A stretch of DNA of 64,000 nucleotides from a virus. Positions 1 through 64,000 of this stretch are shown here, one piece after another. Both the position numbers and the translations under genes were made by a program. Below the pieces are notes generated by a model. It saw only the letters and a list, made by a program, of their open reading frames with translations, was not told where the DNA came from and searched no databases. Positions within the stretch are counted from its first letter, which is position 1. Each line of letters begins with the position of its first letter. The stretch lies in the IMG/VR virus record IMGVR_UViG_3300029793_000467. One strand, written 5' to 3'.

Positions 1-312
1 TCACGGAAGAATCCTCAGATTTTTAGAAAAAGTTCCTTCGGGGGGGGGGTCTATGCCAGCTTGCTCATACGTGACATCCCCTGCAAGGAACTCAAACAGA
101 AAATCCAAAGCCGCCAGCAGGGCCTCGATAATCACCACGACGGACGGAATGGCCAGAAGCCCGACCGCATACGTTCCAAATACGAGATGAAGCAACACAA
201 TCGCCAGCAACGTGAACACGAACACCGCCAGCAACAGGCTGAAACCCCGATGGAAGGCTTTCAACAATTCGGCTTCGATTCTACGAAACCTTAATCTCGT
301 TTTCTTCGACAT
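1..312 (-). CDS. small hydrophobic membrane protein (103 aa)
   Basis: Complete ORF. The rc TGA stop lies at positions 1-3. Two predicted TM helices. Overlaps the next gene by 32 nt. Confidence 0.4.
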   Translation of the reverse strand: MSKKTRLRFRRIEAELLKAFHRGFSLLLAVFVFTLLAIVLLHLVFGTYAVGLLAIPSVVVIIEALLAALDFLFEFLAGDVTYEQAGIDPPPEGTFSKNLRILP

Positions 313-550
313 GCTTTTCTTGCCTCCAATCGTCCACCGACAGGAGAAACAACGCCAGTGGAAACACGACTAGAAACAGTATGCCGCATACGACGAAAGG
401 CAAACCCCAATACCAAGAAAATCGTTTCAGCAAAAAAGAGCCGACAAGCCCCAACAGGGACACCATTCCGGACAGCAAGTACAAACCCAGACCATACCGG
501 AACATAGCATAGGACACTCGCTCAAGGAACGTTTCGTTCTCCTCCTTCAT
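281..550 (-). CDS. small membrane protein (start at internal Met MKEENETF)
   Basis: ORF 281..613, with the start moved to the Met that precedes the hydrophobic segments. 2-3 TM helices. Confidence 0.4.
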   Translation of the reverse strand: MKEENETFLERVSYAMFRYGLGLYLLSGMVSLLGLVGSFLLKRFSWYWGLPFVVCGILFLVVFPLALFLLSVDDWRQEKHVEENEIKVS

Positions 551-551
551 G

Positions 552-1124
552 TCAGCGCTCCTTTCCGGTCGGGTTCCACACGCCATCGGACTTGTCCAGT
601 TTCGCAAGACCACGGGCTTGCAGACGGTAGGCGATTCGATTCTGCGATTCGGTCAGCTCCTTGTCCTGCCAGATGGCGGACAGGACGGTCTGCTCCTCGT
701 CGGTCAGCATGGATTCCAGCAGTCGGATTCGACGCTCCAACGTCTTCTTGGCGCGGGTGTAGCCGGACTTGTGGTCGCAAGCGAGTTCGGCCATGCCTTT
801 CCAGAATCCTCGCATGTTCTGCCAGTTGAGTCGGGCGAGTTTCCTCAGCATATGCACTGATTCGTCGTCCATGTGGAAGTAACAGTAGGGTGGAACAAAC
901 GAGTCGAGCGGATAGAGTCCAAGAGGCTCGTAGGGGCTTTCCTCTTTCGCTCGGTTCAGATACCAGAGGGCTTTCCTTAAGTCTTCCAGACCGTTCTTGC
1001 CCTGCCAGCGGTACACGTATTTGATTGCGTTGCCTCCTAGGAACGGGTATCGTGATGTCAGTTCGATGCATTCGAAGGGGCCTGACGTGTAGTGGTTGGG
1101 GTGGTTGACGTTATCGTTGTGCAA
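552..1124 (-). CDS. DUF3310-like N-terminal domain fused to C-terminal HTH (sigma region-4/LuxR-like) protein
   Basis: N-terminal motif NHPNHY..FECIE..AIKYVYR, as in phage DUF3310 proteins. The C-terminal segment EEQTVLSAIWQDKELTESQNRIAYRLQARGLAKL looks like an HTH. TTG start with an AGGAG RBS. Confidence 0.5.
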   Translation of the reverse strand: MHNDNVNHPNHYTSGPFECIELTSRYPFLGGNAIKYVYRWQGKNGLEDLRKALWYLNRAKEESPYEPLGLYPLDSFVPPYCYFHMDDESVHMLRKLARLNWQNMRGFWKGMAELACDHKSGYTRAKKTLERRIRLLESMLTDEEQTVLSAIWQDKELTESQNRIAYRLQARGLAKLDKSDGVWNPTGKER

Positions 1125-1680
1125 GTTTTTCTCCTAAACGATAGGCTGTATGTGAACGTTTCCAGTATAGCATACCATTTCTAATGGGGGTAAGAGCCTT
1201 GCGATACTCCTTCGAAAGCTCATCATACGAACGTTTCAAAGACCTAGCCCTCCGATTGTCGCCATCCAAATCCGTGGAGCAATGCAGATTCTCATATTCC
1301 TTCGGTTTCTTATCCTGCAAAGCGGCCAACGTGTCCAAATCATATGATTCGTCCAATTCGTTGAACTTGGAAGACACCTGAGCATACAGTCGGAGCGACT
1401 TATTATACGATTCCGTCATCCTGCTGACTTGTTGGAAACAGGCGTCCTCAGCTTCGGCATGGGCACGCTTCGCCTTGCCTTGGGTATCCCACCAATAGTA
1501 TCCGCCGCCACAACACAAGGACAGGGCGACAAGAACGGACAGTACGGCGGCTATCCTTTTCTGCACACGCTGTCTCGCCCATTCCTCACCATCCCTCACC
1601 CCGGCGGCGATAAGACTATCAAAAGAAGGCGTCTCGCCTATCGTTGTCGGTCGGGCTTGTCTGTTTGAATGCCTTCCCAA
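1111..1680 (-). CDS. membrane-anchored coiled-coil hypothetical protein
   Basis: 189-aa ORF with one TM helix (AAVLSVLVALSLCC). Charged coiled-coil-like C-terminus. Confidence 0.45.
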   Translation of the reverse strand: MGRHSNRQARPTTIGETPSFDSLIAAGVRDGEEWARQRVQKRIAAVLSVLVALSLCCGGGYYWWDTQGKAKRAHAEAEDACFQQVSRMTESYNKSLRLYAQVSSKFNELDESYDLDTLAALQDKKPKEYENLHCSTDLDGDNRRARSLKRSYDELSKEYRKALTPIRNGMLYWKRSHTAYRLGEKLAQR

Positions 1681-1686
1681 TTATGG

Positions 1687-2076
1687 TCAGTCCTTGAAAC
1701 TCGGGAAAGATAAGTCCAGCCTCGGCTCAAACTCCGAACAATACACGGGAGAGCCTTCACAGAGGGCACGGTTGAGGTTTTCAGCGAACTTGTATGCCTG
1801 TAGTCTCCGTTCAGGCTCACTGCCCCGCAAGCATTTGCTGGCGGGAGTGTCTTGGAACCCGTGGGCGTCCTTCTGTGCCTTGGTGAGAAGGTTCTGCAAC
1901 TGTCCGACGGTCAGCGAAGTGGCCTTCCCCGCTTCCAGTCTTCCGGTCTCACGCAGTTTTTGGATGGCATACTCGTTGTGGGACAAGTCCAAGCATGTAT
2001 GCCATTGAGTTTTTCCTTCCGGATTGTCTCCCAGTAGAAGCGTTACCCTTCTGGTGTCCTCTGCGAGTTCCGACAT
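1687..2076 (-). CDS. hypothetical protein (~130 aa)
   Basis: ORF 1687..2298. The N-terminal 74 codons are Arg/His-rich junk-like, so the start was placed at Met MSELAED, which has an AAGGAAAC RBS. Confidence 0.4.
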   Translation of the reverse strand: MSELAEDTRRVTLLLGDNPEGKTQWHTCLDLSHNEYAIQKLRETGRLEAGKATSLTVGQLQNLLTKAQKDAHGFQDTPASKCLRGSEPERRLQAYKFAENLNRALCEGSPVYCSEFEPRLDLSFPSFKD

Positions 2077-2093
2077 TATGTTTTTGTTTCCTT

Positions 2094-2363
2094 TCAGTTT
2101 TTCAGGCCGTAGTAGACGACCCCGTTTGTTTCTTTTGTGCGGTCGAACAGTTCGTGGCCGCGTTGTGTGGTTTCGATGCTTCTGATTACGACTTCCGGCG
2201 CGTCGAAAATGGTCATGGGTTCCTGTCCTGCAAGTTTCGCCCACTGGTTTTGGATGACGGTGAGCGTGACCCGGCTGTTGGAGTCGAGTTGTCGGCATTG
2301 TCGCTCGTGCTGGTGTTTGCGCACGTAGTCGGATGCGACATCGGCCAGTGTGGTTCTAGGCAT
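2094..2363 (-). CDS. hypothetical protein (~89 aa)
   Basis: Start at MPRTTLADV. A weak promoter element lies upstream at 2388-2410. Confidence 0.4.
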   Translation of the reverse strand: MPRTTLADVASDYVRKHQHERQCRQLDSNSRVTLTVIQNQWAKLAGQEPMTIFDAPEVVIRSIETTQRGHELFDRTKETNGVVYYGLKN

Positions 2364-2387
2364 GTGTTTTCCTTGCTTTTGCTTGAA

Positions 2388-2410
2388 TGTGGTTGATTCC
2401 AGTATAACAA
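2388..2410 (-). promoter_or_regulatory. conserved promoter element (weak variant)
   Basis: TTATACTGGAATCAA in gene orientation. Confidence 0.35.
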
Positions 2411-2419
2411 GGAAATGTT

Positions 2420-2824
2420 TCAAATTTGGCTTTTACATAAATTCCGACGCCAACGGGCGAAATATATCCAAGCCGGAATGTCGGCGGAAACCGCCGCCAC
2501 ACCAATCAAGCCAGTCAGAATAGGTCGGACAATCATATCCTCTGGTTCCGAAACCGGCATGAACCAGAGAAGCGGCACCGTTCCAGCCAAGAAAACAATA
2601 CTTACGGCGAGCATGACGAATAGCATGACCTGTTCTATGGGATGTTTGGGTTTATCTGTTTTAGTCCGCGACCTTTTGATTTTTGGCGGCTTACCGTCAT
2701 GCTTGCCATGTCTGCCATACATGGTGGTCTCCCTGTTGTCTGGATGGCTGGACGCCATGCGTGTGATGGACGCGGGGTCGATGACGGTGGTGAGTTCCCC
2801 GGTGTCTTCTGATTGTGGTTTCAA
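2420..2824 (-). CDS. hypothetical membrane protein (TTG start)
   Basis: The conserved promoter element (2841-2863) lies inside the long ORF. An AGGGAG RBS sits 5 nt before TTG 2824. Two TM helices. Confidence 0.45.
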   Translation of the reverse strand: MKPQSEDTGELTTVIDPASITRMASSHPDNRETTMYGRHGKHDGKPPKIKRSRTKTDKPKHPIEQVMLFVMLAVSIVFLAGTVPLLWFMPVSEPEDMIVRPILTGLIGVAAVSADIPAWIYFARWRRNLCKSQI

Positions 2825-2840
2825 AAATACTCCCTCTCTA

Positions 2841-2863
2841 TGTAGATAATCCCAGTATAGTAC
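2841..2863 (-). promoter_or_regulatory. conserved promoter element
   Basis: rc TACTATACTGGGATTATCTACA. Confidence 0.45.
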
Positions 2864-2970
2864 GTGATAGTACATAGTTTTTTCTCGCGCATCACAAAAC
2901 GGATAGTCAAAGTCGATAACAGAAAGGAGCGTGTCCAAAAACGCGCTCCTTAAAAACAAGCCAACAGACA

Positions 2971-3471
2971 CTACCAGTCGATGAGCATGTCGCCGTGGAC
3001 GATTTCTCTCGCATACTTAATCAGGTCGGCGTCCGATTCGACACTGGGGTCGTCCACCAGCCTTTTCAGAGTGTGTAACACCGCTTGCTCGTATCCTTCC
3101 CAAAACTCTTTCGGAAGATATTTGCTCCAAAAATATTCCCCCATGAAAGCCACGCAGGGTTTGCACATTCGGACTATTGGAATATGCTCTTTCGGAGCGT
3201 TCTCGTCTCCCATGGTGAGGAATTCCAGATAAACGTACTTTTTATCCGCTTTGAAGAACAGAATGTTCTCTTTTGCTGGATTAGGGTCGCCTTCCAGTAC
3301 GAAGTCCGGGTCTCCGAAATGCATCCCGAATACGATTCCAGCATCGTAATTGTTGAGCCGATTGACGCAATCGCGGAGTGCTGAACTGTTGCATCGACAC
3401 CAGTTCGGATAATCCGATAACGACACCTCGCATCTGGTACATGCGGGGCATTCTTTTTCTTCGTTTTCCAA
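2971..3471 (-). CDS. Cys-rich hypothetical protein (CPACTRC..C.C, CKPC)
   Basis: ORF 2971..3504. TTG 3471 with an AGAGGA RBS avoids overlap with the upstream gene. Multiple CxxC pairs suggest a zinc-binding protein. Confidence 0.4.
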   Translation of the reverse strand: MENEEKECPACTRCEVSLSDYPNWCRCNSSALRDCVNRLNNYDAGIVFGMHFGDPDFVLEGDPNPAKENILFFKADKKYVYLEFLTMGDENAPKEHIPIVRMCKPCVAFMGEYFWSKYLPKEFWEGYEQAVLHTLKRLVDDPSVESDADLIKYAREIVHGDMLIDW

Positions 3472-3487
3472 TATTATTCCTCTCTTT

Positions 3488-4486
3488 TTAGATAGCCGTT
3501 TCAAGCAGAACCGGGGGAAGGCACTGTTTCCAATTGACTCGCAACGCGCTCGTCAAATCGTTCATGTTCAATGCGAACAGTCCGGAATTCATCAAACCGT
3601 TCAATTCCACGATTGACACTTCACCGTTGATAAGACACAGGTCGAGCGTGTACGCGCCGTAACCGCAGTGGGCGAACATGCGTCCGGCTCGCGTGGCGAA
3701 CTCACGGTATCGTTCCGCCAATTCCGGTCTGAGTTCAACATTCTTAACGGTGGTGTCGTCACGATGCTTCTGCATTTGAGGGTCGAATCTCGTATGCATG
3801 TTGTCGATTGGTGTTTTCAATCCGATATTGCCAGCGCCGCAGACAGGCTGGTTGCCGACCATGAACATGCGATACTCGTATTGGATATCGACATTCTCCT
3901 GAATAAGCAGAGCATTCGGGTCATCATCCGCACGAACAAACGCCCAACCTCCCCACTCCTGCACCTGCTGTTCAAGCTCGTCAAGATTAGTTCCGGAGAT
4001 TTTCAAATTCGGTAGCATTTTGGCTTGGTTCATGAATTTGATGAAGAACGACGAGACACCGTCCTTAATAAGAGAAGCGAACGCATGTTTGATGTCATCC
4101 TCGTAGATGGAACTGAGTTTCGTCTTCCGATGCATGAGCATGCGCACGTTGGGATTGATGGCGTAACGGTCGGCATGAGATGGGTCTGCATACTGGTCGA
4201 TTGGCGGCATGTTCAACACTTGTCCGAAGTGCGGTAATCCGATTAGCCTCTTCGAGTCGAGGTCGGTTTTCCCATGCACTCGGACTATGGCGTCCTCACC
4301 TAGATTGCGGACGCCCCAGTAGAGTCGGGAACAGGTTTCAATCCAATCCTCACGGTCTCCACCTTCCGGCTTGACCTTGCCGACGTACTTTTCCCATATT
4401 TGAATGTAATAGTTAGGGATGCCGGTCATGTCATCGGGGCATTTGACGGGTGGAATGGAAATGACCCACGGTTTCCTATCGGTCAA
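3488..4486 (-). CDS. ATP-grasp-like protein
   Basis: 332 aa. The C-terminal region (CGYGAYTLDLCLINGEVSIVELNGLMNSGLF) resembles an ATP-grasp catalytic tail. TTG start with an AAGGAG RBS. Confidence 0.4.
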   Translation of the reverse strand: MTDRKPWVISIPPVKCPDDMTGIPNYYIQIWEKYVGKVKPEGGDREDWIETCSRLYWGVRNLGEDAIVRVHGKTDLDSKRLIGLPHFGQVLNMPPIDQYADPSHADRYAINPNVRMLMHRKTKLSSIYEDDIKHAFASLIKDGVSSFFIKFMNQAKMLPNLKISGTNLDELEQQVQEWGGWAFVRADDDPNALLIQENVDIQYEYRMFMVGNQPVCGAGNIGLKTPIDNMHTRFDPQMQKHRDDTTVKNVELRPELAERYREFATRAGRMFAHCGYGAYTLDLCLINGEVSIVELNGLMNSGLFALNMNDLTSALRVNWKQCLPPVLLETAI

Positions 4487-4680
4487 TCTATAGCTCCTTT
4501 TCGAGTATTGTTGGCGTATTCGATTCCAGCCTTGAAAGCTTCCACCGCGTAGTCGTGGAGTATTTCAAGCTGTCTGAGACTGAACCCATCCTCCAAATGC
4601 GGGGACAGGTCGGGTAGGTTTTCTTCTATCGTCTCTTCCGACATGTTGGAGATATTCAATTCGCCACTTCTTTGTTTCAT
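4483..4680 (-). CDS. small acidic hypothetical protein
   Basis: The start is uncertain (ATG 4680 or 4644). The promoter element at 4690-4710 lies inside the longer ORF. Confidence 0.3.
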   Translation of the reverse strand: MKQRSGELNISNMSEETIEENLPDLSPHLEDGFSLRQLEILHDYAVEAFKAGIEYANNTRKGAID

Positions 4681-4689
4681 CCGGCGTTT

Positions 4690-4710
4690 GTAAACATCCC
4701 CAGTATAACA
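4690..4710 (-). promoter_or_regulatory. conserved promoter element
   Basis: rc TGTTATACTGGGGATGTTTACA. Confidence 0.45.
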
Positions 4711-4779
4711 AGACATGAATGATATGAAAGACGAAACAGGGGTCTGCACACAAAAGTAAGCCCAGACCCCTATTCGACA

Positions 4780-5835
4780 TCAAAGACCGTGCTTGGTCAG
4801 ATACTTGTTGTTGATGATTTTAAAGCAACGGTTGCTGCCAAGCTCGTTGTACAGGTCGTCGCTCAACCGTTCGCCCGCTTTCGCATGCCAGACGATTCCT
4901 TCGTCCAACAAGTCGCGGGTCACGTTGCCTCTCAGACCATCCACTTTGGCAATCATGTCCATCACATCGCCGGTCGGCTTCCACTCGGTCTCGTCTAACA
5001 GTGGGACGGCGTTGTCAAGCATGGCTTTCGGCCAATCCCTACGGTCGAGTTTCATGTTGTCACGCCATACGGCGAACACGAATGGACGATAGGACGCCAG
5101 CTTCAACCTGTTGCCGTTGACACTTGGGCCGCACAGCTCGAACTGGCAGACCATGCCTTTCTCCAACGCGTCAACCAATCCGGTTTTCACCGCCACCTGC
5201 ATGTTCGTGCATTCCGGCTTCAACTCCCAATTGCGAGAGTAGACGTGAACCGTATCATCCATATCACGGTAGATTGTGGTGCTGGTGCCGTCCACCTTCA
5301 CGGTCGGAGTCCACGCAATCCGCCTGATTTCATCCCAATACGCGGTGAGATTCTGCACTCGTGTGGCGTCGGACTTGGAGCATGGCGCGTTGAAAGCGCC
5401 AATCATGTCACCGCCTTTCAATGGTGGCAGTTCTTCATACTTCCACACGTCCGCCTGTAAGGTGATATCAGTGCCGATGGGAGTGTCCTCCGGTACGCCA
5501 ATCGTTGAAAGCGGCATGACTAGTCCTTGACTGTACACTCCGCGCAGTCGCGCGGTACGTAGCACGTGTCCGGTGATTTCCTTCTCTTCGCCGGTAATCG
5601 TGTTGGACACGGGAACGGTACGCTGACCACGCTTCTGCAAGTCCGTATAGCGTGGGTCGTTGGCTGGAAGCATGGAATCGATTTCGAAATATGCCACATG
5701 GTCGCCGGGCTTTAATCCCATGTCCTTGCCTACTACGACAATCCATCCGCCAATGCGAACCTTCTCGATACGGTCTGCGTTCTCAATGGGATACACTCCC
5801 TCAATCTTTTGAACGCTCACCATTTTTCTAACCAT
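4780..5835 (-). CDS. ATP-dependent RNA ligase-like (nucleotidyltransferase KxDG motif)
   Basis: 351 aa. KVDG (ligase motif I) is embedded in TPTVKVDGTS. The overall architecture resembles the Rnl/DRB0094 RNA-ligase family. AAGGAAAAC RBS. Confidence 0.5.
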   Translation of the reverse strand: MVRKMVSVQKIEGVYPIENADRIEKVRIGGWIVVVGKDMGLKPGDHVAYFEIDSMLPANDPRYTDLQKRGQRTVPVSNTITGEEKEITGHVLRTARLRGVYSQGLVMPLSTIGVPEDTPIGTDITLQADVWKYEELPPLKGGDMIGAFNAPCSKSDATRVQNLTAYWDEIRRIAWTPTVKVDGTSTTIYRDMDDTVHVYSRNWELKPECTNMQVAVKTGLVDALEKGMVCQFELCGPSVNGNRLKLASYRPFVFAVWRDNMKLDRRDWPKAMLDNAVPLLDETEWKPTGDVMDMIAKVDGLRGNVTRDLLDEGIVWHAKAGERLSDDLYNELGSNRCFKIINNKYLTKHGL

Positions 5836-5897
5836 CAGGTTTTCCTTTCTAACAGTAAGAGGAGGGAAGCCGGTATCGGCTCCTCCCCGAAAAAATG

Positions 5898-6785
5898 TCA
5901 GTCCTTGTCAGACAGTGGGGTCAACCGCAACGGGAACTGTTCCTCCAGTTCGAGGGCGATAAGAACCCTTTCGTCCACCGGAACATCATGTGAGGCCAGC
6001 TTGTCCAGCAAAGCCGACAGGCTGGAATGACCTCCCAGATGATACTGTTTGCCACGATACTGTTCCGGCAATGCCACGGGAGTGCGATGCTCCTTGCTCC
6101 ACGGTTCGCTACGCAGAACATCCAACGTGATGGGAGTGTTGGATTCTTCCATCTTGCGACGCGCGTTCCAATACGTTTCGTCGCACTGGTAGCGGCATTC
6201 CGGAACATCCACCTCATACTTTCCATCCTTGTAACGGATGACCGTCACATAGCCGTAAATGTGGGAGTCCTCCTCCCATGGTGTGTAGATGAGCGTCTGA
6301 TAATCCAATTCGTCGTACATCTGGTCGAGACTGACGTTCAAGTAGACGGACAGAAGCCTGACGGTGCCGAAGGAAGCGTGTTCGAGCGCACGCTGGTCGT
6401 GGCTCCAACGGTTGATATCCTCGACAATCTCGTCCACCGGCTTCAACTGTTCCGGGTCAAGGTCGCGGATTTCGTCAACGGAATACGAATCGTATTCGTC
6501 GCATGCGATTTCCTCGGCAAGCTCACGGACGGTCATGCCGCTGGTTGCGAGAATGGTTTTCAGCCCAGACTGCGTGTCGTGGCAGAGCGGACAGCCACAG
6601 TATTGGATGTTGCGCAGATTGCGCATCAACTCCGTGTAATCCTTGCCGGTCGCATAATGGGTGCCGTCCGGCATGGCGTATCCGGGCTTCAAATGGGCGC
6701 GAAGCCCATCCTTGGTCTCCTGCGGGATGGTGTCGGAAACGTATTTGGCGTTCTCTCCGATAATCTGCTTTTCACTGGTGTCCAT
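5898..6785 (-). CDS. hypothetical protein (295 aa)
   Basis: Long ORF with a GAAAGG RBS and the same codon bias as its neighbours. Confidence 0.5.
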   Translation of the reverse strand: MDTSEKQIIGENAKYVSDTIPQETKDGLRAHLKPGYAMPDGTHYATGKDYTELMRNLRNIQYCGCPLCHDTQSGLKTILATSGMTVRELAEEIACDEYDSYSVDEIRDLDPEQLKPVDEIVEDINRWSHDQRALEHASFGTVRLLSVYLNVSLDQMYDELDYQTLIYTPWEEDSHIYGYVTVIRYKDGKYEVDVPECRYQCDETYWNARRKMEESNTPITLDVLRSEPWSKEHRTPVALPEQYRGKQYHLGGHSSLSALLDKLASHDVPVDERVLIALELEEQFPLRLTPLSDKD

Positions 6786-6793
6786 AAAACGGT

Positions 6794-7066
6794 TCAGCCT
6801 TTCTTCTCGCCGGTTTTCTTGGTGGACGTTTTTCGGGTTTTCGGTGGCCTGTGGAATTCAAGAACGTTTTCCTCATTCAAGGATTTGCGTTGCAAGGTCA
6901 TGACGGTTTTATGCGTGCGCATGCAATGCTGGCAGATGACCAATGTTCGAGCGTATGAGCATCGACCGTGACCGCCTGTTTGGACGACGGAGATGATGTA
7001 CTTGTAGCCGGTGTCCAAGTCGGTGACTCTTCCGCACAACATGCACGTGTATTTGGAACAAATCAC
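6794..7066 (-). CDS. small zinc-ribbon protein (CxxC..CxxC)
   Basis: Motifs CMLCGR..CQHC. The start codon is uncertain (GTG, ATT or ATG). Confidence 0.35.
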   Translation of the reverse strand: MICSKYTCMLCGRVTDLDTGYKYIISVVQTGGHGRCSYARTLVICQHCMRTHKTVMTLQRKSLNEENVLEFHRPPKTRKTSTKKTGEKKG

Positions 7067-7290
7067 GATTCGTTCTCGCCATCTTTATCGAGTTCATTGC
7101 GAACGATTTCCAAAGCCATGTCGATAGCCTCGTCCCAGCCTTTCCGCCATCCGATGACAAACGCTTCCGCCGGGGCGACTTTACCAAGCTTCGATTGGAG
7201 CAATGAGTGGACGGCCCTTTCTTTCAGTTCGTTTTCGTTCAAACTTTCTGCTCCTTTCCCTTGTCGGCCATCAGTGCGACGGCCAACCAT
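7063..7290 (-). CDS. hypothetical protein (75 aa)
   Basis: ORF. Overlaps the upstream gene by ~50 nt, so the start is uncertain. Confidence 0.3.
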   Translation of the reverse strand: MVGRRTDGRQGKGAESLNENELKERAVHSLLQSKLGKVAPAEAFVIGWRKGWDEAIDMALEIVRNELDKDGENES

Positions 7291-7865
7291 GCCGGTAGTG
7301 GTGTATTCTGTAATTTTTGTGCTTCCTTCCGGGTTTCAGCCACGCGAAGGAACGGCTCCTTGTCTTCGGTGAGCATGTCGCCCGCCATTTTGACCGTTTT
7401 CTTCGAAGTGGATAGAAGCTGTTCGGCCTTCTGGTCTCCGCCCCTCCACATGATTTGGAATCTAAGAGTTGCCCACAACCATGGATTGTCCCAAGAGTCA
7501 TTCGGAATATCGTTGGCTGCGAACAGGTGGAGCAAATGTCGGACACGTCGGGTCAGGCTGGCTTTGCTTGCGGAATATTTGCCGCGTTTGGAACCAGAGA
7601 GGAACGCTTTCATTCCTGTGTCGAACGCGTCTGGATTGGTGTGTTGGAGCACGCTCCCGGACAGGACTGTATCGTTCACGGTTTCGGCGCTGGTCAGATG
7701 CCATCCGTTGCAGATAGGGCAATGGTATGCGCGTTTCTCAGTGTGTTTCGGATTTCCTCGTCCTTTGATGACAGCCAATGCGAGTTGGGCTTCCCTTTTG
7801 TTGGGGTAGCGGACTTTGCTTCGGTTCAGAGTGCATTTACCTGCGGTCTTGTATAAGCTGTGCAT
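7239..7865 (-). CDS. hypothetical protein with CPICNGWH zinc-finger-like motif
   Basis: 208 aa. Preceded by the 40-bp conserved element and a mini-ORF. Confidence 0.45.
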   Translation of the reverse strand: MHSLYKTAGKCTLNRSKVRYPNKREAQLALAVIKGRGNPKHTEKRAYHCPICNGWHLTSAETVNDTVLSGSVLQHTNPDAFDTGMKAFLSGSKRGKYSASKASLTRRVRHLLHLFAANDIPNDSWDNPWLWATLRFQIMWRGGDQKAEQLLSTSKKTVKMAGDMLTEDKEPFLRVAETRKEAQKLQNTPLPAWLAVALMADKGKEQKV

Positions 7866-7896
7866 GATGTCCGTCTCCTCTTACTGTTCAGCAAAA

Positions 7897-7931
7897 GGAA
7901 GTAGTAATACGGCAGTATTCCAATCCCAATC
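7897..7931 (-). repeat. second conserved ~40-bp intergenic element, copy 1
   Basis: rc ATTGGGATTGGAATACTGCCGTATTACTACTTCCTT. Confidence 0.5.
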
Positions 7932-7993
7932 GTGCATGAGTTCGTATGGGTCGATGTTTTTTCATGGTGTTCTCCTTTTTTGGAATGGTTTTT

Positions 7994-8020
7994 TATGTGA
8001 ACACCCCCAGTATAACATAA
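7994..8020 (-). promoter_or_regulatory. conserved promoter element
   Basis: rc TGTTATACTGGGGGTGTTCACATA. Confidence 0.5.
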
Positions 8021-8037
8021 ACCATTAAAGAGGGCAA

Positions 8038-8298
8038 CTACCCCCTCTTCACAACCTTCGCACCATACTTATCGGCCCACTGACGAGCCAACGTCTTCGC
8101 CTGTTCCCTACAAGCACGACGACTGAAAGCCGCACTGAACGTATGAGAACGCTTCATATCCCAAACCTTCCCATTCTCACTATCATGCCGACGATACAAT
8201 ACAACCTTCAAAGCGATGACGGAACCATACTTGTCCCGCACCTTCTCAATGACCACGACCTTCTTGTTCTTGTGGCTTTTGTCGCTATGCTGGGACAT
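8038..8298 (-). CDS. hypothetical basic protein (start MSQHSDK, AGGAGG RBS)
   Basis: A strong AGGAGG sits 6 nt upstream of the internal ATG 8298. Confidence 0.45.
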   Translation of the reverse strand: MSQHSDKSHKNKKVVVIEKVRDKYGSVIALKVVLYRRHDSENGKVWDMKRSHTFSAAFSRRACREQAKTLARQWADKYGAKVVKRG

Positions 8299-8398
8299 TC
8301 CGGCTCCTCCTAAAAAAGAAAAACAGCGAGCACAATATTGTGCCCACTGTTCCACATAAGGAACATAGCCGCTTCCTGATTGTTTTCGTCAATCTCCG

Positions 8399-8968
8399 CT
8401 AAGCGTCCACGATGGTACGCGTCGCAGAGGAGCCTTTCGGCTTTTTTATCCAATGCATTCGCCTTTCGATATAATACGAGAACATGTACTTCCGACGCTC
8501 CCAGACCGGCGAATAAATCACATACTTGATGGTGTCCGTATCCCGCAGGATGACGCTGATTTCGCCAACACTGTCCCGTTGGATGAACTGCACGATACCT
8601 CGAACGGTTAGAGAACGCCGACTCAATAATATCCGGTCGCCAAGCTGAATTCGCTGCCCAACGAAACAATCATCTAATTCGGTCAGCAGTTCCGCACCGG
8701 TCTCGATGGACGAGTGGAAACTGTTCAGCGGGTTACGGAGAAAACTTCCAACCTTACAGTTCCAGTCGCGCTGTGCGTCGTGCAAGGTTTGGAAGCCGAC
8801 TCCGCCAGATGTTTGCAAACCATTATCCACTGGACAAAAGTGGGAGTATCCCCAACCTTTCGACAGAAAATATTGCTCGTCGTCCCAAGTGCAGTGGAGT
8901 TCAGATTTAGCCCGATACTTAAATTCGGGAATGCTGTTACAGCATGGGCATGTAAGAAGGTTTCTCAC
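8399..8968 (-). CDS. hypothetical protein, Cys-rich N-terminus (CPCCNS..C..C)
   Basis: 189 aa. ATGA overlap with the upstream gene. Confidence 0.45.
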   Translation of the reverse strand: MRNLLTCPCCNSIPEFKYRAKSELHCTWDDEQYFLSKGWGYSHFCPVDNGLQTSGGVGFQTLHDAQRDWNCKVGSFLRNPLNSFHSSIETGAELLTELDDCFVGQRIQLGDRILLSRRSLTVRGIVQFIQRDSVGEISVILRDTDTIKYVIYSPVWERRKYMFSYYIERRMHWIKKPKGSSATRTIVDA

Positions 8969-9222
8969 CCCAGTCCTTTCTGAGTCCTTAAGAGTTCGTC
9001 CAGTTTTTCCTCGATGCTTTCCAACCTCAAGCGCAACGCCTTCTGGCTTTCGTAGATGGCCGCAACCTCTCCTGAGACTTCGTAGAGGGTTTTGTTGCCA
9101 TACATGTCATGCTTCTTGTCGGCCTGTTTCTCAAGCTTCGCTATCTCCTGCTCCCGTTGCGACGGTTTGCGTGATTTCAGATAGTCCCTGCATTCGGGAC
9201 TGAACATGTCCTCGTATCCCAT
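8965..9222 (-). CDS. coiled-coil hypothetical protein
   Basis: 85 aa, charged, and translationally coupled to the neighbouring genes. Confidence 0.4.
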   Translation of the reverse strand: MGYEDMFSPECRDYLKSRKPSQREQEIAKLEKQADKKHDMYGNKTLYEVSGEVAAIYESQKALRLRLESIEEKLDELLRTQKGLG

Positions 9223-9807
9223 TTAGCGGCCAAATTCCTCTCTGCGCATGGCTTCATACAGCATGTTCTCCTGAGTTGCGTCGGACAAGGCACGATGCTC
9301 TTCCACGTCACCGATACCATAGTCGCGGATAAGCACGGCAACCTTATGGCTTGGCTTTTCGGGATGGATTTTCCGGCTCATTTCCAACGTGTCCACGAAC
9401 CGGTGTGGAAAGAAGAACATTCCACCGTTCACGGTTTTCATGGCCGCGTCCAAGAAACTCAAATCGAATGACGCGTTATGCGCCATGATGATGGTTCGCG
9501 GGCCAAGCCACTTGTCGAATCGGATGATGGCTTGGCTTACGTCGGGTTGTCCGATGACCATGCTGTCGTTGATTCCGGTGAGCGAGGTGATGTATTCGGG
9601 GATTGGCTGGTGTGGGTCAATCAGTTGCTCGTATCTGTCCACGAGTTTCCCGCCATGGATTTTCACAGCTCCGATTTCAATGAGTTTGGCCCCGTTTTCA
9701 GGTTTGAAACCGGTGGTTTCGGTATCCAAGACCACGTAATCGTAGAGTGGTGTCTTCATTGGGTCGATTCTTCTGGGGTCTCGACTTTGGTATCTGTCCC
9801 AGCTCAT
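9223..9807 (-). CDS. DnaQ-like 3'-5' exonuclease (DEDDh, Pol III epsilon family)
   Basis: Exo I motif YVVLDTETTG, Exo II motif HNASFDLSFL and Exo III motif HRALSDA are all present. GAGGAG RBS. Confidence 0.8.
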   Translation of the reverse strand: MSWDRYQSRDPRRIDPMKTPLYDYVVLDTETTGFKPENGAKLIEIGAVKIHGGKLVDRYEQLIDPHQPIPEYITSLTGINDSMVIGQPDVSQAIIRFDKWLGPRTIIMAHNASFDLSFLDAAMKTVNGGMFFFPHRFVDTLEMSRKIHPEKPSHKVAVLIRDYGIGDVEEHRALSDATQENMLYEAMRREEFGR

Positions 9808-9833
9808 AGTGTGGTCTCCTCGGGTAAGTGAAT

Positions 9834-9856
9834 GTGTGGACGTTTCTAGTATAACG
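9834..9856 (-). promoter_or_regulatory. conserved promoter element
   Basis: rc CGTTATACTAGAAACGTCCACACA. Confidence 0.5.
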
Positions 9857-9857
9857 C

Positions 9858-10127
9858 CTATTTGGTGATGGTCTTGACGCGACCGTCCAGAACCGTTCTC
9901 ACGACATCCTCGAAGTCCGTGCCGTCAGGCAATAGGTGGGAGTCTTGGAGGGTTCCGACAATCTCCAACAGTTCCATATGCCCGTGCGGAGTACGCTTAT
10001 AGTCGCGGGTCGCACCAGCCTTGTATGCTCGGCGCAACTGCAAGGCGAGCTGTTCGCGCGTGAGCGTGATGCAGTCGCCTTCCTCGATGGGATACCGTTC
10101 TTCCAGTTCTTCGTTGAGAATGCTCAT
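9858..10127 (-). CDS. hypothetical protein (89 aa)
   Basis: ORF with no recognisable motif. Confidence 0.4.
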   Translation of the reverse strand: MSILNEELEERYPIEEGDCITLTREQLALQLRRAYKAGATRDYKRTPHGHMELLEIVGTLQDSHLLPDGTDFEDVVRTVLDGRVKTITK

Positions 10128-10155
10128 TTTTCTTGTTTTCCCTTTCTAAATTTGT

Positions 10156-10551
10156 TCAGACGTACATTCCCTCATGCCAGCCGTGTAGTAAACCCCATTC
10201 GGATAGTTTCCGGAACCATTTCTCGCATTCGTCCGCCACCTTGTTGGGATAATCCAACGTCGGGTTCACGTTGAGTAAATACTGGTAGTCGTAGGGTTGG
10301 CAGAAGTTCTCGTCCAACACGTCTATCTGCCAGTCGCTACCGTCCTTGGCAATCTCGACATTCAATGTCATGTCATGGTCGGGGGAGACTGAACAGCAGA
10401 GGTACCAATACCCCTCACGGTGGTCGGTGAACCCCAGTCGGCGCATGGTCGAATCTTCGGCGGGACTCATGCTAAGCGCCGCATTGTTCTGATGCTTCGT
10501 GTAGGTGACGCCTATGGTCGAGAATCGGGACGTGTTCTGAGTGTCGGACAT
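10156..10551 (-). CDS. hypothetical protein (131 aa)
   Basis: ORF with no recognisable motif. Confidence 0.4.
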   Translation of the reverse strand: MSDTQNTSRFSTIGVTYTKHQNNAALSMSPAEDSTMRRLGFTDHREGYWYLCCSVSPDHDMTLNVEIAKDGSDWQIDVLDENFCQPYDYQYLLNVNPTLDYPNKVADECEKWFRKLSEWGLLHGWHEGMYV

Positions 10552-10559
10552 GTTCTCTC

Positions 10560-10931
10560 CTATTCTTCGCTTTCGCGCAGGTCGATTATCGGAATGTGGG
10601 TATCGGTTGAATAGTGGACGAAATAGGGGTCGATTGTCCTATGCCGCCAGCTGACGCCACCTTCCACCGGCCAAGCCAGCCAGCTTATGCCGTCCAAATA
10701 GTTCAGAATGCTGACGTGAGCAATCCAACGGCACCATCTTGCAGGGCATATCACGTCGAACATGGGAGTATCCTCGGTTCCCGGTCGGCAGGAATGCCGT
10801 TGCCAAGAACGCAGATACACGCGATAAAGCGCATAGGAATCATCTGTTGGCAGTTCCTCAGTGTCGAACACCGCGCGAGTTGGGTGGTCATCGAAGAGGA
10901 TTCGTTTGCCGAATTTAGTTGCTTGATTCAA
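10560..10931 (-). CDS. hypothetical protein (TTG start, AAGGAGG RBS)
   Basis: The promoter element 10965-10993 lies inside the long ORF. AAGGAGG sits 5 nt before TTG 10931. Confidence 0.4.
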   Translation of the reverse strand: MNQATKFGKRILFDDHPTRAVFDTEELPTDDSYALYRVYLRSWQRHSCRPGTEDTPMFDVICPARWCRWIAHVSILNYLDGISWLAWPVEGGVSWRHRTIDPYFVHYSTDTHIPIIDLRESEE

Positions 10932-10964
10932 TGCGTCCTCCTTTTTGGTTTTTGTCTTTGTTTT

Positions 10965-10993
10965 TGTGAACAATCCCACTATAACACAAGGGG
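10965..10993 (-). promoter_or_regulatory. conserved promoter element
   Basis: rc TGTGTTATAGTGGGATTGTTCACA. Confidence 0.5.
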
Positions 10994-11016
10994 GTAGAAA
11001 AACGCAACACACGAAC

Positions 11017-11472
11017 CTAAGCCAGCGTCCCGTTAAAAAAGAACTCCCTCTTCCCAACCCGATACAAACCCACATACGAACCGGACAGACGAAAACCAAA
11101 AAGACGGAAGAAACCCTCATACACCGGTAATAATTCCTCCGGCACTGTCACCAGAGGGAACCGTTCATCCAGCAATCCCAGTGAATATTCGACCAGTGCG
11201 GAACCGACCCCTCGATTTCGGAAAGCCTTGGAAACATACAAGGTGCAAATCTTCCGTTCAGACGGATTTCTCTTGAGAACGCAAAACCCCGTCAACTCAC
11301 CGTTTATGCGGGCTAAAAGAATCGCGCGGCCTTTCCCCAATGAGGGGAGAACCGTGCGGTCGAACCAAATATCGAAGCCGGGATAATACGTTCGGATTAT
11401 CCTCGGAATAGGAATAGAAACCGCAGTTTGAGCGTCCCGGACTAAGTCAATCCTTAAAGAACTCAAACACAT
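11017..11472 (-). CDS. GNAT family N-acetyltransferase
   Basis: Acetyl-CoA binding motif in VSKAFRNRGVGSALVEY (R-x-x-G-x-G/A). Confidence 0.65.
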   Translation of the reverse strand: MCLSSLRIDLVRDAQTAVSIPIPRIIRTYYPGFDIWFDRTVLPSLGKGRAILLARINGELTGFCVLKRNPSERKICTLYVSKAFRNRGVGSALVEYSLGLLDERFPLVTVPEELLPVYEGFFRLFGFRLSGSYVGLYRVGKREFFFNGTLA

Positions 11473-11692
11473 GGAAATCCGTCACGCACTTGACATTGAC
11501 ATGAGTCGTATTATCCGGCCAAACATACAAGACCGGCATGTAACCGGGCAGTTCCCGAACAACGAGATTACTGAAACCGTCCAAGTAGAGGGTTCCGGCC
11601 ATGGGTTTGCCGTTCCAGTTGAAAATTGCGGGCTTGCCTTCGAGTTCCGTCCAGTTGATTCCGTCTTGGTAGGGGAGTTCTTTTAAGGTCAT
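11447..11692 (-). CDS. hypothetical protein (81 aa)
   Basis: AAGGAAAAC RBS, with a degenerate promoter element upstream. Confidence 0.4.
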   Translation of the reverse strand: MTLKELPYQDGINWTELEGKPAIFNWNGKPMAGTLYLDGFSNLVVRELPGYMPVLYVWPDNTTHVNVKCVTDFHVFEFFKD

Positions 11693-11708
11693 CGGTTTTC
11701 CTTCTTTG

Positions 11709-11736
11709 GTGTGGACTATCTCACTCTAACACAACC
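11709..11736 (-). promoter_or_regulatory. conserved promoter element (degenerate)
   Basis: rc TGTGTTAGAGTGAGATAGTCCACAC. Lies directly next to the IS insertion. Confidence 0.3.
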
Positions 11737-11739
11737 GGA

Positions 11740-13380
11740 GTGGCGTGAAGAAGAAAAATCCCCTTCCCCACCGTTTTGCCGTGAGGGTGCCCCCGCCTTT
11801 AGGCGCGGGGAGGAATCACAGCTTTCTTTTTTCCATATTACGCGTAATGTGGTATTATTAGAAATATGAGCCAGAAAGTCGTGTTGGAGCGTGTGACGTT
11901 GGACGGTGCCAAACCGTTCATCGGTTATACCGGCCAGCATGACCCATGTTCCGAAAAGCTTTACGCGAATACCGGCAGTCAGGCGATGGAATGGCTTTGT
12001 GACGCTTGGCGTTACCGGTTCAACCAGTTAAGGTCGAACCGTTGCAAATACGGTAAGGACAAGACTCTCATCCCCATTGGCGGCACACCCGACACTCGTA
12101 GCGTCAGCCAGTCCCGAAGCGAATGTTCTTGGCTAACCGCAGTGCCTTCCCTTATCTTGGAATCCCCGACCAGAATCGAACGGGTCGAATGGTTCACCTC
12201 CGTGAAACGACGCAAGACCCTATTAAGCAAACGGTTGAAACCGGGGAGAATGCCCCGTTTCAAATCGTATAAGCGTGACGGGCAACGTTTCGTCTGCTGG
12301 TACAACGGGGGACGCAACGCCGTATACCGTCGAGTCAACCGCAACCACGGCATCATAACCATCACCGGACAGAACCCCAAAGGCATGTCATTGCCGGGCG
12401 AACCGTTACGCTACCGTATCCTCCTGCACGTGCGCGTCAGCCAGCCGATACGCGAATACACGGCCATCCAAGTGGATTGGACGAACCGTACCGTCGTGTT
12501 CAACAACATTCCAACGCCCATCAGTCATGAGCCGACCGGCAGGGCGGTCGGCATCGACCGTGGATGCGTGCATGCCGCCGCCGACTCCGACGGACGGTTC
12601 ATGGACCTGCCGAAAGACAGGTTGAAGGCCATCGACCGTGAAATCCGGAAGCGTCAGAAAAGCCAAGCCCGTAGGGTCAAGACAGCCGGATATTCCAGTG
12701 AGAAAGAATACGCGAATAGTGGCAGAACCAGCCGCGCATATTGGAAGACCCGGCTGGAAATCACAAAACTGCATTCGAAATCCGAACGTATATTGGATGA
12801 CGTGTACCAAAAATACACGACCCAACTCGTGTGTGACAATGATTTGATTGTGTTGGAGAACCTACGATTAGCGAACATGAGCCGACGCAACAAGCCTGTT
12901 CCCGACCCGTTGCATGAAGGCAGGTATCTTCACAATGGTCAGGTGGCGAAACGTGGACTCAACCGTAGCCTCCGACAGGCGAGCATGGGAAGACTGTCCT
13001 CCATGCTCGCATACAAGACCAAGCTTGCCGACGGCGTGGGCATGATACTCGTCAACCCGGCCTACACAAGCCAGACATGCAGTCAATGCGGGTATGTGGC
13101 GAAAGAAAACCGCGAGAGCCAAGCGGTGTTCATTTGCAAAAAATGCTCGTACAAGACGAACGCTGACGTGAACGCGGCGAAAAACATTCTCAAACGAGGA
13201 TTGGACACGCTCGCCGTCACGTCGGAAAACCTGTGGGGCGCGGACGGCACCCCGGTCGAACAGGGACGTAAGACCAACGGAAACGCTACACGCGAATCCG
13301 TGGCAGTCTCTTAGAAACCAGAACCTCTCCTACCGCAAAACGATAGGAGGAATCCCCCGGTTTAAACCGTGGGGAGGACG
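11740..13380 (+). mobile_element. IS200/IS605-family TnpB-only (IS1341-like) insertion sequence
   Basis: A single tnpB gene is flanked by subterminal hairpins (11789-11810 and 13354-13375). A GGAGGAATC word sits next to both hairpins. No TnpA gene is present. The insertion breaks the minus-strand gene array. Confidence 0.65.
11866..13314 (+). CDS. tnpB: TnpB (OrfB_IS605) RNA-guided nuclease-like transposon protein
   Basis: 482 aa. C-terminal RuvC-like region with a zinc finger (TSQTCSQCG...CKKC) and NADVNAAKNILKRG. Confidence 0.85.
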   Translation: MSQKVVLERVTLDGAKPFIGYTGQHDPCSEKLYANTGSQAMEWLCDAWRYRFNQLRSNRCKYGKDKTLIPIGGTPDTRSVSQSRSECSWLTAVPSLILESPTRIERVEWFTSVKRRKTLLSKRLKPGRMPRFKSYKRDGQRFVCWYNGGRNAVYRRVNRNHGIITITGQNPKGMSLPGEPLRYRILLHVRVSQPIREYTAIQVDWTNRTVVFNNIPTPISHEPTGRAVGIDRGCVHAAADSDGRFMDLPKDRLKAIDREIRKRQKSQARRVKTAGYSSEKEYANSGRTSRAYWKTRLEITKLHSKSERILDDVYQKYTTQLVCDNDLIVLENLRLANMSRRNKPVPDPLHEGRYLHNGQVAKRGLNRSLRQASMGRLSSMLAYKTKLADGVGMILVNPAYTSQTCSQCGYVAKENRESQAVFICKKCSYKTNADVNAAKNILKRGLDTLAVTSENLWGADGTPVEQGRKTNGNATRESVAVS

Positions 13381-13623
13381 TCAACATTCGTCCAACAGTT
13401 GCGTAGCGCTCATGTCGAGCTTCTTAAGGGTTTCGGTTGTAATGTCAGCGTATTCCAAGGATTCTTCATTCAAGTATGCGATTGTTCTTGGGGCTACCGC
13501 ATACTTGTCGGGGTTGGTGTCGAGTCTTTTCAGAAACGCCAGTACGGTCTCTTTGTCGTGCTCGTTCAGTTCAGGGTCGTTTTTGGCTGAGGTGGTCAGA
13601 TACTCATAGTAGCCGCTGTCCAT
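13381..13623 (-). CDS. hypothetical protein (80 aa)
   Basis: Acidic ORF. Confidence 0.4.
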   Translation of the reverse strand: MDSGYYEYLTTSAKNDPELNEHDKETVLAFLKRLDTNPDKYAVAPRTIAYLNEESLEYADITTETLKKLDMSATQLLDEC

Positions 13624-13837
13624 TTTTCTCCTTTTGGTCTAACGTTTTTTGACGTGGGGGGCTAGTCGTTGCTCCAGTCGGTATTGCGTATGCCGAATTC
13701 GTTTCGTTTCTTGGATTGCGGGTTCCAAGCGCTACCGGCGTCCCATCCGTTATGAGTGGAACGGTTGTTCTTGTGAGTGTTGTTTTTATTGGGACTGTTG
13801 GTTGCTACCCAGTCGTGGTTACTCATTCGTGGACCTT

Positions 13838-14092
13838 TCAGGAGAACACTTTCACGGACTGGAATTCTTCGCCCATTTCGTTGCCGGATTCGCATTGGTT
13901 GACAATAACCCATGGTTTGACGCCGGGGAGGTGGAGGCTATCGATTCTCACGTACATGTCGGGTTGTGCCGTGCGATATTCCAGTATGCCTTCGATGGTC
14001 TCGCCGGTTTTGGTGACTGCGATGCACTTGTGGCCTTCCAAGTTTTGGGGGAGGGTGTTGTGCCAGTTGATTTCTGTGGTGGTGTTGCTCAT
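13838..14092 (-). CDS. hypothetical protein (84 aa)
   Basis: AAGGAG RBS. Promoter element at 14125-14150. Confidence 0.45.
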   Translation of the reverse strand: MSNTTTEINWHNTLPQNLEGHKCIAVTKTGETIEGILEYRTAQPDMYVRIDSLHLPGVKPWVIVNQCESGNEMGEEFQSVKVFS

Positions 14093-14124
14093 TTTTCTCC
14101 TTAGTAGGATACTAACTTCTTTAC

Positions 14125-14150
14125 TGTGTGAACAATTCCAGTATATATGA
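14125..14150 (-). promoter_or_regulatory. conserved promoter element
   Basis: rc TATATACTGGAATTGTTCACACAG. Confidence 0.55.
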
Positions 14151-14195
14151 TATTAGCGCAAAACACAATCCGATAGAACAATAAGGAGGCATAGA

Positions 14196-14214
14196 AACGG
14201 CAGTCTTCCAATCC
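14196..14214 (-). repeat. second conserved element, partial copy (ACGGCAGTCTTCCAAT core)
   Basis: Core 16-mer only. Confidence 0.35.
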
Positions 14215-14220
14215 ACTTTC

Positions 14221-14595
14221 TCAATAGCAGTTATCACACCAGCCGGTATCGCCGCAAAGGTTCTCGTTCTCCTCGCTGAGAAGGCAACCGCAACCGCTGC
14301 AATACATGTTGGCTGGATTGTCGGACGAAGCGAAAGAACCTTCCCTGACAATGTTTCCAGTCAAGTCGGTGATGGTGTAGATTGCCCGAGTGTCGGCTTC
14401 CGGTGCGGGATAGCCGGACATGCCTAGAATCCTGTTGTACACGTTCGTCAGTAGAGTGCGAACGTTTCCGGCCTGACGAGTCCCATTTAGAATGGGATTC
14501 GTCAAATGGTCGAAGAATCCTACCGTCGTATCCCAAGAATGCTGGCCTTCGTGGATTTCAATTTCCAGCTTTTCCTTGCCGTCGGTGAATCGCAT
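14221..14595 (-). CDS. hypothetical protein, C-terminal Cys-rich (CSGCGC..C..C..C)
   Basis: 124-aa ORF. Confidence 0.45.
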   Translation of the reverse strand: MRFTDGKEKLEIEIHEGQHSWDTTVGFFDHLTNPILNGTRQAGNVRTLLTNVYNRILGMSGYPAPEADTRAIYTITDLTGNIVREGSFASSDNPANMYCSGCGCLLSEENENLCGDTGWCDNCY

Positions 14596-14605
14596 TTTCG
14601 TTTTC

Positions 14606-14968
14606 CTACAATTCCCTCATGGCCTTGTCTAAATCGGACACAATCGCGTCATACAGTCCGTCAACGTTCAACGATTCCAGCTTGTGCGACGGCAAATCCA
14701 CGGGAGTGTATTCCCCGTCGTCGAAAGTCCAATGCTCGACCGAAACCGTGTATACTCCTCCACTCCAACGGTAGGAATGTTTGCCGTTATGTTGCGAGTC
14801 TGCCACAAGGTAGTATTCGAACATCTTGCCCATGTATGGGCATTGGAATGCGACTTCGATTCCGTCTCCGAAGATGGCGTGGGTGGCGTGTGCGCCGGTC
14901 ACGTATGGGATTTTGACGAGCTTGTCAATGAGTTTCCGGTAGGTGTCTTCGCTGATTTTCGAGTACAT
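14606..14968 (-). CDS. hypothetical protein (120 aa)
   Basis: Promoter element at 15006-15032. Confidence 0.45.
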   Translation of the reverse strand: MYSKISEDTYRKLIDKLVKIPYVTGAHATHAIFGDGIEVAFQCPYMGKMFEYYLVADSQHNGKHSYRWSGGVYTVSVEHWTFDDGEYTPVDLPSHKLESLNVDGLYDAIVSDLDKAMREL

Positions 14969-15005
14969 TCTGTTTTCCTTTTTCTGTATGGGTCAAACCC
15001 TTGTT

Positions 15006-15032
15006 TGTGTGGACAATCCCAGTATATCATAT
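15006..15032 (-). promoter_or_regulatory. conserved promoter element
   Basis: rc TGATATACTGGGATTGTCCACACA. Confidence 0.55.
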
Positions 15033-15154
15033 AAATGACAAAAACCTAAAAAAACAGCACACGCCTACCTGAATTTTATTGGAAGATGCTTTGCGGCGGG
15101 GTTCGCCAAAGGACAGCTCCCCTTGGCGAACCCGCGAGGTGCCGGTGGACGGTC

Positions 15155-16009
15155 TTAGCCGTGCAACGCGGTGATGATTTCGTCAGCGGCCTTACGGACA
15201 TGCTCGGCAGTGGAGCGTACAAGCTTGGGGTCAGCATCGCTCCACCCCGCCACGTAGCGGATGGAATACTCGCCGGTGTCCATTCCCATGTATCTAGCCA
15301 CCACATAGGCGACGCTTTCTGCCTCGGTCTCGTAGATGCCGCGATGCCGACCGTATTCACCTTCCGGCAACCCCTGATGGAGGAGCATGTGGGCCGTTTC
15401 GTGCAGGATGGTCTTGGCGTCCTGCCTCGGACTGTTCTTCGCGTTGAGTATGATTCGTCTGCTTCCATCCATCGTGGTGTAGCCTTTGACGTCCCTTCCC
15501 ATCGACTCATGGCCCACCCGCCAATGTTTGGATTCGAGCCAAGCGGTCATACGTCCGACGAGGCCGAGTACGTCTGCGCCTTCAAGCTCGGACGGCTTCA
15601 TCTGTTCGATGGGGTCGGTCTCCTTGTCGATGGGGTCGGTCTGGGACACGTCGAACACCGTCAAGATGGGATACCAGACTTTTTGGATAGGGTCGCCGTT
15701 CTCGTCTAGCTGTGGGTTGCCGTCTTCGTCCTTGACGGTTCTGGCGCTGAATCCGAAGATTTTCATACCGTGTTCGCCTTTGCGCACGACGCGCCCGCGC
15801 GTCTGCCATTGGCGGAATCCGGCGACCAGCGACGAGTTGCCGTTCGATTGAATGAGCATCAGCAGGATGTTGTTCCAGCTGTATTGGTGGAAACGTCCCA
15901 TGAAATCGAGGTAGCGCTGCCAAGTGCCGGAGTCCCGTAGTTCCTTCACGCCGGTTTCGATGTCCTTGCGCAGTTCCTCGATTCGTTCCCTGTGTTGCTT
16001 GTCTGCCAT
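15155..16009 (-). CDS. ardC: ArdC-like anti-restriction protein (N-terminal ssDNA-binding domain + C-terminal zincin-like metalloprotease)
   Basis: N-terminal motif WQRYLDFMGRFHQYSWNNILL (DUF1738-like). C-terminal HExxH motif LHETAHMLLH. This architecture is typical of plasmid leading-region ArdC. Confidence 0.7.
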   Translation of the reverse strand: MADKQHRERIEELRKDIETGVKELRDSGTWQRYLDFMGRFHQYSWNNILLMLIQSNGNSSLVAGFRQWQTRGRVVRKGEHGMKIFGFSARTVKDEDGNPQLDENGDPIQKVWYPILTVFDVSQTDPIDKETDPIEQMKPSELEGADVLGLVGRMTAWLESKHWRVGHESMGRDVKGYTTMDGSRRIILNAKNSPRQDAKTILHETAHMLLHQGLPEGEYGRHRGIYETEAESVAYVVARYMGMDTGEYSIRYVAGWSDADPKLVRSTAEHVRKAADEIITALHG

Positions 16010-16051
16010 TTCATTGTTTCTTTCGGTCGCATACGGGAGGTGCCAGCGCGG

Positions 16052-16309
16052 TCAGCAGCAGTATTCGTTGACTGTGTTGACCAGTTCACTCATGCTCATG
16101 CCGTACACGTCGCTGTGGCGGTGGAAGATGCTTTTGGTGAAGAGCCTTTTTTGCATGATGTCGCGGGCTTCGGCGCTTTGTGCGAGTTTCACGCTTTCGG
16201 GGAATGCGCCTGTGGGGTTATCGTTGATTTGTTTTGCGTATTCGACTGCTTGGGCTTTGGGCATTTTCTTGACGTTCATTGCGCCGCCGATGTAGTGGAT
16301 TGCGTACAT
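16052..16309 (-). CDS. hypothetical protein (85 aa)
   Basis: Start at internal ATG 16309 with an AAGGAG RBS. The promoter element 16341-16366 lies inside the longer ORF. Confidence 0.45.
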   Translation of the reverse strand: MYAIHYIGGAMNVKKMPKAQAVEYAKQINDNPTGAFPESVKLAQSAEARDIMQKRLFTKSIFHRHSDVYGMSMSELVNTVNEYCC

Positions 16310-16340
16310 GTTGTGTGCTCCTTGGTTTTTCGACCTTGTG

Positions 16341-16366
16341 TGTGTGAACAATTCCAGTATAGCATA
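16341..16366 (-). promoter_or_regulatory. conserved promoter element
   Basis: rc TGCTATACTGGAATTGTTCACACA. Confidence 0.55.
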
Positions 16367-16454
16367 TTTGAGAGAAAGCGCAAAAACACAAAAAACAAAA
16401 AGCCGTGCAAACGCAAAAGCATCCACACGACTCGGGAATTTTCCCCACTATTAG

Positions 16455-16751
16455 TTAGTCAAAGTCCGACGGTTCACCATTGACATAGTTCCAAAACTGG
16501 TCGAAGGCATATTGCGCGGTATCCTTATAACGGCACGGCTTCGGCTGTGCGTTCTTTTCTTTCTCTTCCTGCTCTATCAACTGGTCTATTTGGCTTTGCT
16601 CATTGCGGTGTTGCCACGCGAGAGGCTCGTTGCCTTGGGCTAGGTTCTCATACGCCGTATATTCATGCCCGCGATAGCTATAGACAAGATAAACCATATA
16701 GGCGTCATATCCGTGCCCGTGGTATTTTCTAACGAACGTCGCTTTTCGCAT
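16455..16751 (-). CDS. hypothetical protein (98 aa)
   Basis: ORF. Confidence 0.4.
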   Translation of the reverse strand: MRKATFVRKYHGHGYDAYMVYLVYSYRGHEYTAYENLAQGNEPLAWQHRNEQSQIDQLIEQEEKEKNAQPKPCRYKDTAQYAFDQFWNYVNGEPSDFD

Positions 16752-16842
16752 TGCTGCCCCTCTTGTGAATGGTGGGGCGTGTCTGTCATGGCACGCCCCT
16801 TTGCGTTTTGACGGGTATTGCGCCGTGGGAAACCGTATGTTT

Positions 16843-17166
16843 TTAAGCTTCTACCAGCTCCCACCGGTCTCCAGCCTCTTCGTCGAATTCGCCTAATCGG
16901 AAACCATATGCGGCAAGCCTCCTGTCCGCCGTGGCCTCCCATTCGTCCTCGTCATCGCCGTATACATCTTCGACCCTCTCGGCATCGGAGTAGGAGTCGG
17001 CGCGTCCCAAGTTGATAAGCCATTGGGAGGAGTCAGCCCCCATCCAGATGCCATTGCCGGTGATGGCATCGACGATAAGAAGCGTGTCGAATGCATCGCT
17101 CCCGTAGATGGCTATCGGCTGAACAGTGACGGTCTCGTTGGTGTTGATGTCAAGTGCGGTAAACAT
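16843..17166 (-). CDS. hypothetical acidic protein
   Basis: Start at MFTALD. The promoter element 17194-17217 lies inside the long ORF. Confidence 0.4.
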   Translation of the reverse strand: MFTALDINTNETVTVQPIAIYGSDAFDTLLIVDAITGNGIWMGADSSQWLINLGRADSYSDAERVEDVYGDDEDEWEATADRRLAAYGFRLGEFDEEAGDRWELVEA

Positions 17167-17193
17167 TTCGGTTTTGTCTTTTCTTGTGTTTTT

Positions 17194-17217
17194 GTGTGAA
17201 CAATTCCAGTATACCAC
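17194..17217 (-). promoter_or_regulatory. conserved promoter element
   Basis: rc TGGTATACTGGAATTGTTCACACA. Confidence 0.55.
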
Positions 17218-17257
17218 ATGAATGGAGACATCCCCAAATAGCACACACTCCACTTGG

Positions 17258-18181
17258 TTAAATCTCGCGCTCCGCACGCTCCCAAATCTTCCGGCGAATC
17301 TCACTGTCCTCAGAGAACATCGCACCCAACTTCAACACTTGACGAACCGCCTTGCGATAATCCTCCATACGCACACGTAGAGTCCATCGAGCGTCGCCCT
17401 TGAACGCCTGATTGATGAACGAATCCGGCACGTCTCTCATATTCCGAGCCAGCCCGCAACGCTCCAGCCTGTCAGCCTCCTCCCACGCTTTCATAACGAT
17501 TTCACGGGTCGCCCACTGAGGTTTAACGTCCAGCACACTGGCCACGTCTTGCGGTTCGAGTCGTTTGAGCACTTCGTCCACCTCGCTGCCATCGGACGAG
17601 AGGGCCGCTTGGACGCGAATCCCGCTGTAAGGGCTTTCCAGCCAGTGGGACAAGCACTCCTTATCGACGTCATGGTTGCGGATGACATTGTAGACCACGC
17701 GCTCATTCTCCTCATTGAAGAAGTTGCAGACGTCGGCTTTCTTCGCCGCGATATAACGAACCTCCCAATCCTTGTCGTGGGATAGGGCGTTCGACGTTTC
17801 CTTGTCGAGCTTGTCGTACTTGTCGAGCAGTTCCACGGCTTTCCTGCGAATCTCCGCGCTCCTGTCCCGCAGGGCCACTTGGGAAAGTGCGTTGACCGGC
17901 AGGTTGTGAATATCGTATTCGCCCCAGTCGAAGTAGTAGTGTCGGAGCGTGAGCGGGAGTTCAGAAAGTTTGCCGGAGTCGAAATGCTGTCTGATGTCGG
18001 CTAGTTCCTTTTCGCCTTTTTGGGTGAGCTTCCACGAGTACCTGTCTTCGTTGCGTTGTATCAGTCCGGCGTTGGCGAGTTTGGTGAGGTTCCTGTTAGC
18101 GTATGCTTGTTGTTCTGGTTCGCTTTCGAAGAGGAGGAATTCGTAGATTGCGGTTTCGTTCCAATTGATGTTGTCGCTCAT
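17258..18181 (-). CDS. hypothetical protein (307 aa, alpha-helical repeat-like)
   Basis: Long ORF. Promoter element 18206-18230 lies 40 nt upstream. Confidence 0.5.
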   Translation of the reverse strand: MSDNINWNETAIYEFLLFESEPEQQAYANRNLTKLANAGLIQRNEDRYSWKLTQKGEKELADIRQHFDSGKLSELPLTLRHYYFDWGEYDIHNLPVNALSQVALRDRSAEIRRKAVELLDKYDKLDKETSNALSHDKDWEVRYIAAKKADVCNFFNEENERVVYNVIRNHDVDKECLSHWLESPYSGIRVQAALSSDGSEVDEVLKRLEPQDVASVLDVKPQWATREIVMKAWEEADRLERCGLARNMRDVPDSFINQAFKGDARWTLRVRMEDYRKAVRQVLKLGAMFSEDSEIRRKIWERAEREI

Positions 18182-18205
18182 TTCTGCTCCTTTTGGTTTC
18201 CTGTT

Positions 18206-18230
18206 TGTGTGAACAGTTCCAGTATAGTAC
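18206..18230 (-). promoter_or_regulatory. conserved promoter element
   Basis: rc TACTATACTGGAACTGTTCACACA. Confidence 0.55.
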
Positions 18231-18513
18231 AGAATAGAGAAATGCTCAACCCCGAACCCATTGACACTCCCGTGGTTTCAACCACGGGAGTGTCAAGTGA
18301 GCAACGGATACAAGTACGGCCCCGCACGGCATCTGGAGTATTTGAGCGCGCTGTTGCACTCCTTCAACCGTTCTATAGATGTCATTGCCGCCGACACGCA
18401 TCGGAAGGTGTGCGATGAGGAGAATCGTAAGTATGACCGTTTGGAGGATGAGCGGGAGAGGGCTTGGAACGCGGCTCGCTGACGTGGGGTGAGCATCCTT
18501 TTACGTCTACCTA

Positions 18514-18539
18514 TGTTATACTGGAATGGTTCACATAAG
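18514..18539 (+). promoter_or_regulatory. conserved promoter element in opposite (plus) orientation, no obvious downstream gene
   Basis: TGTTATACTGGAATGGTTCACATAAG. Points into the antisense strand of the Abi remnant. Confidence 0.45.
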
Positions 18540-18623
18540 TAGATTTGAACAGAGTCAGTTGGTCGTTGAATCCCAAGAGTTCCCAGAGGTTCCATAGGGC
18601 AAAATCGCCTTGCAGGCCGGTTT

Positions 18624-18773
18624 TCATGTCGTCGGTGTAGGGATTGTCGTGCAGAAGAAGTACGAGTTGTTCGAGAGGAACCTTCGGGCTTTCTCTTCGT
18701 CCATCAGGTCGAAGGTGACGCCATGCGAGACGAGGGTGTTTATCTGCTCATCCAACGTCGCTCGTTGCTTCAT
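18624..18773 (-). pseudogene. Abi_2 (AbiD/AbiF-like) abortive-infection gene N-terminal remnant
   Basis: The minus-strand ORF MKQRATLDEQINTLVSHGVTFDLMDEEKARRFLSNNSYFF... matches the characteristic Abi_2 N-terminus, then stops after 49 codons. The continuation is frame-shifted and unrecognisable. Confidence 0.4.
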
Positions 18774-18786
18774 CTTCACCTCTCAG

Positions 18787-18822
18787 AATAAAAAAACGGC
18801 GGCCGATGAATTCGACCGCCGT
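18787..18822 (-). terminator. rho-independent terminator (minus strand)
   Basis: Hairpin AACGGCGG..CCGCCGTT followed on the minus strand by a T8 run. Confidence 0.5.
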
Positions 18823-19185
18823 TCCGAGACGCCTCGGCGAACCAAGGCTTCTCTACGTTGTATGCCATACAATAGCCGCAATCTCCGGACTTTTCAATGA
18901 TAATCAGCCGTGCACCCAAGTCTTTCCGTTGGTTCTACGGCGTGTCGCTGGCATGCGGCGCGATGTGCCTCATCCTCGCCATCGGCGGACGGACCATCGC
19001 CGCCGGGGTCTTCGGAGCCGCCGCCGGGGTCTTCGGCTACTGCTGGCCTGTCAGACGGTGCGGCTTGTCTGTTATCGGGAAACTGACGCATTGGCCTCCA
19101 TGGTGATAGCGGGGTTTGCCATCCTCGTCTGGCTAGTGGTTCTCGCACGGCGGAATGGAGATTTTTGACGGTTCCAACAAACTAA

Positions 19186-19217
19186 GCTATAGTGGAACTG
19201 TTCACACAAATAAAAGG
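19186..19217 (+). promoter_or_regulatory. conserved promoter element with TTGACG -35
   Basis: TTGACG, a 17-nt spacer, then TATAGTGGAACTGTTCACACA. Confidence 0.55.
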
Positions 19218-19225
19218 GGAGAACG

Positions 19226-19489
19226 ATGACCGTAAACGAACTCATCGAACAATTAAAAAACCTACCCGAGGAAGTACGCGAACGCCCCATCATGGACGGC
19301 AATCCGAACGATGAATACTGGTTGGCCGACCTCCGCGCGATTTCAGTCGCCAAGGTCGTTGTATCCGGCGATGGCGCTTGTAACATGTACGACCCGGTAC
19401 TTTCCGACGAGGAAAACATCGAAGAACTGGAAAACAGATACGACATGTCAATGCATGTCGAACATCGGGCATTGGCGTTCTTCAATTGA
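19226..19489 (+). CDS. hypothetical protein (87 aa)
   Basis: A plus-orientated promoter element lies at 19186-19217, with a TTGACG -35 positioned 17 nt upstream. GGGGAG RBS. Confidence 0.5.
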   Translation: MTVNELIEQLKNLPEEVRERPIMDGNPNDEYWLADLRAISVAKVVVSGDGACNMYDPVLSDEENIEELENRYDMSMHVEHRALAFFN

Positions 19490-19505
19490 GATAGGGGTCG
19501 TACAA

Positions 19506-19976
19506 ATGGACGCGAACACTCCCATTAACATTCCCATCCGTCTTGAACAGTGGATACATGACAACTACATGGAAGTCGAAACCATTATCATCGATGCCCG
19601 GACAATCCTAGACGCAACCGATTTCGACAATCTTCCCGAATGGGAGGATTGGGGCGCGGACTTCATCGCGGAGGACGCTCAAAGAATTGGACTGCTGAAA
19701 ATGTGGTCTGGGCCGTTCACAGTCGAACTATTCAACTGTGACGAGTATCCCGACTATCTCGAATGGCGCAAAACTCATAAGACCGTCGAAGGTGCCGCAG
19801 AACACATTCTCGACTTGAGCAAGAAGGAACTACTGTGGCGAATCGAAGAAACCAAGAAGCAACTAGACAAGTATGTTAGCCAAATGACGCTGTTAAATGG
19901 AGGATTTGTTGACGCCGACAGGAGGGAAGACAAACATGGCCGAGGAATACTGGAAACGTCTTTGCCGCTCGTTTAA
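19506..19976 (+). CDS. hypothetical protein (156 aa)
   Basis: Start at MDANTP. Follows the previous gene by 17 nt. Confidence 0.45.
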   Translation: MDANTPINIPIRLEQWIHDNYMEVETIIIDARTILDATDFDNLPEWEDWGADFIAEDAQRIGLLKMWSGPFTVELFNCDEYPDYLEWRKTHKTVEGAAEHILDLSKKELLWRIEETKKQLDKYVSQMTLLNGGFVDADRREDKHGRGILETSLPLV

Positions 19977-20353
19977 CAAGAAATACGTTCATCAACCAAA
20001 CGCCCGAACCCATCAAACGGAACCAACGAATACACCAACCAGCCAACAAGCGCCAGCAATGCAAGCGCCGCAATCGCATACACCAGCGTACCCACGAACA
20101 AGCCAGCCAAAAACACGTTCATCTGCCGTTTGCGTTGCTCCAGCAGCTCATACCATTCGCTTTCGCACCGGTCGAATGCGTCAGCATCCATGCCGGTGCC
20201 TCCATGGGCTTGAAGCCAATCGCGTACGGTCGGCATGGGAGGTAGCGGGTCGGATATGCAAGCGTGCGGTACAAGCGCGGTTTTAAGCCCTTGCCAAACG
20301 CCGTTGAAAAAGAACGCGGGAAAACGTGCGGCCTTCACCGTGCTGGGTATCAT
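19973..20353 (-). CDS. membrane protein (C-terminal TM)
   Basis: Start at MIPSTV. ATGA overlap with the stop of 20350..21069. Confidence 0.4.
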   Translation of the reverse strand: MIPSTVKAARFPAFFFNGVWQGLKTALVPHACISDPLPPMPTVRDWLQAHGGTGMDADAFDRCESEWYELLEQRKRQMNVFLAGLFVGTLVYAIAALALLALVGWLVYSLVPFDGFGRLVDERISC

Positions 20354-21069
20354 TTTTCCACCTGCTGCCTTCGTCCGACAATCTTCTTGCCGCCCACGCT
20401 CCGCAACCATGCCAAGCCATGACCATAGGAGACCATACCGGCTTCGACGGTTGGATTCTGCTGGAACATGTAATGCACTTCCGCGAGTCCATTGCCTCCG
20501 TTTGTTTGCAGAATACGAATCCCGTAATCCTTTTCGACTGCCTTGACCGCCATGTCCCGTTCGAGTTCGTCGAACCAGCCGTAGAGCGGGAGCATGGCGA
20601 ATGCGGTCAATGCGCCTACGGCGATGAACCGCCAACATGTTTTCGCTCCTACCAACAATGCGATTGCCGCCACGAGAATTCCAATGACGGCGATTCCCGT
20701 CAACAGTTGACGCCATTTGCCGTTGCAGTCGTATTCGACGGGCGCGTACGGGTTGGTGGGGGTTGGTGTTGGAGGTGCGGTTTTGTTGGTTTTGCGTGTG
20801 GCGGGCTTGTAGGCTTTCGGAGCGGTTTTGTTTACTGTTGAAGTGGTTTTCTCGCTCGTCTTGCTGGCGGTTTCGTCGGTGTTTTCAATGGACTTGTCCG
20901 CTGTTTTCGGTTCGAATTTCAATGGTGGTGCCGGTGGGTTCAGCATTTTTCGTTCCGTTTTCTTCACGATTTCTTGCAGTTCGATGGTGGTGGACGAGTC
21001 GGGTTCGTCCATTGGTTTCTGACCTAATATCATGAGGTCGTTTTCCAGTGAGATATTCCGTTCTTTCAT
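20350..21069 (-). CDS. membrane-anchored protein with Thr/Pro/Lys-rich linker
   Basis: Start MKERN with an AAAGGAAG RBS. The 40-bp conserved element lies upstream, inside the longer ORF. One TM helix. Confidence 0.45.
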   Translation of the reverse strand: MKERNISLENDLMILGQKPMDEPDSSTTIELQEIVKKTERKMLNPPAPPLKFEPKTADKSIENTDETASKTSEKTTSTVNKTAPKAYKPATRKTNKTAPPTPTPTNPYAPVEYDCNGKWRQLLTGIAVIGILVAAIALLVGAKTCWRFIAVGALTAFAMLPLYGWFDELERDMAVKAVEKDYGIRILQTNGGNGLAEVHYMFQQNPTVEAGMVSYGHGLAWLRSVGGKKIVGRRQQVEK

Positions 21070-21100
21070 GTAATTCTTCCTTTCTTTTTGCTGAATATGA

Positions 21101-21145
21101 GAGAAGTAGAAGGAAGTAGTAATACGGCAGTCTTCCAATTTTGTG
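21101..21145 (-). repeat. second conserved ~40-bp element, copy 2
   Basis: rc ATTGGAAGACTGCCGTATTACTACTTCCTTCTACTTCTC. Confidence 0.55.
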
Positions 21146-21149
21146 TAGG

Positions 21150-21458
21150 TCAGAGGATTCGGGTTCCCTTGCGGGTGACGAGCATGATTCTGTTTTCGTG
21201 ACGGCTTTCGAAAACGTCCCAGTTGCCGCTCAGGACCGCCAAGCATGCGTCGCCCTTGATGAGGTTCCAACGTTCGTCGCAGTTGGATACGACGTGCTTC
21301 CAGTTGGTTGGGTTGGGCTTGCTGTGGGAGGTTTCCACGATAGCTTCGTTCATGGGCTTGTCCGCGTAGGTGTGGTCGTAGGTGTTGTCTCCGGCGACCA
21401 CGCTGATGGTGCCGTTGTCGTGGAGGATTGGCTGGTAGTAGGTTTTAGTGTCGTTCAT
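21150..21458 (-). CDS. hypothetical protein (102 aa)
   Basis: Start MNDTK with an AAGGAG RBS. The promoter element 21488-21515 lies inside the long ORF. Confidence 0.45.
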   Translation of the reverse strand: MNDTKTYYQPILHDNGTISVVAGDNTYDHTYADKPMNEAIVETSHSKPNPTNWKHVVSNCDERWNLIKGDACLAVLSGNWDVFESRHENRIMLVTRKGTRIL

Positions 21459-21487
21459 TCGTTCTCCTTGGTTGGCTTCCGCCTGTT

Positions 21488-21515
21488 TATGTGGACATTT
21501 CCAGTATAGCATACG
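21488..21515 (-). promoter_or_regulatory. conserved promoter element
   Basis: rc TGCTATACTGGAAATGTCCACATA. Confidence 0.55.
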
Positions 21516-21553
21516 TAAAGTTCCGACTTCAAAACAAGCATGGAACATACTGG

Positions 21554-21703
21554 CTACGAGTCTTCGTCCCCATCTTCTCCAAGTGCCTGTTCGACCAACA
21601 ATCTGACCGCATCGTTCCACGAGACTTCATGTCGCTCGGCATACTGCATGGTCAGCCGGTACAGTTCGGCGGGCAACATGACCACACGGTTCACGTTAGG
21701 CAT
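21554..21703 (-). CDS. ribbon-helix-helix (CopG/Arc-like) DNA-binding protein
   Basis: MPNVNRVVMLPAELYRLTMQYAERHEVSWNDAVRLLVEQAL resembles the RHH beta-strand plus two helices. Confidence 0.45.
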   Translation of the reverse strand: MPNVNRVVMLPAELYRLTMQYAERHEVSWNDAVRLLVEQALGEDGDEDS

Positions 21704-21707
21704 CACG

Positions 21708-21887
21708 TCAACTCCAGAACAGGTGGGCGAGCGAATCGGCGTCGATGTACCGGCGTCGTCCGATTTTGTAGGTGCGTATGCGACCGGCATTCAGCAGGTC
21801 GTATATGTGCTGGCGTGAGCAGGAGAGGTAGGCCATCGTGTCGGCGATAGTGAGGATGGCTGGCAGTTCCTTGGCTTTGGTTCTCAT
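21708..21887 (-). CDS. excisionase-family HTH (HTH_17/MerR-like) DNA-binding protein
   Basis: LTIADTMAYLSCSRQHIYDLLNAGRIRTYKIGRRRYI matches the excisionase/AlpA-type HTH. Confidence 0.5.
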   Translation of the reverse strand: MRTKAKELPAILTIADTMAYLSCSRQHIYDLLNAGRIRTYKIGRRRYIDADSLAHLFWS

Positions 21888-21904
21888 CGTCGTGCTTTCC
21901 TTCG

Positions 21905-22294
21905 TTAATACCGGTATTCGCAACCGGAATCCACAAACTCGTGTTCGCCATCGCTCCACAGCACGGACACTATGGTCGAAGGGTCGTTCAGGTCGATGAA
22001 AAACGCGGCAAGCTCGTCCGCTGACAAGCGGGAGAACTCCTCGCCCACAGCTTTATAGAATTCGTCCCAAGCGGCTTGGTCGGCGTCCGATTCCATGAGC
22101 GTGGAGAACCGTTCCGCCAGTTGCGTGGATGGGAGTGTGGCATGAGAGAAGCTTTCGTCCGTAATGTCGAGCCAAGTGTTCAAGCACCTGTCGGCCAGTT
22201 CGCCTACCGGAAAGGTCAGCATTCTCGTGGTAGTGCCCGTCCACTTGGTTTTCTTCAGAAAACTGACTTCGACGGCATTGGTCTTGTGTTCCAT
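21905..22294 (-). CDS. hypothetical protein (129 aa)
   Basis: Complete sigma70-like promoter upstream: TTGACG, a 16-nt spacer, then TATACT plus the conserved downstream element. Confidence 0.45.
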   Translation of the reverse strand: MEHKTNAVEVSFLKKTKWTGTTTRMLTFPVGELADRCLNTWLDITDESFSHATLPSTQLAERFSTLMESDADQAAWDEFYKAVGEEFSRLSADELAAFFIDLNDPSTIVSVLWSDGEHEFVDSGCEYRY

Positions 22295-22326
22295 GGTCTG
22301 CGCTCCTATTCATGGCTTTCTGTTTT

Positions 22327-22351
22327 TGTGTGAACAATTCCAGTATATATG
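22327..22351 (-). promoter_or_regulatory. conserved promoter element with TTGACG -35
   Basis: rc TTGACG, a 16-nt spacer, then TATACTGGAATTGTTCACACA. Confidence 0.6.
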
Positions 22352-22408
22352 AATGTACGCGAACGTCAAACCAGCTTCCCACCAAGCGCTTTTTAAAGCA
22401 TTATGGCG

Positions 22409-22624
22409 TCAAAGCGAACCATGTCCGCGTCTTCTCTCCGAGGCGAACTGATGGGCGACTTCATCCAGCTCTTTGGACTCCAACCCGTCCAGCACGGCGA
22501 GTGCGAACCTCACACGCTCACGGTCATCGACCGGCAACCAGATGTCGTCGGCTCCCGCGACGACGTGAATGCCCATGCCGTCGTTGTCGCTGATGTAGTC
22601 GAATCCGTTGAACTTGACGCTCAT
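22409..22624 (-). CDS. hypothetical protein (71 aa)
   Basis: Start MSVKF with an AAGGAGG RBS. Confidence 0.4.
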   Translation of the reverse strand: MSVKFNGFDYISDNDGMGIHVVAGADDIWLPVDDRERVRFALAVLDGLESKELDEVAHQFASERRRGHGSL

Positions 22625-22640
22625 GCTTCCTCCTTTTTTC

Positions 22641-23129
22641 TCAGTCTTCCCCGTTGCCTGAACGATGCGACGTAATACGGTTCCAATGTTTTGAGTACAC
22701 GTCCCATACGTTTTCGGAATCAACGTTCAGCATTTCCTCGAAAGCGGCTTTGCCGACGTCGCTGAGACGGCTGATGTTGCGCAGAATATCCGCCACCTTG
22801 TCCGCTTCGTACAGTTTGTTCTGGCTGTCCTCCAATTCTTGAGATTGGGTGCTGGTGAGGTGTTGGAGATAGTTTTCGAGCAGTTCCCAGCCTTTGTCCG
22901 AGGATGAGATGTAGGCGGGTTTTGTGAGACGCCAGTCTTCGAGTATGTCTTCCCAAGGGTCGGTTTTGACGTCGTAGATTCCGGCGTCTTCTTCGTGGGG
23001 GAGGTTTTTGATTTGTTTCTGGTTGCCGTCTTCGTCCAAGTAGTCGATGGTGAGGTATTCGATTGTGTCGTTTCGGTCGAAGAGGTTGTGTGATGTGGTG
23101 ATTTTGAGGCTGGTGATGGTCTTAATCAT
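22641..23129 (-). CDS. hypothetical acidic protein (162 aa)
   Basis: Promoter element 23159-23183, with a TTGATG -35 region. Confidence 0.45.
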   Translation of the reverse strand: MIKTITSLKITTSHNLFDRNDTIEYLTIDYLDEDGNQKQIKNLPHEEDAGIYDVKTDPWEDILEDWRLTKPAYISSSDKGWELLENYLQHLTSTQSQELEDSQNKLYEADKVADILRNISRLSDVGKAAFEEMLNVDSENVWDVYSKHWNRITSHRSGNGED

Positions 23130-23158
23130 TTTGGTTCCCTTTGTTTTCCAAGCATGTT

Positions 23159-23183
23159 TTGTGTGAACAATTCCAGTATAACG
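23159..23183 (-). promoter_or_regulatory. conserved promoter element with TTGATG -35
   Basis: rc TTGATG, a 16-nt spacer, then TTATACTGGAATTGTTCACACA. Confidence 0.6.
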
Positions 23184-23233
23184 AGAATGTAGGGGAACAT
23201 CAAATCAGCTTCCAGCCAAGCGCGATTTTAAAG

Positions 23234-23266
23234 CATTATATTTATTATATTTATTATATTTATTAC
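23234..23266. repeat. AT-only 9-bp tandem repeat (ATTTATTAT)x~4
   Basis: attatatttattatatttattatatttattac. Confidence 0.6.
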
Positions 23267-23285
23267 GGCGAGGTCGCGTTCAAAA

Positions 23286-23314
23286 TGCCGTATCTCAATT
23301 GGAAGACTGTCAAG
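23286..23314 (+). repeat. second conserved element, partial/interrupted copy
   Basis: TGCCGTATctcaATTGGAAGACTG. The two half-words are rearranged. Confidence 0.3.
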
Positions 23315-23468
23315 AATTAACAAGAGGGGAGGCCGTGGAATCGCATGTTCCACAGCCTCCCCGTACAGGCGGACACATTTAACGCGCGCGCGGCGGCGCG
23401 TTGGCTCAGACCCGCGTTCAGACGGGCGGCGCTTATGGTCTCAAGGTTCGGTTCGCCCACATCCGCCT

Positions 23469-23619
23469 GTCATGCGTCGCGGAACGCGCTGAAGCCTTTG
23501 CTCAATGCCTTCGAACGTTCCGCGATGCGCCTCAAAGTTTGGTCGGCGGCCTGCCTGAACGTGAGCTTGCCGTCATAAGCCTTGACCAGACGACGGCCCG
23601 ACAGAAAACCTAAGCCCAT
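23469..23619 (-). CDS. small hypothetical protein (~49 aa)
   Basis: ATG 23619 is preceded by a strong AAGGAG RBS. Not in the ORF track because it is under 60 aa. Confidence 0.3.
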
Positions 23620-23642
23620 GGTTTGCTCCTTCCGATACGAAA

Positions 23643-23678
23643 ACAGTCGGGTCGTCTCGCATCCGACGTCCCGACTGT
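23643..23678 (-). terminator. hairpin terminator downstream of the flotillin gene (minus strand)
   Basis: 13/14-bp stem ACAGTCGGG.CGTC / GACG.CCCGACTGT, followed on the minus strand by TTTTCGTAT. Confidence 0.45.
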
Positions 23679-23690
23679 CAGACGGTTGGA

Positions 23691-25070
23691 CTACTCGGCG
23701 TCCTGCATGGATTTTCCGGCGGCATGTCCGGCGACGACGCTGTTCAGCAACGCTTTCAGGTCGATGCCCAAGGATTGCGACAAGCCTTCGCTCAACTGGC
23801 TCACACTGTTCACGGTGTCACCCACGAGCTTCGTGCTGTTTCCGTCGCCGTACATGGTGATGTGGTCAACCTTGGTGAGCGGTTCGGCGGCTGCTCGAAT
23901 CATGTCGGGGAGAATCTGAATGTACTGTTGGGCGAGGATGTACGTGTTGTTCATCGCATTGTAGGCTTGGCCTTGGGCGCGGATTGCCTCGGCTTCGCCG
24001 ACACCCTTCGCCTGTGCGGCGGAACCCTCGGCCTTGCCTTTGACCTCGGTCGCGTGTGCGTCCGCGTCGGCTGTGGATTGGATGGCCTGAGCCTCCTGCT
24101 GGCGTAGGTACAGTTCCGCGTCGGCGTGTTTTTGGGTTGTGTACATTTGCGCGTCGGCCTGCTGTTCGGCGGCGTAACGGTCGGCGTCGGCCTTCTTGCA
24201 GATGGTCGCGTTCAGTTTTTGCTCTTCGATTTCAGCGTTCTTCTGTTCGAGCACGGCCCTCTTCTCGGCGGCGGCGATTTCAGCCTCCTGCTCCTTGACC
24301 TTGAGGGTCTTGGACTGTTCGGCGCTGGTGATGCCCTTCACCGCGTCTGCTTCGGCCTGCGCCTTGTCGGCGATGGACTGGAGTTCCGCACGCTTCAGGT
24401 CAAGCTGGTTCTGGCGGACGGCCACATCCTGTTCCGCGTTGATGGACGCGAGTTTCGCGTTTCGGCTGATTTCCGCCGCCATCTCCGCGCCCATGTTGGC
24501 GATGACGCTTTGCCGGTCGGTGAAGTCCTGAATGTTGAACGTGGTCAATTGCAGTCCGAGCCGTTCCATGTCCACACGCGCGGATTCGGCCACGGTTTCG
24601 GCAAATGTGTCCCTGTTCTCCATCAGTTCCTTCAACTCGGTCTTGCCGATGACCTCGCGAAGCTTACCTAGGAGCACCTGAGTGACGTCCTTCTCCATGC
24701 GCTCCTTGGACTGGTTGAGATAGTTCTTGGCGGCGTTCTCCAACGCTTTGACCTGTTTGCCGTTCTCGTCCACGGTCGTGGTTTCCGACGCTATCTGGAA
24801 GTTCGCCACGGCGTTCACGTCGATGAGGATGGCGTCCTTAGTGGGAATCGCCGTATCGGTTGACAGCAGGGATTGCACCGCACCCAAGCTCAGCCAGTCC
24901 ACGCGCATGATGAACGGGATGATGAACGCGCTTCCGCCTGAGACGAAGCGTCTTCCGCCCGGCCCGGTGATGACCATGACCTTGTTGGCGGGGCAGACCT
25001 TGTAGCTTGCGGTTGCGAGCAGTACGACAAGTACTGCCACTACCGCGCCGATAATGAGTGTTGTCGGCAT
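23691..25070 (-). CDS. SPFH/band-7 (flotillin/YqiK-like) membrane protein
   Basis: N-terminal TM helix, an SPFH domain (VMVITGPGGRRFVSGGSAFIIPF..), then a long Ala/Glu/Gln-rich coiled coil. AGGAAAAAC RBS. Confidence 0.75.
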   Translation of the reverse strand: MPTTLIIGAVVAVLVVLLATASYKVCPANKVMVITGPGGRRFVSGGSAFIIPFIMRVDWLSLGAVQSLLSTDTAIPTKDAILIDVNAVANFQIASETTTVDENGKQVKALENAAKNYLNQSKERMEKDVTQVLLGKLREVIGKTELKELMENRDTFAETVAESARVDMERLGLQLTTFNIQDFTDRQSVIANMGAEMAAEISRNAKLASINAEQDVAVRQNQLDLKRAELQSIADKAQAEADAVKGITSAEQSKTLKVKEQEAEIAAAEKRAVLEQKNAEIEEQKLNATICKKADADRYAAEQQADAQMYTTQKHADAELYLRQQEAQAIQSTADADAHATEVKGKAEGSAAQAKGVGEAEAIRAQGQAYNAMNNTYILAQQYIQILPDMIRAAAEPLTKVDHITMYGDGNSTKLVGDTVNSVSQLSEGLSQSLGIDLKALLNSVVAGHAAGKSMQDAE

Positions 25071-25088
25071 GTTTTTCCTTTCTCTTTT

Positions 25089-25113
25089 GCGGGCAAACCC
25101 ACTATAACAAAAC
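25089..25113 (-). promoter_or_regulatory. conserved promoter element (variant) upstream of flotillin gene
   Basis: rc TGTTATAGTGGGTTTGCCCGC. Confidence 0.4.
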
Positions 25114-25119
25114 TCGTTT

Positions 25120-26460
25120 TCAGACTTCGGTTCCGAAGTCTGCGGCCATGTCCGCGAACTTGGAGCATTCGCCCATGAACGCGAGATTGAACGTGTCGGT
25201 CGGACCGTTGCGATGCTTGGCGAGAATCACGTCGGCTTCGCCCGGACGTTCCTCACGGTCGTAGTATTCGGGACGGTGCACGAGGAACACCATGTCGGCG
25301 TCCTGTTCGATGGAGCCGGATTCACGCAGGTCGGACAGTTCCGGCTTCTTGTCAGCACGCTGTTCCGCATTACGGTTCAACTGGGAGAGCACGACCACGG
25401 GGCATTGCAGTTCCTTGGCGAGCATTTTGCATTGGCGGGAGAAGTTCGACACTTCCTGCTGACGGTTCTCGACGGTTTTACCGGAGGACATGAGTTGCAG
25501 GTAGTCGATGACGATAAGCTTCAACCCGTTGACCTTGCGGCTGAGAGCACGGCATTTCGCACGGATGGTGCTCATGTTGATGATGGCGGAATCATCAACC
25601 CACAATGGTGCCTTCTCGACCTGATGGCAGAGCGCGTTGAGTTTGTTCCAATCATTCGAGTTCAGATTCTCGGGATGTTGGAACGATGCGAGACGGATGC
25701 CTGTTTCGGCTGCGAACATGCGTTGCATGAGTTCGTGACCGCCCATTTCCAGACTGAAAATCACAGTCGGCAGACCCTTGTGCAGTGCGGCGTTACGCGC
25801 GAAATCCATGCCGAGAGTACTCTTGCCCATGCCCGGACGGCCCGCGACTATGACCATTTGTCCGGCTTGCAATCCGTGCGTCAACGCGTCGATGTCACGG
25901 AAGCCGGTGGGTGTTCCGAACTCGTTCGGATTCTGTGACATTTCATCCAACTGTTGGAGCATTTCGTCGGACAGGCGGTATGCGGTCTTCAACTCGTCGT
26001 CTTCGGAACGGCTTGAATCCTCCAACGAGAACGCGGCCTCCAACGATTTGCTGAGCACATCTTCGGCTGACGCGTCGGATACGTTGCTCATCTGTTGCAA
26101 CTGCTGTCCGACCATGTTGATGTGGCGGAGGATGGCCGCGTCACGAATCTGCTTGATGAAATAGTCACTGTTGTTCGACGTGGGCGCGGAGCCGACAAGC
26201 TGGGCGATGTAGTCGATGCCGCCGACCTGTTCCAACTGTCCGTTGTCCATCATGTGCGAGGACAGCATTTGCGCGTCCACACGGTTATTGTCTGCGGCCA
26301 GTTCCTTTATATTATGGAAGATGGTCTGGTTGGTCGGCTGGTAGAAGTCCTCTTCGGAAAGTTGGCTGATGACCTTGTCCAACGTTTCCGCGTCTTGAAG
26401 CATGGCCCCCAACAATACTTGCTCGGCCATGTCCTTGTGGATTGGTGTGGGGACGCTCAC
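25120..26460 (-). CDS. dnaB: replicative DNA helicase DnaB
   Basis: 446 aa. Walker A GRPGMGKST, Walker B LIVIDYLQLM and the characteristic DnaB N-terminal domain. Confidence 0.9.
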   Translation of the reverse strand: MSVPTPIHKDMAEQVLLGAMLQDAETLDKVISQLSEEDFYQPTNQTIFHNIKELAADNNRVDAQMLSSHMMDNGQLEQVGGIDYIAQLVGSAPTSNNSDYFIKQIRDAAILRHINMVGQQLQQMSNVSDASAEDVLSKSLEAAFSLEDSSRSEDDELKTAYRLSDEMLQQLDEMSQNPNEFGTPTGFRDIDALTHGLQAGQMVIVAGRPGMGKSTLGMDFARNAALHKGLPTVIFSLEMGGHELMQRMFAAETGIRLASFQHPENLNSNDWNKLNALCHQVEKAPLWVDDSAIINMSTIRAKCRALSRKVNGLKLIVIDYLQLMSSGKTVENRQQEVSNFSRQCKMLAKELQCPVVVLSQLNRNAEQRADKKPELSDLRESGSIEQDADMVFLVHRPEYYDREERPGEADVILAKHRNGPTDTFNLAFMGECSKFADMAADFGTEV

Positions 26461-26855
26461 TTGTCGTTGTTCTCCTTCTTGCCGGTGTTGGTCTGATTCT
26501 TGTTCAACGTCTCATACAGGCGGTGTTCCGTTTGCCAACGTTTGACACGGGATTTGCTGGGATGGTTGACCCACCGGTATACGCAACGTTCTATGCGCTT
26601 GTATCCGAGGACTTCCGGTCCGAGATTGTGACTGCGGAATATCTCCGAGGGACGTTCCCCTTGCAGATATCGGAGGGTCACTTCGTCTTGGAATTGGGTG
26701 GTGAAGATTACCCACCATCCGTGCTTGTTTTTCAAGACGTTGACGACTTCCGGCCGTCTTCCCAAGGCCAAAGCCTCGTCTGCGGTCAGAAGCTTCGCCG
26801 GGGATGTGTTCGGTTTTTTCGGTTTTTCGACCATGCTTTTGTTCGTCCTTTCCAA
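26457..26855 (-). CDS. hypothetical protein (132 aa)
   Basis: ATGA-coupled to dnaB. Confidence 0.45.
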   Translation of the reverse strand: MERTNKSMVEKPKKPNTSPAKLLTADEALALGRRPEVVNVLKNKHGWWVIFTTQFQDEVTLRYLQGERPSEIFRSHNLGPEVLGYKRIERCVYRWVNHPSKSRVKRWQTEHRLYETLNKNQTNTGKKENNDK

Positions 26856-26857
26856 GG

Positions 26858-28621
26858 TCAGATTGCGTCCGGGAACTGTTCGTTCGGAGAGAATTTGAGG
26901 AGTTTCACAGTCGCTCCCTCACGCCATTTGTTCCACGCTTTGATGGTGATTCCGACGATGCGTCGGCGGGTTGGACGGTCGCTGTGCGCTCCACGCTTAT
27001 TGATATCGAACAGCGTGTTGCGGAGTACGAGAATGGGGCTTCCCTCGTCAAGGTTAGCGCCGGAGGCGAGCATGTCGAAGAACCGTTCGCACGCCTCACC
27101 GTCGATTTCGTTGAACGTCCAGTAGAGGAGCGCGGCCATGCTGGTGGACATGAGATGATTGCTTTTCGTGTAGAACGTGCTGGCCTGTCGTAGCGTATCC
27201 TCCAATTGCGGAGTGCTTTCGATGAACGTCAGCAGTTCATTTCGGGTCGGTGACATGTTGTTGACGCATGCGGCTTCCACACCCAACTGTTCGCTCAGAT
27301 AGATGGAACGGGCCACGGTGGAAAGCTGTTTGGCGTTGTTACGGCCTTTCAGTTCGAGCACGTTAGCCATGGTGCGGACCTTGCCCGCATCCATGGTCTC
27401 CTGCGTGTCTTCGGGCAGTCCGCGAATGACCAGAGTGCGGAACGGAACACCGGATTCGACGCATGCGAGGAGCCTGTGCTGTCCGTCCAACAAGCGTCCC
27501 GTGTTGCTGAATTTGATGGCTTCGCCGTTCATTTTCCAAGCCTTCTGCGCCATGGTTCGGGCGAACAGTTCGACCTGTGTGCGGCTCACGTTGCGGTTGT
27601 TGGTGTTCACGCCGAGCATTTCCTTGGCAACGTCCGGTGTGATGGTTTCGACCCGTCCGGTGATGCTGTCCCAATCGTATTCGTCGGTTTCACTGGCGTA
27701 GGATGGCGTGGCCTTGGGTGCTGGCTCTTCCGGTTTCAAATGGATGAGCAACGTGGTTTTCGGAGCGCCGGAATGCCGTCTGATTTCGGTTTTCGGTGGT
27801 TTCACTTCGACCGTCTCGTACTGTTCGGATTCCTCGACCTGATTCATGGCGAACGCGAACGCGGTCATGGTGAACGCGAGCATGAACCTGTCCACGCTTC
27901 GTTTCGGAGGGAACTGTTTCATTCCGTCGATGATGCGGGTGGCGTCCGAATGGGTGATGTATGGGCAGTGGTTCACAACCGTGTCCAGTCCGCCCTCGTA
28001 TTCCTTATGGGTGAGGAAGACGAATGGTGCGAGGGGAGTACGCGCCTGTGCCATTCCCTTGAAGCATTGGCCGACCTCATTGTAGATTTCACCAACCTGA
28101 CGGTAACGTGAAACAGTGTCGATGCCGTACTCGTCCACGGGGTTCGTGTACTCGTATTCGTTGTTTTTGAAGATGCGTTCGTTGTATCGGCTGGCCTCAC
28201 GCATTCCGGAGCAACGTCCGAAACCGAGCGTGGTTCCGCTGCTTTTCGTACCGTCAGTCCGTTTCAGATTGTCTTTGCTCAGCCAGTAGGCTTCCATATC
28301 CGCGATGAATGTTTTCGCCGCGACTTTCTTGGTGAGGTTCCGTCCGGTCATACGGGCGAAGTATTCTCCTTCGACGCCGGTGAGGACTGGCAGTCCGGTT
28401 CCGACGAACAGATTATCAGGCAGTAGGCCGTACCATTCGGGGTTGATTTCATGGTCGCTCATGTAGGAGAGAATCCGTCCCACGCTGTCACGGTCGATGA
28501 ACACTGTCCGCGCGTTGGCGAATGAGTCAACGTCGAGATTCAACGCCTTGCATGTCGGGAGGAGGTCTTTCTGAATCATGGTCATGAACCGTGGTTCGGT
28601 TTTGATGTCTTTGTTAGGCAT
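26858..28621 (-). CDS. ParB-like nuclease-domain protein (587 aa)
   Basis: The ParB/Srx-type motif DGQHRLLA lies in the C-terminal half, and the protein has a large N-terminal extension. GAAGGAAGG RBS. Confidence 0.5.
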   Translation of the reverse strand: MPNKDIKTEPRFMTMIQKDLLPTCKALNLDVDSFANARTVFIDRDSVGRILSYMSDHEINPEWYGLLPDNLFVGTGLPVLTGVEGEYFARMTGRNLTKKVAAKTFIADMEAYWLSKDNLKRTDGTKSSGTTLGFGRCSGMREASRYNERIFKNNEYEYTNPVDEYGIDTVSRYRQVGEIYNEVGQCFKGMAQARTPLAPFVFLTHKEYEGGLDTVVNHCPYITHSDATRIIDGMKQFPPKRSVDRFMLAFTMTAFAFAMNQVEESEQYETVEVKPPKTEIRRHSGAPKTTLLIHLKPEEPAPKATPSYASETDEYDWDSITGRVETITPDVAKEMLGVNTNNRNVSRTQVELFARTMAQKAWKMNGEAIKFSNTGRLLDGQHRLLACVESGVPFRTLVIRGLPEDTQETMDAGKVRTMANVLELKGRNNAKQLSTVARSIYLSEQLGVEAACVNNMSPTRNELLTFIESTPQLEDTLRQASTFYTKSNHLMSTSMAALLYWTFNEIDGEACERFFDMLASGANLDEGSPILVLRNTLFDINKRGAHSDRPTRRRIVGITIKAWNKWREGATVKLLKFSPNEQFPDAI

Positions 28622-29165
28622 GGTTTCCTTCCTTCAATCGTTTCAGCATCCGGTAGGTTTTGGGGGCGCAACCGGATGGATTGTGTTCCTCTTTCCGATA
28701 CTGTTTTTCGAGTTCGCTCCAATGGTCGATGATGGTTTTCCAATCGTCCGACACGTCGCGCATGAGACTCAGATAGGCACGTGCGACTGGCACCATGTCG
28801 AACATTCCGAGTATCCGACGTAGGTCTCCGGGGTCTTTCGGAGTGTCCTCGCAACCATGTTCGCGCGTGCCGTTCACGGTCATTGTGATTCCGGTGAGCC
28901 GTTGGACGATGGCGAGCGAGCTGAGGCCCACGTCACCGTTGGCGAACCATGCGGCGAACAGTTCCAACGGAAGTCTGGGACTGTCCGTCATGCCGTCGGA
29001 GGCTGGGTTGAGGTTGGCAACGAGCCTGTTCTTCGGAACGTCCGCGATGATGTCCGGCTGGGTTTCGGAGTCTGGTATTCGACCGTAGACGAGATGGTTG
29101 TTGACGAGTATGGACGGTTGTCGGCCACCATATACGCCGATGGTGCAAACGGTGTCTTCGACCAT
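28614..29165 (-). CDS. hypothetical protein (183 aa)
   Basis: ORF coupled to neighbouring genes in the operon. Confidence 0.45.
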   Translation of the reverse strand: MVEDTVCTIGVYGGRQPSILVNNHLVYGRIPDSETQPDIIADVPKNRLVANLNPASDGMTDSPRLPLELFAAWFANGDVGLSSLAIVQRLTGITMTVNGTREHGCEDTPKDPGDLRRILGMFDMVPVARAYLSLMRDVSDDWKTIIDHWSELEKQYRKEEHNPSGCAPKTYRMLKRLKEGNHA

Positions 29166-29168
29166 GGT

Positions 29169-29393
29169 TCACGCTTCCATCCAGTGGATGCTTTCGTTGA
29201 GGAAGTCTCTGATTTTGCGGAGGGTTTCTATATCGTTGACGACGACGCTGGTCGCGGTGTCGCTGTCGGTGATGGTGAACATGAGTTCCTTGCCGAAGCT
29301 GGGGGATTGGAGGATTGTGAGCTTGTTGGTTCCCTCGTTGCCGACGATTTGGAGTGCGGATGTGTTGCCGTTGTCGTATTTGGTTGCGCTCAT
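29169..29393 (-). CDS. hypothetical protein (74 aa)
   Basis: First gene of the minus-strand operon, adjacent to the divergent control region. Confidence 0.4.
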   Translation of the reverse strand: MSATKYDNGNTSALQIVGNEGTNKLTILQSPSFGKELMFTITDSDTATSVVVNDIETLRKIRDFLNESIHWMEA

Positions 29394-29520
29394 TGTTTCT
29401 GTGGTCTTTTCCGTTCCTGTGGAATGTTTTGTGTGGGCGAGGTCAGCTTAACACACTAGGTGGGGGTATGCAAGCGTTCGGGGATTCGCGGTCGGATGAT
29501 TTGCGTTCGACCATACCCTT

Positions 29521-29550
29521 TGTTATACTGGAATCGTCCACAAAAAAGGG
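29521..29550 (+). promoter_or_regulatory. conserved promoter element
   Basis: TTGCGT, an 18-nt spacer, then TGTTATACTGGAATCGTCCACA. Confidence 0.55.
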
Positions 29551-29595
29551 AGTCGCACACCTCCCCAACACGCCAGAACAAAAAGAAGAAACCAT

Positions 29596-29770
29596 GAGCA
29601 AACAGACGGAAAACAACATCAACCTGACACTGACACTCATCACAATCGTCAGCGCATTCCTCATGTGGAGACAGGATTACGGCCACGTGGTAATGGCAAT
29701 CACCAGCATCACATTCCTACTCAGCTCCACCGCACTGTTCGCTCACTTCATCAAGAAACTCGACGCCTAA
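29596..29770 (+). CDS. small membrane protein (58 aa, 2 TM)
   Basis: Promoter element 29521-29550, with a TTGCGT -35 region. Confidence 0.45.
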
Positions 29771-29840
29771 AAACAAAAAAGGAATGCCCCAGCCCGAACG
29801 GACTGGGGCATAGGCATGTTCGCAAGAACGAAGGAAACCA

Positions 29841-30221
29841 ATGGACGATAAAAACAACACCGAACGAGAGCCGAGAACCGAAGTGGAACGACTCCTGTTC
29901 AAGAACGAACGCATGCAGGACGCGCTGCTCGACCTCAAGGACACCATGAGCAGAATGATTGGCGAAGGCCGACTGCCAAACGACGACGAGGTACACCAAT
30001 GGTTTGAGGGAATCGACCGCAAACTCGAACACGAGGCCGCTGATCGTGAGGTGTTGCTGTTCAACCATGGGGCCATGACCACAGTGCTCCCGAAGTCCAC
30101 TGAACGATACCAACCCGACCTTCAAGTCCGATATCAGGAAATTCTCACCACATGCAACAAAGCGTATGCGGACGCCGACTACAAATATTGGATTGGCCGT
30201 TTCCAACAGGCCGGACTCTGA
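29841..30221 (+). CDS. hypothetical protein (126 aa)
   Basis: ORF. Confidence 0.45.
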   Translation: MDDKNNTEREPRTEVERLLFKNERMQDALLDLKDTMSRMIGEGRLPNDDEVHQWFEGIDRKLEHEAADREVLLFNHGAMTTVLPKSTERYQPDLQVRYQEILTTCNKAYADADYKYWIGRFQQAGL

Positions 30222-30280
30222 CCTGAAAAACGCAATCCGAGCACAGTGGACAACACTGAAAGGAGTATTCGGACAGGACA

Positions 30281-30622
30281 ATGCCGGAAACCATACAGAC
30301 ATACCATCCAACGTTCGAGAAGGCCAAGAAGCTCTTCAATCTGCGTAAAAGATTGTGGGAGATAGCCGACGGTAAAAGCGACGGAACAATCTCATATGAG
30401 GAGGCGAACCATCTCGCCGTGGACGCGGTGGCGACCGCCAACGGAGGAATGCCACGCGCCACGAGCGGCCCCATGGTAAGACTCTGCAAGCTTTGCACCA
30501 ACGGTTGGATTCGTGAAGCGGCAAACGAGATGGGCTTGGTTTACCCGGACTTGGACAGCCCGGAACGGTGGGGCAAACATCGAGACCATAGCCGTAAAAA
30601 GGAAAGGAAGGCAACGGTTTGA
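30281..30622 (+). CDS. hypothetical protein, 'C..C.NGWIREA' paralog A
   Basis: Shares LCKLCTNGWIREAANEMGLVYPDLDSPERW with the next gene. Confidence 0.45.
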   Translation: MPETIQTYHPTFEKAKKLFNLRKRLWEIADGKSDGTISYEEANHLAVDAVATANGGMPRATSGPMVRLCKLCTNGWIREAANEMGLVYPDLDSPERWGKHRDHSRKKERKATV

Positions 30623-30960
30623 GCGGCAACGGATTCGGCAAGGAAGACATAAGCAGAACAGCCATTCCGGCACGCCCATACGCCAAGGATATGGCTACCA
30701 TCAACCGTCTGATAGCAAGGTTGCAAACCATTTCGGACGATAAGGCCAAAGGGAAAATCACATTCCAACAGGCGAACAAGAAGGCTGTGGAAGCAATCCA
30801 CAAGGCACGGAACACCAAGTCGAAGTCCCTGCAACGCAAGCCATTAGATTATTTAGAACGTATCTGCGAGAACGGTTGGATTCGGGAAGCTGTGCGAAAG
30901 ATTCCCGAACTGTACCCGTATCTCGACCATCCAGATTTGTGGCTTCGTAAAGGCGCCTGA
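30619..30960 (+). CDS. hypothetical protein, 'NGWIREA' paralog B
   Basis: LERICENGWIREAVRKIPELYPYLDHPDLW. ATGA-coupled to paralog A. Confidence 0.45.
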   Translation: MSGNGFGKEDISRTAIPARPYAKDMATINRLIARLQTISDDKAKGKITFQQANKKAVEAIHKARNTKSKSLQRKPLDYLERICENGWIREAVRKIPELYPYLDHPDLWLRKGA

Positions 30961-31190
30961 TGTATTCCAAAGAGCAGATATGTTGCATGGTTTCTCTCAT
31001 AATATTGTCGGCGTTGAGCTTGACCGCGCTGGTGCATTACGCTCGACTGTCGATAGGAAGAATGAGTCGGATGCCTGACGAGAAATCCCGTTCAGACCTG
31101 TTCAACTATCGGCTGATGACCGTCGTGTCACTGCTGGTGTTGTCGGTTTCGGTGGGTTCCATCATCGTCTACGGTTCCTCTCTCAAATAG
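30960..31190 (+). CDS. small membrane protein (76 aa, 2 TM)
   Basis: Hydrophobic ORF. Confidence 0.4.
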   Translation: MYSKEQICCMVSLIILSALSLTALVHYARLSIGRMSRMPDEKSRSDLFNYRLMTVVSLLVLSVSVGSIIVYGSSLK

Positions 31191-31234
31191 ATTGGATTGG
31201 AAGACTGCCGTATTTATACTTCCTTCTACTTCTC
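31191..31234 (+). repeat. second conserved ~40-bp element, copy 3 (plus orientation, upstream of AAA+ ATPase gene)
   Basis: ATTGGATTGGAAGACTGCCGTATTTATACTTCCTTCTACTTCTC. Confidence 0.55.
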
Positions 31235-31292
31235 AAACATTGACCATAACGTTTATTGACAAGAATCATTTTCAGAAAGCAGGAAGGTCAGT

Positions 31293-32249
31293 ATGTTAAA
31301 CAGCACGGAAATGCTTCGACTGGTCAGAGCCGCATGCAACGGAGACCATTTGAAACTGTCCCAGCAAATCGACTTGCTGGCCGACTCGGTGGAGAAAGCC
31401 AAGCCGACCGCTTACACCACGAATCTACGTCGGCTGGCGGAGTCGGAACGAGAGAAGGGACTGGCTGTCAATGCGAGTCTGGCACCGGTTGACGGGTTGA
31501 CCGAACCGTTGCTCCCACCGGACGGTACTCATAAGCCTGTGTGGGATAAGACCGTGCGGGAACTGTTGGACGGACTGGTTGCCGAGTATAAGAAACTGGA
31601 TGTTCTGACAGCGCATAATCTCGCTCCCCGTAATCGAATCATACTCACTGGAGCGCCCGGCACGGGTAAGACCACCTTTGCTTCCATCCTGTCGAAGAGG
31701 CTTGGACTGGACGGTGTTATTCTTCGTGCAGACCGTGTTATCAGCAGTCAGCTCGGCAAGACGTTAACCAATATCGCCTTGGTGTTCGACCGGCTCCACA
31801 TGGAACGAAAGCTCCTGTTCATAGACGAATGCGACATGCTTCTTGCCCGACGCGACAACTCCCATGACGTTGCCGAAATGCGTCGAGCCACCAATCTCGT
31901 ACTCCAGAAAATCGACACGCTACCAGATGATTGCATTCTCGTCTGCGCCACCAACATGAGCAGTCTTATAGACCGTGCCGCATGGCGTAGGTTCGACGTC
32001 CGGGTTCATATGACACTACCGGACAAGGCGACTTCAAGACTTATCATCATGCACCGACTCAAGGAGTTGAACATCCAAGCCGACGGTCAACCGCTCGACA
32101 TCGACATAGAAGATGTTAGTCCGGCCCTGCTTGTCCAAACCGTGGACAATCTGGCCCGCAAGACTTTGATTTCCGGTTCGGAAACCATTCCGACCGACCT
32201 GTTCGTCAATGCTTTCAACTCTCTGAAGATGGAGGTTCCCAACCAGTGA
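31293..32249 (+). CDS. AAA+ family ATPase
   Basis: Walker A GAPGTGKTT, Walker B LLFIDECD and sensor-1 LVCATN. Confidence 0.75.
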   Translation: MLNSTEMLRLVRAACNGDHLKLSQQIDLLADSVEKAKPTAYTTNLRRLAESEREKGLAVNASLAPVDGLTEPLLPPDGTHKPVWDKTVRELLDGLVAEYKKLDVLTAHNLAPRNRIILTGAPGTGKTTFASILSKRLGLDGVILRADRVISSQLGKTLTNIALVFDRLHMERKLLFIDECDMLLARRDNSHDVAEMRRATNLVLQKIDTLPDDCILVCATNMSSLIDRAAWRRFDVRVHMTLPDKATSRLIIMHRLKELNIQADGQPLDIDIEDVSPALLVQTVDNLARKTLISGSETIPTDLFVNAFNSLKMEVPNQ

Positions 32250-32512
32250 ACCGTGACGGATACAAGTTCGATATCAATGTCCGCAGAAACGGTTTCATGT
32301 CATATCTGTGGAGCGCCGAAGTGGAAGATGAAGGATTCTTCACTCCCATTGCGAACGGTACTGCCCACACTCTCAACGGCGGCAAGAAAGCCGCTATGAA
32401 ACAAGCGAGAAAGTGGGCGCAACACCAGCTCGCCCACCCCAGTGAAAAGGAAAGGTGGGCGGAATGTACGACGATGAGCAACACCAAAACCAGACACCGG
32501 CGAAGTCACTGA
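32246..32512 (+). CDS. hypothetical protein (88 aa)
   Basis: Translationally coupled to the ATPase gene. Confidence 0.4.
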   Translation: MNRDGYKFDINVRRNGFMSYLWSAEVEDEGFFTPIANGTAHTLNGGKKAAMKQARKWAQHQLAHPSEKERWAECTTMSNTKTRHRRSH

Positions 32513-32763
32513 AACGTTCCGGAAGGCAACCGAAACTATCCGACGTCGTCATGCTCGACCGGGGTTGTCAACTGTGGATTCGTGAAGCCCGTAAAGGGAA
32601 CATCACTGACACGTCGAAGACCTTGGAGAAGATTCGATACCAGCTTCGATTGGAACGTCGTGTGGCCGGACAATCCGGCTCTGGACTTCGTAGACCTGTG
32701 GGTAGGGATAAAAAACCCGATACGGATGGGAACGGTTCAAAGCCGGATAGGAAAGACTTATAA
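32455..32763 (+). CDS. hypothetical basic protein with GCQLWIREA motif
   Basis: Overlapping ORF that shares the WIREA word with the 30281/30619 paralogs. Confidence 0.3.
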   Translation: MGGMYDDEQHQNQTPAKSLKRSGRQPKLSDVVMLDRGCQLWIREARKGNITDTSKTLEKIRYQLRLERRVAGQSGSGLRRPVGRDKKPDTDGNGSKPDRKDL

Positions 32764-32770
32764 CCTATAA

Positions 32771-32810
32771 AGGTGCCGGTTGACGATGCTGTCAACCGGC
32801 ACCTTTTGGT
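32771..32810 (+). terminator. rho-independent terminator
   Basis: Perfect 15-bp inverted repeat AGGTGCCGGTTGACA/TGTCAACCGGCACCT followed by TTTTGG. Confidence 0.65.
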
Positions 32811-32887
32811 ATCCGACCTCACAATACTGGGGGTATCATTGTGTTATCGACGGAACCACACGCCCGTCATTTTTATAAGGAGACACA

Positions 32888-33652
32888 ATGAACGAAGGAA
32901 CCTATGGGCTGGAGACCCTGAAAGCCGACTATCATACGATACTCGGCTACGATATCGGCTATCTCACCGCGGAATCCTATCCGCTGTTCGCACCCTATCG
33001 TGCGAAAACCAAGAACAGTTTCTCCGGTAGAGTACCGAGACTGTTAAGCATAATCATCACCACTCTCATCAACACGCCAAGCCGCGAATGGGATGCGGAA
33101 ACCCGCACGCTCACCATCGGTGACGACTTCTTCTTCCTCGCCAACAAATGCGGGTTGAACAGTGGAGGAGACGGACGCACTACCGTCCGGAACCAGCTTC
33201 TCATGCTCTCGTCAATCCAGTTCACCGGAGCAGACGGAGTCAAAGTCACGCCGGTCGAACACACCGAAATCACCGCCGACAGTCTCACTATCGAGCATCG
33301 GAAAATCACGTTCACGGAACCGTTCGTAAAAATGATGACAAGGAACGTCCGGCAGATGCCGTTGAAGTGTCTGTACCCCAACGCGGGTAGCGCCATAGCG
33401 ATAGACCTGCTCGTATTGGCGGCATTGTATTGTCCGAACGACCATAGGCTCATCATCGAACGGGCAGACCTTCCATCACTGCTTCCAGCAAGCAGGCAAA
33501 GCCTCTCCAAGCAGAATCTTCTAAATAGATTCAAGGAGTTAAACGACAGACAGAACGAGTGGACGTATCGTATAACGAAATACAGCGTGACCATCAGCCC
33601 GTTCGGAGTGTACTCGTCCGAAGACGCTTTGAGATTACGTCGCAGACAATAG
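32888..33652 (+). CDS. hypothetical protein, possible winged-helix DNA-binding / replication-initiator-like
   Basis: 254 aa with an AAGGAG RBS. There is only a weak resemblance to plasmid Rep/RepA-type proteins. Confidence 0.35.
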   Translation: MNEGTYGLETLKADYHTILGYDIGYLTAESYPLFAPYRAKTKNSFSGRVPRLLSIIITTLINTPSREWDAETRTLTIGDDFFFLANKCGLNSGGDGRTTVRNQLLMLSSIQFTGADGVKVTPVEHTEITADSLTIEHRKITFTEPFVKMMTRNVRQMPLKCLYPNAGSAIAIDLLVLAALYCPNDHRLIIERADLPSLLPASRQSLSKQNLLNRFKELNDRQNEWTYRITKYSVTISPFGVYSSEDALRLRRRQ

Positions 33653-33718
33653 TTCGAGTATGAACAGAGGGGAGCCGACCGTAAGGACGACTCCCCTCAA
33701 TGATGTCGGAATGGGAAC

Positions 33719-34441
33719 TCAGATTTTCAGCTCATCGATAACGGAAAGGTCAACACCGTCACCCCAATTATCGACAATCTTGCTCAGGTTCTTACGCATT
33801 CCGGCAGGAGACTGGTCGTCAACCGGACGGCCGAAATTCTTCTCCGGCGCGACCGCGTTCAGCACGGAGAACAGCAGGTTGGTCATATCCTTGCCCTGCG
33901 CGAACACCAACGTCACCTCTGCGGCAATCATGCCCGGCTCGGCTGTAGCCAACCCTTCCAACGCGGACGCGAACTCGGAGATTCGACGTTGGTTCTTCGG
34001 CTCGGTCAATGCGTCCAGCACTGCTTCCGGAGTGCTCTTCTTCGTATCGGTCAACGCCTTGGCGAGAGAAACCACACGCTCGTCATCCAACGATTTGACA
34101 AGAGGAATCAGCTTCTTGCCGAACTGTTCCTCGATGTGCGGCATGGTCTTCTCACGCGGTTTGCGGTTGGAACGGCCCTTACCTTTCCCCTTCGGCTTGT
34201 CTTCGGTTTCAGTGGACTCAGCGTCCACGTTCATGTCCTCACCATCAGCCGGTGCGGACACGTCAGCGACAGGCTCCGAACTCTCCTGATTAAGAGAATC
34301 GGATTCCGTCTGCGACTCCTCGACAGAAGACTGCTCCGGTTCAGCATAATTGTCGGAACCGTAACCATTGTCCTGCTCCGACTGCTGGTTGTTGTTGAAT
34401 CCCCAATTGGTGAAGTCTGGCATCATACCTTCTTTCGTCAT
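33719..34441 (-). CDS. hypothetical protein with acidic N-terminus and KGKGKGR basic patch
   Basis: 240 aa, and the only minus-strand gene in this plus-strand block. Confidence 0.45.
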   Translation of the reverse strand: MTKEGMMPDFTNWGFNNNQQSEQDNGYGSDNYAEPEQSSVEESQTESDSLNQESSEPVADVSAPADGEDMNVDAESTETEDKPKGKGKGRSNRKPREKTMPHIEEQFGKKLIPLVKSLDDERVVSLAKALTDTKKSTPEAVLDALTEPKNQRRISEFASALEGLATAEPGMIAAEVTLVFAQGKDMTNLLFSVLNAVAPEKNFGRPVDDQSPAGMRKNLSKIVDNWGDGVDLSVIDELKI

Positions 34442-34594
34442 ATCCAGAGAACACTCCGGTCGTACAGGCTGTTAACAGTCGGAACGAGGTGTTCTGTATT
34501 TTCAATTCACGAGTGTAACGCCCGACGGCATCCCTAAACGAGGAAAACGGGAAAAAACAATTCCCCGCGCCGCCCGCGCCGGTAGGCCAACATG

Positions 34595-35255
34595 AATAGC
34601 GGATTCAAAAAAAGAAAAGAGGACCAAAACCAAAAAGACAAAAAGATAGAAAACACTCCCCACCAAAAATCAGAAAACAAACACCATCACATCAAAAAGA
34701 AGAACCAAGAAAACCAGAAAGAAAAAAGAAAAAGAAGAACATAAGAGAAATAAGAGAAGACATCCTAAGCAAATAGAAGCAACAGAAGAACAGGACAACA
34801 CCCAGCAACATAATCAGGAAAAGAACAACAGAGAAAAGGACAACAGAAGAAGAAACGCCTACCCCTAAATCGGGAATACAACGTATGAAAACAACAGAGG
34901 CAACGCAACCATCCACAAAAGAACAGCACATCAACCCATATGACATACAGAACAGAAGAACGACATCACCAAACACCCTAAGAAACAAGAAAAGCAACAA
35001 GCCACACCATCACAAGACAAACCGAACATCAGTATCAACACGACGGCACACAACAACCACAGCACAAAACGACAACAGCGAAAAGGTCAATAGTCTCACT
35101 AACAAGGTCAACGACAATCAAAACAAGGTAACATCAATACAGGAACAGCCAATGCAATGAAAAAAAGCAACAGCAGAACCAACAAAAAAACTAAATATCA
35201 AAAAACTATAAATGCCAGAACTCGGACAAAACCGTAAACGTTCCGATGAAAACAA
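34595..35255. other. ~660-bp extremely A-rich, T-depleted non-coding tract
   Basis: The plus strand is almost devoid of T (A >> C > G >> T). Both strands yield only low-complexity ORFs. The tract lies between convergent genes. Confidence 0.6.
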
Positions 35256-35261
35256 CGGAAC

Positions 35262-36476
35262 ATGACCCATCAGGAGGCGGTCTTATTGGAAAAACGAACG
35301 ATTTCCCTGATAATCGGCTCCGGAGGGCTTCTCACAACCATCAAAAAGGCCCTTACGAGAGCCGGAAACATGCGTTGGCAGGTGCCCGCCGCAGACAATA
35401 TTCAAGCACAGGCCGACTATCTGATAAGACATCCGGTGCCCTCCGGGTTCAAAGGAATCATCTTCACCGACAGGGCTGGAAACTGGCTTCCGATAGCCAA
35501 CGCCGGATACATGGTCTACTGGTGCAACACCGGTCAGATACCGGTCGGAGCCATGGGCATGAGCGAACAGATGTTACGCATGAGCGTGGCTGATTTCGCA
35601 CGGACTTATTGGGGAATCCAGCTTGCGGACAAGCGTCTCGTAGTCGATATCCTCCAAAACAAAGTGAAGGAGACTGCGGTTCTCCTACCCATCACATCCA
35701 ACACCGGAGGAGTGGGGAAGACCACGTCCAGCCGACAGTTGGCAGACCGTGCGTCGCAAGCCGGATTGCGTGTTCTACTCATCGACGGGAACATCAGACA
35801 GTCCAGCCAACGTAGTTTTTTCGACCCGAGACAGGACAAGCCATTGCATACGATAGCCGACTGGCGACCGGGCATGCAGGTGCAGGTCGGAGCCAATCGA
35901 GGACGTGACCTTGGGGTTCCATACGACATCTGTTTCGCACCTCCAGCAGGCGTCGGAGTGGACTGGCAGATATACCGTCAGTACATCCAAGCGGCACGCC
36001 GACTGTGGGATTTCGTCGTGCTCGACCTTGACCGAATCAGCGCGGACGATTTGGATGATAGGGAGAATATCGCCAACGGTTTACTGCTTCCATACATTCA
36101 ATCGGGAGACCCTTGTCTGGTTATCGTCAAGGCTGGAAGGCAGACGCAGATAGACGCGTTGAATCTGCTGACGGCCTTGGCTGAGCATCATCTTCCGAAG
36201 GAACTCATCGGCATCAAGGACACTGTTCCGGTCGGACTGCAAGGTTACAGACGGCTCGACTATACGAGATATGGGACGTTTCTCGGAACCGAATATCAGA
36301 CGGTCGAGGCAAGCAACCATATCGCCAACGGTGATGTCAGATGGGATGACCCCGGTCTTGCTTTTGCTAGGGAGAACATTCTTAACTGGGCTTTGCCCGA
36401 CCGTGGTTTCAATCCGGAAAGATTCAATCCGAACGCTAAGAACAGTGAAGGAAAGAAAGGTCGTGGGCGTAAGTGA
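35262..36476 (+). CDS. ParA/MinD/CpaE-like P-loop ATPase with N-terminal extension
   Basis: Deviant Walker A LLPITSNTGGVGKTTSS. 404 aa. Confidence 0.55.
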   Translation: MTHQEAVLLEKRTISLIIGSGGLLTTIKKALTRAGNMRWQVPAADNIQAQADYLIRHPVPSGFKGIIFTDRAGNWLPIANAGYMVYWCNTGQIPVGAMGMSEQMLRMSVADFARTYWGIQLADKRLVVDILQNKVKETAVLLPITSNTGGVGKTTSSRQLADRASQAGLRVLLIDGNIRQSSQRSFFDPRQDKPLHTIADWRPGMQVQVGANRGRDLGVPYDICFAPPAGVGVDWQIYRQYIQAARRLWDFVVLDLDRISADDLDDRENIANGLLLPYIQSGDPCLVIVKAGRQTQIDALNLLTALAEHHLPKELIGIKDTVPVGLQGYRRLDYTRYGTFLGTEYQTVEASNHIANGDVRWDDPGLAFARENILNWALPDRGFNPERFNPNAKNSEGKKGRGRK

Positions 36477-37669
36477 CATTCGATGACCGTTTTCTTTTCG
36501 ACCCGAACGACGAGAATCTTTGGAAGACCGGAAGCATTGCCGACTGGTATAAAGGCAACGACATGTTCGAGATGGAGCATCCCGGATTGTTCGCGCAGAC
36601 CCACCCGTGGTTCGTTGCGAACAAACTGTTCGCGGAGACAATGGTGAAAGCGAACAGCGAACTCGTTTCGAGTATCCTCGGAGCATTGTTCACTTGGAAG
36701 ACATGCACGGTTGACCAACTGCGTGCGGGACTTTCCATCAAAGGCGCTCCCGCTTTCGAGCGTGACGAACCGAACCTGTATGGTGCGATGAACCGTTTAG
36801 GAATCATCAACGTCGGTTTCAGTCAGGCGGAACGATTGTACGGTCAGACCGTGAATCATGTTTGGCTTTCACCGTCGAACAGTCCACGTCTTATCAACCG
36901 TGCGATGAAATTGTACGGGATGGAAAAGTGGATGCGTGAGACGATGGCGGTTTCCTATTACGCGGGGAATCGTTTCCATGTTCGGCATAACACTTATGCG
37001 GCGCACGCGGGATTGATGTTGGCACGCGATTCACGTGTGAAATTTTCATCCGGTGATGGTTGGGGGAAATTCCGTAGCGTTGACCCACAGGCTGTTGCCG
37101 AATCGAAAGTCGGCAAGGCTTGCGCTACCGATGTGGTGACGTTGTGCCGGAACAATGTGTTGGCGGGTATCGAAATCCAAACGTCGAACAGCGAATTGGA
37201 TAAGAAGATGCAGAACTGGGCGAAGATGCTCGCCTACTCTCCGATGAAACGTCGCGGACTCATCTGCGTATGGTTGCAGATACCGAAGGCGAACGAAGGT
37301 TACGAATCGTTCAATGCGGTGATACAACGCACGCAAGGCATGACGGAAATGGTCGTGGGCAATCCGACCGTATCGCAACGAATGGGAGTCGCGGTTTGGG
37401 ATGAATGGTTCGAGCATGGAATTCCAACCGACAGGTTCGGTGAATATACGGACATGAGTGGAACACGGCGCAACATTTTCTCCGACGAGTGGGTGCAATA
37501 CACTCCGCAAGTTCGTGACGTTCGCAAAGTCAGCGAATGGGGTTGGGACGTGACGCGGGACATCATCAAAAAGGATTGGGGTTGGGACGTTTCCGGTTGG
37601 ACGATGCCGGAAGCGTACCGTGGCGGTTTCTACGGTTTCATTGGAAAGGATTGCGATGGTCTCCACTGA
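36473..37669 (+). CDS. hypothetical protein (398 aa), possibly replication-relaxation-like
   Basis: Long ORF coupled to the ATPase. His-rich motif FHVRHNTYAAHAG. Family assignment is uncertain. Confidence 0.4.
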   Translation: MTFDDRFLFDPNDENLWKTGSIADWYKGNDMFEMEHPGLFAQTHPWFVANKLFAETMVKANSELVSSILGALFTWKTCTVDQLRAGLSIKGAPAFERDEPNLYGAMNRLGIINVGFSQAERLYGQTVNHVWLSPSNSPRLINRAMKLYGMEKWMRETMAVSYYAGNRFHVRHNTYAAHAGLMLARDSRVKFSSGDGWGKFRSVDPQAVAESKVGKACATDVVTLCRNNVLAGIEIQTSNSELDKKMQNWAKMLAYSPMKRRGLICVWLQIPKANEGYESFNAVIQRTQGMTEMVVGNPTVSQRMGVAVWDEWFEHGIPTDRFGEYTDMSGTRRNIFSDEWVQYTPQVRDVRKVSEWGWDVTRDIIKKDWGWDVSGWTMPEAYRGGFYGFIGKDCDGLH

Positions 37670-38096
37670 GGAATCATTCCAACAGACACAGGACGCGTTG
37701 GATGTAGCAAGATTGGAACGTGCGCGGGCTTTGCAACAGGTTCAGACATTATGTGAGACGGGACGTAGACATTTGGTCATTCCGTTTCTGATGGCGAACA
37801 TGCAACGTGTTCCCGCATTACGGAAGATACGACTCTGGCAGTTGGATTCGATAATGTTCAACACTTCCCGGCGGATTGCGAACAAAACAATCCGCGTCAT
37901 GCGTGAAACCATCAACGATGATTCGAGTGTGAACGATGGTTACGTGACATTGGGTTGGGCGTTGGAGTCGAAGGAGAAAACCGTCCGGATGACGACGTGG
38001 CTTCTCCAATTGTCGTTACGTGAGAGGCTTTCCACTTTCCAGAAGCCGGAAGGTTTCCCATACGCGCAGTTGTATCAGCAGAGCACGGATGATTAA
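37620..38096 (+). CDS. hypothetical protein
   Basis: ORF. The start may be at MVSTEES. Confidence 0.35.
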   Translation: MAVSTVSLERIAMVSTEESFQQTQDALDVARLERARALQQVQTLCETGRRHLVIPFLMANMQRVPALRKIRLWQLDSIMFNTSRRIANKTIRVMRETINDDSSVNDGYVTLGWALESKEKTVRMTTWLLQLSLRERLSTFQKPEGFPYAQLYQQSTDD

Positions 38097-38121
38097 ACAA
38101 AAAAGGAAAGGAAGGTAAAAC

Positions 38122-40782
38122 ATGGGTAATCCGAACTGGTATCAGATAACCAGAACGTTGCAACAGTTAGACCCGGACGAGCAACGTTCGAAAGTGGAGA
38201 GCATTCCCGCCGAACTGGATGGTTGCACCCTTCTCCTCATCAAGAAGGGCGAGGAGCCGGTCAAGGAATATATTTACGGCGACGGCGAGGGAATCGTCAA
38301 CGCCGGACAGTTGGCTGGTTTTGACGCGAGACTGGTCGAAGGTGATGAGGAACCGGTGTTGCCGGATGGCGTGAACAGTGCGGCGCATCCTCTCATCCCG
38401 TTCCGTGCCCGGTTGAACTCGAAAAGCAACATGGAGAAAATGCGGACGAACTATTCCGGCGTTCGTACAAGCATCGAGAAGGTCATGCCGCCGGACAGTT
38501 ATGTGAGCGTCACGCTTCGCAATCAGGGATACTTCGAGCAGATTCGTATTCGTAATTGGATTAGCGACGAATACAATGCGGTCGAGGATTCAAGCGAACT
38601 TGCTTCGACCAACACGATGTGCGCCCGTGTGAGTTTCGGTTGCCGTCAGGTTTCGCGTAACCGACAGCTTGCGCAGAAGATTGGTCAAATCATCTGCCCG
38701 CTCATATCCAACATGTCCAGTCATGCGAGCCGTCCGAAATTCGGTTTGCTGTTCGTCAGCATGCTGTTGGAAGTGTTGTCCGTGATTTGGAGTGTGTGCG
38801 GTCTTGCAAGAGGATACGTGATGGATGGCGTGTTCCCATTGTTCCATTCCGCTTGGGGTTTCGGAATCGCGCTTCCACTGCTTGCGGTGACGTTGGTCGT
38901 GTTCCTGTTCCTCATGCTGTTGTCGTGCATTCCGTTCGTTTACATTCCGCGACCTCAGATTGCTGGTGGAGCGGTGGCGCTCATGCTTTACCTGCTGTTG
39001 GGGTTGCTTCCGCTTCCGACGTTCATTCCGATTCTTTTCGTTCCGCTTCTTGTCTTCGCGTTCATCCGTTGGAAGAATTGGACGTTGTGGGATGATATTT
39101 TCCAAACGCCACGCAGATATTATGCGATTGCGAACGACCGTGGCGCGAACGAGTCCGATAATCAGACCCGTCTTGGCGTGCGCACTCATAAGGAGCGCGT
39201 GTCGGCTTATGGTGCGCAACGTACCACGTTGATTCTTTCCCCGATTATCGTAAGTTCCGTGTTCACTCCGGTCACTCAGGGAGTGGCGATGAAACAGGAG
39301 TTGCATCCGGTTCCGGAAGTATTGTCGCATGATGGCATCTTCCTTGGGAAGGATGATACGGGACGTAACTGTTATCTCGACCCGTCGCAATTGTTCGGCG
39401 GTATCGCCATCAACGGCGAGGCCGGTTCCGGTAAGACCGTGCTCACCCATGGCATCAGCCAGTGGGCCATCAGCGCACGCGAGACCACCAGTCCGAAAAT
39501 CTGGGGACGCGACTCCCGTATCATCCATTTTTGGATGAAGGATGATACCGGTGTTAACGTGTTGGAACGTTATCGCAAACGTCACGGTTTCACCAGTCCG
39601 CAACGCGTCGTCTATTTGGCAGACCCGAACAGTGTGTGCTTGGACATGCTTGGCATGAAGGACGGGAACAATGCGATGGAGACTGCGGCGAGCGTGGCGA
39701 AGACCATGCGTTACTCGTTCGATGACGGTGATATTCTGAACGACTCGCAGAACATCATCACCCAAGCGTTGACCATCGGCGTGGCGGTTGACCGTTACGT
39801 GCAGGAGGAGCGTAAGCATAATCCCGAATCCGCGAACAAGGATTGGGAAAGCGAGATTGTGAAACGTTGCCATCAGCTCGAACAATCGTATCCGGGTGCG
39901 GAACAGTTGCGAATGCAGTTGAGTCCAATCGGATGGGCCGTCGTCGCATTATGCGGTTCCGACGGTCAGGCCGGTTCCGCGAAAGCGTTGGGTCATGTGT
40001 GCCGCGCGTTGAGCATGGAATTGAAGAGTGGCTACATGTTCGAGGAGATGACGTATGCCGCCCGTGCCGCCGAGCAATTATATGGCCGTCCGGACGCGGC
40101 TGGTCATACGGTTCGTTCCGACCGTGACATTCTCGCCAAGACGAACGCCTCGTTGAACAAGGTGAACCAGTTCCTTCCCATCGAACACATGTTCACGGCA
40201 CGTCGCGGCAAGGTGACTTGGACGAACATTCTCGACCATGCTGGCGATTATCACATTGTGCTCGCACCGCATAATGGTTATTCGTTGCCGGAACGTATGG
40301 ATAAGATTCTCGGCGGCTGGCTCATGTACCGTTTCTGGAATACGGTGTTCGCGCATTGCAAGGATTGGGACAAGGCTGGCAAGTGGACGATGCTCGTATG
40401 CGACGAGTTGAGCCTGTTGGCTAACGGCAATGACGGTATCATGCCCGCGTTGCGTGAGCAGGGTCGTTCGTTCGGTCTTCTTCTCGTGTTCGCCACCCAG
40501 TATCCGACCCAGTTGTCCGACGCGATGTTGGATTCGTTCATCGGCTATTCGACGTTCATCACATACAATACGACGATTCCGCGTATTGCCGATATGACGG
40601 CGAAACGTTTGACGAACAATGATGGTGAGGATGGTTGGCGTTCGGGCGCGGTGATGAATCTTCCACGTTATGCGGCGGCTGTTCGCACTCGAACCCAAGA
40701 ACAGTTGCAACCGACGTTCCTTGTTCATGTGAACGATTTCGATAACGGTTATCGCAATGGTGACATGGATGATGATGACTAG
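38122..40782 (+). CDS. membrane-anchored P-loop NTPase, type IV secretion ATPase-like (VirD4/VirB4/FtsK superfamily)
   Basis: 886 aa. 4-5 TM helices at residues ~230-340, then Walker A GEAGSGKT and Walker B MLVCDELS. Confidence 0.55.
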   Translation: MGNPNWYQITRTLQQLDPDEQRSKVESIPAELDGCTLLLIKKGEEPVKEYIYGDGEGIVNAGQLAGFDARLVEGDEEPVLPDGVNSAAHPLIPFRARLNSKSNMEKMRTNYSGVRTSIEKVMPPDSYVSVTLRNQGYFEQIRIRNWISDEYNAVEDSSELASTNTMCARVSFGCRQVSRNRQLAQKIGQIICPLISNMSSHASRPKFGLLFVSMLLEVLSVIWSVCGLARGYVMDGVFPLFHSAWGFGIALPLLAVTLVVFLFLMLLSCIPFVYIPRPQIAGGAVALMLYLLLGLLPLPTFIPILFVPLLVFAFIRWKNWTLWDDIFQTPRRYYAIANDRGANESDNQTRLGVRTHKERVSAYGAQRTTLILSPIIVSSVFTPVTQGVAMKQELHPVPEVLSHDGIFLGKDDTGRNCYLDPSQLFGGIAINGEAGSGKTVLTHGISQWAISARETTSPKIWGRDSRIIHFWMKDDTGVNVLERYRKRHGFTSPQRVVYLADPNSVCLDMLGMKDGNNAMETAASVAKTMRYSFDDGDILNDSQNIITQALTIGVAVDRYVQEERKHNPESANKDWESEIVKRCHQLEQSYPGAEQLRMQLSPIGWAVVALCGSDGQAGSAKALGHVCRALSMELKSGYMFEEMTYAARAAEQLYGRPDAAGHTVRSDRDILAKTNASLNKVNQFLPIEHMFTARRGKVTWTNILDHAGDYHIVLAPHNGYSLPERMDKILGGWLMYRFWNTVFAHCKDWDKAGKWTMLVCDELSLLANGNDGIMPALREQGRSFGLLLVFATQYPTQLSDAMLDSFIGYSTFITYNTTIPRIADMTAKRLTNNDGEDGWRSGAVMNLPRYAAAVRTRTQEQLQPTFLVHVNDFDNGYRNGDMDDDD

Positions 40783-40812
40783 TTTTTAGCGTTCATCATA
40801 TCGCTTTTCAGA

Positions 40813-40851
40813 ATCCGTTCGGAACTTTCAACTTCCGGACGGATTTTTTTA
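40813..40851 (+). terminator. rho-independent terminator
   Basis: ATCCGTTCGGAA..TTCCGGACGGAT stem followed by T7. Confidence 0.65.
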
Positions 40852-40948
40852 ACCTAAAAACCTCGCTATGACTGGAAACAACCGCGTAGGTTGATAGGAT
40901 GAAAAATGCAGGAGAGTTCCGTTTGGAAAACGAAAGGGAACTCAAAAA

Positions 40949-41293
40949 ATGGGTGGAACCATTACCTTGGCTGGAAGCAGCCTTGAGAGCACCTATCATA
41001 AGATGTTCGACACCATTTTGAGCAGTAGCGCGGGAACCGTGTTGACCAACATCGGTCTTGCCGCCGCAGTGCTTCTCGCATTCGGCCTTATCGTCGGTGG
41101 CATTTGCAAGGCGTTGGGACGTCAGAACAAAGTCGTGCAGATGTTCTGCCCGACCATCGGTCGTGTTCTCGTCGTCCTCGCAGTCGGATTCATTCTCGCT
41201 GGCCCGACCGTCACCATTCCGGCAATTCTTAAGTTGATTGACTGGTTCGTTGACGCGTTTGGCAGCAGTGGAAAGACCTATCTGGGAATCTGA
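40949..41293 (+). CDS. small polytopic membrane protein (pilin/VirB2-like candidate)
   Basis: 114 aa with two long hydrophobic helices. Flanked by strong terminators. Confidence 0.4.
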   Translation: MGGTITLAGSSLESTYHKMFDTILSSSAGTVLTNIGLAAAVLLAFGLIVGGICKALGRQNKVVQMFCPTIGRVLVVLAVGFILAGPTVTIPAILKLIDWFVDAFGSSGKTYLGI

Positions 41294-41306
41294 CATCCGC
41301 AGAAGG

Positions 41307-41369
41307 AAAACCGGAGTGGATATGCGAAGAGGACCTTTCCGGTTCTGTTCCCACTCCGGTTTTCTTTTA
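41307..41369 (+). terminator. terminator/attenuator-like hairpin
   Basis: 13-bp stem AAAACCGGAGTGG/CCACTCCGGTTTT followed by CTTTT. Confidence 0.45.
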
Positions 41370-41398
41370 AGAACCTTACGTACGAAAAGAGTTGAATC

Positions 41399-41821
41399 AT
41401 GAGCGATGAGGAAGACGAAGGATACAAAGGTCCCTTGCATCCGAGGTTGACGATGGACGACATCACGGAAGTGTCCGGCCCGGAGGAAATCGAACGGAAG
41501 AACACGTTCCAGATAACCAAGAACACTGAGGCCCGTTCCAAAACCGTGTTCTCCGTTATCGTCGGCGCATTGGCGGGCTTGGCTCTTTGCCTCATATTCG
41601 CCCCGTTGCTCGGATACATGTTCAGCTCGTTCTTCGTACTGTTGGGCGGAATACTGGCTCCGTTCTTCGCAGTCGGCACCATTAGAGACCGCACCCAACA
41701 GACACGGTGGAAGAGAACCTTGCAGGATATGAAGAGCCGCAAGATTGAAGGGCAGGTCTTCTACCCGAATTCCACTCAGCCGGAAAACATTATCGACCTT
41801 CAAGAAATGGAAATCCGTTGA
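41399..41821 (+). CDS. membrane protein (140 aa, 2 TM)
   Basis: ORF with hydrophobic helices. Confidence 0.4.
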   Translation: MSDEEDEGYKGPLHPRLTMDDITEVSGPEEIERKNTFQITKNTEARSKTVFSVIVGALAGLALCLIFAPLLGYMFSSFFVLLGGILAPFFAVGTIRDRTQQTRWKRTLQDMKSRKIEGQVFYPNSTQPENIIDLQEMEIR

Positions 41822-44800
41822 ATACAAAATATCGAGACCCAGTGAAACGGGCGGGTAGAAGGAACCTGCTCGTCATTCTGATGTTGTGCGTGGTCATGAC
41901 ATTGTTCGTCTTGCCGTCCAGCGTGTTCGCCGCACAGGTCAACGATTCGACCACGACGATAACATGCGCCAACGGTGGAACTGACAGTGCTACATCAGAC
42001 ATCTCTAGTTGTCTTCCTTCCGGACGTTGGGGAAACTACGTTGGGGAAATCACTTCGCGTACGGAACCGTACAGTGGCAGCGATGTCGCCGGTTGGTTCT
42101 CGAACGTCAAGCAGACCATCAGCTCGCAGACCCATATCGTCCTTCCCAACATTCTGATGCAGTTGACTCAGGTCTGCTGGTCTTCCGCATTGTCCATCAG
42201 CCAGTTCGCCGCTTCGTTCGAGCCAATGAAACAGGCTGGTGCGAACATCGACTCCGCAGTGTCCACCATGGTGACAAGTCTGATGGACGGCGGCATCCCC
42301 GCCACCATCGCAGTGCTCGGCATCGTGGCTTGGGTTGGCGCGGCTGGATTCCAAATCGGCACCGTCAAAGAGGCGAGCAAACGAATCGTCATCATGGTTC
42401 TCTGCTTCGCTTCAATCACGATGCTTGGAGCTGGAGCGGCCAAGACCGGGAAGAACGCCACAGAACCGGCGACCGGAAGCCCATGGTGGGTCGTGCAGAC
42501 AATCAACAACACCATCAACAAGCTTTCGGTCAACCTCGACCTTGACGGTATGGCCGACAGTGATAAAAACATGATGTCCTACCATCATGCGGCGAACGGT
42601 GCGAAAACCAATTGTCAGGATTACCTGTACTTCATGCATCAGGCATATGACGAACAGGCGAAGTCCAACGGCAATCAGGATACAAGCAACGTCACCAAGG
42701 CCATCAACCGTATTTGGGAGGAGACCTCCCTTCGCTCGTTCGTGACCATGCAGTACGGAAACCCGCAGACCACCGGAACATCCTCGTTCCGTATCGCGGA
42801 AAACGCCCGGCAAGGTTACTGCCACGTGTTGGAGATGAAAGCCAACACGAACACGACCATCCAGAAGGATTTGACCAACAAGGCCATGGCGTTGCACATC
42901 AGCGACCAGCGAGCCAAATGGCTGTTCTCCGTGGACGGTTGGGTAGACCCGCGTAATCCTTACTTCACCGACAAGCCGTTGGAAAGGGAGAACGCGACAT
43001 ATCTCAGCCGTGCGGGCGTGTTCTGGGAAACCTGTGGCACGAAACGCAATCAGGAAATCTACGCGCGAGCCGGATGGGCGACACTCATCAACAATCTCGG
43101 TGACACAGGAACCAAGAACATCAAGAACGGCAGTACGAAAGTACGCGTCAAAATTGACGACTTGGACAATGTGAAACCGGCCAACGGTGGCAAAGGCGTG
43201 ATGGACGCGAAACAGAACGGCAGCGAAGACGAAACCATCCAACAGACCACTTCGGTCTGCCAGACGATTCTCAAACAGGGTTCCGTAATCTTCTCCCGTT
43301 CCACCGATATCAACAAGGAGGATGACGGAACATATAAAGACCAGCAGAACGACACCAACTGGGGCGACTCCGCCACGGTCGGATGGCGTTTCGACGTGCC
43401 GAACGTTTCCGGAACTTGGAGTGAGGCGAATCTTCGTGACGCTCAGGATGATTCCACGGTCACGGGCGGTGCGAAGAAAACCATCGACTACATGTATGGC
43501 AACAACAACGTCGATACGTTGGGTGCTTGCGGAACACTTATCGGAGGCATCGTCAATCTCGTGGTCTGGGGATTGTTGAGCCTTGTTCTAATACTGACGA
43601 AGCTCATGCTGATAATGATGGCGTTGTTCCTCGTGGTCACGTTCCTTGTCCAAGCGTTCCCGATTGGCGAGAAGCCGAAGACGGCGTTGAAGAACTGGGC
43701 GACGTACACCTGCCAGTTGAGTATGGTAGGAGCGTTGTACGGTGCGCTCGGCGCTCTCGCAACATTCATTTGTGGCCTGACGTTGAAGTTCACCTCTGCC
43801 AGCAGTGGTTCGTTCACCTACCAGTTGATTGCGGGATTGAGTCCGGTGTTGGCTCTCGCCGCAATCGGCATGTTCTGTTCGAAAGTGTTGAAGTGTGGTA
43901 ATCCGTTCAGCGTCAACGCTCTCATGGGAATGGCGGGTGGAACCGCAATGGCGTCCGGTCTTCGCAAGGGAATGCACATGATTGGACAGTACCGTATGAT
44001 TCGCGCCATGCGTGGCGGATTCCGTCGTGGCGGCAATGGTGTCGGACGTTTGTCCACGAACGGTACCGGCGCTGGCATGGCCCATAACGGAGCACGTCAA
44101 AGCGCGACCGTCCTGAGCAAGATGAGCCGCGCGCAACAGGATTCGTTGAGTCAGGGCGATAGGAATCTGATGAATCGTAACGCCAAGGAGTTCGAGGCGA
44201 TTCAGACGCGTGGACGCGGAAGCAAGAACTGGGCACGAATGGACAAGAGCACGGTGAGAGGAAGTCTTGCCGGTACGAAACTCCATTTTGAGGATTCCAC
44301 GGGCAAGTTCAAGGGACGGTTGAACGAAGCCGTTTCCAAGTTCCATGGAGAGGACAATACGGAGGCGTTCGCCCATAGTATCGCTCAACGTCACCCGGGC
44401 ATGTCCCTCAACGATGTGCAACGCAAAGCACAAAGGATGAACCATCTGAACAATGCCGGACGCAAACTTCAAGGCGCGGCAAGAGTCGCCGGAGCCGGAG
44501 CCGCAATGGCCGGTGCCGGTCTCGCTTTCGCCGCACGAGCCGCGAAGAGCGCTCCTTTGCGTAACGTAGCCGCACGCGGAGCGAAGGTCGCCGCGAAAGC
44601 CGCTGTCGCAGGAGCTTTGTTCTCCAATCCGATTACCGCACCGTTGGGATTGATTGCCGCAGGAAAGCTAGCTACCGACCGTAACCTCCATCATGGCCTA
44701 GCGGTGGGTGCGGGAGCTGCGATGGACAAAATCCGCGACATCAGGAACGCTGCTCCCGGCAGTATGAGGAAACGCGACCAGTGGCGTCGCGACGTGTTGG

Positions 44801-45849
44801 GCATGGCTAATGGTGACGCTCCGTTGTCGTCTCCGTTCTCCGGCACCGGTGACGGTGGTTCCGCCGATGGTGACAGTCCTATGCCTTCCCCGACGGCTCC
44901 GACTCCGAATGCCCCGACCCAACCCGGTGGTGTCGGTGGCGCGTCTCCGCTTCCGACTGACGGTCAGACCGAGACGATTCCGACTGACGGTCAGACGGAA
45001 ACGATTCCGGTGGACACTCCAACTGAATCGGTTCCAGCCGACGCTCAAGGACAGGCTCCGGTGTTGACTGAACAGTCCGCGTTCAATCAGGTTCGTGAGG
45101 GAATGATGGCCGACTTCGTGGATAACCAGCACATGTCTCAAGAGGATGCGGAACAGGCTTTCCAAGAAGCCGTGGCCTCCGGTGAAGTCGATGATTCTGT
45201 CCAAGCGTATATGAGCCAAAACAATCAATCTCCTATCGAGAATGTGACGGCTCAACCTGAGATGAATGCCAATCAGCCGGTGTACAACACTGAGACAGGT
45301 GAGATTGTTGGTGAGACCCTACCCTCCGGAACGATGGACGCCGCCGTGTCCTCCGCCTCCACTTGGCAGAAGGCAACCGACAATGCGACTCCGATGCCTG
45401 AATCGGTGAACAATTCACTGCAACAGGCGTACATGCGCGAGAATCCGGTACAGCAGTCTCCGGAGGAGCATTTGCGGATGGCGCAGGAGGAGTGGACTAG
45501 GACGACTGGTCTTCCGAGCGATATGATGCCTGCGAGTGCGGAACGTGCCATGAATCCGAATGGAATTCAGCCGAGTAGAAAATTCACGGTTGATTCCGGT
45601 CGGACGCAACAGCAGGGTTCGGTACAGGCGCAAGCTCCGCGACAGCAGTCTCAACCGCAGCCACAAGCTCAGGTGAGGCAGCAGCCGTCGGTTCGAATGC
45701 AACCGCCAACCACACCGTCACCGACCGTCAAACAGCCAGTGGACGCCAACCCGTCAAACCTGACAGGTTTCCCCTCCGTAGGCAATCTTCACATGAAGAA
45801 ACCGCCGACCGGAGGACAGCCGACACCCAAACCGCCGTTCATGAAGTGA
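41818..45849 (+). CDS. giant polytopic membrane protein (1343 aa) with Ala-rich and Pro/Gln-rich C-terminal tail; VirB6/TrbL-like candidate
   Basis: Signal/TM segment at the N-terminus, a cluster of TM helices at ~560-700, and PT/Q-rich low complexity at the C-terminus. Confidence 0.5.
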   Translation: MNTKYRDPVKRAGRRNLLVILMLCVVMTLFVLPSSVFAAQVNDSTTTITCANGGTDSATSDISSCLPSGRWGNYVGEITSRTEPYSGSDVAGWFSNVKQTISSQTHIVLPNILMQLTQVCWSSALSISQFAASFEPMKQAGANIDSAVSTMVTSLMDGGIPATIAVLGIVAWVGAAGFQIGTVKEASKRIVIMVLCFASITMLGAGAAKTGKNATEPATGSPWWVVQTINNTINKLSVNLDLDGMADSDKNMMSYHHAANGAKTNCQDYLYFMHQAYDEQAKSNGNQDTSNVTKAINRIWEETSLRSFVTMQYGNPQTTGTSSFRIAENARQGYCHVLEMKANTNTTIQKDLTNKAMALHISDQRAKWLFSVDGWVDPRNPYFTDKPLERENATYLSRAGVFWETCGTKRNQEIYARAGWATLINNLGDTGTKNIKNGSTKVRVKIDDLDNVKPANGGKGVMDAKQNGSEDETIQQTTSVCQTILKQGSVIFSRSTDINKEDDGTYKDQQNDTNWGDSATVGWRFDVPNVSGTWSEANLRDAQDDSTVTGGAKKTIDYMYGNNNVDTLGACGTLIGGIVNLVVWGLLSLVLILTKLMLIMMALFLVVTFLVQAFPIGEKPKTALKNWATYTCQLSMVGALYGALGALATFICGLTLKFTSASSGSFTYQLIAGLSPVLALAAIGMFCSKVLKCGNPFSVNALMGMAGGTAMASGLRKGMHMIGQYRMIRAMRGGFRRGGNGVGRLSTNGTGAGMAHNGARQSATVLSKMSRAQQDSLSQGDRNLMNRNAKEFEAIQTRGRGSKNWARMDKSTVRGSLAGTKLHFEDSTGKFKGRLNEAVSKFHGEDNTEAFAHSIAQRHPGMSLNDVQRKAQRMNHLNNAGRKLQGAARVAGAGAAMAGAGLAFAARAAKSAPLRNVAARGAKVAAKAAVAGALFSNPITAPLGLIAAGKLATDRNLHHGLAVGAGAAMDKIRDIRNAAPGSMRKRDQWRRDVLGMANGDAPLSSPFSGTGDGGSADGDSPMPSPTAPTPNAPTQPGGVGGASPLPTDGQTETIPTDGQTETIPVDTPTESVPADAQGQAPVLTEQSAFNQVREGMMADFVDNQHMSQEDAEQAFQEAVASGEVDDSVQAYMSQNNQSPIENVTAQPEMNANQPVYNTETGEIVGETLPSGTMDAAVSSASTWQKATDNATPMPESVNNSLQQAYMRENPVQQSPEEHLRMAQEEWTRTTGLPSDMMPASAERAMNPNGIQPSRKFTVDSGRTQQQGSVQAQAPRQQSQPQPQAQVRQQPSVRMQPPTTPSPTVKQPVDANPSNLTGFPSVGNLHMKKPPTGGQPTPKPPFMK

Positions 45850-45864
45850 CGTCGGTTTGACCAT

Positions 45865-45909
45865 CCGGCGTCGAATGTTTTGAGCATCTTCCACAGCATT
45901 CGACGCCGG
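45865..45909 (+). terminator. hairpin terminator
   Basis: Perfect 13-bp stem CCGGCGTCGAATG/CATTCGACGCCGG. Confidence 0.45.
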
Positions 45910-45951
45910 TTCCCCTTTCGAAAAAACTTCCAACGTCAAGGAGATTAGAAA

Positions 45952-46305
45952 ATGGAAGAGGTAGGAAACCAAGCCGCTGACACTGCGGGACGAACGTTGG
46001 GTGACGTGCTCACCGTGTTCTTCTCTTGGGTGTTCACGCCGACGGGCGCAATCCTCACTTTGTTGATGATTATTATTTGCGCCGGTAGTGTCGTGTTCGC
46101 AATCTTGCAGAAAAGCACCCGCGCGTTGATGACCGCGTTGACCATCTGCGCGTTCCTGTTGTTCGTGTGGATTATCACCGGTGTCTTGGAGGTCATGGGT
46201 TTGCCCGTGCGTGAATGGATGAAGGATATCGCGGCCCAGATGCCTGATATCGGTTCACTGTTCATGGAGTTCCTTCGCAAACTGGTGTTCACAGCCACCG
46301 AATGA
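45952..46305 (+). CDS. membrane protein (117 aa)
   Basis: Three hydrophobic helices. Confidence 0.45.
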   Translation: MEEVGNQAADTAGRTLGDVLTVFFSWVFTPTGAILTLLMIIICAGSVVFAILQKSTRALMTALTICAFLLFVWIITGVLEVMGLPVREWMKDIAAQMPDIGSLFMEFLRKLVFTATE

Positions 46306-46542
46306 TTTTTGTTCGGCTATAAAAACGAAAGAAGGCCGTATCCGTTTCATCGCGGACGCGGCTTTCTGTTTTTCTGTTCCGCCTGTAAACTTGTACGCCG
46401 TTCAACTGTTTTACTGGAATGTTTCTCCGAACGGTTTTCTGGTTCGGCGTGCCGACTTTTCGCCGTTGTTATCATCGAAACAAAAAGACATACCCCCACC
46501 ATGATTCCGTCCACACCGGAAACGAAAAAAGGAAACCAGAAC

Positions 46543-47205
46543 ATGAGAGTCAAAAACCATACGGTCATCATCACCGTCGCAATCATCAAAGGCGGTTCAG
46601 GAAAAACAACCACATCAATGGCATTGGCCGAACTATTGCACAAACGCGGGGAACAAGTCACAGTCTTGGACTCCGACAACACGGGCGGCGCGACCATGTG
46701 GGAAATGTACGTCGAACAGGAAAACCGCAGACGCAGACAGGACAATCCGGACGCGGAACCATACACGCTCGGATTCCCTGTAGTGCAAACCAACGAAGCC
46801 GTATTGAACAATCCGGAACTCATCCGCGAAAAATATTCAGGCTGGGTCATCATCGACACCCCACCGTCCGACGCCGGAGTGGTGCAGGCGGCGATAAACG
46901 CGGGCGACGTGGTGATAATCCCATGCCAGCCATCCGTATCCGATTTGACCCACGCGGGACGCACATACGCGGCGGCACGCAACGGCATCGTCCTGTTGAC
47001 ACGCGTGAAGCCGAGAACGAAACTCGCCCGGAACAGCATCAGCGAACTGGATGAGGAAGGCATCGCACGGTTCGAAACCGTCATCACGGAACGTGAAGCC
47101 GTCAAGAACATGTACGGCACGACGGAAATCGACAACAAGGAGTATTCCAGCGTCGTGCAGGAACTCATCGACTATCTGTCTGAAATCAATCTGGTGGAAG
47201 AATAA
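46543..47205 (+). CDS. parA: ParA-family partition ATPase
   Basis: Walker A IKGGSGKTTT. 220 aa. AAGGAAAC RBS. Confidence 0.8.
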   Translation: MRVKNHTVIITVAIIKGGSGKTTTSMALAELLHKRGEQVTVLDSDNTGGATMWEMYVEQENRRRRQDNPDAEPYTLGFPVVQTNEAVLNNPELIREKYSGWVIIDTPPSDAGVVQAAINAGDVVIIPCQPSVSDLTHAGRTYAAARNGIVLLTRVKPRTKLARNSISELDEEGIARFETVITEREAVKNMYGTTEIDNKEYSSVVQELIDYLSEINLVEE

Positions 47206-47235
47206 AAACAGGAGCAGGGGAGTAAGTAGGCAATC

Positions 47236-47691
47236 ATGGTCAAGAACATCAAACGCAACGCTTTCGCAACCGGAATGCAGGACAAGCGTGACATGCGCCC
47301 ATTGGAATCACCGGAAAACATTAGCGAACCGAACACGGAGCAGGAACCGACACAGGCCGTTCCTGAAACGCGGGAACCGTCAGACCAGTCAGTCCAAACG
47401 TCCGCCGACATGCATGCCCAAACGCTCACGGAGGAAGAAGCCGACCGTCGGGCACGGCTCATCACCGACATAACCCATCCTGAAACACCGGCACCATCCG
47501 AAACGCATCAGCCGCCGAAAGAGAAAAGAATCGGCAGCAACGTCACCGTCGAAAACTGGCGTGCGTGGAAGATGAGAAGCATCGAATACGGGACGAAGCA
47601 GGCTGTATTGTTGAATGCCGCGATGGATTACTGCTTCCAGCAGGGGCACTTCGACCAGTCGCTCATCGACAAGTATGAGCAGAAGGATTAG
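47236..47691 (+). CDS. putative centromere-binding partition protein (ParG/RHH-like C-terminus)
   Basis: Lies immediately downstream of parA. The N-terminus is disordered and the C-terminal ~45 aa are RHH-like. Confidence 0.4.
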   Translation: MVKNIKRNAFATGMQDKRDMRPLESPENISEPNTEQEPTQAVPETREPSDQSVQTSADMHAQTLTEEEADRRARLITDITHPETPAPSETHQPPKEKRIGSNVTVENWRAWKMRSIEYGTKQAVLLNAAMDYCFQQGHFDQSLIDKYEQKD

Positions 47692-47714
47692 GCTCCGGTA
47701 TACTAATTTTCGGA

Positions 47715-47745
47715 TGAACAAAAAGACTTCATCGAAGTCTTCCAG
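47715..47745. terminator. bidirectional hairpin (AAGACTTC/GAAGTCTT)
   Basis: 8-bp palindromic stem with a T-run on the minus strand. Sits between the convergent par and rep genes. Confidence 0.4.
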
Positions 47746-47799
47746 ATGGGGCGGCACTCACAACAGAGCGTACGTCCCATTGGTTTTTCTAAAACACAT

Positions 47800-48669
47800 T
47801 CAGGATACGAACGGGTTCATCGGCTCTTCATCATCTGCCCCACCCGCGTCCGTGTCGGCATCATCGTTACCCGACTGGATGGAAGGGAGACTGGGGCGGA
47901 CTATGACGCCGGTTTCCGTGATTTCGACTTTCAATTCCGGCCATGCGAGCTGAATCTTCTCCAACGCTCTTCTGAACTTGCGTCTGAATTCACGCATCGG
48001 ATACCCGTCATACTTGAACTGCATCAACAGAGCTTCCCATGTTACGCGGGTTTCACGTCGGGCACCGTTCGCGCGGAACGCGAGCCACTGGTAGATGTCC
48101 AAGGCGAGGGCGTCACTGCGAAGCCGACGGACGATGTACGGGTTGAGTGGCACGCAGTTCTCGGTCAGCAGCGCCCACATCTGGGGAGAGAATTCTATGA
48201 ACGACTTCTTGTTTTCGTCGGTCCCGTAGTTGAGCGCCACGGTGTTGGCGACAAAGAACGAGTGGGCTATGAATCCGTCTGCTGACCAGTTTTGGAGGAT
48301 GATGGAAGTGGTGGCTAGGTTCTTAACCATTTTCATCACATTATTCTTGTTCGACCCGGAATATTTGATTCCGACGCTATTGCAGAACGAGTTATACGTG
48401 TCGTCCAAGTAGACGGTATGATGCTCCACGTCCACGCAGTCGCTCCCGTTCTTGATAAGAGAGCGAATGTGGAGGAGGAACATTCTGGGGGCCGCACCAT
48501 AAGCCCATTCCCCGTTGGAGGCTGAGACGGTGATTGACGAGTTCCCGTTCGTCTTCCTAACGGATGGCGAGTCCGGTTTCGACTGTGGCAGGAAGCTCAG
48601 CTTTGACATCACGGACGGGGCGTAGCGGTATGCGTTTGACTTGTCGAGGTCTTTGCTATCATAGGTCAT
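47800..48669 (-). CDS. plasmid replication initiator-like protein (Rep)
   Basis: 289 aa. Adjacent to the iteron array. The C-terminal region looks like a winged helix. Confidence 0.5.
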   Translation of the reverse strand: MTYDSKDLDKSNAYRYAPSVMSKLSFLPQSKPDSPSVRKTNGNSSITVSASNGEWAYGAAPRMFLLHIRSLIKNGSDCVDVEHHTVYLDDTYNSFCNSVGIKYSGSNKNNVMKMVKNLATTSIILQNWSADGFIAHSFFVANTVALNYGTDENKKSFIEFSPQMWALLTENCVPLNPYIVRRLRSDALALDIYQWLAFRANGARRETRVTWEALLMQFKYDGYPMREFRRKFRRALEKIQLAWPELKVEITETGVIVRPSLPSIQSGNDDADTDAGGADDEEPMNPFVS

Positions 48670-48849
48670 GTGACCACAGTTCCTTAAGGTTGATGGTTGC
48701 CGTTACCCCGGCTGGTTCCGCAGCGCGGGGTTTTCTTTTCTCTGATTCTAGTTAGAACTTTCGACCTCTCCACTGTTGCAGTCAACCTCTTCGGGCACGC
48801 GTGAGAAGGTGCCGCTATAGGTGGGTTATTCTGGCACGCCCTGCATAAA

Positions 48850-48979
48850 AAGTTGGAACTTCTGACACGGAAAGTTGGAACTTCTGACACGCTAAGTGGG
48901 CACTTCTGACACGGAAGTTGGAACTTTCGACACGGAAAGTTGGAACTTCTGACACGGAAAGTTGGAACTTCTGACACGC
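48850..48979. repeat. iteron array: 6 x ~22-bp direct repeats AAGTTGGAACTTCTGACACGG
   Basis: Four perfect and two degenerate copies at 22-bp phasing, upstream of the rep gene. Confidence 0.8.
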
Positions 48980-48989
48980 TTTCGACCTG

Positions 48990-49190
48990 AAACGCCTACT
49001 CCCATAAGGGATTTCGACACCTGCAAAAGGTATACAAAAGATTACAAAATATTAATAACCCTTGTATTCCCTTCTTTTTTCAAAAAACAAGTTTTTTTAA
49101 AAAGAAGCAAAAAATCAAAAACAGAATAAACCCATTTTTTAGATTTCATGTTTTGAAGAGATTGAACCCTGCTTAAAGGTCATCCTCAAT
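48990..49190. other. AT-rich region (candidate DNA-unwinding element of oriV)
   Basis: Strongly AT-rich (runs of A/T such as TTTTTTCAAAAAACAAGTTTTTTTAAAAAG) in an otherwise GC-rich sequence, adjacent to the iterons. Confidence 0.5.
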
Positions 49191-49402
49191 GCTTTTTTCG
49201 CTTCCCTGATTCGAACGTTTGAACAGGTCTAATCCTTTTGTGGAAGAGAGAAAAAAGAAAAGTTCCGGAAAAAGAAAAACAGAGAAGCCAGTACCACCGG
49301 TGGATGCATGCTGAAAACCCCGAAGCCGATATAGGAAACCTCGGACGGAAGGTAGACTTGAAGACAGTGCATGACAAACGGAAATGAATTCGGAGCGGAA
49401 CT

Positions 49403-50683
49403 GTGTTCGGAAGCAAGAAAGACAAGAACGGCAAACAGCCGATGGGCCAGCAGAAGGCGAAGCAGAACCCGAACAATGAGACCGACCTGTTCGCTGACGA
49501 AAAAGAACGCAAGGACGAGATAGAACTCACCGCGTGGAAGAAGGCGTTGAAGAACACCCAGAAGTGGAAGGTTCTCATCATCCTGTTCATCTGCACCGGT
49601 CTGGTCGCCCCGATGGTTTCCGTCCGTGCAATCAACACGTTGAACGAAATGGGTTCCTACCTGACGGAGAAGTACAAGGAAATCAGCGGCGACAAGCCCG
49701 GCAAGCAGGTCGCGTTGCAAGCCGTGTACAGTTGGCTGGATGATGACAAGGGCGCTTTCCAATACGGGTATGCGAACCTGTGGTGGAATGGCGCCACTGA
49801 AGTCAGCACATCCACGTCGGACGATTCCAGCGGTTCCACCACCCAGTATTGGAGTCATCAGATGTCCCTCACCGACAAGTCGGATGGAAGCACGAGGGAT
49901 ATCACCCAGCTTGTCGCCGTCACCGATGGTGTGGCTACTGCGGTGGGAACGCCGACCGTGCTTCCCAAGACCGTCACTTCGAACAGCAATACGGACACGT
50001 ATCGTCCCGACGGTTACATTCAGCTTGACCAGAACACGAGCCTGACGAACGTGGTCAGCGCTTGGTCTAAAGCATACATCGGCAAAGACTCCAACGCTTT
50101 GACGGTACTTGTCGGAGACCCGAACAGCGACCACATGTATCAACCCGCAAGCTTGGGTTCGTATCTGAACTCGTCCCTAGACTGGCTTGTGCAATGCACC
50201 AAGGACGGCAAGACCGTTGACAAGCAGAACAAGTCCGACAATCCCGAATGGGCGGCGGCGAGCGTCAGCATCTCGTTCAAACCCTACGAGAAGAAGGTTG
50301 ACGCGAGTACGGCCAACGACCCGAACGCGGACACTGGTTCAACGAGCGACGTGGAGACGAGCGTCACCGTCCTCATCCATAATCCGACCCGTGGTAGCGC
50401 GAAAATCGTTGACTGGGGTGCCGAAGGCAGTCTGACCACGTTGAAGGCGTTCAGCAATGCCATTGACCGTTCGCTGATTGGCTCTTCCAGCAGTGATGAC
50501 GATGATGATTCTTCCGATTCCAGTTCATCGGATTCCGATAGCGGTTCCGGTGATGACGGTTCCGACAATGACGATTCCGACTCCTCCGATTCGGATTCGT
50601 CCGACAACAACGGCAGTAGTTCATCCCAGAATTCCGATGACGGTTCCGTAACCGGCGACCCCAATGAGGGGCCGAACGACTAA
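49403..50683 (+). CDS. secreted/membrane-anchored protein with Ser/Asp-rich C-terminal tail
   Basis: GTG start. N-terminal signal-anchor. C-terminal SSSSDDDDDSSDSSSSDSDSGSGDD low complexity. Confidence 0.5.
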   Translation: MFGSKKDKNGKQPMGQQKAKQNPNNETDLFADEKERKDEIELTAWKKALKNTQKWKVLIILFICTGLVAPMVSVRAINTLNEMGSYLTEKYKEISGDKPGKQVALQAVYSWLDDDKGAFQYGYANLWWNGATEVSTSTSDDSSGSTTQYWSHQMSLTDKSDGSTRDITQLVAVTDGVATAVGTPTVLPKTVTSNSNTDTYRPDGYIQLDQNTSLTNVVSAWSKAYIGKDSNALTVLVGDPNSDHMYQPASLGSYLNSSLDWLVQCTKDGKTVDKQNKSDNPEWAAASVSISFKPYEKKVDASTANDPNADTGSTSDVETSVTVLIHNPTRGSAKIVDWGAEGSLTTLKAFSNAIDRSLIGSSSSDDDDDSSDSSSSDSDSGSGDDGSDNDDSDSSDSDSSDNNGSSSSQNSDDGSVTGDPNEGPND

Positions 50684-50858
50684 TCCGAAAGGAAAACTAA
50701 ATTGACAGGACATAACAAGCCTAGTGAGGGTGACAAGTTCGCTGAGTTCATCAACAGCAATGGCCCGTTGACCGGTGCGATTATCGCCATCGCGTTCATC
50801 GTGTGTCTCGTCATCAGCATCATCTTGAACCTGTGATGAGATTTTTTGGAGGTTTCCT

Positions 50859-51884
50859 ATGGCTAAGAAGAAAGGCGGAATGTCCGCCGGTTCCCTGCTT
50901 GGCGGCATTCTGGTCGTGTTGACGGCCATGGTGCTCATCGTGAATCTTGGATTGTGGACTCCCATGTCGAAGATTTTCGGATTGCCGGAAATCAACAGTC
51001 TATCCCAGTTGATGCCGGGTGAGGATTCCAAGGTGAAGCCGGATGTGAAATTAGGGTTGAAGGAGCCTTCCTTGAAGTCGTCCGGCTCCAATTCGCAAAC
51101 CAATACTCCAGAAGCCGCAGAAACGCCCTCAGAAACGACGCAGACACAAAATGGGGACAATTCCTCAAGTCAAGCACAAAAAGCCTCCACAAGCGTTCCT
51201 GAAGGTGCTTTAAGCCCTATCAGCACGAAACAGGCGCTTGACAAACTCGCTGACATCGAAACCGCAACCCCGCACACCAAAGGATACAATCGCAAAACCG
51301 ACTTCGGCACATGGCAGAACAGCAACCAGCTCTGCGGATACGGCACCACCCGCGACTACATCCTCAAACGCGACATGACCGACGTGACCATGGACAAGAA
51401 CTGCAAGGTGCTCACCGGCACCCTCCAAGACCCATATACAGGCAATGCCATCAAATTCCAGCGCGACACCTACGAGACCGTCAACGGCAAACAGAAGAAA
51501 ACAGGCGGAGACAGCATGGCCGTCCAAATCGACCATGTGGTGGCTGTCAACGACGCTTGGGCCAGCGGACTGTGGAAGGACTCGCGCAAGGGCGACCGCA
51601 TCACCTATGCGAACGACCCGGAAGTGCTCGTCGCGTCCGAAGGAGAAGCGAACAACATCAAACAGCAGGGCGTGAACCTTGTTAAGGACGAGGCGTTGAA
51701 CGGTTCCTCGACCAAGTGGAAGGACGCAACGCCCAGCATTTGGCTCCCGTCCAACAAGACGTACCAATGCTCGTATATGGCTAAACGCGTGTACATCAAA
51801 GACAAGTACAAACTGTCCATGAGCAGTTGGGAAAAAGCCGAAACGAAGTCGTTCCTCACGCAATGCGTGGCCGACGGGAACTGA
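50859..51884 (+). CDS. membrane-anchored extracellular DUF1524/HNH-like nuclease candidate
   Basis: N-terminal TM helix, a Ser/Thr-rich linker, then TATPHTKGYNRKTDFGTWQ..CGYGTTRDYILKRDM..IDHVVAVNDAW, which resembles the DUF1524/GmrSD-C His-Me finger. Confidence 0.45.
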   Translation: MAKKKGGMSAGSLLGGILVVLTAMVLIVNLGLWTPMSKIFGLPEINSLSQLMPGEDSKVKPDVKLGLKEPSLKSSGSNSQTNTPEAAETPSETTQTQNGDNSSSQAQKASTSVPEGALSPISTKQALDKLADIETATPHTKGYNRKTDFGTWQNSNQLCGYGTTRDYILKRDMTDVTMDKNCKVLTGTLQDPYTGNAIKFQRDTYETVNGKQKKTGGDSMAVQIDHVVAVNDAWASGLWKDSRKGDRITYANDPEVLVASEGEANNIKQQGVNLVKDEALNGSSTKWKDATPSIWLPSNKTYQCSYMAKRVYIKDKYKLSMSSWEKAETKSFLTQCVADGN

Positions 51885-51904
51885 TAGCCGGTTTCTCCAT
51901 GAGA

Positions 51905-51975
51905 CCCGTCGCCTGTAATCTATGGTTATAGAGATTCCATATGAGGGCGGCGGGTCGTCTTTTTGCGCGAGAGAT
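51905..51975 (+). terminator. hairpin followed by T-run
   Basis: GACCCGTCGCC...GGCGGCGGGTC stem followed by GTCTTTTTG. Confidence 0.35.
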
Positions 51976-52186
51976 AAGGGTTCATCTAGAAGAGAAAAAC
52001 ACCCGTTAAACCCCTTGTTGGGAAAATTTTTCCTGTTTTTCCGGTTTTTCACCAGATGAATGTTCGAGGTCGTTTACTGTAACAGTTGAGACCGGGTTTT
52101 CGTGGTATATCTTCCACCATCTGGTTTCTTTCCCGGTCTCTGTGGAACGCTCCTCACGGGGAGTGTGTTTCGGGTTCCGCCACCCG

Positions 52187-52240
52187 TGTGTGGATTCTTT
52201 TTTTGGGTGGCGGAACCATTTTCTTTTCTAATCGACATTG
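52187..52240 (+). terminator. strong hairpin GGTTCCGCCACCC/GGGTGGCGGAACC followed by T-rich tract
   Basis: Perfect 13-bp stem with ATTTTCTTTTC downstream. There is no upstream CDS, so this is a possible sRNA 3' end. Confidence 0.4.
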
Positions 52241-52263
52241 TGGCGATTTGAGAAGAGAATGAT

Positions 52264-52294
52264 GTTATACTAGAAGCGTTCACACAATAACAGA
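52264..52294 (+). promoter_or_regulatory. conserved promoter element
   Basis: TGTTATACTAGAAGCGTTCACACA. Confidence 0.55.
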
Positions 52295-52317
52295 AAAAGC
52301 CAGCCAAGGAGAAAAAC

Positions 52318-52689
52318 ATGAGCAACTACTTCAACAGCATCGAACATCAAATCAACCTCATGCTCGACAGGGAACAAGACCTCCAAGACGAACAGGAACA
52401 GCGCCTACGGGATATTCACGACGGCATCGGAGACTACGTGCTGTTGCCCGAAGGCGACCCGTGGAACATCGATGACTACGAGCAAGACCCACAGCCCACC
52501 AACGTCAACAACACTTGCAGTCACGGACTCTATGTTGACGAAGGTGTGAAATCTGGAACCATGTATCATCTCAACCCTGACCTCGGACTGTGGGCGGCTT
52601 GTGACGACTACGAGGACATAGAAAAAATGGTCAGGGAAGGCAAAACGTTCACCCAGCCCATCGACGATTACGATTCGAAGCTCGCCTGA
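52318..52689 (+). CDS. hypothetical acidic protein (123 aa)
   Basis: Promoter element at 52264-52294. Confidence 0.45.
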   Translation: MSNYFNSIEHQINLMLDREQDLQDEQEQRLRDIHDGIGDYVLLPEGDPWNIDDYEQDPQPTNVNNTCSHGLYVDEGVKSGTMYHLNPDLGLWAACDDYEDIEKMVREGKTFTQPIDDYDSKLA

Positions 52690-52731
52690 GAAAGAATTTT
52701 TCCTGCAACCTTCCTTGTTTGCGAAAAACTA

Positions 52732-52760
52732 CGTTATAGTGGAACCAGTCACAAACAAGG
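52732..52760 (+). promoter_or_regulatory. conserved promoter element
   Basis: CGTTATAGTGGAACCAGTCACAAA. Confidence 0.5.
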
Positions 52761-52771
52761 AAGGTTCCTTT

Positions 52772-53104
52772 TTGAACACCGAAACGGACATCACGGACAG
52801 TCAAACCCAAGAACGTTCCCGTCCACGCAAAGACCTTGACACCGTAGGAGGGTTCCTTGACTCCTGCAAGGACGAGACGCCAATCCTGCTTTACTTCAAC
52901 ACAAACGACGGAATACAAAGAATCCCCCACATCCTAGGAGACCCGCCCACCGTCGGACAACTCCGACTCAACAAATATCTGCGGCCACTGAAAATCCAAC
53001 GAAGAGTCCGCTACCAGATTGCCGGAACCAGCGACACCGGCTGGGTCATCCGGGTCGATGAACGATTCAAGAAAAAAAAATACGTCAAAGCGTCGAAAGC
53101 CTGA
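52772..53104 (+). CDS. hypothetical protein (TTG start, AAGGAAGG RBS)
   Basis: Promoter element at 52732-52760. Ends in the A9 tract. Confidence 0.4.
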   Translation: MNTETDITDSQTQERSRPRKDLDTVGGFLDSCKDETPILLYFNTNDGIQRIPHILGDPPTVGQLRLNKYLRPLKIQRRVRYQIAGTSDTGWVIRVDERFKKKKYVKASKA

Positions 53105-53858
53105 ATACTTGGAATATCAGAACAACACCGTGAACAAAAACTGCCTATACTCCAACGGAGACCGGGAAGCAGTCTTGCAGACCATCTTCCGTAGGGGAGT
53201 CCTCCCACAGGTCGTGGTGTACACGCTCGGACTACTGGTGGCGGTATGGCTCCTCGCATATTCGAACTCCCTGACGGGAGGATGGAAAATCATCTTCCTG
53301 TTCCTGTCCATCCTGAATTTCGTGGCGGGAATCCGGGGACTCGTCAAGGTAAGCGCCAGCTGGATTACAGTCCGTGACTGCGCGTATCCGAACATCGACG
53401 CGAACGCGGCTGAAACATGGGATTTGGCCGTATGGCTCGCCAACAGTCCACAATTCGGAGGAACCCCCATTCGTGCCATGCGACAGCAGGAACTACGTGA
53501 GGCATTGGATGAGTACGGGCCACTGTTCCTAGCGAACAATCCGGAAGACGTGACCGTCCAACTGAACCGGTTGGAACGGCTCATGCATGACGTGGATTGG
53601 ACAGGCCAATACGTTCATGCGCTCCTTCTATTCCGACAGTTGAAAGACTCACATCTCAAATATTGGAGCCAACTGGACGGAGCCTACTGGCAAACGTTAA
53701 TAAAACTGACGTCAGGCATGCGTTTGGAAAACCTACGCGAAGACGTGCAACTCTCCCCACACCGCATGGTCATCTTGGATGGATTGCAGATTAACTGCGG
53801 ACTGCACGGAACCGTAGGCGAATACACCGTCGGCTACGAGGATGGCGGAGTCCTGTGA
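53019..53858 (+). CDS. membrane protein; overlapping +1 frame ORF (possible frameshifted continuation of previous gene)
   Basis: The ORF is open from 53019 and overlaps the previous gene by 85 nt across an A9 homopolymer. Contains two TM helices. Confidence 0.35.
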   Translation: MPEPATPAGSSGSMNDSRKKNTSKRRKPEYLEYQNNTVNKNCLYSNGDREAVLQTIFRRGVLPQVVVYTLGLLVAVWLLAYSNSLTGGWKIIFLFLSILNFVAGIRGLVKVSASWITVRDCAYPNIDANAAETWDLAVWLANSPQFGGTPIRAMRQQELREALDEYGPLFLANNPEDVTVQLNRLERLMHDVDWTGQYVHALLLFRQLKDSHLKYWSQLDGAYWQTLIKLTSGMRLENLREDVQLSPHRMVILDGLQINCGLHGTVGEYTVGYEDGGVL

Positions 53859-54172
53859 ACTATCAGATGCTACGAGACGTTCGCACCGGACGAATCCACA
53901 TGTTCTCCAACAATTGTTGGATGCTTCGGGATTGGGTGGCGAAAAACATCGGACTGGAAGAGAACGGCGTAGCTCTCATACGCAGACTCGACCTGTTGGA
54001 AATGGAAAAATACTCCACCAAAATGATGGACAATCCCGAATCGTCCAGCGAGGAATACCGGCAAGCGAAAACCATGCATGACGGCGTGGTCAGAACATTC
54101 AAGGAAATGTCGCCGGTGGCGCGACTCGAATACTGGGACTGTCTGAACGACACTCCCGTCAACATCCTCTGA
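53855..54172 (+). CDS. hypothetical protein (105 aa)
   Basis: ATGA-coupled ORF. Confidence 0.4.
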   Translation: MNYQMLRDVRTGRIHMFSNNCWMLRDWVAKNIGLEENGVALIRRLDLLEMEKYSTKMMDNPESSSEEYRQAKTMHDGVVRTFKEMSPVARLEYWDCLNDTPVNIL

Positions 54173-54209
54173 GCTTAGAAAAAACACAAAACCTCTGAAA
54201 GGAGCAGCA

Positions 54210-54653
54210 TTGGACGAACAATCCTCCACCCAACGTTTCCATATCCTCATGGCCGGTATCAGCGAAGGTGAGACCAGAATCCTCTACAACATCGAAAAAG
54301 GAAGGTTGACCGCCGACATCCTCAAAAGCAACATCGGCAGACGACTGCTGGATGCCGGACTCATCCGACGTAACGGACAATCAGCCCCATCCCTCACCAA
54401 GGATGGCATGCGCCTCGTATCCATGCTCGCCCAAGGCGAGGCAGACCGTCCAATCCGACTATACGAGCGCAACAGCGAAACACTGCTCCGCCAAGCCGGA
54501 CAGGGAACGGCCAACGCATACAAGGCCGGTTTCGAAAACGCCGCCGTCGAACTGCTGAACGACAAGCTGGTTCACCTCGACATCGCAACAGGCGCTCTGA
54601 CGCTGCTCCCTGCGGGACGAGAACTATTGGAACGACTGGAGCAGACGTCTTGA
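54210..54653 (+). CDS. hypothetical protein (147 aa)
   Basis: ORF. Confidence 0.4.
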   Translation: MDEQSSTQRFHILMAGISEGETRILYNIEKGRLTADILKSNIGRRLLDAGLIRRNGQSAPSLTKDGMRLVSMLAQGEADRPIRLYERNSETLLRQAGQGTANAYKAGFENAAVELLNDKLVHLDIATGALTLLPAGRELLERLEQTS

Positions 54654-55606
54654 AGCCTTGGTTCCAAGACGACACGCTGACGCTCTATCTAGGCGACGCA
54701 TCGTCCGTGCTTTCCGATTTGCCCGACGGAAGCGTCGATTGTATTGTTACCAGTCCGCCGTACTATGGGTTGCGCCAATACACGGATTCCGAACTGGAAA
54801 TCGGGCGCGAACCCACGCCCGACGGCTATGTGGAAGACCTCAGCAAAGTATTCCGCGAATGCAGACGAATCCTAGCCGATGACGGCACATTCTGGCTGAA
54901 CTTGGGTGACACGTACTCCACGCCGAACCTATGGGACGGCGGCGACGGGTCGGAGAACAGCATCGGATTGCACGGGCATGTGCAGAAGCCGAACGGCAGG
55001 AAACGTCCAGACCGTCCGGCGAAGAACCTGCTCGGCATCCCGTGGAGAGTGGCGTTCGCCTTGCAGGACGAGGGGTGGATACTGCGTTCGGATATTATTT
55101 GGGGGAAAACCAATCCCATGCCGGAAAGCGTTAAAGACCGTCCAAGCAAAAGCTACGAGCATATTTTCCTATTCTCCAAAACCGAAAAATACTATTACGA
55201 CTACCAGTCCGTAAGACAACGGCAGTCGGAGAAAACCATCGAGGATTTAGCCCACCGGCATACGTTCGGCAACAAAAGCACATACGGTGGCGTCCGCGAG
55301 GATTTGGGAAGAGACCGTAGGGAATACGTCTCCCCGGACGGCAGGCGGAACCTACGCGACGTGTGGATGCTGCCGACCCGCCCGTATGCGGGAGCGCATT
55401 TTGCGACTTTCCCGGTGGATATTCCCCTCACATGCATTCAAGCCGGTTGCAAGCCGGGCGGCGTGACGCTCGACCCGTTCAACGGTTCCGGCACCACCGG
55501 TTTGGCGGCTGCGATGCTGGGGCGCAGGTATGTCGGAGTCGATTTAAACGAACAATATTTGAAATTGAGTCTGCAAGACCGTCTGAATCAGCCCGCGTTC
55601 GTATAG
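54650..55606 (+). CDS. DNA methyltransferase (N6-adenine/N4-cytosine, beta class), orphan
   Basis: Motif IV TSPPYY lies upstream of motif I DPFNGSGTTG. No restriction endonuclease partner is present nearby. Confidence 0.85.
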   Translation: MKPWFQDDTLTLYLGDASSVLSDLPDGSVDCIVTSPPYYGLRQYTDSELEIGREPTPDGYVEDLSKVFRECRRILADDGTFWLNLGDTYSTPNLWDGGDGSENSIGLHGHVQKPNGRKRPDRPAKNLLGIPWRVAFALQDEGWILRSDIIWGKTNPMPESVKDRPSKSYEHIFLFSKTEKYYYDYQSVRQRQSEKTIEDLAHRHTFGNKSTYGGVREDLGRDRREYVSPDGRRNLRDVWMLPTRPYAGAHFATFPVDIPLTCIQAGCKPGGVTLDPFNGSGTTGLAAAMLGRRYVGVDLNEQYLKLSLQDRLNQPAFV

Positions 55607-55618
55607 GAGATTGGAAAA

Positions 55619-55822
55619 ATGCTGTCGCTATTATCGCAACAGAATGCGCTTATCGCATTGGCTGTGGGCGCTATCATATTGGCGCTCATGTTCCTCGTGT
55701 CCGCAGTGGAAGACCTGTTGAGTAGTGATACGAGACTAGGGGAGTTGTGCAGTCGCAGGAACCTGAGATGGGCCGTGGTCATTCTGACTGTCGTCGCGGT
55801 TCTCGCGGTTGTGGACATCTGA
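55619..55822 (+). CDS. small membrane protein (67 aa)
   Basis: Two hydrophobic helices. Confidence 0.4.
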   Translation: MLSLLSQQNALIALAVGAIILALMFLVSAVEDLLSSDTRLGELCSRRNLRWAVVILTVVAVLAVVDI

Positions 55823-55838
55823 CGTTTGCTTGGTTTTA

Positions 55839-55869
55839 GGCGGCTTTTTGCCGCCCTTTTTGTTTTTGT
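55839..55869 (+). terminator. rho-independent terminator
   Basis: GGCGGC ttttt GCCGCC followed by a T-run. Confidence 0.65.
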
Positions 55870-55892
55870 GTCGGTGGTTTCCTAAGTTAGGA

Positions 55893-55920
55893 ACTATAAT
55901 GGGATTGTTCACACAAAAAC
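55893..55920 (+). promoter_or_regulatory. conserved promoter element
   Basis: ACTATAATGGGATTGTTCACACA. Confidence 0.55.
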
Positions 55921-55945
55921 AAAAAATGAAAGTCAAGGAGAAAAA

Positions 55946-56668
55946 ATGTCTGGCGAAAAAACCAATCCCAAATCACCGGAATACAAGAAAACCATCGACA
56001 CCACCGGCTTCGGACTCACCTGCGTCACGGAATATGGATTCGACAACGATGGACTGTTCCACCACGAATACGCCTACACTCACGGAAACAGAAAGGCCGT
56101 CGTCCAAGTGACGGGAAGCCGGAAGCCCGCCGACTGGCACACCCGCCAAAGCGCCTACGCATCCTACTATGAGGACGGACGTCAGGTAGGGAAGACCCGC
56201 GCCTACAACATCTACGAAAACGCGCAAATCAAAGCCGTCCGATGGGTCATGGGCTATGGTTCCGACAGCAAGGCCGACGAAGCATGCCGTGCGATGCGAT
56301 TGGCGAAAAGCCGACGAAACCAGCGGACATGCCAGAGAATCCCCGAAGCGCTCCGTATGGAAGTGGACGGATTGGCCAACACTCTCGGGTTGAGGATTCA
56401 CGGCAACGAGGACAACGAAACCGTCGAAACGTTCGTGGACGCCTATATCGCCGCCGCCGAAGACAATGGTCTTGTCGAGCTGAGGGAACGACAGCACGGG
56501 TACGAGACCTCAATCACCGCATGGCTGGATGGGGACGCCGGACGAAAGACGGAGGACGCTCCCGACTGGGAGAAGTTCAAGGCGACCGCCACGGCAATCG
56601 TCCCGCTCTATCAGGAGTGCAGACGCAAGGCTGCGGAAAGCGTCGGACTCGCTGAAAAACTGGATTGA
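55946..56668 (+). CDS. hypothetical protein (240 aa)
   Basis: Promoter element at 55893-55920. Confidence 0.45.
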   Translation: MSGEKTNPKSPEYKKTIDTTGFGLTCVTEYGFDNDGLFHHEYAYTHGNRKAVVQVTGSRKPADWHTRQSAYASYYEDGRQVGKTRAYNIYENAQIKAVRWVMGYGSDSKADEACRAMRLAKSRRNQRTCQRIPEALRMEVDGLANTLGLRIHGNEDNETVETFVDAYIAAAEDNGLVELRERQHGYETSITAWLDGDAGRKTEDAPDWEKFKATATAIVPLYQECRRKAAESVGLAEKLD

Positions 56669-57087
56669 GGACAACCTTTCGGTTCGACCGCCAACGTGGG
56701 AGCATCTTCCAGAATCGACCTGTAGTCCTCCAACACTCCGACCGTCACGTTCAAATCGACGGCCACGAGGAACGCTTCGCCCTCGTATACTCGTTCGGAC
56801 TGTATGTAGTCGAACGGATTGATGAGCAGCGTCGCGGTCTCCTTGCGCACATGCGTTTCGGCCTTGTCGTCGTATTGGCTCTGGCAACGGGCGTCCCCAT
56901 GTGTCCAGTGGAGCAGTTCGTGGGCCAGCGTGCATCGTTTTTGCCGTTCGTTCAGCCGTGGGTCGATGATGATGATGTGCGTCAACTCGTCGTATACGCC
57001 GTTGATGTTTTCAGGCAGTTCCTCTTCGAATATGTGTGGTGCCGGTCGGGTGAGTTCCACGGCGCGTCGCATGCACTCGTAGCTCAT
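56611..57087 (-). CDS. ImmA/IrrE-family metallopeptidase (HEXXH)
   Basis: LAHELLHWTHGD inside a DUF955-like region. The Arg-rich N-terminal part of the long ORF was excluded. Confidence 0.55.
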   Translation of the reverse strand: MSYECMRRAVELTRPAPHIFEEELPENINGVYDELTHIIIIDPRLNERQKRCTLAHELLHWTHGDARCQSQYDDKAETHVRKETATLLINPFDYIQSERVYEGEAFLVAVDLNVTVGVLEDYRSILEDAPTLAVEPKGCPQSSFSASPTLSAALRLHS

Positions 57088-57131
57088 ACGCCTGTCGAGG
57101 GTGACGTTTCTGCCGTCCAATGGGGGATGGT

Positions 57132-57512
57132 TCAGCAATCGTCCTCGCTTTCCGCTTCCGCCTGTTTGTTCGGGTCGTGGTTCGCGGCCAAGGTGAGGTC
57201 TCCCGCGTTGATTCTGCGTAGTACGTCTTGTAGCTGTTGTTCCACGATAGAGGGTTTTGTCTGGTAGCCGTTTTGTCCGGCGATTAGCTCCTCTGGCTCC
57301 ATGTCCCATGCGTGGGCGAGTGTTTCGATGTCGGCGGGGAGCCATTCGACGGTTTCGTTGTATCGTGTGGTGACGTAACTGGGGCTTTTGCCTAGTTGCC
57401 GTGCGATGTCCCGTGCGGAGAGCCGTCGGATTCCGGCTTCCGCTAGGATGCGTTGGTTGATTCTTCTGTTGAATTCGCTGGTTTGGTTTTTTCTTTTTCC
57501 CATGTTTTCCAT
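57132..57512 (-). CDS. XRE-family HTH transcriptional regulator (ImmR-like)
   Basis: LSARDIARQLGKSPSYVTTRYN resembles an HTH_3 motif. Lies upstream of the ImmA-like gene. Confidence 0.55.
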   Translation of the reverse strand: MENMGKRKNQTSEFNRRINQRILAEAGIRRLSARDIARQLGKSPSYVTTRYNETVEWLPADIETLAHAWDMEPEELIAGQNGYQTKPSIVEQQLQDVLRRINAGDLTLAANHDPNKQAEAESEDDC

Positions 57513-57550
57513 GATAACTGATTTTTAACATGAAACGCGTGGTTTTAGAT

Positions 57551-57578
57551 TTGACAGCATACTTTTATATGCTATTGT
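57551..57578 (+). promoter_or_regulatory. sigma70-like promoter TTGACA-16-TATTGT with palindromic operator-like spacer GCATACTTTTATATGC
   Basis: Consensus -35, and the spacer contains the inverted repeat GCATA..TATGC. Lies in the divergent region next to the ImmR-like gene. Confidence 0.45.
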
Positions 57579-57737
57579 CTGTAATTACAAACACTTGTTC
57601 ACCTGAAGAAACAGGAAGGTTAATGTATAACATGAGTCACGACAAGGCACGGGCGCTCTTGTGGATGGTCAGATAGACACCCCAAGAAGCCCGTTCCACA
57701 TACCCCGCCTCAAAATTGGAGGGACACACCCCCAATT

Positions 57738-57762
57738 TTGTGAATACGCCCAGTATGACTAG
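57738..57762 (-). promoter_or_regulatory. conserved promoter element variant, 230 nt upstream of ImmR-like gene
   Basis: rc GTCATACTGGGCGTATTCACAAA, followed by the palindromic hairpin CAAAATTGGGGG/CCTCCAATTTTG at 57711-57740. Confidence 0.4.
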
Positions 57763-57824
57763 AATAAAAAAACGTCCACACAATATAAGCCAGACTCCAC
57801 ACAGGCCAGACCAAAAGGAATGTT

Positions 57825-59396
57825 TTGAGAAAGACAATAGACCAGAAAATCCTCTTGGATAAACACTTCACAAAATTGGACATCCTAGGCCAGCACCTAT
57901 GGATGATGCTCCAACTGCATCCGAAGACCAATGCTCTCGGCGTATGTGATTGGACGTTTGGAAAAATCAACGCTTACACTCACGGAAACACTCCCACCCT
58001 ATTCCAACAGGCGGGCCGGGAACTCGCAAACGAAGGACTACTGGTCATAGACGAGGACACCGAAGAAGCACTCCTCCTCGACCACATCGACCTCACGGCG
58101 GACTCCGGAACCATCGAATCCGCATACCTTGGAACCGCCAGCCCAAGACTGCGCAGAATCCTAGTCAGTGAACTGAACCGAACCCTCCGACAGGGAAAGC
58201 ACTTCCCGTTCGAATGGGAGGAGATTCATGACATCCTCAGTGAATCGAATGCCGACTCCGACGAATATGAGGAGCCGCATCCAAGCGTGGAACCCGTCGA
58301 GGATGATTCCCTAAACACCTCCCAGACAGATAATTCCACCTCCAAAAAGGAAAAAGAACCCGCCAAGCAGGACGATACCGAAACCTCAAGCGTGAAACCC
58401 GTAGAAGCGGAAGACAAGCCCGTCAAGAAGCGTCGCGGTCGCCCACGCAAGAATCCACTCCCTCCGGAAGGAGAAGACAAACCGAAGCGTCGGCGCGGTC
58501 GCCCACGCAAGTACAAACCCGAACCGGTCGAACTGATGGACGGAACCATGGAGCCTCCGTTCGAGGAGCCGATGACCATGGAACAGGTCGAGGTTCTACC
58601 CCAATACGATTCCAACGCTCCAATCGACGTGGATGATGACGGGGAACCCAAGTATTTGCAGTGGGATGAAATCCCGCAACAGCTTTGGTTCTGGCATCCT
58701 CTGCCGGAAGACTGGTCTCCGACCAAGAAAGCCGCCGACTTGTACAAGGAGCTGGGCGGCGGAAGCAAGATGACCATTTTGCAAGCGGCTGACTCGTTCC
58801 GTAAGGTCTACGATTCACGTTTGTACGTGAAACGTGACAATGGTTTCAAGGCCGCTCCGCTTTCGCCTGACCGACTTTTCATCCAACAGTTGCTTCACTG
58901 GCGTAAGGAGAAGGACGAGGAAAACGAACGCAAAGCCAAGGAAAAAGCCGAGGAGGAAGCTCTCCTCAACGAGGAACCGACAATCGACGTAGACCCCATC
59001 TGGGGAAACCCCGAAGACTTGGTTTCCGCCAAAGTGGAACAGGAAAATCCCCAACAGGAGGAAGTGACCCCACTGATTCCAGACGAGGAAGTACCGAAAG
59101 TCCGCCACTACAAGCGGATGGTGCCGAAGGATTGGAAACCGAACCAGAAGCACATCGACCGAGCCAATGAACTGAACATCGACGTGAACACGGAAGCCAA
59201 GAAATTCTACAACTACAGCCATTCCAATGGCAAGAAATACTTGGACTTCGACCGCGCCTTTGACAATTGGCTTCTCAATGCCGACAAGTTTAACAGGAAC
59301 GGTCAGAGCAGACGCAAAACCCGTAGCGAGGAAGGATACGAGCACAACATGAACATGCTGAAAGAATCCCTCGCCCAAGCCGGATGGGATGAATGA
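57825..59396 (+). CDS. AT-hook DNA-binding protein (523 aa)
   Basis: Two KRRGRPRK AT-hook motifs, an acidic linker and a Lys/Glu-rich coiled region. Confidence 0.5.
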   Translation: MRKTIDQKILLDKHFTKLDILGQHLWMMLQLHPKTNALGVCDWTFGKINAYTHGNTPTLFQQAGRELANEGLLVIDEDTEEALLLDHIDLTADSGTIESAYLGTASPRLRRILVSELNRTLRQGKHFPFEWEEIHDILSESNADSDEYEEPHPSVEPVEDDSLNTSQTDNSTSKKEKEPAKQDDTETSSVKPVEAEDKPVKKRRGRPRKNPLPPEGEDKPKRRRGRPRKYKPEPVELMDGTMEPPFEEPMTMEQVEVLPQYDSNAPIDVDDDGEPKYLQWDEIPQQLWFWHPLPEDWSPTKKAADLYKELGGGSKMTILQAADSFRKVYDSRLYVKRDNGFKAAPLSPDRLFIQQLLHWRKEKDEENERKAKEKAEEEALLNEEPTIDVDPIWGNPEDLVSAKVEQENPQQEEVTPLIPDEEVPKVRHYKRMVPKDWKPNQKHIDRANELNIDVNTEAKKFYNYSHSNGKKYLDFDRAFDNWLLNADKFNRNGQSRRKTRSEEGYEHNMNMLKESLAQAGWDE

Positions 59397-60067
59397 TGAC
59401 AGCACAGGCTCCAACACAAGGAACGTTGACCACGGCACAGGCCAGCAATGGCAAACAGCATTACCCACGCGCCTTCGAACGCCCGTGCGCCATCGCGCTG
59501 TTGACCCAAATCAACAGCCATTACGGCAACAAGCCGTTGGATGACGCGCAGGTGGATAACTTCGTCAACGAAATCGACCATACGATTAAAGCCGACGAAG
59601 CCCGTCAAGCCATCATCGAATTCTTCCAGACACATTCGTCACGGGAAGCTTGGATTGCTCCCTACGACATCAATCAGATGGTCAGGAGGAAGCGTTTGAG
59701 CAGAGTGCCATCCAATGCTGAAATCAGCCGCATGCTCGACGGATATGGCATCACCGACGCGAACACCGCATGGGGATTCCGACGAGGACTAACCTACGCC
59801 ATCTCCAAAGGCGCTTCGCCGGAACGCGCTATCGAGTATGCGAAAAGACACTGTGATGACGTGAAGACCATCTCCAACACCCCAGACCAGTATCCACAGC
59901 TCACAGCCGGTGACAACGTGGGCAAGGAAGACGGTGTCACTTCATTTTCAGCGCTATTGAAAGACTTCCGGTCAGGATTGGAACGGCCATCCACACAGGC
60001 CAATCCAATCCCAGCCGAAAACAATCCAATCCAGAAAACCGATAAGAAAGAAGAAAACAAACAATGA
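59393..60067 (+). CDS. hypothetical protein (224 aa)
   Basis: ATGA-coupled ORF. Confidence 0.45.
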   Translation: MMTAQAPTQGTLTTAQASNGKQHYPRAFERPCAIALLTQINSHYGNKPLDDAQVDNFVNEIDHTIKADEARQAIIEFFQTHSSREAWIAPYDINQMVRRKRLSRVPSNAEISRMLDGYGITDANTAWGFRRGLTYAISKGASPERAIEYAKRHCDDVKTISNTPDQYPQLTAGDNVGKEDGVTSFSALLKDFRSGLERPSTQANPIPAENNPIQKTDKKEENKQ

Positions 60068-60465
60068 CCGACGTCACCACCAAGCTCATTCATGACACTT
60101 TCATCCAGAACCGTCCCGATAAGGTAGGCGAACAGGAAGCGGAAGAACTGTTCAACCATTGGCTCGAAGTCCACGGATTCCAGCCGGAGGAACAGCCCAT
60201 CGCACCAGCCGGATTCGAGTATGAGACCGTCAAAACCAAGGAGGATTCCACACCATCCTCCGACGATTTGGACGCCATCGCCCTCGCATCCGACAATGCC
60301 ACCAATTCCGCCGCAATGATTTCCGACGTGATGGATTCTCTTCCTGAAAGCACTCAGGAAGCGCTTGCGTGCGCGTTGAACGACTTCGACTGTGCCGCCG
60401 AGCATCTGCACAGGTTGCTCGACAAGTACAATTACAAGCCTTTGGAAGAAAGGGAGGAAGAGTGA
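60064..60465 (+). CDS. hypothetical acidic protein (133 aa)
   Basis: Coupled ORF. Confidence 0.45.
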   Translation: MTDVTTKLIHDTFIQNRPDKVGEQEAEELFNHWLEVHGFQPEEQPIAPAGFEYETVKTKEDSTPSSDDLDAIALASDNATNSAAMISDVMDSLPESTQEALACALNDFDCAAEHLHRLLDKYNYKPLEEREEE

Positions 60466-60521
60466 AGTAGCGCAAGAACACAAAACCAATCCACACACAG
60501 TAAGAAACCAGAAGGAAAGAT

Positions 60522-62465
60522 TTGAAAAACAAACTCCGAGGGAAAATCCCCTTCATCGCGGCAGTGTCCGCACTATCCATGCTCGCCTCCGCAAACGTGG
60601 CATTGGCCGCAGAGGTCGGCAACCCAATCATCGTGGACAAAACCAACATGTTCACAGCTGATGAAACCGTTGACCTGTTGGGCGGCGACTTGGGCGAGGC
60701 GGCGAACTTCGGTCTCGTCGGCTTCGACTCCGTCCGTCTGAACGCCCACACGAACAGTAATATCGCCACCGAGCACGCCTATATTGGCGCGGCCTTCGGC
60801 AATCATGCCAACGGTGTGGACGAGCCGGAAGTCAGCTACATGGACAAGGTTGACGGCAATATCAACGTCAATCTGCCCGCCGACTCCAAGATTGTCTTCG
60901 GACAGTCAAACATCATCGGACAGACCGACAATGGCAACAGTTGGACGGTGAACGGGAACAAGCTGGAAATGCAGACCAGTGGAAGCCTCCCGAAGTCCGA
61001 ACGAGTGCTCAAGGATTCCAAGACCGTCAAATATCTTGATTTGAAGTCCATGGAAAAGAGCATGACCAGCCTGTCCGCCAAGTGGTCGAAAGCTTCGGAA
61101 TCCAACGCGACCCATGATTTCTCCGACATGAACAAGCGTCACATCGACGCCAACGGTGATGTCGCTCATATCAACATCGACGCGAAAGAACTGCAAGGTA
61201 ATCGTGTGACCGCCACGTTGGGGGAGAAGACCCGTCTCGTCGTGAATGTTGACGCCGAAGGTGCGGACAATATCACTCTGCCCCAATTGGACGTGGACGG
61301 TATCAATCACGCCGAATACGCCAAGTGGACGGACAAGGGTGTTATTTACAATCTGACCGACTCCAAAGCCAAGGACGGGCAGTATCACGGCAACGTCGGC
61401 ACCGCTGGCGCATCCTCTTCCGTGATTCTCGCGCCGGAAGCCAACGTGGACGCGTCGCAGAACGTTGAAGGGCAGATTATCGCCAAGAACGTGACCATCG
61501 GCGGCGAATTCCACCGCAACAGCGTCAACGTTCCCGCCACCCGCCACGTCGAGGTGAAGCTGGACGGTCAGGACAAGACCGAGACCACTCCGTTCGTCGT
61601 GCCCCAGCCCGCTAAAGACCATTACCGTTTCACCGTCTGGACCACCAACCCGGACGGAACCGGCGACTCCTACAAGCCGGGCGAGACCGTGACTTCGATT
61701 CCGGAGAACACCACCCTGTACCCGCAGTGGGAGGCGAAGCATTTGCTTCGCTATGATACGAACGGTGGCAACGGCAAGTATGTGGATTCCGACCTGCCGT
61801 CAGATGTGTCTGACACGGTTCCAACCCGCGACGGTTACGAGTTCGACGGTTGGATGATTGATGGAGTCAAGGTCGATTCCGGCGATAGCGTCGAGGACAA
61901 CGGCTCCGACGTGACTGTGGTCGCGCAGTGGACGCCGGTCAAGCAGGATGTGACCCCGACTAAGCCGGAAACCCCGAAGGACGACAACAAGACCGACAAC
62001 GGTGGCAACGGTTCTGAGATTCCGAAGGATGATAAGACGGATACTTCATCCAAGGATGACAACAAGACCGACGATTTCAAGCCGAACACTCCGAAGGACG
62101 ATATCAATACTGATACTCCTTCCAAGGGTGATGATTCCAAGCCGGAAACCCCGAAGGATGATACGGACAAGAACGATACTCCGTCAAAGGATGATTCCGA
62201 CAAGTCCGACAATGATACGAAGGTTCCATCCGACGATAAGAGCGATGTGAACACTCCGACCAGCGATAAGACCGCCGATACTGGTAAGACCGATACCGGC
62301 AAGAAGACTGTGGGCGCCAAGAACAATACTCAGGCCGTTCAACAGGACGGTCAGGGCTTGGCTACCACCGGCGTGGCTGTTGGCGTCATCGCGGTCGCGG
62401 TCATTGTGCTTGCCGCCGCCGGTGCAATCCTCTCCGTCGCAAAACGACATGAGGGTAACCGCTGA
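60522..62465 (+). CDS. cell-wall-anchored surface protein (LAxTG sortase signal) with T-P-K-D-D repeat stalk
   Basis: TTG start and a signal peptide. C-terminal LATTG motif, a TM helix and a KRHEGNR tail. Tandem (E/N)TPKDD-type repeats. Confidence 0.65.
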   Translation: MKNKLRGKIPFIAAVSALSMLASANVALAAEVGNPIIVDKTNMFTADETVDLLGGDLGEAANFGLVGFDSVRLNAHTNSNIATEHAYIGAAFGNHANGVDEPEVSYMDKVDGNINVNLPADSKIVFGQSNIIGQTDNGNSWTVNGNKLEMQTSGSLPKSERVLKDSKTVKYLDLKSMEKSMTSLSAKWSKASESNATHDFSDMNKRHIDANGDVAHINIDAKELQGNRVTATLGEKTRLVVNVDAEGADNITLPQLDVDGINHAEYAKWTDKGVIYNLTDSKAKDGQYHGNVGTAGASSSVILAPEANVDASQNVEGQIIAKNVTIGGEFHRNSVNVPATRHVEVKLDGQDKTETTPFVVPQPAKDHYRFTVWTTNPDGTGDSYKPGETVTSIPENTTLYPQWEAKHLLRYDTNGGNGKYVDSDLPSDVSDTVPTRDGYEFDGWMIDGVKVDSGDSVEDNGSDVTVVAQWTPVKQDVTPTKPETPKDDNKTDNGGNGSEIPKDDKTDTSSKDDNKTDDFKPNTPKDDINTDTPSKGDDSKPETPKDDTDKNDTPSKDDSDKSDNDTKVPSDDKSDVNTPTSDKTADTGKTDTGKKTVGAKNNTQAVQQDGQGLATTGVAVGVIAVAVIVLAAAGAILSVAKRHEGNR

Positions 62466-62504
62466 CATTACCTCTCTATTCGATAGGGAGATAATGTGAC
62501 TCCA

Positions 62505-62538
62505 ATCCCGCCGTCTTTTTGATGGCGGGATTTTTTTA
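62505..62538 (+). terminator. rho-independent terminator
   Basis: ATCCCGCC..GGCGGGAT followed by T8. Confidence 0.65.
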
Positions 62539-62542
62539 CCTA

Positions 62543-62570
62543 TGTTATACTGGCAGTGTTCACAAAATCG
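62543..62570 (+). promoter_or_regulatory. conserved promoter element
   Basis: TGTTATACTGGCAGTGTTCACAAA. Confidence 0.55.
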
Positions 62571-62584
62571 GTGAAGAGGTAAAA

Positions 62585-63115
62585 CTTTTGAAAGACTACG
62601 ACTGGTGGGTAAAAGCGTGGAACGCCTATAATAATCCACCCACCAAAACGATTCCATTGGACGCGTCCGATGCTCTCCAAGGGAAAATCACGTCCGTGGT
62701 GGTTCTTGTCATAGCCATATTCGCAATCCCGTTAATCATCCGACGGGCCATAGCTGACGCTAAAGAAGACATGATGGGGAAAATCGAACTCGTCGCCGCA
62801 GTCATCGCTTCGGTCTGTCTGTCCGTTATGTGTGTCTGGATGGTTTACGACGCTTTTGCCATGGAACAAACCCAAGGAGTCAAAACCAGTGTCACCCACC
62901 CGCTCGGTTTCGAAGACCAATTGGAAAAAGACTTCAAAGTGTCAAATCTATCTTGTAAGACCGACGCCTACTTAATCCTCCCCGACCATGGTTCCTACGA
63001 TTGCACGTTCACCAGCAAGGACGGGAAATCAGTAACGAAGGGCACACTTGTTGTAACCGAGGGCGAAAAAGTCGGACTATACGACGCCAATGGAAAGCTG
63101 GTTGAAACAAGATGA
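62585..63115 (+). CDS. membrane protein, paralog 1 (W..AW..Y.PP ... GLY..NGK)
   Basis: TTG start. Shares N- and C-terminal motifs with the next gene. Confidence 0.4.
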   Translation, partial: LLKDYDWWVKAWNAYNNPPTKTIPLDASDALQGKITSVVVLVIAIFAIPLIIRRAIADAKEDMMGKIELVAAVIASVCLSVMCVWMVYDAFAMEQTQGVKTSVTHPLGFEDQLEKDFKVSNLSCKTDAYLILPDHGSYDCTFTSKDGKSVTKGTLVVTEGEKVGLYDANGKLVETR

Positions 63116-63585
63116 AAGATTTCAGTAATTGGCTGGAAGCGTGGAAGATTTATCCTCCTGTTCCTGACTGGTTAAACATTTTAGGCACTATTGTTATTGG
63201 TGTTCTCCTAGTATTGATGACCGTCGGAATAATCGTCGGCTTTATCGGGGCTTTTCTCCGCGATAGTCTCTTATTCGTAAGAATTATCGGCATAAGTCTT
63301 GTTAGCGGGTTTATGGGCGTATTCCTCGTAATGTGCGTCAGCGGCCTTATCGACAACTATTACGAACAGCGTTCGACGGCACCTCCCACTATTCGCGAGC
63401 AGATTTCCAAAGTTTGGAACTTGGACGACATCGACTGCGATTTTTCTAGCAAAGACAAACTTCCTACCGAAGATTTGAAATGCGTCGTCTACCGTGGCGA
63501 CAAGAAGACCAAAGTCACACTGCACGCAAGCGAAAACAAACTCGGCCTGTACACACAGGATGGAAAACGTTTCCCAATCAAATAG
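63112..63585 (+). CDS. membrane protein, paralog 2
   Basis: 157 aa with 2-3 TM helices. ATGA-coupled. Confidence 0.45.
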   Translation: MKDFSNWLEAWKIYPPVPDWLNILGTIVIGVLLVLMTVGIIVGFIGAFLRDSLLFVRIIGISLVSGFMGVFLVMCVSGLIDNYYEQRSTAPPTIREQISKVWNLDDIDCDFSSKDKLPTEDLKCVVYRGDKKTKVTLHASENKLGLYTQDGKRFPIK

Positions 63586-63600
63586 GAAGGATTTAAAAAA

Positions 63601-64000
63601 GTGTTAGAGCATGGCGAAGAACTTAACCTGAGAATGTTGCAACCATTGGACACGGACACTACGGCTGGCATACTTCGCGAATCCGGCTATCTGGTTCCAT
63701 TATCCAAGTGGAGCAAGGCCCGGCAAGACTACAAAGGCAATACCGACCGTTGGGCGTTCAATATCATGGCATGTGCTTTCATTGGCCTCATGGTCGCCTG
63801 TTTGGAAATGTGGTCTACCCGAAATATTCCAATCAAACTTCCGAAATATACTCCCGTAGCCGTTTTTCTACTGGGTTTCGCTTTTGGTTGGGTGCAACTG
63901 TTAGGCACGTCCGATAGGCGGAAAAGGGTTTTTCGACCGAAGCCGGATAATCCAGTCCAAGTATTGGAGTCTACTTTCGACGTTCATGTGGCTGGAGACA
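63601..64000 (+). CDS. hypothetical membrane protein (partial, runs off window)
   Basis: Open frame to the end of the window. Confidence 0.3.
   Translation, partial: MLEHGEELNLRMLQPLDTDTTAGILRESGYLVPLSKWSKARQDYKGNTDRWAFNIMACAFIGLMVACLEMWSTRNIPIKLPKYTPVAVFLLGFAFGWVQLLGTSDRRKRVFRPKPDNPVQVLESTFDVHVAGD

Follow-up and report, generated by a model that had tools for sequence, protein, structure and literature searches.

The first 23,200 nucleotides of the window (the whole stretch of 64,000 nucleotides analysed) carry ~46 genes, according both to our own gene prediction and to that of JGI for the source contig, which agrees with the ~45 small genes reported in the first-pass annotation. The array genes are short (median 113 amino acids; 31 encode fewer than 150 residues) and the coding fraction is 85%. 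They are real, because pN/pS ranges from 0.03 to 0.53 in 41 of the 42 genes with diverged homologues in related contigs. The minus strand bears 43 of the ~46 genes (two-sided binomial test, p ~5e-10). The earlier statement that all genes run in one direction is thus valid for these 43, but not for four or five genes on the opposite strand, including the TnpB IS insert and the 19226-19976 cassette. The many ATGA overlaps once described are absent: start/stop overlaps of 4 bases number only four, and they read TTGA or GTGA. As had been noticed for most of the genes, neither Pfam nor PHROG gives a function for ~38 of the 46, and 17 of 45 array proteins have a pI below 5. The features of the array and of its right flank are as follows:

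Gene content and boundaries of the array

1-312 and 281-613, minus: two small membrane-protein genes (ORFs with hydrophobic segments; pN/pS 0.27), the last array genes in the window
552-1124, minus: DUF3310-domain protein (Pfam DUF3310 1.2e-11; PHROGs families labelled 'nucleotide kinase' 1e-26), preceded by a promoter motif of its own at 1148-1169
1111-1599, 1687-2076, 2094-2363, 2420-2824 and 2971-3324, minus: five small genes with no function assigned
3488-4486, minus: weak match to the R2K clade of ATP-grasp proteins (Pfam R2K_3 3.3e-4, under the cut-off)
4780-5835, minus: RNA ligase with an N-terminal PHA02142 OB fold (Pfam 6.4e-20 for the OB fold, 4.3e-9 for RNA_ligase; phrog_968 5.5e-46)
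5898-9222, minus: eight family-less genes
5898-6785, minus: very acidic 295-aa protein (net charge -24)
6794-7066, 7239-7865 and 8399-8968, minus: CxxC zinc-ribbon-type proteins
9223-9807, minus: DnaQ/RNase T-type 3'-5' exonuclease, DEDDh (Pfam RNase_T 6.3e-32; phrog_192 1.3e-44; motif at 9832-9853)
10156-10551, minus: acidic 131-aa protein with a DUF1831-type fold (AlphaFold2 pLDDT 93; Foldseek PDB 2IAY, E 6.6e-5)
11017-11472, minus: GNAT acetyltransferase (Pfam Acetyltransf_1/7/10, 1e-7; phrog_13728)
11768-13394, plus: IS200/IS605-type insert with TnpB (CDS 11866-13314; Pfam OrfB_IS605 and Cas12f1-like_TNB)
13381-14968, minus: five small genes (80, 54, 84, 124 and 120 aa) forming two units, led by the motifs at 14124 and 15005
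15155-16009, minus: ArdC-type anti-restriction protein (Pfam ArdcN 5.4e-12, Peptidase_M78 1e-7; phrog_7245 anti-restriction)
16052-17169, minus: three small genes, all individually led by a motif promoter
17258-18181, minus: 307-aa helical-repeat protein (HEAT-like, weak; pN/pS 0.45, relaxed constraint)
18260-19990, no strand: variant-specific inserted segment (mosaic map)
18624-18779, minus: Abi-type gene remnant, N-terminal 41 aa (phrog_2158 5e-5)
19226-19489 and 19506-19976, plus: cassette with its own promoter motif at 19188
19973-21458, minus: three genes for 72-aa and 239-aa membrane proteins and a 102-aa protein
21554-21887, minus: regulator pair, RHH-like (49 aa, by eye) and HTH_17 / Xis-AlpA-like (59 aa, HTH_17 5.6e-10)
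21905-23129, minus: three acidic small genes (129, 71 and 162 aa), the first array units (motifs at 22326 and 23159)
23159-23180, minus: promoter motif that starts the array
23362-23326, minus: strong intrinsic terminator (15-bp stem, 10 GC pairs) closing the upstream DnaB-SPFH operon
23470-29393, minus: conserved upstream block (Pfam, PHROGs; 47-54% aa identity to the DnaB region of pMP7017), also holding genes for 74-aa, 183-aa (phrog_1229), 587-aa (phrog_5931), 125-aa and 49-aa proteins
23691-25070, minus: SPFH/Band_7 protein of this block
25120-26460, minus: DnaB helicase of this block

The ArdC protein is a bona fide two-domain member of its family, in which an ssDNA-binding ArdC-N domain is joined to an M78 zinc peptidase domain with the sequence HETAH (HExxH motif). 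Its DNA-level matches are only actinobacterial plasmid ArdC genes, and it is dispensable, being present in only 9 IMG/VR relatives versus 26-52 contigs with the backbone genes. The DnaQ-like exonuclease, which has the DEDDh motifs and 56% amino-acid identity to the 3'-5' exonuclease of pMP7017, and the GNAT acetyltransferase were likewise identified correctly at first reading. In the proposed pair of RNA ligase and ATP-grasp protein (3488-5835), the ligase was confirmed (KVDG, matching the KxDG motif, can be read in it, and it is 62% identical to the pMP7017 RNA ligase), whereas the ATP-grasp assignment draws mainly on 33% identity to an 'ATP-grasp domain-containing protein' of pMP7017, its Pfam score lying under the cut-off. 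Of the regulators first described as RHH/Xis-like, the HTH_17 / Xis-like protein (21708-21887) was upheld, while Pfam gave no confirmation of the RHH protein (21554-21703). The DUF3310 protein occurs as an exact copy in 1064 collection blocks.

Homologues of three orphan genes occur in phage early arrays beside methylases or SSB. Those of the 131-aa protein were found by tblastn in SPbeta-like Bacillus phages, where they adjoin methylases, and in B. longum and Curtobacterium megaplasmids; its DUF1831 fold, the one good structure obtained, is uninformative about defence. The products of 16455-16751 and 16843-17169 (very acidic, pI 4.1) have 46-52% identical homologues in small Bifidobacterium phages, within the terminal early-gene array. 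The family of the 16052-17169 genes is small (59 representative clusters).

The right boundary at ~23,200 was well placed: the terminator at 23326-23362, which ends the DnaB-SPFH operon, is the functional boundary, and the motif at 23159-23180 opens the array, even though the same-strand run extends to 29,393. On the left, JGI/ENA gene calls in relatives (L008-L017) extend the array ~0.7 kb beyond position 1. A co-directional T4SS operon follows directly downstream, just past the left edge of the window, and not further right as had been proposed. It encodes 177-, 179- and 105-aa proteins, a VirB4-like ATPase (AAA_10 1.8e-11), a 256-aa protein, a multi-domain cell-wall hydrolase and then FtsK-like coupling ATPases (FtsK/SpoIIIE), on the same strand as the array.

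A shared promoter motif in a mosaic region

The array is not a single operon but consists of ~17 short transcription units, each comprising 1-4 genes. These mini-operons are headed by 17 copies (1148-23180) of the motif TATACTGGAAYTGTTCACACAA, which combines an extended -10 element (TGnTATACT) with a conserved +1 region containing a TGTnnACA mini-palindrome. Every copy is followed by a start codon at a distance of 20-45 nt and has the orientation of its gene. The copies start at the following positions:

Minus strand: 1148, 2385, 2838, 4686, 7993, 9832, 10962, 14124, 15005, 16340, 17192, 18205, 21487, 22326 and 23159
Plus strand: 18517 and 19188

For the 17 array sites, 0 would be expected by chance. 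A search allowing up to 3 mismatches found 15 sites versus 0 expected, and a PWM scan returned 24 sites in the window (7 of them outside the array), 25 in the megaplasmid pMP7017 and ~0 in shuffled sequences. The array motif is a local version of the 34-bp motif published for pMP7017 as a plasmid-specific regulon of 56 genes in many categories (~24% of its genes), with the suggestion that it is a transcription-factor site. In pMP7017, sites also precede ssb, the tRNA array and the T4SS operon. Since it is spread across the rest of the plasmid, the motif marks a plasmid-wide regulon and is not specific to the island. The +1 palindrome probably acts as an operator. Among candidate regulators of the motif, the RHH/HTH pair of the array is missing from many relatives, and an ImmR/ImmA-like pair is only a guess.

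The array is a fast-changing, hyper-variable segment flanked on either side by a conserved backbone block. Of the 48 genes called in 1-23.6 kb, only 7 have homologues in pMP7017; gene 2094-2363 has a counterpart (52% aa identity) just upstream of the pMP7017 T4SS block, and the 307-aa protein is weakly similar to pMP7017 79231-80163. Relatives show a patchwork of 76-99% identity in which cassettes are replaced by others encoding a DRT-like reverse transcriptase, a HicB antitoxin, an AAA ATPase or IS605. As these defence-type and toxin-antitoxin cassettes occupy the same place, the island is mixed cargo. The IS element at 11768-13394, which is 94% identical in nucleotides to copies on Bifidobacterium longum megaplasmids, is an insertion and lies outside the array proper. 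The segment 18260-19990, with promoter motifs at 18517 and 19188 (plus), is missing from 9 of the 9 IMG/VR relatives compared (L096-L104). Junction clusters fall within 25 nt of a motif in 7 of 52 cases versus 2.6 expected (p ~0.015), a modest enrichment that selection against breaks inside genes could explain.

Plasmid family and host

The region belongs to a conjugative-type plasmid of ~200-220 kb, and not to a phage, whose host is the gut bacterium Bifidobacterium adolescentis. Its backbone is collinear with that of pMP7017, a distant conjugative-megaplasmid relative (30-66% aa identity in protein-level comparison), and is found in an NCBI B. adolescentis assembly and on many metagenomic contigs of 210-236 kb; the plasmid is very common among gut metagenomes. 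The assignment to a plasmid or conjugative element made at the outset is borne out by the iteron replicon, by ParA, by the block of VirB4-like, hydrolase and FtsK-like genes, and by the experimentally demonstrated conjugation of pMP7017.

These same features make it very improbable that the array is the early region of a jumbo phage or phage-plasmid, as might be thought from the viral classification of the contigs in IMG/VR, the phage-family matches of several genes (DUF3310, the PHA02142-type ligase, phrog_5931 and phrog_1229) and the phage-tail-lysozyme domain within the hydrolase. Capsid, terminase and tail genes, which the first-pass annotation had named as grounds for a phage, and portal genes gave no match among the large window proteins screened, in the 20-kb left flank or in the fully annotated pMP7017, and a megablast search against 50,697 phage records gave none either.

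Candidate role of the array

From the ~46 small genes, the ~17 mini-operons, the single plasmid-specific motif and the one ArdC, it is plausible that the region is an establishment or anti-defence island. It most closely resembles the multi-operon 'establishment regulon / anti-defence island' of the pLS20 plasmid family, which has in common with the array many small variable operons, a shared regulatory sequence and adjoining conjugation genes. The pLS20-family regulons are defined by repeated upstream sequences and include ardC, and in clade II an autoregulated repressor leads to transient expression in the recipient. The idea of an anti-defence island was thereby sustained in its layout and by ArdC. 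It was weakened in that ArdC alone in the array is a member of a known anti-defence family, and this in a minority of relatives, by the ~38 genes to which PADLOC, Pfam and PHROG screens assign no function, and by the defence-type cassettes and HicB of relatives, the Abi remnant of the present array and the activity of the motif promoters in established pMP7017 cells.

It is possible, though we doubt it, that the array is a leading region in the strict sense, with oriT just left of the window, in the interval separating the array from the T4SS operon. The transferred plus strand would then bring the array in first and, as in F and IncI plasmids, the incoming single strand could already be transcribed. 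Transcription of the minus-strand array does run towards a T4SS operon of the same direction, which is also the arrangement of F-like plasmids and the orientation in which leading-region anti-defence genes have been reported, and ArdC, a classic establishment gene, binds ssDNA. However, no relaxase or oriT was recognisable in the window, its flanks or pMP7017, Pfam and NCBIfam searches gave no match, and MOB-suite typed 6 of 6 PLSDB relatives as non-mobilizable. Furthermore, the promoters are of the ordinary double-strand type with an extended -10 element and not long hairpin ssDNA promoters, the dispensable ArdC gene lies ~16 kb into the array, and pMP7017 ssb is ~75 kb from the homologous array. 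Finally, in pLS20 it is the non-template strand, relative to transfer, that carries the establishment genes, and therefore such islands need not be 'leading' in this sense.

A similarly modest likelihood attaches to a general regulon for accessory or host-interaction functions that is not specially tied to entry, in which constitutively expressed genes for nucleic-acid metabolism and membrane proteins (RNA ligase, exonuclease, acetyltransferase, DUF3310) and selfish cargo (IS, toxin-antitoxin and defence genes) would have gathered in a permissive spot between essential blocks. The pMP7017 motif was discovered through genes highly expressed in log-phase established cells, so that the promoters are not silent after establishment, and the mixed cargo of relatives (reverse transcriptase, HicB, AAA ATPase, IS605) and the IS insertion and Abi remnant of the present array point the same way. 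Against this stand the purifying selection on nearly all small orphan genes, the presence of ArdC, the genes shared with phage early arrays and the strong similarity in organisation to the pLS20 establishment islands.

On balance, we favour, as the rather more probable reading, that the region is a hyper-variable cargo island of a pMP7017-type megaplasmid, whose ~17 motif-led units are checked by a repressor and expressed in a burst on entry, to help establishment. By analogy with pLS20, a plasmid-encoded repressor would hold the strong motif promoters down, and the arrival of the DNA in a repressor-less cell would switch on all units together, yielding products that help the plasmid to settle. 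ArdC would counter restriction, the RNA ligase and the ATP-grasp protein may repair or modify RNA, and the exonuclease, the acetyltransferase and the ~38 orphan small proteins (often acidic) would also be supplied, some orphans likely inhibiting host defences. Related plasmids would swap cassettes, in part through recombination at the shared promoter motif or close to it, thereby generating the mosaic. Establishment/anti-defence islands of this type have already been described in other plasmids.

A megaplasmid of Bifidobacterium adolescentis

The window corresponds to bases 146-64,145 of the 197-kb JGI metagenome contig Ga0243736_1000055. Its large backbone proteins have relatives only in the pMP7017 family (megaplasmids of B. 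breve and B. longum), with 35-48% identity. Using local tblastn against the whole of pMP7017, a distant conjugative relative, we found that window 29.5-62.5 kb is collinear with pMP7017 55.9-11.3 kb, and that the DnaB block is conserved too. The homologous, collinear backbone comprises the replication initiator, the partition genes, the ParA-like/398-aa/886-aa P-loop/1343-aa/ParA block, the DnaB block and the T4SS block (VirB4-like protein, hydrolase and FtsK); as in the pMP7017 family, a series of small genes separates DnaB from the T4SS block. The present element differs from pMP7017 by its host, B. adolescentis, and by an amino-acid identity of only 30-66%. Its RepA_C-type initiator is 27-35% identical to pMP7017 RepA and to the experimentally verified RepB, and the iteron replicon is complete at 47800-49110:

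47800-48669, minus strand: RepA_C-type initiator
48828-49000: six 22-bp iterons, direct repeats AAGTTGGAACTTCTGACACGG
near 49070-49110: AT-rich stretch

Together, this replicon, the two ParA-type genes of the window and the pMP7017-collinear backbone confirm the plasmid nature proposed in the first-pass annotation. The element is a megaplasmid of roughly 197-236 kb. Its host is B. adolescentis, the species named at NCBI for a 92% identical homologue of the 1343-aa backbone protein (assembly GCA_028198935.1, 196-kb contig). A host search among species-representative genomes gave no match.

The element is extremely common in public gut metagenomes, and no other large plasmid of B. adolescentis seems to be as frequent. 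In a public assembly collection, 1064 blocks contain its DUF3310 protein as an exact match, many of the contigs being 210-236 kb long, and the 90%-identity cluster of a backbone protein has 1196 member sequences. We found no paper describing a B. adolescentis megaplasmid. A close known plasmid was also sought, and at the DNA level PLSDB matches only the TnpB insertion.

IMG/VR lists contigs of the element among viral genomes, apparently a misclassification. A phage origin was rejected, as megablast against 50,697 phage records gave no nucleotide match and no structural PHROG (phage protein family) was matched among the proteins screened. The virion structural and packaging genes that would accompany a phage early region (capsid, terminase, tail) were absent from the window proteins screened, the left flank and the full annotation of pMP7017, which is documented as conjugative; about 120 kb of the element lies outside this screen.

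Other parts of the window carry genes of separate interest. The plus-strand backbone block 35286-47691, of unknown function, shows 48-66% amino-acid identity with pMP7017. It encodes a 396-aa ParA-like protein, a 398-aa protein, an 886-aa protein with transmembrane segments and Walker A/B motifs, the 1343-aa protein and ParA; its large proteins match nothing in Pfam, NCBIfam or PDB sequences. The DUF1524/GmrSD_C nuclease-domain protein of 50859-51884 (plus strand) has a conserved counterpart in pMP7017. At 54650-55606 (plus strand) lies an orphan N6/N4 DNA methyltransferase with no recognised partner restriction gene. The AAA ATPase at 31293-32249 (plus strand) very strongly matches IetA of the Iet defence system (PADLOC, 2e-62). 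No IetS protease is recognisable after it, the next genes (88, 99 and 254 aa) belonging to no family, and the locus may be a variant or partial Iet system.

Gene content and boundaries of the small-gene array

The first-pass annotation described window 1-23,200 (hereafter the array) as small, densely packed genes all pointing the same way, with many ATGA overlaps. The array is real, with corrections. A codon-usage-based caller and the source-contig gene calls agree on about 46 genes (median 113 aa, 85% coding), 43 of which are on the minus strand; TnpB and one cassette are on the plus strand. The 4-base start/stop overlaps number only four, and read TTGA or GTGA, not ATGA. The open reading frames are not noise, since genes with diverged copies in related contigs (76-99% nucleotide identity) have pN/pS values of 0.03-0.53. 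The features of the array and its right flank are as follows:

3488-4486: ATP-grasp-like protein (sub-threshold)
4780-5835: RNA ligase with PHA02142 OB fold
9223-9807: RNase T/DnaQ-type exonuclease
11017-11472: GNAT acetyltransferase
11866-13314, plus strand: TnpB of an inserted IS element, 94% nucleotide-identical to B. longum megaplasmid copies
15155-16009, minus strand: ArdC (ArdcN and M78 peptidase, HExxH)
18624-18779: Abi gene remnant, 41 residues (PHROGs)
19226-19976, plus strand: cassette
21708-21887: HTH_17/Xis-like protein
23159-23203: promoter opening the array
23362-23326, minus strand: strong terminator, closing the DnaB-SPFH operon
23470-29393: operon of small genes, a 587-aa phrog_5931 protein, DnaB and an SPFH protein, closed by the preceding terminator

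The succession of terminator 23362-23326 and promoter 23159-23203 makes the right end of the array a true transcriptional boundary, where the first reading had placed it. On the left, the array ends about 0.7 kb beyond the window edge. In 99% identical relatives (L008-L017 and L075, related loci in other contigs), the same strand then carries a 177-aa gene, a motif promoter and genes of 179 and 105 aa, followed by an LRV-repeat protein often interrupted by IS200/IS605, an 886-aa VirB4-like ATPase (AAA_10, 1.8e-11), a 256-aa protein and a 777-aa hydrolase with lysozyme, glucosaminidase and CHAP domains. Beyond the hydrolase lie two minus-strand genes, then two FtsK/SpoIIIE-type ATPases. This T4SS block is syntenic with pMP7017 83.3-103 kb, its VirB4-like protein being 66% identical. 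The T4SS-like genes, announced further to the right, thus stand to the left of the window. What had been meant was probably the 886-aa transmembrane/P-loop protein at 38122-40782, rejected as a T4SS coupling protein: it matches no T4CP or VirB4 family even at E <=1, and is not similar to the genuine VirB4-like protein either.

IS200/IS605 elements (TnpA and/or TnpB; for instance window 11768-13394 and 14164-15750 of the related locus L014) occupy different insertion sites in or beside the array across relatives, and in many contigs one of them interrupts the LRV-repeat gene that immediately precedes the VirB4-like gene.

Pfam, in agreement with PHROGs, upheld the exonuclease, GNAT, RNA ligase and HTH_17/Xis-like assignments, as well as ArdC. 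The pairing of the ligase with an ATP-grasp protein held for the ligase; the ATP-grasp call is sub-threshold, its main basis being a pMP7017 homologue that carries this annotation. Homologues of the RNA ligase, ATP-grasp and exonuclease genes occur in pMP7017.

The predicted ArdC combines, by profile match, an N-terminal ArdC ssDNA-binding domain (ArdcN, 46.4 bits; cut-off 22.6) and a C-terminal zinc metallopeptidase (Peptidase_M78, 32.2 bits; cut-off 22), whose HExxH reads HETAH in the translation. It resembles the ArdC of IncW pSa/R388 and the actinobacterial "ArdC-like ssDNA-binding" proteins, likewise plasmid-borne, but shares only 65-75% nucleotide identity over 120-250 nt with the nearest actinobacterial plasmid genes. 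The ArdC genes of other actinobacterial plasmids are also the only matches in distant blastn. The anti-restriction gene published for pMP7017 is a Lar homologue instead. A Lar-like reading of 8399-8968 was dropped, as this protein has no similarity to pMP7017 Lar. No known anti-defence family other than ArdC was found in the array, and PADLOC, applied to ten candidates, matched none of the array proteins among them.

As stated in the first reading, most array genes have no recognisable domain: about 38 lack a Pfam or PHROG function, and 17 of 45 proteins have a pI <5. By tblastn, pMP7017 homologues exist for only 7/48 genes called in 1-23.6 kb, so that about 85% of the array genes lack a counterpart there; nor does the array contain the CRISPR-Cas insert of pMP7017. 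No Rfam RNA family and no tRNA gene was found in the window.

A polyprotein tblastn search of 37 unannotated proteins against phage and plasmid collections gave phage homologues for only three and plasmid homologues for only four (pMP7017 tblastn counted). Small Bifidobacterium phages have a terminal early array whose opening genes are similar to 16455-16751 and to 16843-17169 (very acidic product); in phage BP1 this array includes a methylase and an SSB. The product of 10156-10551 resembles a gene of the small-gene array downstream of methylases in SPbeta-like phages. Such homologues would be compatible with a role in conflict with the host. For the confident AlphaFold2 model of 10156-10551 (52 homologues, pLDDT 93), the sole fold matched was DUF1831, a domain of unknown function (PDB 2IAY, E 6.6e-5). 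The structure of the 108-aa acidic protein 16843-17169, predicted without alignment, was unusable (pLDDT 48).

A shared promoter motif and mosaic cassettes

The pattern TATACTGGAAYTGTTCACACAA, first noticed in gene upstream regions, occurs 15 times at <=3 mismatches versus 0 expected. A weight-matrix scan found 24 sites of this motif in the window, 17 of them within 1-23.2 kb, and 25 in pMP7017 versus ~0 in shuffled sequence. Each window site is oriented like the gene it precedes, 20-45 nt ahead of the start codon. The motif associates an extended -10 (TGnTATACT) with a conserved +1 region that includes a TGTnnACA mini-palindrome. It is the B. adolescentis version of the published 34-bp motif of pMP7017, from which it has diverged (GGAAYTGTTCACACAA versus GAATATGTCCACATAA), while remaining promoter-overlapping, plasmid-specific and repeated about 25 times. 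The pMP7017 motif was found via highly expressed genes; its 19 sites drive 56 genes (Dineen et al. 2024, PMC10832533). Chromosomes lack it, and it has been put forward as the site of a transcription factor governing a "plasmid-specific regulon" (PMC10832533). As motif sites precede about 17 units, the array consists of mini-operons of one plasmid-specific regulon, and not of a single long operon.

An ImmA/IrrE-type peptidase and its small weak-HTH partner (56611-57512, minus strand), reminiscent of ImmR/ImmA of ICEBs1 and conserved with pMP7017, form a candidate regulator of this regulon. The ImmR-like partner is encoded at 57132-57512, and a degenerate motif copy lies upstream of the pair, at 57736-57757. 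The RHH/HTH pair at 21554-21887 is a further candidate.

We then built a mosaic map by aligning the window with 23 related loci. Window 1-7,865 is ~99% conserved among aligned relatives, and window 7.9-23 kb is a patchwork of 76-97% identity in which cassettes are replaced. The segment 18.26-19.99 kb is missing in all nine spanning IMG/VR relatives, and ArdC occurs in only 9 IMG/VR contigs, versus 26-52 for backbone genes. Cassettes found in relatives and not in the window encode DUF2786/DUF7168 and DUF6273 proteins, a HicB antitoxin, an AAA_16 ATPase and a defence-type reverse transcriptase (PADLOC RT/DRT, 8e-26). The latter, of 409 aa, is encoded at 1506-2735 of locus L100 (IMGVR_UViG_3300045988_186834), in a segment upstream of ArdC that has no window counterpart. 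Defence and candidate anti-defence genes therefore share the array. The junctions of homology blocks fall <=25 nt from a motif in 7/52 cases versus 2.6 expected (p ~0.015), which is only suggestive of motif sites being favoured as recombination junctions.

A probable establishment island, or a possible leading region

The known system that fits the array best is the pLS20-family establishment regulon, or "anti-defence island". In this family, variable and mosaic establishment genes, ardC included, form several clustered operons that each carry the same regulatory sequence (PMC8708921). Similarly, the array presents clustered operons behind one regulatory sequence (17 sites/23 kb versus 0 expected), an anti-restriction gene (ArdC) and variable gene content beside conserved conjugation genes (most array genes have no pMP7017 homologue, versus 66% identity for the VirB4-like protein). 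It differs from the pLS20 regulons (EGeRS1/EGeRS2; Val-Calvo et al. 2021, PMC8708921) in having no sequence relationship to them, and a motif of ~22-34 bp over the -10 and +1 instead of a 400-600-bp EGeRS1 region. In pLS20 clade II, the autoregulated repressor is not transferred, so that the operons fire transiently in the recipient (PMC8708921). By analogy, we propose that the array comprises repressor-controlled establishment operons that would be fired in the recipient. In this scheme, a repressor encoded by the backbone would bind the operator-like palindrome at +1, and the ImmA/IrrE-type peptidase and its weak-HTH partner are candidates for that role. The repressor step of this analogy loses weight because motif promoters are highly active once pMP7017 is established in its hosts (PMC10832533), a departure from the transient pLS20 scheme.

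The alternative is a leading region in the strict sense. Leading-region genes use the transferred strand as template (Samuel et al. 2024, PMC11541004), and are hence co-directional with tra genes. The array runs in the same direction as the VirB4-like/hydrolase operon on its left, an orientation compatible with transcription from the transferred strand, and like leading-region islands it is a run of small uncharacterised genes that includes an anti-restriction gene and is interrupted by IS elements (PMC11541004). With an oriT at the array/T4SS junction it would be a textbook leading region, whereas an oriT near 29-35 kb would give it the wrong orientation. These islands are defined relative to a known oriT (PMC11541004), but neither an oriT nor a relaxase could be recognised in the window, its flanks or pMP7017, and MOB-suite typed all six PLSDB relatives as non-mobilizable. 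Pfam, NCBIfam, PHROG and PDB-sequence searches found no relaxase among the window proteins of 587, 886, 1343, 426, 398 and 523 aa (the last weakly resembling phage replication initiators), the FtsK neighbours and the 711-aa pMP7017 protein. The latter, which follows the FtsK pair, was rejected as a relaxase, being an acidic low-complexity membrane protein. Only short, unconvincing inverted repeats occur at the array/T4SS junction, and the sole conserved non-coding match to pMP7017, at 21486-21513, was discarded as an oriT lead because it is the promoter motif.

The array promoters are short extended -10 promoters of the ordinary double-strand type, and differ from the Frpo/ssi-like hairpin promoters of leading regions (PMC11541004), of which Rfam and repeat searches found none. 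The array also lacks ssb (absent from the window and the related loci examined), psiB, ardA, umuDC and a methyltransferase, the only methylase being 31 kb away on the other arm, and it has a single recognised anti-defence gene. Furthermore, the pLS20 case shows that an establishment island can do without the transferred strand as template (PMC8708921). Given the lack of a recognisable relaxase or oriT, the double-strand promoters and the pLS20 precedent, we regard the strict leading-region reading as rather unlikely, and rank it below the broader interpretation as an establishment or conflict island, which we consider fairly probable. Of the initial proposal of a conjugative-element leading region or anti-defence island, the plasmid, the ArdC and the island architecture stood; the anti-defence content is mostly inferred and the cargo is mixed.

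In B. breve UCC2003, a chromosomal relaxase and MobC are up-regulated when the strain carries pMP7017 (PMC10832533 supplement). No plasmid relaxase being known, one may ask whether a host-encoded enzyme serves in transfer.

A bolder scenario, quite improbable as a whole, is that of promoter-tagged cassettes. The motif, present on every cassette, would both wire new genes into a zygotically induced establishment regulon and provide short homology for swaps between co-resident megaplasmids, in parallel to an integron devoid of integrase; several of the ~38 orphan genes, which are under purifying selection, would represent new anti-defence families acting in Bifidobacterium, and the relaxase and oriT would be of an undescribed type.

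The island concept, and the motif in the sister family pMP7017, are already published; the present case extends known kinds (the pMP7017 regulon, pLS20 establishment islands and leading-region anti-defence islands), and is not a new principle. The shared promoter/operator offers a simple handle for finding all regulon members in related plasmids. Bifidobacteria are genetically hard to manipulate, largely because of restriction and other defence systems. The island is a compact, naturally shuffled library of ~40 small proteins under purifying selection, one ArdC included, and a few of its genes are common to phage early-gene arrays. The practical interest lies in this pool of candidate counter-defence genes, carried by a highly prevalent and apparently undescribed B. 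adolescentis plasmid. If some of these proteins inhibit bifidobacterial defences, they would provide tools for the transformation or conjugation of probiotic strains, and would extend the "anti-defence island" concept to Actinomycetota.

Follow-up and report, generated by a model that had tools for sequence, protein, structure and literature searches.

The window (the whole 64,000-nt stretch of IMG/VR virus record IMGVR_UViG_3300029793_000467) carries 25 copies of the composite element TGn-TATACT-GGAATT-GTTCACACA, where about none would be expected by chance, and judged from the sequences this element is a variant of a motif already known from the conjugative Bifidobacterium megaplasmid pMP7017. 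Gene order is shared between the window and pMP7017 and their backbone proteins are ∼40 to 65% identical, and by this comparison the window is a metagenomic relative of the plasmid. The homologous pMP7017 element, ATATGT-TATACT-GAATAT-GTCCACATA, is present in 29 copies and was published as a 34-bp motif overlapping the -10, which according to the authors drives 56 genes, is absent from bifidobacterial chromosomes, and may be a transcription factor site (Dineen et al. 2024, PMC10832533). Both motifs combine a TATACT -10 with 6-nt spacing to a GTYCACAYA box, precede a ribosome-binding site (RBS) and start codon, and recur dozens of times in a homologous backbone; the orthologues driven by the motif in both include the exonuclease, the winged-HTH (wHTH)-HEAT protein, and the 52318/34788 pair. 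They differ in the discriminator (GGAATT in the window, GAATAT in pMP7017) and the box (GTTCACACA versus GTCCACATA), and the upstream ATATGT block and conserved leader are weaker in the window. The window lineage also has a lower GC content (0.53 versus 0.57), its type IV secretion (T4SS) ATPase is ∼59% identical to that of pMP7017, and unlike pMP7017 it occurs only in metagenome assemblies and IMG/VR among the collections searched. Added here to the published motif are its distribution over more than 50 contigs, its lineage dialects, near-invariant spacing, randomised flanks, promoter type, unstructured leader, and the types of genes involved.

Searching the window with TATACTGGAATTGTTCACACA gives 16 matches at ≤3 mismatches and none in 100 dinucleotide shuffles, and a position weight matrix (PWM) trained on these 16 copies gives 24 matches at ≥10 bits, compared to 0.15 in shuffles. 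All 23 copies in the original prediction are recovered, 22 with the PWM and that at 11709 as a degenerate copy; two further copies, at 1149-1169 (minus) and 18517-18537 (plus), bring the total to 25, and the ∼40 transcription units once proposed are an overcount. The predicted anatomy, a -10 followed by 15 conserved nt with one copy per transcription unit, is correct. A same-strand start codon with an AGGAG-type RBS lies ahead of 24 of the 25 copies, so the claim that the element always matches gene direction holds for all but 18517 (plus), which is antisense and lacks an ORF. The noncoding 15% of the window (by our own gene calls) contains 19 copies, and the remaining six overlap the 3′ end of the preceding gene, an ORF extended too far at its 5′ end, or a small ORF of doubtful status; the element does often lie within spurious longer ORFs, as had been noted (for example, 16843-17325, 10560-11120, and 2420-2971). 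Of the 19 window occurrences of the 9-nt box GTYCACAHA, 18 follow a -10-like hexamer at a distance of exactly 6 nt, with one unlinked box compared to 2.6 expected by chance, and the spacing from -10 to box is essentially invariant across 354 copies.

Most copies lie in a minus-strand array, where those with a TATACT hexamer are at 1149-1169 (GGAAACGTTCACATA) ahead of DUF3310 gene 552-1124, 2386-2406 (GGAATCAACCACATT, with a weak box) ahead of 2094-2363, 2839-2859 (GGGATTATCTACATA) ahead of a TTG-start gene within ORF 2420-2971, 4687-4707 (GGGGATGTTTACAAA) heading an operon of 4483-4680 and ATP-grasp gene 3488-4486, 7994-8014 (GGGGGTGTTCACATA) ahead of 7239-7865, 9833-9853 (AGAAACGTCCACACA) ahead of 3′-5′ exonuclease gene 9223-9807, 15006-15026 (GGGATTGTCCACACA) ahead of 14606-14968, 18206-18226 (GGAACTGTTCACACA) ahead of wHTH plus HEAT-repeat gene 17258-18181, and 21488-21508 (GGAAATGTCCACATA) ahead of 21150-21458. 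The pMP7017 orthologue of the exonuclease gene has a motif copy too, as does 79231-80163, the pMP7017 homologue of the wHTH-HEAT gene. Consensus copies are at 14125-14145, ahead of 13838-14092; at 16341-16361, heading an operon of 16052-16309 and ArdC-like antirestriction gene 15155-16009; and at 17193-17213, within the spurious 5′ extension of ORF 16843-17325, whose true start is ∼26 nt downstream of the box. Two more consensus copies, at 22327-22347 (-35 TTGACG) and 23160-23180 (-35 TTGATG), have paralogous sequences in the 40 nt upstream; the former heads an operon of 21905-22294, HTH_17 gene 21708-21887, and 49-aa gene 21554-21703 (RHH-like by eye only, with no Pfam match), and the latter precedes 22641-23129. 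Variant hexamers are found at 10963-10983 (TATAGT GGGATTGTTCACAAA) ahead of 10560-10931, at 25086-25106 (a weak copy, TATAGT GGGTTTGCCCGCAAA) ahead of SPFH/Band_7 gene 23691-25070, and in the degenerate copy at 11708-11728 (TAGAGT GAGATA GTCCACACC) ahead of 11447-11692, whose upstream side adjoins an IS (TnpB) insertion at 11767-13394. A weak minus-strand copy at 57737-57757 (CATACT GGGCGTATTCACAAA) has a 245-nt leader before ImmR-like HTH gene 57132-57512, and an ImmA/IrrE-like peptidase ORF (within 56611-57531) also lies behind it.

On the plus strand, the copy at 18517-18537 (TATACT GGAATGGTTCACATA) reads antisense into small minus-strand ORFs at 18511-18773, and that at 19188-19208 (TATAGT GGAACTGTTCACACA, with a -35 TTGACG at 17 nt) precedes 19226-19489. 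Copies with TATACT are also found at 29524-29544 (GGAATCGTCCACAAA), ahead of 29594-29770 and then conserved backbone genes; at 52266-52286 (AGAAGCGTTCACACA), ahead of 52318-52689, whose pMP7017 orthologue (34788-35150) has a motif copy as well; and at 62546-62566 (GGCAGTGTTCACAAA), directly past a terminator hairpin and ahead of 62588-63115. The copy at 52735-52755 (TATAGT GGAACCAGTCACAAA) heads an operon whose last gene codes for an orphan N6/N4 DNA methylase (54650-55606), and that at 55895-55915 (TATAAT GGGATTGTTCACACA) precedes 55946-56668. The sole window box without a joined -10 is at 57774-57782 (GTCCACACA); it is inverted relative to the minus-strand 57737-57757 promoter and overlaps its -35 position. 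The genes behind the element are of establishment and anti-defense types (ArdC-like, orphan methylase, exonuclease), a content that favors an establishment regulon, and they also encode an RNA ligase and numerous small acidic proteins; the pMP7017 set adds ssb, cas genes, and a tRNA cluster. These downstream genes are highly variable between contigs.

The 15-nt block is under selection. In orthologous promoters of the window and pMP7017 lineages the flanks are only ∼0.3 to 0.55 identical, whereas identity at the -10 and the C-A-C-A positions of the box is 0.97 to 1.0, and randomised flanks around a kept box indicate selection rather than recent copying. The more than 50 IMG/VR contigs with such elements fall into three lineage dialects, with box positions 14/19 reading T/C (window lineage), C/T (pMP7017 lineage), or C/C (third lineage), and with the discriminator differing likewise (GGAATT, GAATAT, and GTAAYA). 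The switch at one of these two box positions is opposed to the GC drift, and because the switches are common to dozens of independent promoters, they point to a co-evolving reader. Constraint extends to nontranscribed positions (the G directly after the -10, the discriminator, and the nonessential C of TATACT), which suggests reading at the DNA level. A search of 185,579 species genomes for the exact 21-mer gives a single occurrence, in an unrelated MAG. A -35 TTG at 16- to 18-nt spacing is present in 66 of 152 copies, a 4-fold enrichment over the 15 expected, and 100 of the 152 have the extended -10 TG, consistent with an ordinary housekeeping-sigma promoter. The leaders are 48% A with a median of 26 nt to the start codon, and they have no shared RNA structure (mean MFE, -3.6 kcal/mol; z, -0.12), such that a shared structured leader is rejected; the only hairpins near copies are terminators of preceding units.

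Several of these features could be explained in cis, with the discriminator and initial transcribed sequence tuned to host RNA polymerase (RNAP) for a stable open complex and efficient escape, as a standard strong constitutive cassette lacking a dedicated factor. The invariant register to the -10, the frequent extended -10 TG, and conservation that in pMP7017 continues to the RBS as in a complete cassette all fit this, and the G/GG(G)A immediately downstream of the -10 is similar to the reported sigma region 1.2 optimum. The best motif copies also precede some of the most highly transcribed pMP7017 genes in steady-state RNA-seq of cells carrying the whole plasmid (PMC10832533). Nonetheless, a cis-only design is rather doubtful, as a conserved RNAP hardly explains why the discriminator and box positions 14 and 19 switch by lineage across dozens of promoters, known sequence-specific RNAP contacts do not reach +9, and the authors report no element in host chromosomes (PMC10832533). 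Alternatively, the box could act as an unstructured 5′ RNA tag, with every transcript beginning GUYCACAYA and either bound by an RNA-binding protein, RNase, or small RNA or aided in stability or translation. The fixed -10 distance would yield an identical 5′ end on every mRNA, the short A-rich leaders are compatible with this, and both variable box positions are pyrimidine transitions tolerable to G in an RNA partner. The lack of leader structure removes the structured form of the RNA leader originally predicted, and the unstructured form is weakened to the point of being improbable because conserved and lineage-specific positions lie upstream of any possible start, in the discriminator and inside the -10; moreover, the units behind single copies include a cluster of 18 tRNA genes in pMP7017 and a noncoding antisense transcript in the window, and complementary sequences elsewhere on the plasmids are not above chance.

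The copies could also be an evolutionary by-product, in which identical copies of a mobile promoter cassette are sites of crossover, letting related plasmids shuffle their accessory genes. The variability of motif-driven genes between contigs, the recent paralogy of the copies at 22347 and 23180, the cassette-like conservation to the RBS in pMP7017, and a box-plus-leader remnant fused within a pMP7017 HTH gene are in keeping with shuffling, but it is highly improbable as a full account: the flanks of most copies are unrelated, indicating old copies kept by selection, the sole synteny breakpoint examined (window 23716 versus L005) is away from motif copies, and the constraint on the box sequence itself is left unexplained. 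Least probable is a dedicated plasmid sigma factor or phage-type RNAP recognizing the whole block in the manner of a T7 promoter. The block is contiguous, asymmetric, ∼24 nt long, and placed across the start site, the C of TATACT is conserved, and the elements are filed as viral contigs in IMG/VR; however, the enriched -35 TTG and common TGn are typical of a housekeeping sigma, the annotation of complete pMP7017 lists no sigma or RNAP gene, and none was seen in a Pfam scan of ∼70 of the 95 called window ORFs, all of which disfavors the dedicated sigma system of the original prediction.

Reiterated regulatory sites have precedents in other mobile elements. The stoperators of mycobacteriophage L5 and cluster A phages, also in an actinobacterial mobile element, are reportedly ∼25 to 30 asymmetric 13-nt sites for one element-encoded repressor; they share with the window a strict orientation relative to transcription, but they are promoterless intergenic sites that block elongation, whereas the window boxes are welded to a -10. 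IncP plasmids have the global repressors KorA and KorB. In both IncP and R388 networks a short operator recurs at many plasmid promoters, as in the window, and the targets include ardC and ssb, although their operators, which are palindromic or repeated, vary in position relative to the promoter, and each of the known regulators acts at fewer promoters than carry the window element. The R388 network includes ArdK and other repressors, and its negative feedback gives a transcriptional overshoot in new hosts (PMC3937220). Frpo-type single-stranded DNA promoters of leading regions (PMC11541004) similarly serve anti-defense and establishment genes in many small co-oriented units, but they depend on long inverted repeats whose folding restores the -35 and -10, whereas the window promoter is an ordinary duplex. 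In Bacillus plasmid p576 (pLS20 family), EGeRS2 promoters are controlled by the RHH repressor Reg, giving an expression burst on entry and then repression (Val-Calvo et al. 2021, PMC8708921). There too a reiterated regulatory sequence and strong promoter precede variable establishment operons, including ardC, a precedent that supports a promoter-operator reading; however, p576 has four copies and a known repressor, its operator is a dual heptamer (TTATCCCnnTTATCCC) upstream of the -35 and sometimes also downstream, and the window has 25 or more copies of a single asymmetric box fixed on the start site.

The common operator originally suggested is the best remaining reading, and we tentatively favor, at somewhat short of an even chance, a promoter-operator module through which a plasmid-encoded regulator would control an establishment regulon. 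No plasmid-encoded regulator of the box was identified: the only repressor-like module common to the window and pMP7017 lineages is ImmR-like/ImmA-like, which in pMP7017 is preceded by a different 15-bp inverted repeat and no box, and the HTH_17 and 49-aa RHH-like genes are confined to window-type contigs among those sampled. High transcription from the best copies with the plasmid present (PMC10832533) is unlike tight repression, and an asymmetric box at near-invariant spacing is stricter than steric repression requires and equally compatible with reading by, or jointly with, RNAP. As a promoter-operator module, the element would be restricted to bifidobacterial conjugative megaplasmids of the pMP7017 family, with an upstream half (frequent -35 TTG, TGn, and TATACT) forming an ordinary housekeeping-sigma promoter used by host RNAP. 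Set in fixed register to this promoter, the 15-nt block consists of an AT-rich discriminator that starts with G and the asymmetric box GTYCACAYA. It would span about -6 to +9 if TATACT is the -10 (with an assumed start), and a protein encoded on the plasmid, most likely a repressor acting on the start site, would recognize it as DNA. About 25 operons of the 64-kb window, with establishment, anti-defense, and accessory genes, would then be tied into one regulon, and a plasmid entering a factor-free cell may undergo a burst of expression followed by damping, as with Reg of p576 and the R388 network.

The reiterated element of the window is real and strongly non-random, and the original prediction described it correctly. 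The 21-mer TATACTGGAATTGTTCACACA has 16 matches with three or fewer mismatches, compared with none in 100 dinucleotide-preserving shuffles, and a position weight matrix (PWM) built from these 16 copies finds 24 sites scoring at least 10 bits, compared with 0.15 in shuffles. Every copy listed originally is recovered, including a degenerate one (TAGAGT GAGATA GTCCACACC, 11708-11728, listed at 11709), and two that were absent from that list, at 1149-1169 on the minus strand and 18517-18537 on the plus strand, bring the total to 25. All except the copy at 18517 (24/25) point towards a start codon on their own strand that has an AGGAG-type ribosome-binding site (RBS) before it, in line with the gene-matched orientation that had been claimed. 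The 15% of the window that is non-coding by our own gene calls houses 19 of the 25 copies, and the remaining six overlap gene ends, over-long extensions of open reading frames (ORFs), or dubious small ORFs. The downstream box, GTYCACAHA, lies exactly 6 nt from a -10-like hexamer in 18 of its 19 occurrences. Boxes without a -10 number one in the window (2.6 expected) and nine in pMP7017 (6.6 expected), a conjugative Bifidobacterium breve megaplasmid; with unlinked boxes at or near chance level in both, free-standing operators are rejected. Paralogy is visible only between the copies at 22347 and 23180.

Lacking an ORF, the plus-strand copy at 18517 reads antisense through a pair of tiny minus-strand ORFs (18624-18773 and 18511-18627), which are preceded by a strong minus-strand terminator (18825-18793); the layout of 18511-18830 recalls an antisense-RNA or type I toxin-antitoxin locus. 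The degenerate copy is abutted on its upstream side by a TnpB-type insertion sequence (IS; 11767-13394) with a 482-aa ORF (11866-13314) that is 94% identical to an IS on a Bifidobacterium longum megaplasmid, and this insertion may have deleted the -35 region of that copy.

A search with 10 kb of the window finds no match in the INPHARED phage collection and no close relative among deposited phages, and a phage origin is rejected on this basis. An 886-aa type IV secretion system (T4SS)-like ATPase shares 59% identity across 99% of its length with proteins of pMP7017 and five B. longum megaplasmids, and matches type IV secretion proteins of other actinobacterial plasmids more distantly. About 25 syntenic orthologues with ∼40 to 65% identity, including ParA, a RepA-like protein, DnaB, and an ImmR-like/ImmA-like pair, relate window 29.5-63 kb to pMP7017 55-11 kb, and gut-metagenome contigs of up to 159 kb encode a DnaB identical to that of the window. 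The GC content is 0.53, compared with 0.57 for pMP7017. Given the ATPase match, the synteny, the IS match to a B. longum megaplasmid, and the identical DnaB on gut-metagenome contigs, the window is part of a metagenomic, lower-GC relative of pMP7017, and we infer a Bifidobacterium host. IMG/VR classes more than 50 contigs from this family of conjugative megaplasmids, many with lengths of 100 to 217 kb, as viral genomes (UViGs), and part of one (IMGVR_UViG_3300045988_177018) is near-identical to the window over the genes compared. A 159-kb contig (ENA NODE_81) is 97 to 98% identical to the window as far as position 23716, past which a SpaA pilin, a sortase, and a large adhesin cluster replace the small-gene array.

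In pMP7017 the element reads ATATGT TATACT GAATAT GTCCACATA, with a conserved A-rich leader and an RBS downstream, and our own scan finds 29 copies. Dineen et al. 2024 (PMC10832533) counted 19, predicted to drive 56 genes (24% of the plasmid), reported the motif in pMP7017 homologues and its absence from bifidobacterial chromosomes, and graded it "likely a transcription factor binding site" with no factor named; we found no later paper resolving that factor. The window and pMP7017 motifs have the same TATACT hexamer and the same 6-nt spacing to the box, and the window box GTTCACACA differs from GTCCACATA at two of nine positions, with both variants present on both plasmids. The window motif is likewise carried on a pMP7017-homologous plasmid, as the ATPase and syntenic orthologues show, and 24 of its 25 copies face a start codon on their own strand (median, 26 nt from box end to start). 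On both plasmids a copy precedes the exonuclease gene, the gene for a winged-HTH (wHTH) HEAT-repeat protein, and the pairs 52318/34788 and 29594/147969; most other motif-driven genes are lineage-specific. In its exact form, the window 21-mer occurs once among 185,579 GTDB species genomes, as a chance match in an unrelated metagenome-assembled genome. The window element is a new divergent lineage variant of the published pMP7017 motif and no new kind of system; the original prediction rediscovered an already published element in this lineage.

A degenerate-pattern scan of IMG/VR gives at least 115 loci from at least about 60 contigs, many of them 100 to 217 kb, with at least 354 motif copies in at least 152 non-orthologous groups among the matches listed. 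These fall into three dialects: the window type (TGn TATACT GGAATT GTTCACACA; GC, about 0.52), the pMP7017 type (ATATGT TATACT GAATAT GTCCACATA; GC, about 0.57), and a third type (CACGTGA TAYACT GTAAYA GTCCACACA; GC, about 0.59). The hexamer-box spacing is identical in essentially all copies listed, with one extra base in one pMP7017 copy. At orthologous promoters of the window and pMP7017 lineages, flank identity falls to about 0.3 to 0.55, and identity is 0.94 to 1.0 in the -10 and 0.97 to 1.0 in the C-A-C-A of the box; box positions 14 and 19 are only about 0.4 identical because they switch with lineage, T to C and C to T. Judged by these alignments, each copy is under purifying selection and carries a change common to dozens of promoters, and recent copying is excluded. 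In the window class, the base lying 4 nt before the -10 occurs together with that at box position 19 as A/T 17, A/C 17, G/T 5, and G/C 29, a complementary-sense covariation with Fisher P values of 0.004 in the window class and 0.04 in the pMP7017 class, in a test that is partly dependent since the idea arose from the window copies themselves. If real, the covariation suggests a matched pair of inverted arms on either side of the -10, separated by 16 nt; folding of the copies gives no signal of a hairpin there.

Motif-driven genes of the window code for an ArdC-like anti-restriction protein with an IrrE-type peptidase domain (15155-16009), an orphan N6/N4 DNA methylase (54650-55606), a 3'-5' exonuclease (9223-9807), a DUF3310 protein (552-1124), an ATP-grasp protein (3488-4486), the wHTH-HEAT protein (17258-18181), an HTH_17 protein (21708-21887) with a 49-aa protein (21554-21703) that is RHH-like by eye and has no Pfam match, and many small acidic proteins without a family. 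An RNA ligase gene (4780-5835) lies inside the same array, with no particular copy assigned to it. The pMP7017 set adds ssb, a methylase, DUF2786, cas genes, and a WhiB-like protein. The regulon theme is establishment and anti-defence, in many small variable operons, and the reiterated sequence precedes such operons in both the window and pMP7017. This logic matches that of the Bacillus plasmid p576, in which an autoregulated RHH repressor controls four reiterated promoter-operator regions before variable operons for establishment, ardC among them, and produces an expression burst upon entry (PMC8708921), and that of the R388 network, which is similar in behaviour (PMC3937220).

Other features of pMP7017 also lie beside motif copies. 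A plus-strand cluster of 18 tRNA genes (120545-125864; 20545-25864 in its segment L003) is headed by one copy and followed directly by the next; no tRNA genes were found in the window. A copy (68469 and 73557) lies within about 50 to 140 nt after each of the two CRISPR arrays (17700-18470 and 22580-23560 in segment L002). A box with leader and RBS, lacking a -10, is in frame within a gene annotated as a 217-aa XRE-type HTH protein (107040-107085; L003 7040-7085), directly before an internal ATG, and what is annotated may represent an HTH gene fused to one that was formerly motif-driven.

Several plasmid proteins were considered as the reader of the box. The ImmR-like HTH protein (57132-57512), with an ImmA/IrrE-like ORF behind it, is the sole repressor-type module common to the window and pMP7017, and at 57737-57782, before this pair, there are two boxes in opposite orientations, a weak one in the usual place and a perfect GTCCACACA over the -35, the latter being the only unlinked box in the window. 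The ImmR-like protein is disfavoured as the reader because its pMP7017 orthologue lacks a box and is preceded by a 15-bp inverted repeat of unrelated sequence. A 306-aa minus-strand ORF (56611-57531) overlaps the ImmR-like gene in another frame, and as only residues about 157 to 264 match IrrE/M78 peptidases, the true ImmA-like gene probably starts near 57100. The HTH_17 and 49-aa genes end a motif-driven operon, where the Aca/anti-CRISPR model would place an autoregulated repressor, whereas the p576 reg gene has its own operator-bearing promoter; both are disfavoured, as among the contigs sampled they occur in the window type only. A motif copy drives the wHTH-HEAT gene in both lineages, but the two proteins are just 22% identical, and the WhiB-like protein of pMP7017 is rejected because a homologue is missing from the window and the sampled loci. 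No regulator among the ImmR-like, HTH_17, 49-aa, and wHTH-HEAT candidates is both conserved across lineages and box-linked in both, so none can be assigned, and no conserved small DNA-binding family was recognised among the motif-driven genes of both lineages in about 110 clusters. CRISPR-interference-like control by the type I-E Cascade of pMP7017 is also rejected, none of 25 spacers resembling the motif.

Among the matches listed (152 groups), a TTG lies 16 to 18 nt upstream of TATACT in 66 groups (15 expected), an extended -10 TG is present in 100, the upstream region is T-rich, A makes up 48% of the leader, and the median box-to-start-codon distance is 26 nt. The -35 TTG and TGn are, by their sequence, housekeeping-sigma features. 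They contradict the dedicated sigma factor proposed originally, and neither the pMP7017 annotation nor the ∼70 window ORFs scanned, of 95 called, include a sigma or RNA polymerase (RNAP) gene; a dedicated sigma or phage-type polymerase is accordingly the least likely reading of all, and the motif is not assigned to a phage-type or alternative-sigma promoter class. Terminator hairpins are common upstream of copies, consistent with one promoter per unit, and structure in the -200 to +60 intervals is attributed to these upstream-unit terminators from a terminator scan of 13-30 kb; the motif block itself (-10 to +25) folds weakly (-3.2 kcal/mol), the long inverted repeats forming -35 and -10 in an Frpo-type single-stranded DNA promoter were not found, and that class is rejected. 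With TATACT as the -10, the block would span about -6 to +9 and transcripts would start at or near the box G, an assumed start. A shared 5' leader with an RNA-level function, another original proposal, fails in its structured form: 152 leaders among the matches listed have no common structure (z = -0.12 versus shuffles), and no Rfam family matches in the window. An unstructured 5' RNA tag would fit the fixed 5' end and pyrimidine-only variation, but is improbable, being weakened by the constraint further upstream, by the copy at the head of a tRNA cluster, and by the absence of structure. A DNA-level reading is preferred because constraint and lineage changes extend to the non-transcribed G after the -10, the discriminator, and the non-essential C of TATACT, and the concerted dialects favour a co-evolving reader over a conserved host polymerase.

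The best reading, a tentative one, is that the motif acts as a promoter-operator module for a plasmid-encoded regulator. The operator hypothesis of the original prediction is thus retained, with no regulator found among the candidates. With the site on the start, repression would be the simplest outcome. The promoter-operator module is supported by the apparent privacy of the element to the plasmid family, the constraint at the DNA level, the concerted dialects, and the match to the p576 and R388 regulons. Against it are the missing regulator, published steady-state RNA-seq in which the best motif copies are among the most highly transcribed genes (Dineen et al. 2024, PMC10832533), and an essentially invariant register and asymmetric box, which go beyond the needs of steric repression. 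A cis-only core-promoter or initial-transcribed module would explain the register, the high activity, and the G-led discriminator, but leaves the dialects and the reported absence from chromosomes unexplained, and seems a distinctly weaker prospect than the promoter-operator module. Mobile promoters or a recombination by-product may contribute, but as an explanation are very unlikely, leaving the sequence constraint unaccounted for; the one breakpoint examined (window 23716) is away from any copy, and the motif is rejected as a recombination breakpoint. Somewhat less improbable than such a by-product, and still a long shot, is that the whole ∼24-nt block TGn-TATACT-G-N5-GTYCACAYA is read as one open-complex unit by host RNAP and a plasmid accessory protein. 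Plain steric repression does not account for four features that would fit here: the essentially invariant spacing, the conserved non-essential -10 positions, the high steady-state activity of consensus copies, and the covariation of position 19 with the base 4 nt before the -10. If true, these megaplasmids would have a promoter class of their own, in lineage-specific dialects, that parallels phage sigma appropriation and is more than a simple repressor site.

Such megaplasmids have been reported from about 10% of human gut samples, chiefly those of infants or mothers, and belong to an important commensal genus. What is new here is the family-wide picture with three dialects drawn from IMG/VR. 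Roughly a quarter of the genes of these megaplasmids, including those for anti-restriction and other establishment functions, appear to be under the control of a single short DNA block. The three natural dialects are a ready-made specificity-swap experiment that makes the mode of action directly testable, and a known reader would make the block a compact and portable signal, possibly a switchable one, for engineering expression in Bifidobacterium. The identity of that reader would explain how these plasmids establish in new hosts.

Follow-up and report, generated by a model that had tools for sequence, protein, structure and literature searches.

The stretch of DNA analysed here, which we call the window, is 64 kb long and is filed as a virus record. 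The earlier note had placed three open reading frames at this locus, and all three were found on the minus strand; in the direction of transcription they are an RNA ligase, an ATP-grasp protein and a Cys-rich protein, with a GC-rich hairpin and a small acidic ORF between the first two (Table 1). Only the ligase has a clear identity, and this is of a well-known nick-sealing type that is common on large plasmids of gut bacteria and on big phages.

Table 1. Features of the ligase locus and of the gene block around it.
Feature	Position	Strand	Basis or remark
Cys-rich orphan, 166-177 aa, two conserved CxxC pairs	2971..3504	-	sequence conservation
R2K-clade (Cdc123-like) ATP-grasp protein, 332 aa	3488..4486	-	fold comparison, relatives' Pfam matches
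Small acidic ORF, at most 88 aa, with only the last ~53 aa conserved	4483..4749	-	in-frame fusions in relatives
GC-rich hairpin (GGGGTCTG...CAGACCCC) then U-rich tract, directly 3' of ligase stop codon	4735..4775	-	RNA fold
RNA ligase, 351 aa	4780..5835	-	Pfam, PHROG, PDB, NCBIfam profile matches
Ligase catalytic residues	K180, D182 (motif I); R201-N-W-E (Ia); E233 (III); F254 (IIIa); E312 (IV); K339 (V)		
DnaQ/RNase_T-type exonuclease	9223-9807		in block with ligase
ArdC (ArdcN + M78 peptidase)	15155-16009	-	9 kb upstream of ligase, same strand
DnaB	25120-26460		in block with ligase

That the KxDG protein is an RNA ligase, as had been proposed, is borne out by profile matches, by alignment with NgrRnl and by its catalytic residues, which all agree. 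It matches PF21189 (residues 5-109, E 9e-21), PF09414 (residues 175-320, E 7e-10) and phrog_968 (E 4e-47), and as a single sequence it matches PDB entry 5cot at E 5e-35; PF09511, the model of Rnl1-type ligases, which carry a tRNA-specific C-terminal domain, found no match in it. When a profile of three sequences was used against the PDB, the NgrRnl crystal-structure sequence aligned over residues 4-339/340 (E 1.9e-85), which resolved the C-terminal 71 residues, a region that had no PDB match when searched alone. NCBIfam TIGR02306 is matched over its full length (4-341/341, E 2.3e-29), at 102.4 bits and thus below the equivalog cutoff of 151 bits; we read this as a divergent member of the family, for which the same function is suggested by the match and not certified by the model. 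The protein has an N-terminal OB domain and a nucleotidyltransferase domain without a C-terminal appendage, an architecture typical of Rnl5 and common to NgrRnl, to which it is ~30-35% identical. Of the three comparisons that the earlier note had proposed, with Rnl1, Rnl2 and DRB0094, it is the last that fits: judged from its sequence, the product belongs to the Rnl5 (DraRnl/NgrRnl, DRB0094) family as a stand-alone ligase, and not to Rnl1 or Rnl2.

In our alignments, the window ligase has all nucleotidyltransferase motifs, including the lysines of motifs I and V and the glutamates of motifs III and IV that are essential in NgrRnl, and all ATP- and metal-contacting residues. With residue mapping and roles taken from PMC7261155, the motif residues pair with those of NgrRnl as K180=K170, D182=D172, E233=E227, F254=F248, E312=E312 and K339=K326, and the contacts to the ATP gamma-phosphate and the second metal are kept as well (R159=R149, R3=R4, D53=D53, K132=K121). 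Compared with the pMP7017 ortholog and the phage homologs, the window ligase has 11 extra residues (~75-85) inserted into its OB domain. DraRnl and NgrRnl seal 3'-OH(RNA)/5'-PO4 duplex nicks in a Mn2+-dependent manner, and are weak on single-stranded RNA (PMC4408790, PMC5397189). By homology, the window ligase would carry out nick sealing of this type: it would react with ATP to form ligase-AMP at Lys180, transfer the AMP onto a 5'-phosphate, and join this end to a ribonucleotide 3'-OH within a duplex.

The replicon, which is uncultured and 214-230 kb in size, is related to pMP7017, a conjugative megaplasmid of Bifidobacterium. Its T4SS ATPase is 59% identical, and its ligase over the full length 61-63% identical, to those of pMP7017-type plasmids; the pMP7017 ligase is annotated as 'RNA ligase family protein' (B7017_RS00815, WP_052791192.1), and the orthologs on B. 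longum megaplasmids show the same 61-63% identity. The earlier assumption of a plasmid origin was thus correct, and a known anti-defence gene, ArdC, does lie upstream in the co-directional block of the ligase. The label of a leading region stays tentative, as neither a relaxase nor an oriT could be recognised among the large ORFs and MOB-suite classes the related plasmids as non-mobilizable. PADLOC gave no matches, and neither did nucleotide searches of positions 2400-6900 against phage and plasmid collections; a scan of genome contigs found nothing with a single ligase sequence, and with a ligase alignment found Bifidobacterium oedipodis only. An 886-aa ATPase downstream of the three genes in the related locus L009 was considered as the counterpart of window positions 38122-40782, which would have implied an inversion; this was rejected, as the two proteins are unrelated and have only their length in common.

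The ATP-grasp assignment made previously for the second gene also holds, and can probably be narrowed to the R2K (Cdc123-like) clade. A search of the PDB with the R2K family sequence profile found no match, and a fold comparison was therefore needed; the fold is that of an ATP-grasp protein, and the closest structural matches are the protein-tail ligases LysX, ArgX and RimK (C-terminal amino-acid ligases, at 10-14% identity), with Cdc123 matching too. RimK acts on S6, and Cdc123 on eIF2-gamma. The protein scores 24.3 bits on R2K_2 (PF18299; cutoff 26.3) and 19.7 bits on R2K_3 (PF14243; cutoff 26.2), and being near-equal on the two models it fits neither family cleanly; among 10 remote relatives, 8 exceed the cutoff of at least one of the models. 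Its conserved residues are K150, K156, E204, R206, D282 and E294-x-N296; in the register of our own alignments, the strand lysine K150 never varies among 15 sequences with identities as low as 23%, while K156 is invariant in the close family only, and the two are candidates for the pair of conserved lysines in the RAGNYA sub-domain of the clade. The last strand carries the metal motif V-E294-L-N296-G, with ExN invariant in the family, and not the ExGD that takes its place in R2K.3 (PMC4431377). A family-specific N-terminal region of ~120 residues includes the motif GDxEDWxEQAARL. The product is predicted to be an ATP-dependent amide-bond (peptide or protein) ligase. It has the ATP-grasp fold and a sporadic distribution on mobile elements in common with the R2K clade (Cdc123/R2K.2/R2K.3; Burroughs, Zhang & Aravind 2015, PMC4431377), whose members have been predicted to modify proteins in phage-host conflicts (PMC4431377, PMC7824862).

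The stop of the small ORF overlaps the R2K start (TTGA), and the ORF has no family matches in Pfam, PHROG, NCBIfam or PADLOC. In three relatives (L034-L036) it is fused in frame with R2K (a 421-aa ORF, L034 7761-9026), and there the two sit together at a different plasmid position, with no ligase within 8 kb. The small ORF is an accessory or N-terminal domain of R2K, and the two together are a separate mobile cassette, predicted to attach an amino acid or a peptide to a target protein. We also considered whether the small partner might serve the ATP-grasp enzyme as a C-terminal carrier in the manner of LysW; this was rejected, since the partner is fused upstream, at the R2K N-terminus, and its C-terminus is thus not available as a carrier end of the LysW type. 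Neighbours of R2K in relatives include Lar, orphan methyltransferases and SSB.

Homologues of the Cys-rich protein form only 11 clusters, all within this element family, and its two CxxC pairs make up a putative single four-Cys zinc site; the AF2 model, at pLDDT 41, is unusable. The gene varies between relatives: it is frameshifted in L005, replaced by a HicA/HicB-like pair in L033, and represented in L038 by a 28% identical relative upstream of R2K. It is dispensable, variable cargo specific to this lineage.

The RNA fold of positions 4690-4790 on the minus strand has a minimum free energy of -31.6 kcal/mol (z -3.4), which none of 200 shuffles equalled, and the hairpin is present in close relatives, with a different sequence in L033. 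We regard it as a candidate intrinsic terminator or attenuator dividing the ligase from the R2K cassette. A simple promoter and terminator scan, in which sites were no more numerous than in shuffled sequence, overlooked the hairpin because its loop is long.

Taken together, the comparisons make it probable that the three genes are functionally separate units which are neighbours by chance, and that the two genes next to the ligase are independently mobile cargo and not repair partners. The adjacency of ligase and R2K is confined to this lineage, and R2K was found nearby in 0 of 67 diverse ligase loci. Nine plasmids carry both genes, 9-226 kb apart, and this co-occurrence within the plasmid superfamily fits independence (9 observed, 9.5 expected). 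In L001, R2K has been replaced by an IS element with the ligase left intact, and B. oedipodis has the ligase without R2K.

The Rnl5 ligase, in turn, belongs to the near-core genes of a superfamily of actinobacterial conjugative megaplasmids that includes very common human-gut elements (13 of the 15 plasmids sharing the T4SS ATPase carry it), and it is common on large phages too. Many of these relatives are found among genes for translation RNAs. On pMP7017, a tmRNA and 20 tRNAs are followed by three small genes and then the ligase (PMC10832533); in L060, a tmRNA and 23 tRNAs lie 1.1 kb upstream of it; on Curtobacterium pS16 it is within an array of 34 tRNAs and a tmRNA, adjoining a HAD protein, and in phage Mimi it has tRNA genes on both sides. 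Among 60 diverse viral ligase loci, tRNAs occur within 8 kb in 21 and within 1.2 kb in 11, with 151 of 153 tRNAs co-oriented; the corresponding statistic (P ~2e-4) is overstated, owing to array size and to one duplicate locus. Genes of end healing and sealing also recur near the relatives, with Rnl1 in 9 loci, Metallophos in 6 and an AAA_33 kinase in 4. Because relatives are embedded in tRNA/tmRNA arrays and stand beside genes for Rnl1, P-loop kinases and phosphoesterases, we suggest that the most likely role of the ligase is to reseal 3'-OH/5'-PO4 nicks in base-paired tRNA, tmRNA or rRNA, so that translation would be maintained under nuclease attack. Preserving the pool of translation RNAs is thus a plausible role, and one that can be tested, with pMP7017 in Bifidobacterium breve as a tractable system.

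The role in RNA repair that the earlier note had proposed is thus supported by the surroundings of the homologues, but not by those of the window ligase itself. The window yielded neither a tRNA or tmRNA gene nor any Rfam match, and the 10 kb flanks of sister contigs are likewise free of tRNA and tmRNA. HMMs and BLAST for AAA_33 kinase and Metallophos clusters gave no significant match in any window ORF, an Rnl1 HMM built from phage neighbours gave no match in the window, and precomputed Pfam annotation of +/-10 kb on sister contigs contained no healing enzymes. While the ligase of pMP7017 follows the array and is 8.4 kb from R2K, the window ligase has R2K adjacent and, on one side, at least 59 kb free of tRNA genes. 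A role in RNA repair is therefore argued from the relatives, and in this lineage the ligase would act without a dedicated end-healing partner.

This same absence of RNA healing enzymes is what one might expect if the ligase served plasmid DNA maintenance, sealing nicks with 3' ribonucleotides, either in ribo-patches left by a repair polymerase or at RNA-primer/DNA junctions during replication or during synthesis of the complementary strand once the plasmid has entered by conjugation. Rnl5 requires RNA on the 3'-OH side only and accepts 5'-PO4 DNA (PMC4408790). The sole physiological data for the family favour such DNA ribo-patch repair: DraRnl, encoded like the window ligase on a megaplasmid (of 178 kb), acts through its ligase activity to promote reassembly of the genome after irradiation (PMC5397189). 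The window ligase also shares its block with a DnaQ/RNase_T-type exonuclease, DnaB and ArdC. However, no ribonucleotide-incorporating repair polymerase of the LigD-Pol or PolX type was detected near the ligase, and homologs recur within tRNA/tmRNA arrays and alongside genes for Rnl1, kinases and phosphoesterases, which points to RNA substrates; we thus consider a role in DNA maintenance unlikely, while giving it some weight.

Several megaplasmids (pMP7017 and those of Arthrobacter and Erythrobacter) have a gene for an R2K-type ATP-grasp less than 10 kb away from one for an RNA ligase, be it Rnl5, RtcB or another, and this proximity to three ligase types leaves room for a loose functional link. 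Ligase and R2K might be loosely coupled in a megaplasmid island for translation maintenance, together with tRNA arrays and tmRNA, where R2K would modify a ribosomal protein or an EF-Tu-like GTPase and the ligase would mend RNA. In two Pseudarthrobacter plasmids, 2-4 kb separate R2K from tRNA and tmRNA arrays, and in L038 an array of 7 tRNAs is 1.4 kb away from R2K; both its top structural matches and the protein modification predicted for its clade would suit such a role. Against this, gene order and distance are not conserved, the two genes are found together within the plasmid superfamily no more often than expected of independent genes, the proximity may be explicable by an island effect, and other R2K loci, among the annotated plasmids from which distant contexts were drawn, have methylases, TA systems and nucleases around them and lack RNA genes; we therefore find coupling of this kind quite improbable. 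It is a still bolder speculation, to which we attach very little credence, that R2K amidoligases are accessories, so far overlooked, of megaplasmid islands devoted to RNA repair and the protection of translation, recurring within 10 kb of RNA ligases or tRNA/tmRNA arrays, with ligase, small ORF, R2K and zinc-protein gene in series as the most compact form; if so, RNA would be resealed, and at the same time covalent modification of a translation component would let it withstand, or recover from, attack by a nuclease or toxin.

The proposal that ligase, ATP-grasp and Cys-rich protein form one RNA-repair counter-defence module in a plasmid leading region, much as T4 Rnl1 and Pnkp counter PrrC-type damage, has in its favour that the genes are tightly packed and co-directional, with ArdC on the same strand, that R2K-type genes occur near RNA ligases on several megaplasmids and that tRNA arrays house ligase relatives, but is very improbable given an adjacency seen in one lineage only, natural variants that lose or break R2K and the Cys-rich gene and keep the ligase, and the terminator-like hairpin after it. 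The likeness to T4 extends to a mobile element that encodes an ATP-dependent RNA ligase with a KxDG motif, and to some phage relatives of the window ligase that adjoin Rnl1, kinase and phosphoesterase genes and tRNA clusters. Ligase family and substrate differ, however (an anticodon loop in T4, a duplex nick for Rnl5, whose members are feeble on single-stranded RNA; PMC4408790), and the window contains no Pnkp-like 5'-kinase or 3'-phosphatase that could heal 2',3'-cP/5'-OH ends, a chemistry known neither for ATP-grasp amidoligases nor for small zinc proteins. The three-gene module thus drops out of the candidate anti-defence systems, and the R2K ATP-grasp with its fused partner is flagged as a mobile cassette of its own.

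The minus-strand open reading frames between positions 5835 and 2420 form a tightly spaced, co-directional run, and independent gene callers predicted the identical gene set on sister contigs. The coordinates of the three genes that an earlier note had read as an RNA-repair counter-defence module were correct, as was the KVDG motif at ligase residues 180-183; one small ORF had been overlooked, its stop codon overlapping (TTGA) with the start codon of the ATP-grasp (R2K, Cdc123-like) gene. The strong and stable hairpin directly 3' of the ligase stop, which escaped a simple terminator scan because of its long loop, is a candidate intrinsic terminator.

Features of the window and of related contigs (prefixed L)
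Feature	Location	Strand	Remarks
DUF3310 protein	552-1124	-	ligase's co-directional block
ORF following Cys-rich gene	2971-2420	-	same run as ligase
Cys-rich ORF	3504-2971	-	177 aa, or 166 aa if ATG at 3471 is used
R2K ATP-grasp ORF	4486-3488	-	332 aa
Small ORF	4749-4483	-	88 aa at most
Hairpin + U-tract	4735-4775	-	z -3.4
Ligase ORF	5835-4780	-	351 aa
DnaQ/RNase_T-family exonuclease	9223-9807	-	ligase's co-directional block
GNAT acetyltransferase	11017-11472	-	ligase's co-directional block
TnpB gene	11866-13314	+	
ArdC (ArdcN + M78 peptidase)	15155-16009	-	ligase's co-directional block
SPFH/Band-7 protein	23691-25070	-	ligase's co-directional block
ATPase 2 (pMP7017 T4SS ATPase homolog)	38122-40782		inside window
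GmrSD_C-like nuclease domain protein	50859-51884	+	
N6/N4 DNA methyltransferase	54650-55606	+	
Adhesin-like surface protein	60522-62465	+	647 aa; pAdhesive_15 + Listeria-Bacteroides repeats
TnpB gene	L001 11367-13043		
ATPase 1 (weak AAA_10)	L009 18742-20999		~8 kb past window's left edge
HicB-like (118 aa) + HicA-like (107 aa) pair	L033 9094-9764	-	sequence motifs only

The ligase begins with a PHA02142 OB domain (Pfam, E 9e-21), followed by an RNA_ligase nucleotidyltransferase domain (Pfam, E 7e-10), and falls into the PHROGs 'RNA ligase' family phrog_968 (E 4e-47). Its sole real PDB match is the Naegleria gruberi RNA ligase NgrRnl (5COT), at E 5e-35 with the single sequence and, over the full length, at E 1.9e-85 with a three-sequence profile. 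The Rnl5 family, defined by NgrRnl and Deinococcus DraRnl (DR_B0094), consists of ATP-dependent enzymes which seal duplex 3'-OH/5'-PO4 nicks where the 3'-OH strand is RNA, and which are feeble on single-stranded RNA (PMC4408790, PMC5397189). The ATP- and metal-contacting residues established for NgrRnl (PMC7261155) are all kept in our alignment: K180/D182 (motif I), E233 (III), F254, E312 (IV), K339 (V) and R159, and in the N-domain R3, D53 and K132. These matches and residues bear out that the KxDG protein is an RNA ligase, and its ligase fold is not in doubt. The comparison with DRB0094 that had been proposed gives an end-to-end match to the NCBIfam equivalog model at 102 bits, under the cutoff of 151, and the ligase is thus a divergent Rnl5 member; it adds to a known, biochemically characterised family and is already annotated on related plasmids.

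Among near-identical copies of the element the whole region is syntenic, which is uninformative about a module; the informative cases all break it. In three loci of the same element family (L034-L036), whose neighbour genes are 85-100% identical, a small ORF + R2K cassette 72-75% identical to that of the window is flanked by homologs of the window genes at ~14.6 kb and ~11 kb, and no ligase lies within 8 kb of it. Locus L033 keeps the ligase (an 83% relative), small ORF and R2K, and has a HicA/HicB-like pair where the Cys-rich gene would be; in L001 a TnpB insertion took the place of most of the small ORF and R2K, leaving the ligase intact, and frameshifts are found at the R2K ExN motif (L032) and in the Cys-rich gene (L005). 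On the Bifidobacterium megaplasmid pMP7017, 8.4 kb and 17 genes separate the ligase (61% identical) from R2K (33%); in Bifidobacterium oedipodis the ligase is present and R2K was not found within 10 kb. In PLSDB the ligase occurs on 15 plasmids, R2K on 20 and both on 9 (hypergeometric P 5e-30), at distances of 9-226 kb; all nine are actinobacterial megaplasmids sharing a T4SS ATPase, and within the ATPase-sharing set co-occurrence is 9 observed against 9.5 expected under independence. Finally, 0 of 67 diverse Rnl5-type loci on viral contigs have an R2K homolog within 8 kb. These separations and losses, together with the hairpin, indicate that the adjacency is peculiar to this lineage, where a near-core plasmid gene (the ligase) lies beside a mobile cassette of two genes and a variable orphan gene; with its genes relocated, lost, broken or replaced separately in relatives, the three-gene module is not supported.

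In L034-L036 the small ORF and R2K are fused in frame into one ORF of 421 aa. This gene fusion links the two and speaks against the small ORF being a LysW-like C-terminal carrier. R2K itself belongs to a known, uncharacterised clade. Homologs of the Cys-rich protein are confined to the window's element family (11 clusters), apart from one 28%-identical ORF upstream of R2K in L038; conservation is limited to CPxC, CKxC, one more Cys and a C-terminal PKE...DP...YAR...ID motif, and the AlphaFold model (pLDDT 41) is unusable.

R2K-type genes lie within 10 kb of, and co-directional with, RNA ligases of three unrelated types: Rnl5 in the window and pMP7017; RtcB, 4.4 kb from the first of two R2K-type genes on the Arthrobacter sp. 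zg-Y1110 plasmid (NZ_CP104273.1), a gene whose end is overlapped by a SLOG-family gene; and a non-Rnl5 'RNA ligase family protein' 4.3 kb away in Erythrobacter aureus. The second zg-Y1110 gene, for a distant R2K-like protein (HMM E 1.6e-7), is 5.2 kb from an Rnl5 ligase, and R2K is 1.4-4 kb from tRNA/tmRNA arrays in L038 and two Pseudarthrobacter plasmids. Other R2K loci had no RNA ligase or tRNA/tmRNA neighbours; a real thematic link seems improbable to us, and the proximity could be an island effect.

The context of the ligase in relatives points to structured RNA as its target. The gene order on pMP7017 is Rep, tmRNA, 20 tRNAs, three small genes and ligase (PMC10832533); in L060 an array of a tmRNA and 23 tRNAs ends 1.1 kb upstream of the ligase, and in Arthrobacter phage Mimi tRNA genes flank it. 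The clearest tRNA-repair-like context observed is on Curtobacterium pS16 (NZ_CP126255.1 480714-497730), where the ligase, immediately preceded by a HAD-family gene, lies mid-way in a 34-tRNA + tmRNA array. In a set of 60 diverse viral loci, tRNAs occur within 8 kb at 21 and within 1.2 kb at 11, and 151 of 153 tRNAs are co-oriented; the binomial P of 2e-4 for this proximity is optimistic, given the length of the arrays and one duplicated locus. The proteins most often encoded nearby make up the classic toolkit for healing and sealing RNA ends: an Rnl1-type ligase at 9 loci, a calcineurin-type phosphoesterase at 6 and a P-loop AAA_33 kinase at 4. Such a context agrees with the published view that large phages combine RNA ligases and tRNA arrays to counter defences that cleave tRNA (PMC7824862).

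The 64-kb window has no tRNA, tmRNA or Rfam match and no homologs of these three neighbours, so the ligase would be limited to ready 3'-OH/5'-PO4 ends or reliant on host enzymes. An analogy to T4 Rnl1/Pnkp fails on this lack of a healing enzyme and on family membership; what stands of the counter-defence reading is a plasmid-borne RNA ligase with a plausible RNA-repair role. A serious rival role, proposed for DraRnl (PMC5397189), is the sealing of DNA nicks that end in ribonucleotides; this would be especially apt for a plasmid that has to finish complementary-strand synthesis after transfer. The tRNA-rich surroundings in relatives speak for RNA repair.

IMG/VR classes contigs of the element as viral, and the window has no nucleotide match in INPHARED or PLSDB. 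It encodes ParA, a Rep-like protein, DnaB, ArdC, an N6/N4 methylase, an adhesin and an 886-aa ATPase 59% identical to a pMP7017-type 'type IV secretory system conjugative DNA transfer' protein, and the sole match among species-representative genomes is a 230-kb B. oedipodis contig; judged by this gene content and match, the element is an uncultured pMP7017-family conjugative megaplasmid. The identical ligase occurs in >1,100 assembly blocks (contigs of 214-230 kb), and the element seems to represent a gut megaplasmid lineage that is very prevalent and undescribed. No relaxase or oriT is recognisable in the window that would bear out the 'leading region' label of the earlier note; ArdC, on the ligase's strand, would fit a block for establishment or anti-restriction. 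The T4SS ATPase is shared by 15 actinobacterial megaplasmids in PLSDB (149-608 kb; Bifidobacterium, Arthrobacter, Pseudarthrobacter, Paenarthrobacter, Curtobacterium, Glaciihabitans), all typed non-mobilizable by MOB-suite; 13 carry the Rnl5 ligase, 11 carry R2K, and several have tRNA arrays and tmRNA. The element's other 886-aa ATPase, on L009, is an unrelated gene of coincidentally equal length. On an Arthrobacter plasmid, SPFH and oligoribonuclease genes lie ≤5 kb from the ligase, with no pairwise homology to window genes detected. IS200/IS605-type TnpB genes (OrfB_IS605 + Cas12f1-like_TNB) are dispersed through the element, and their insertions are polymorphic among otherwise near-identical contigs.
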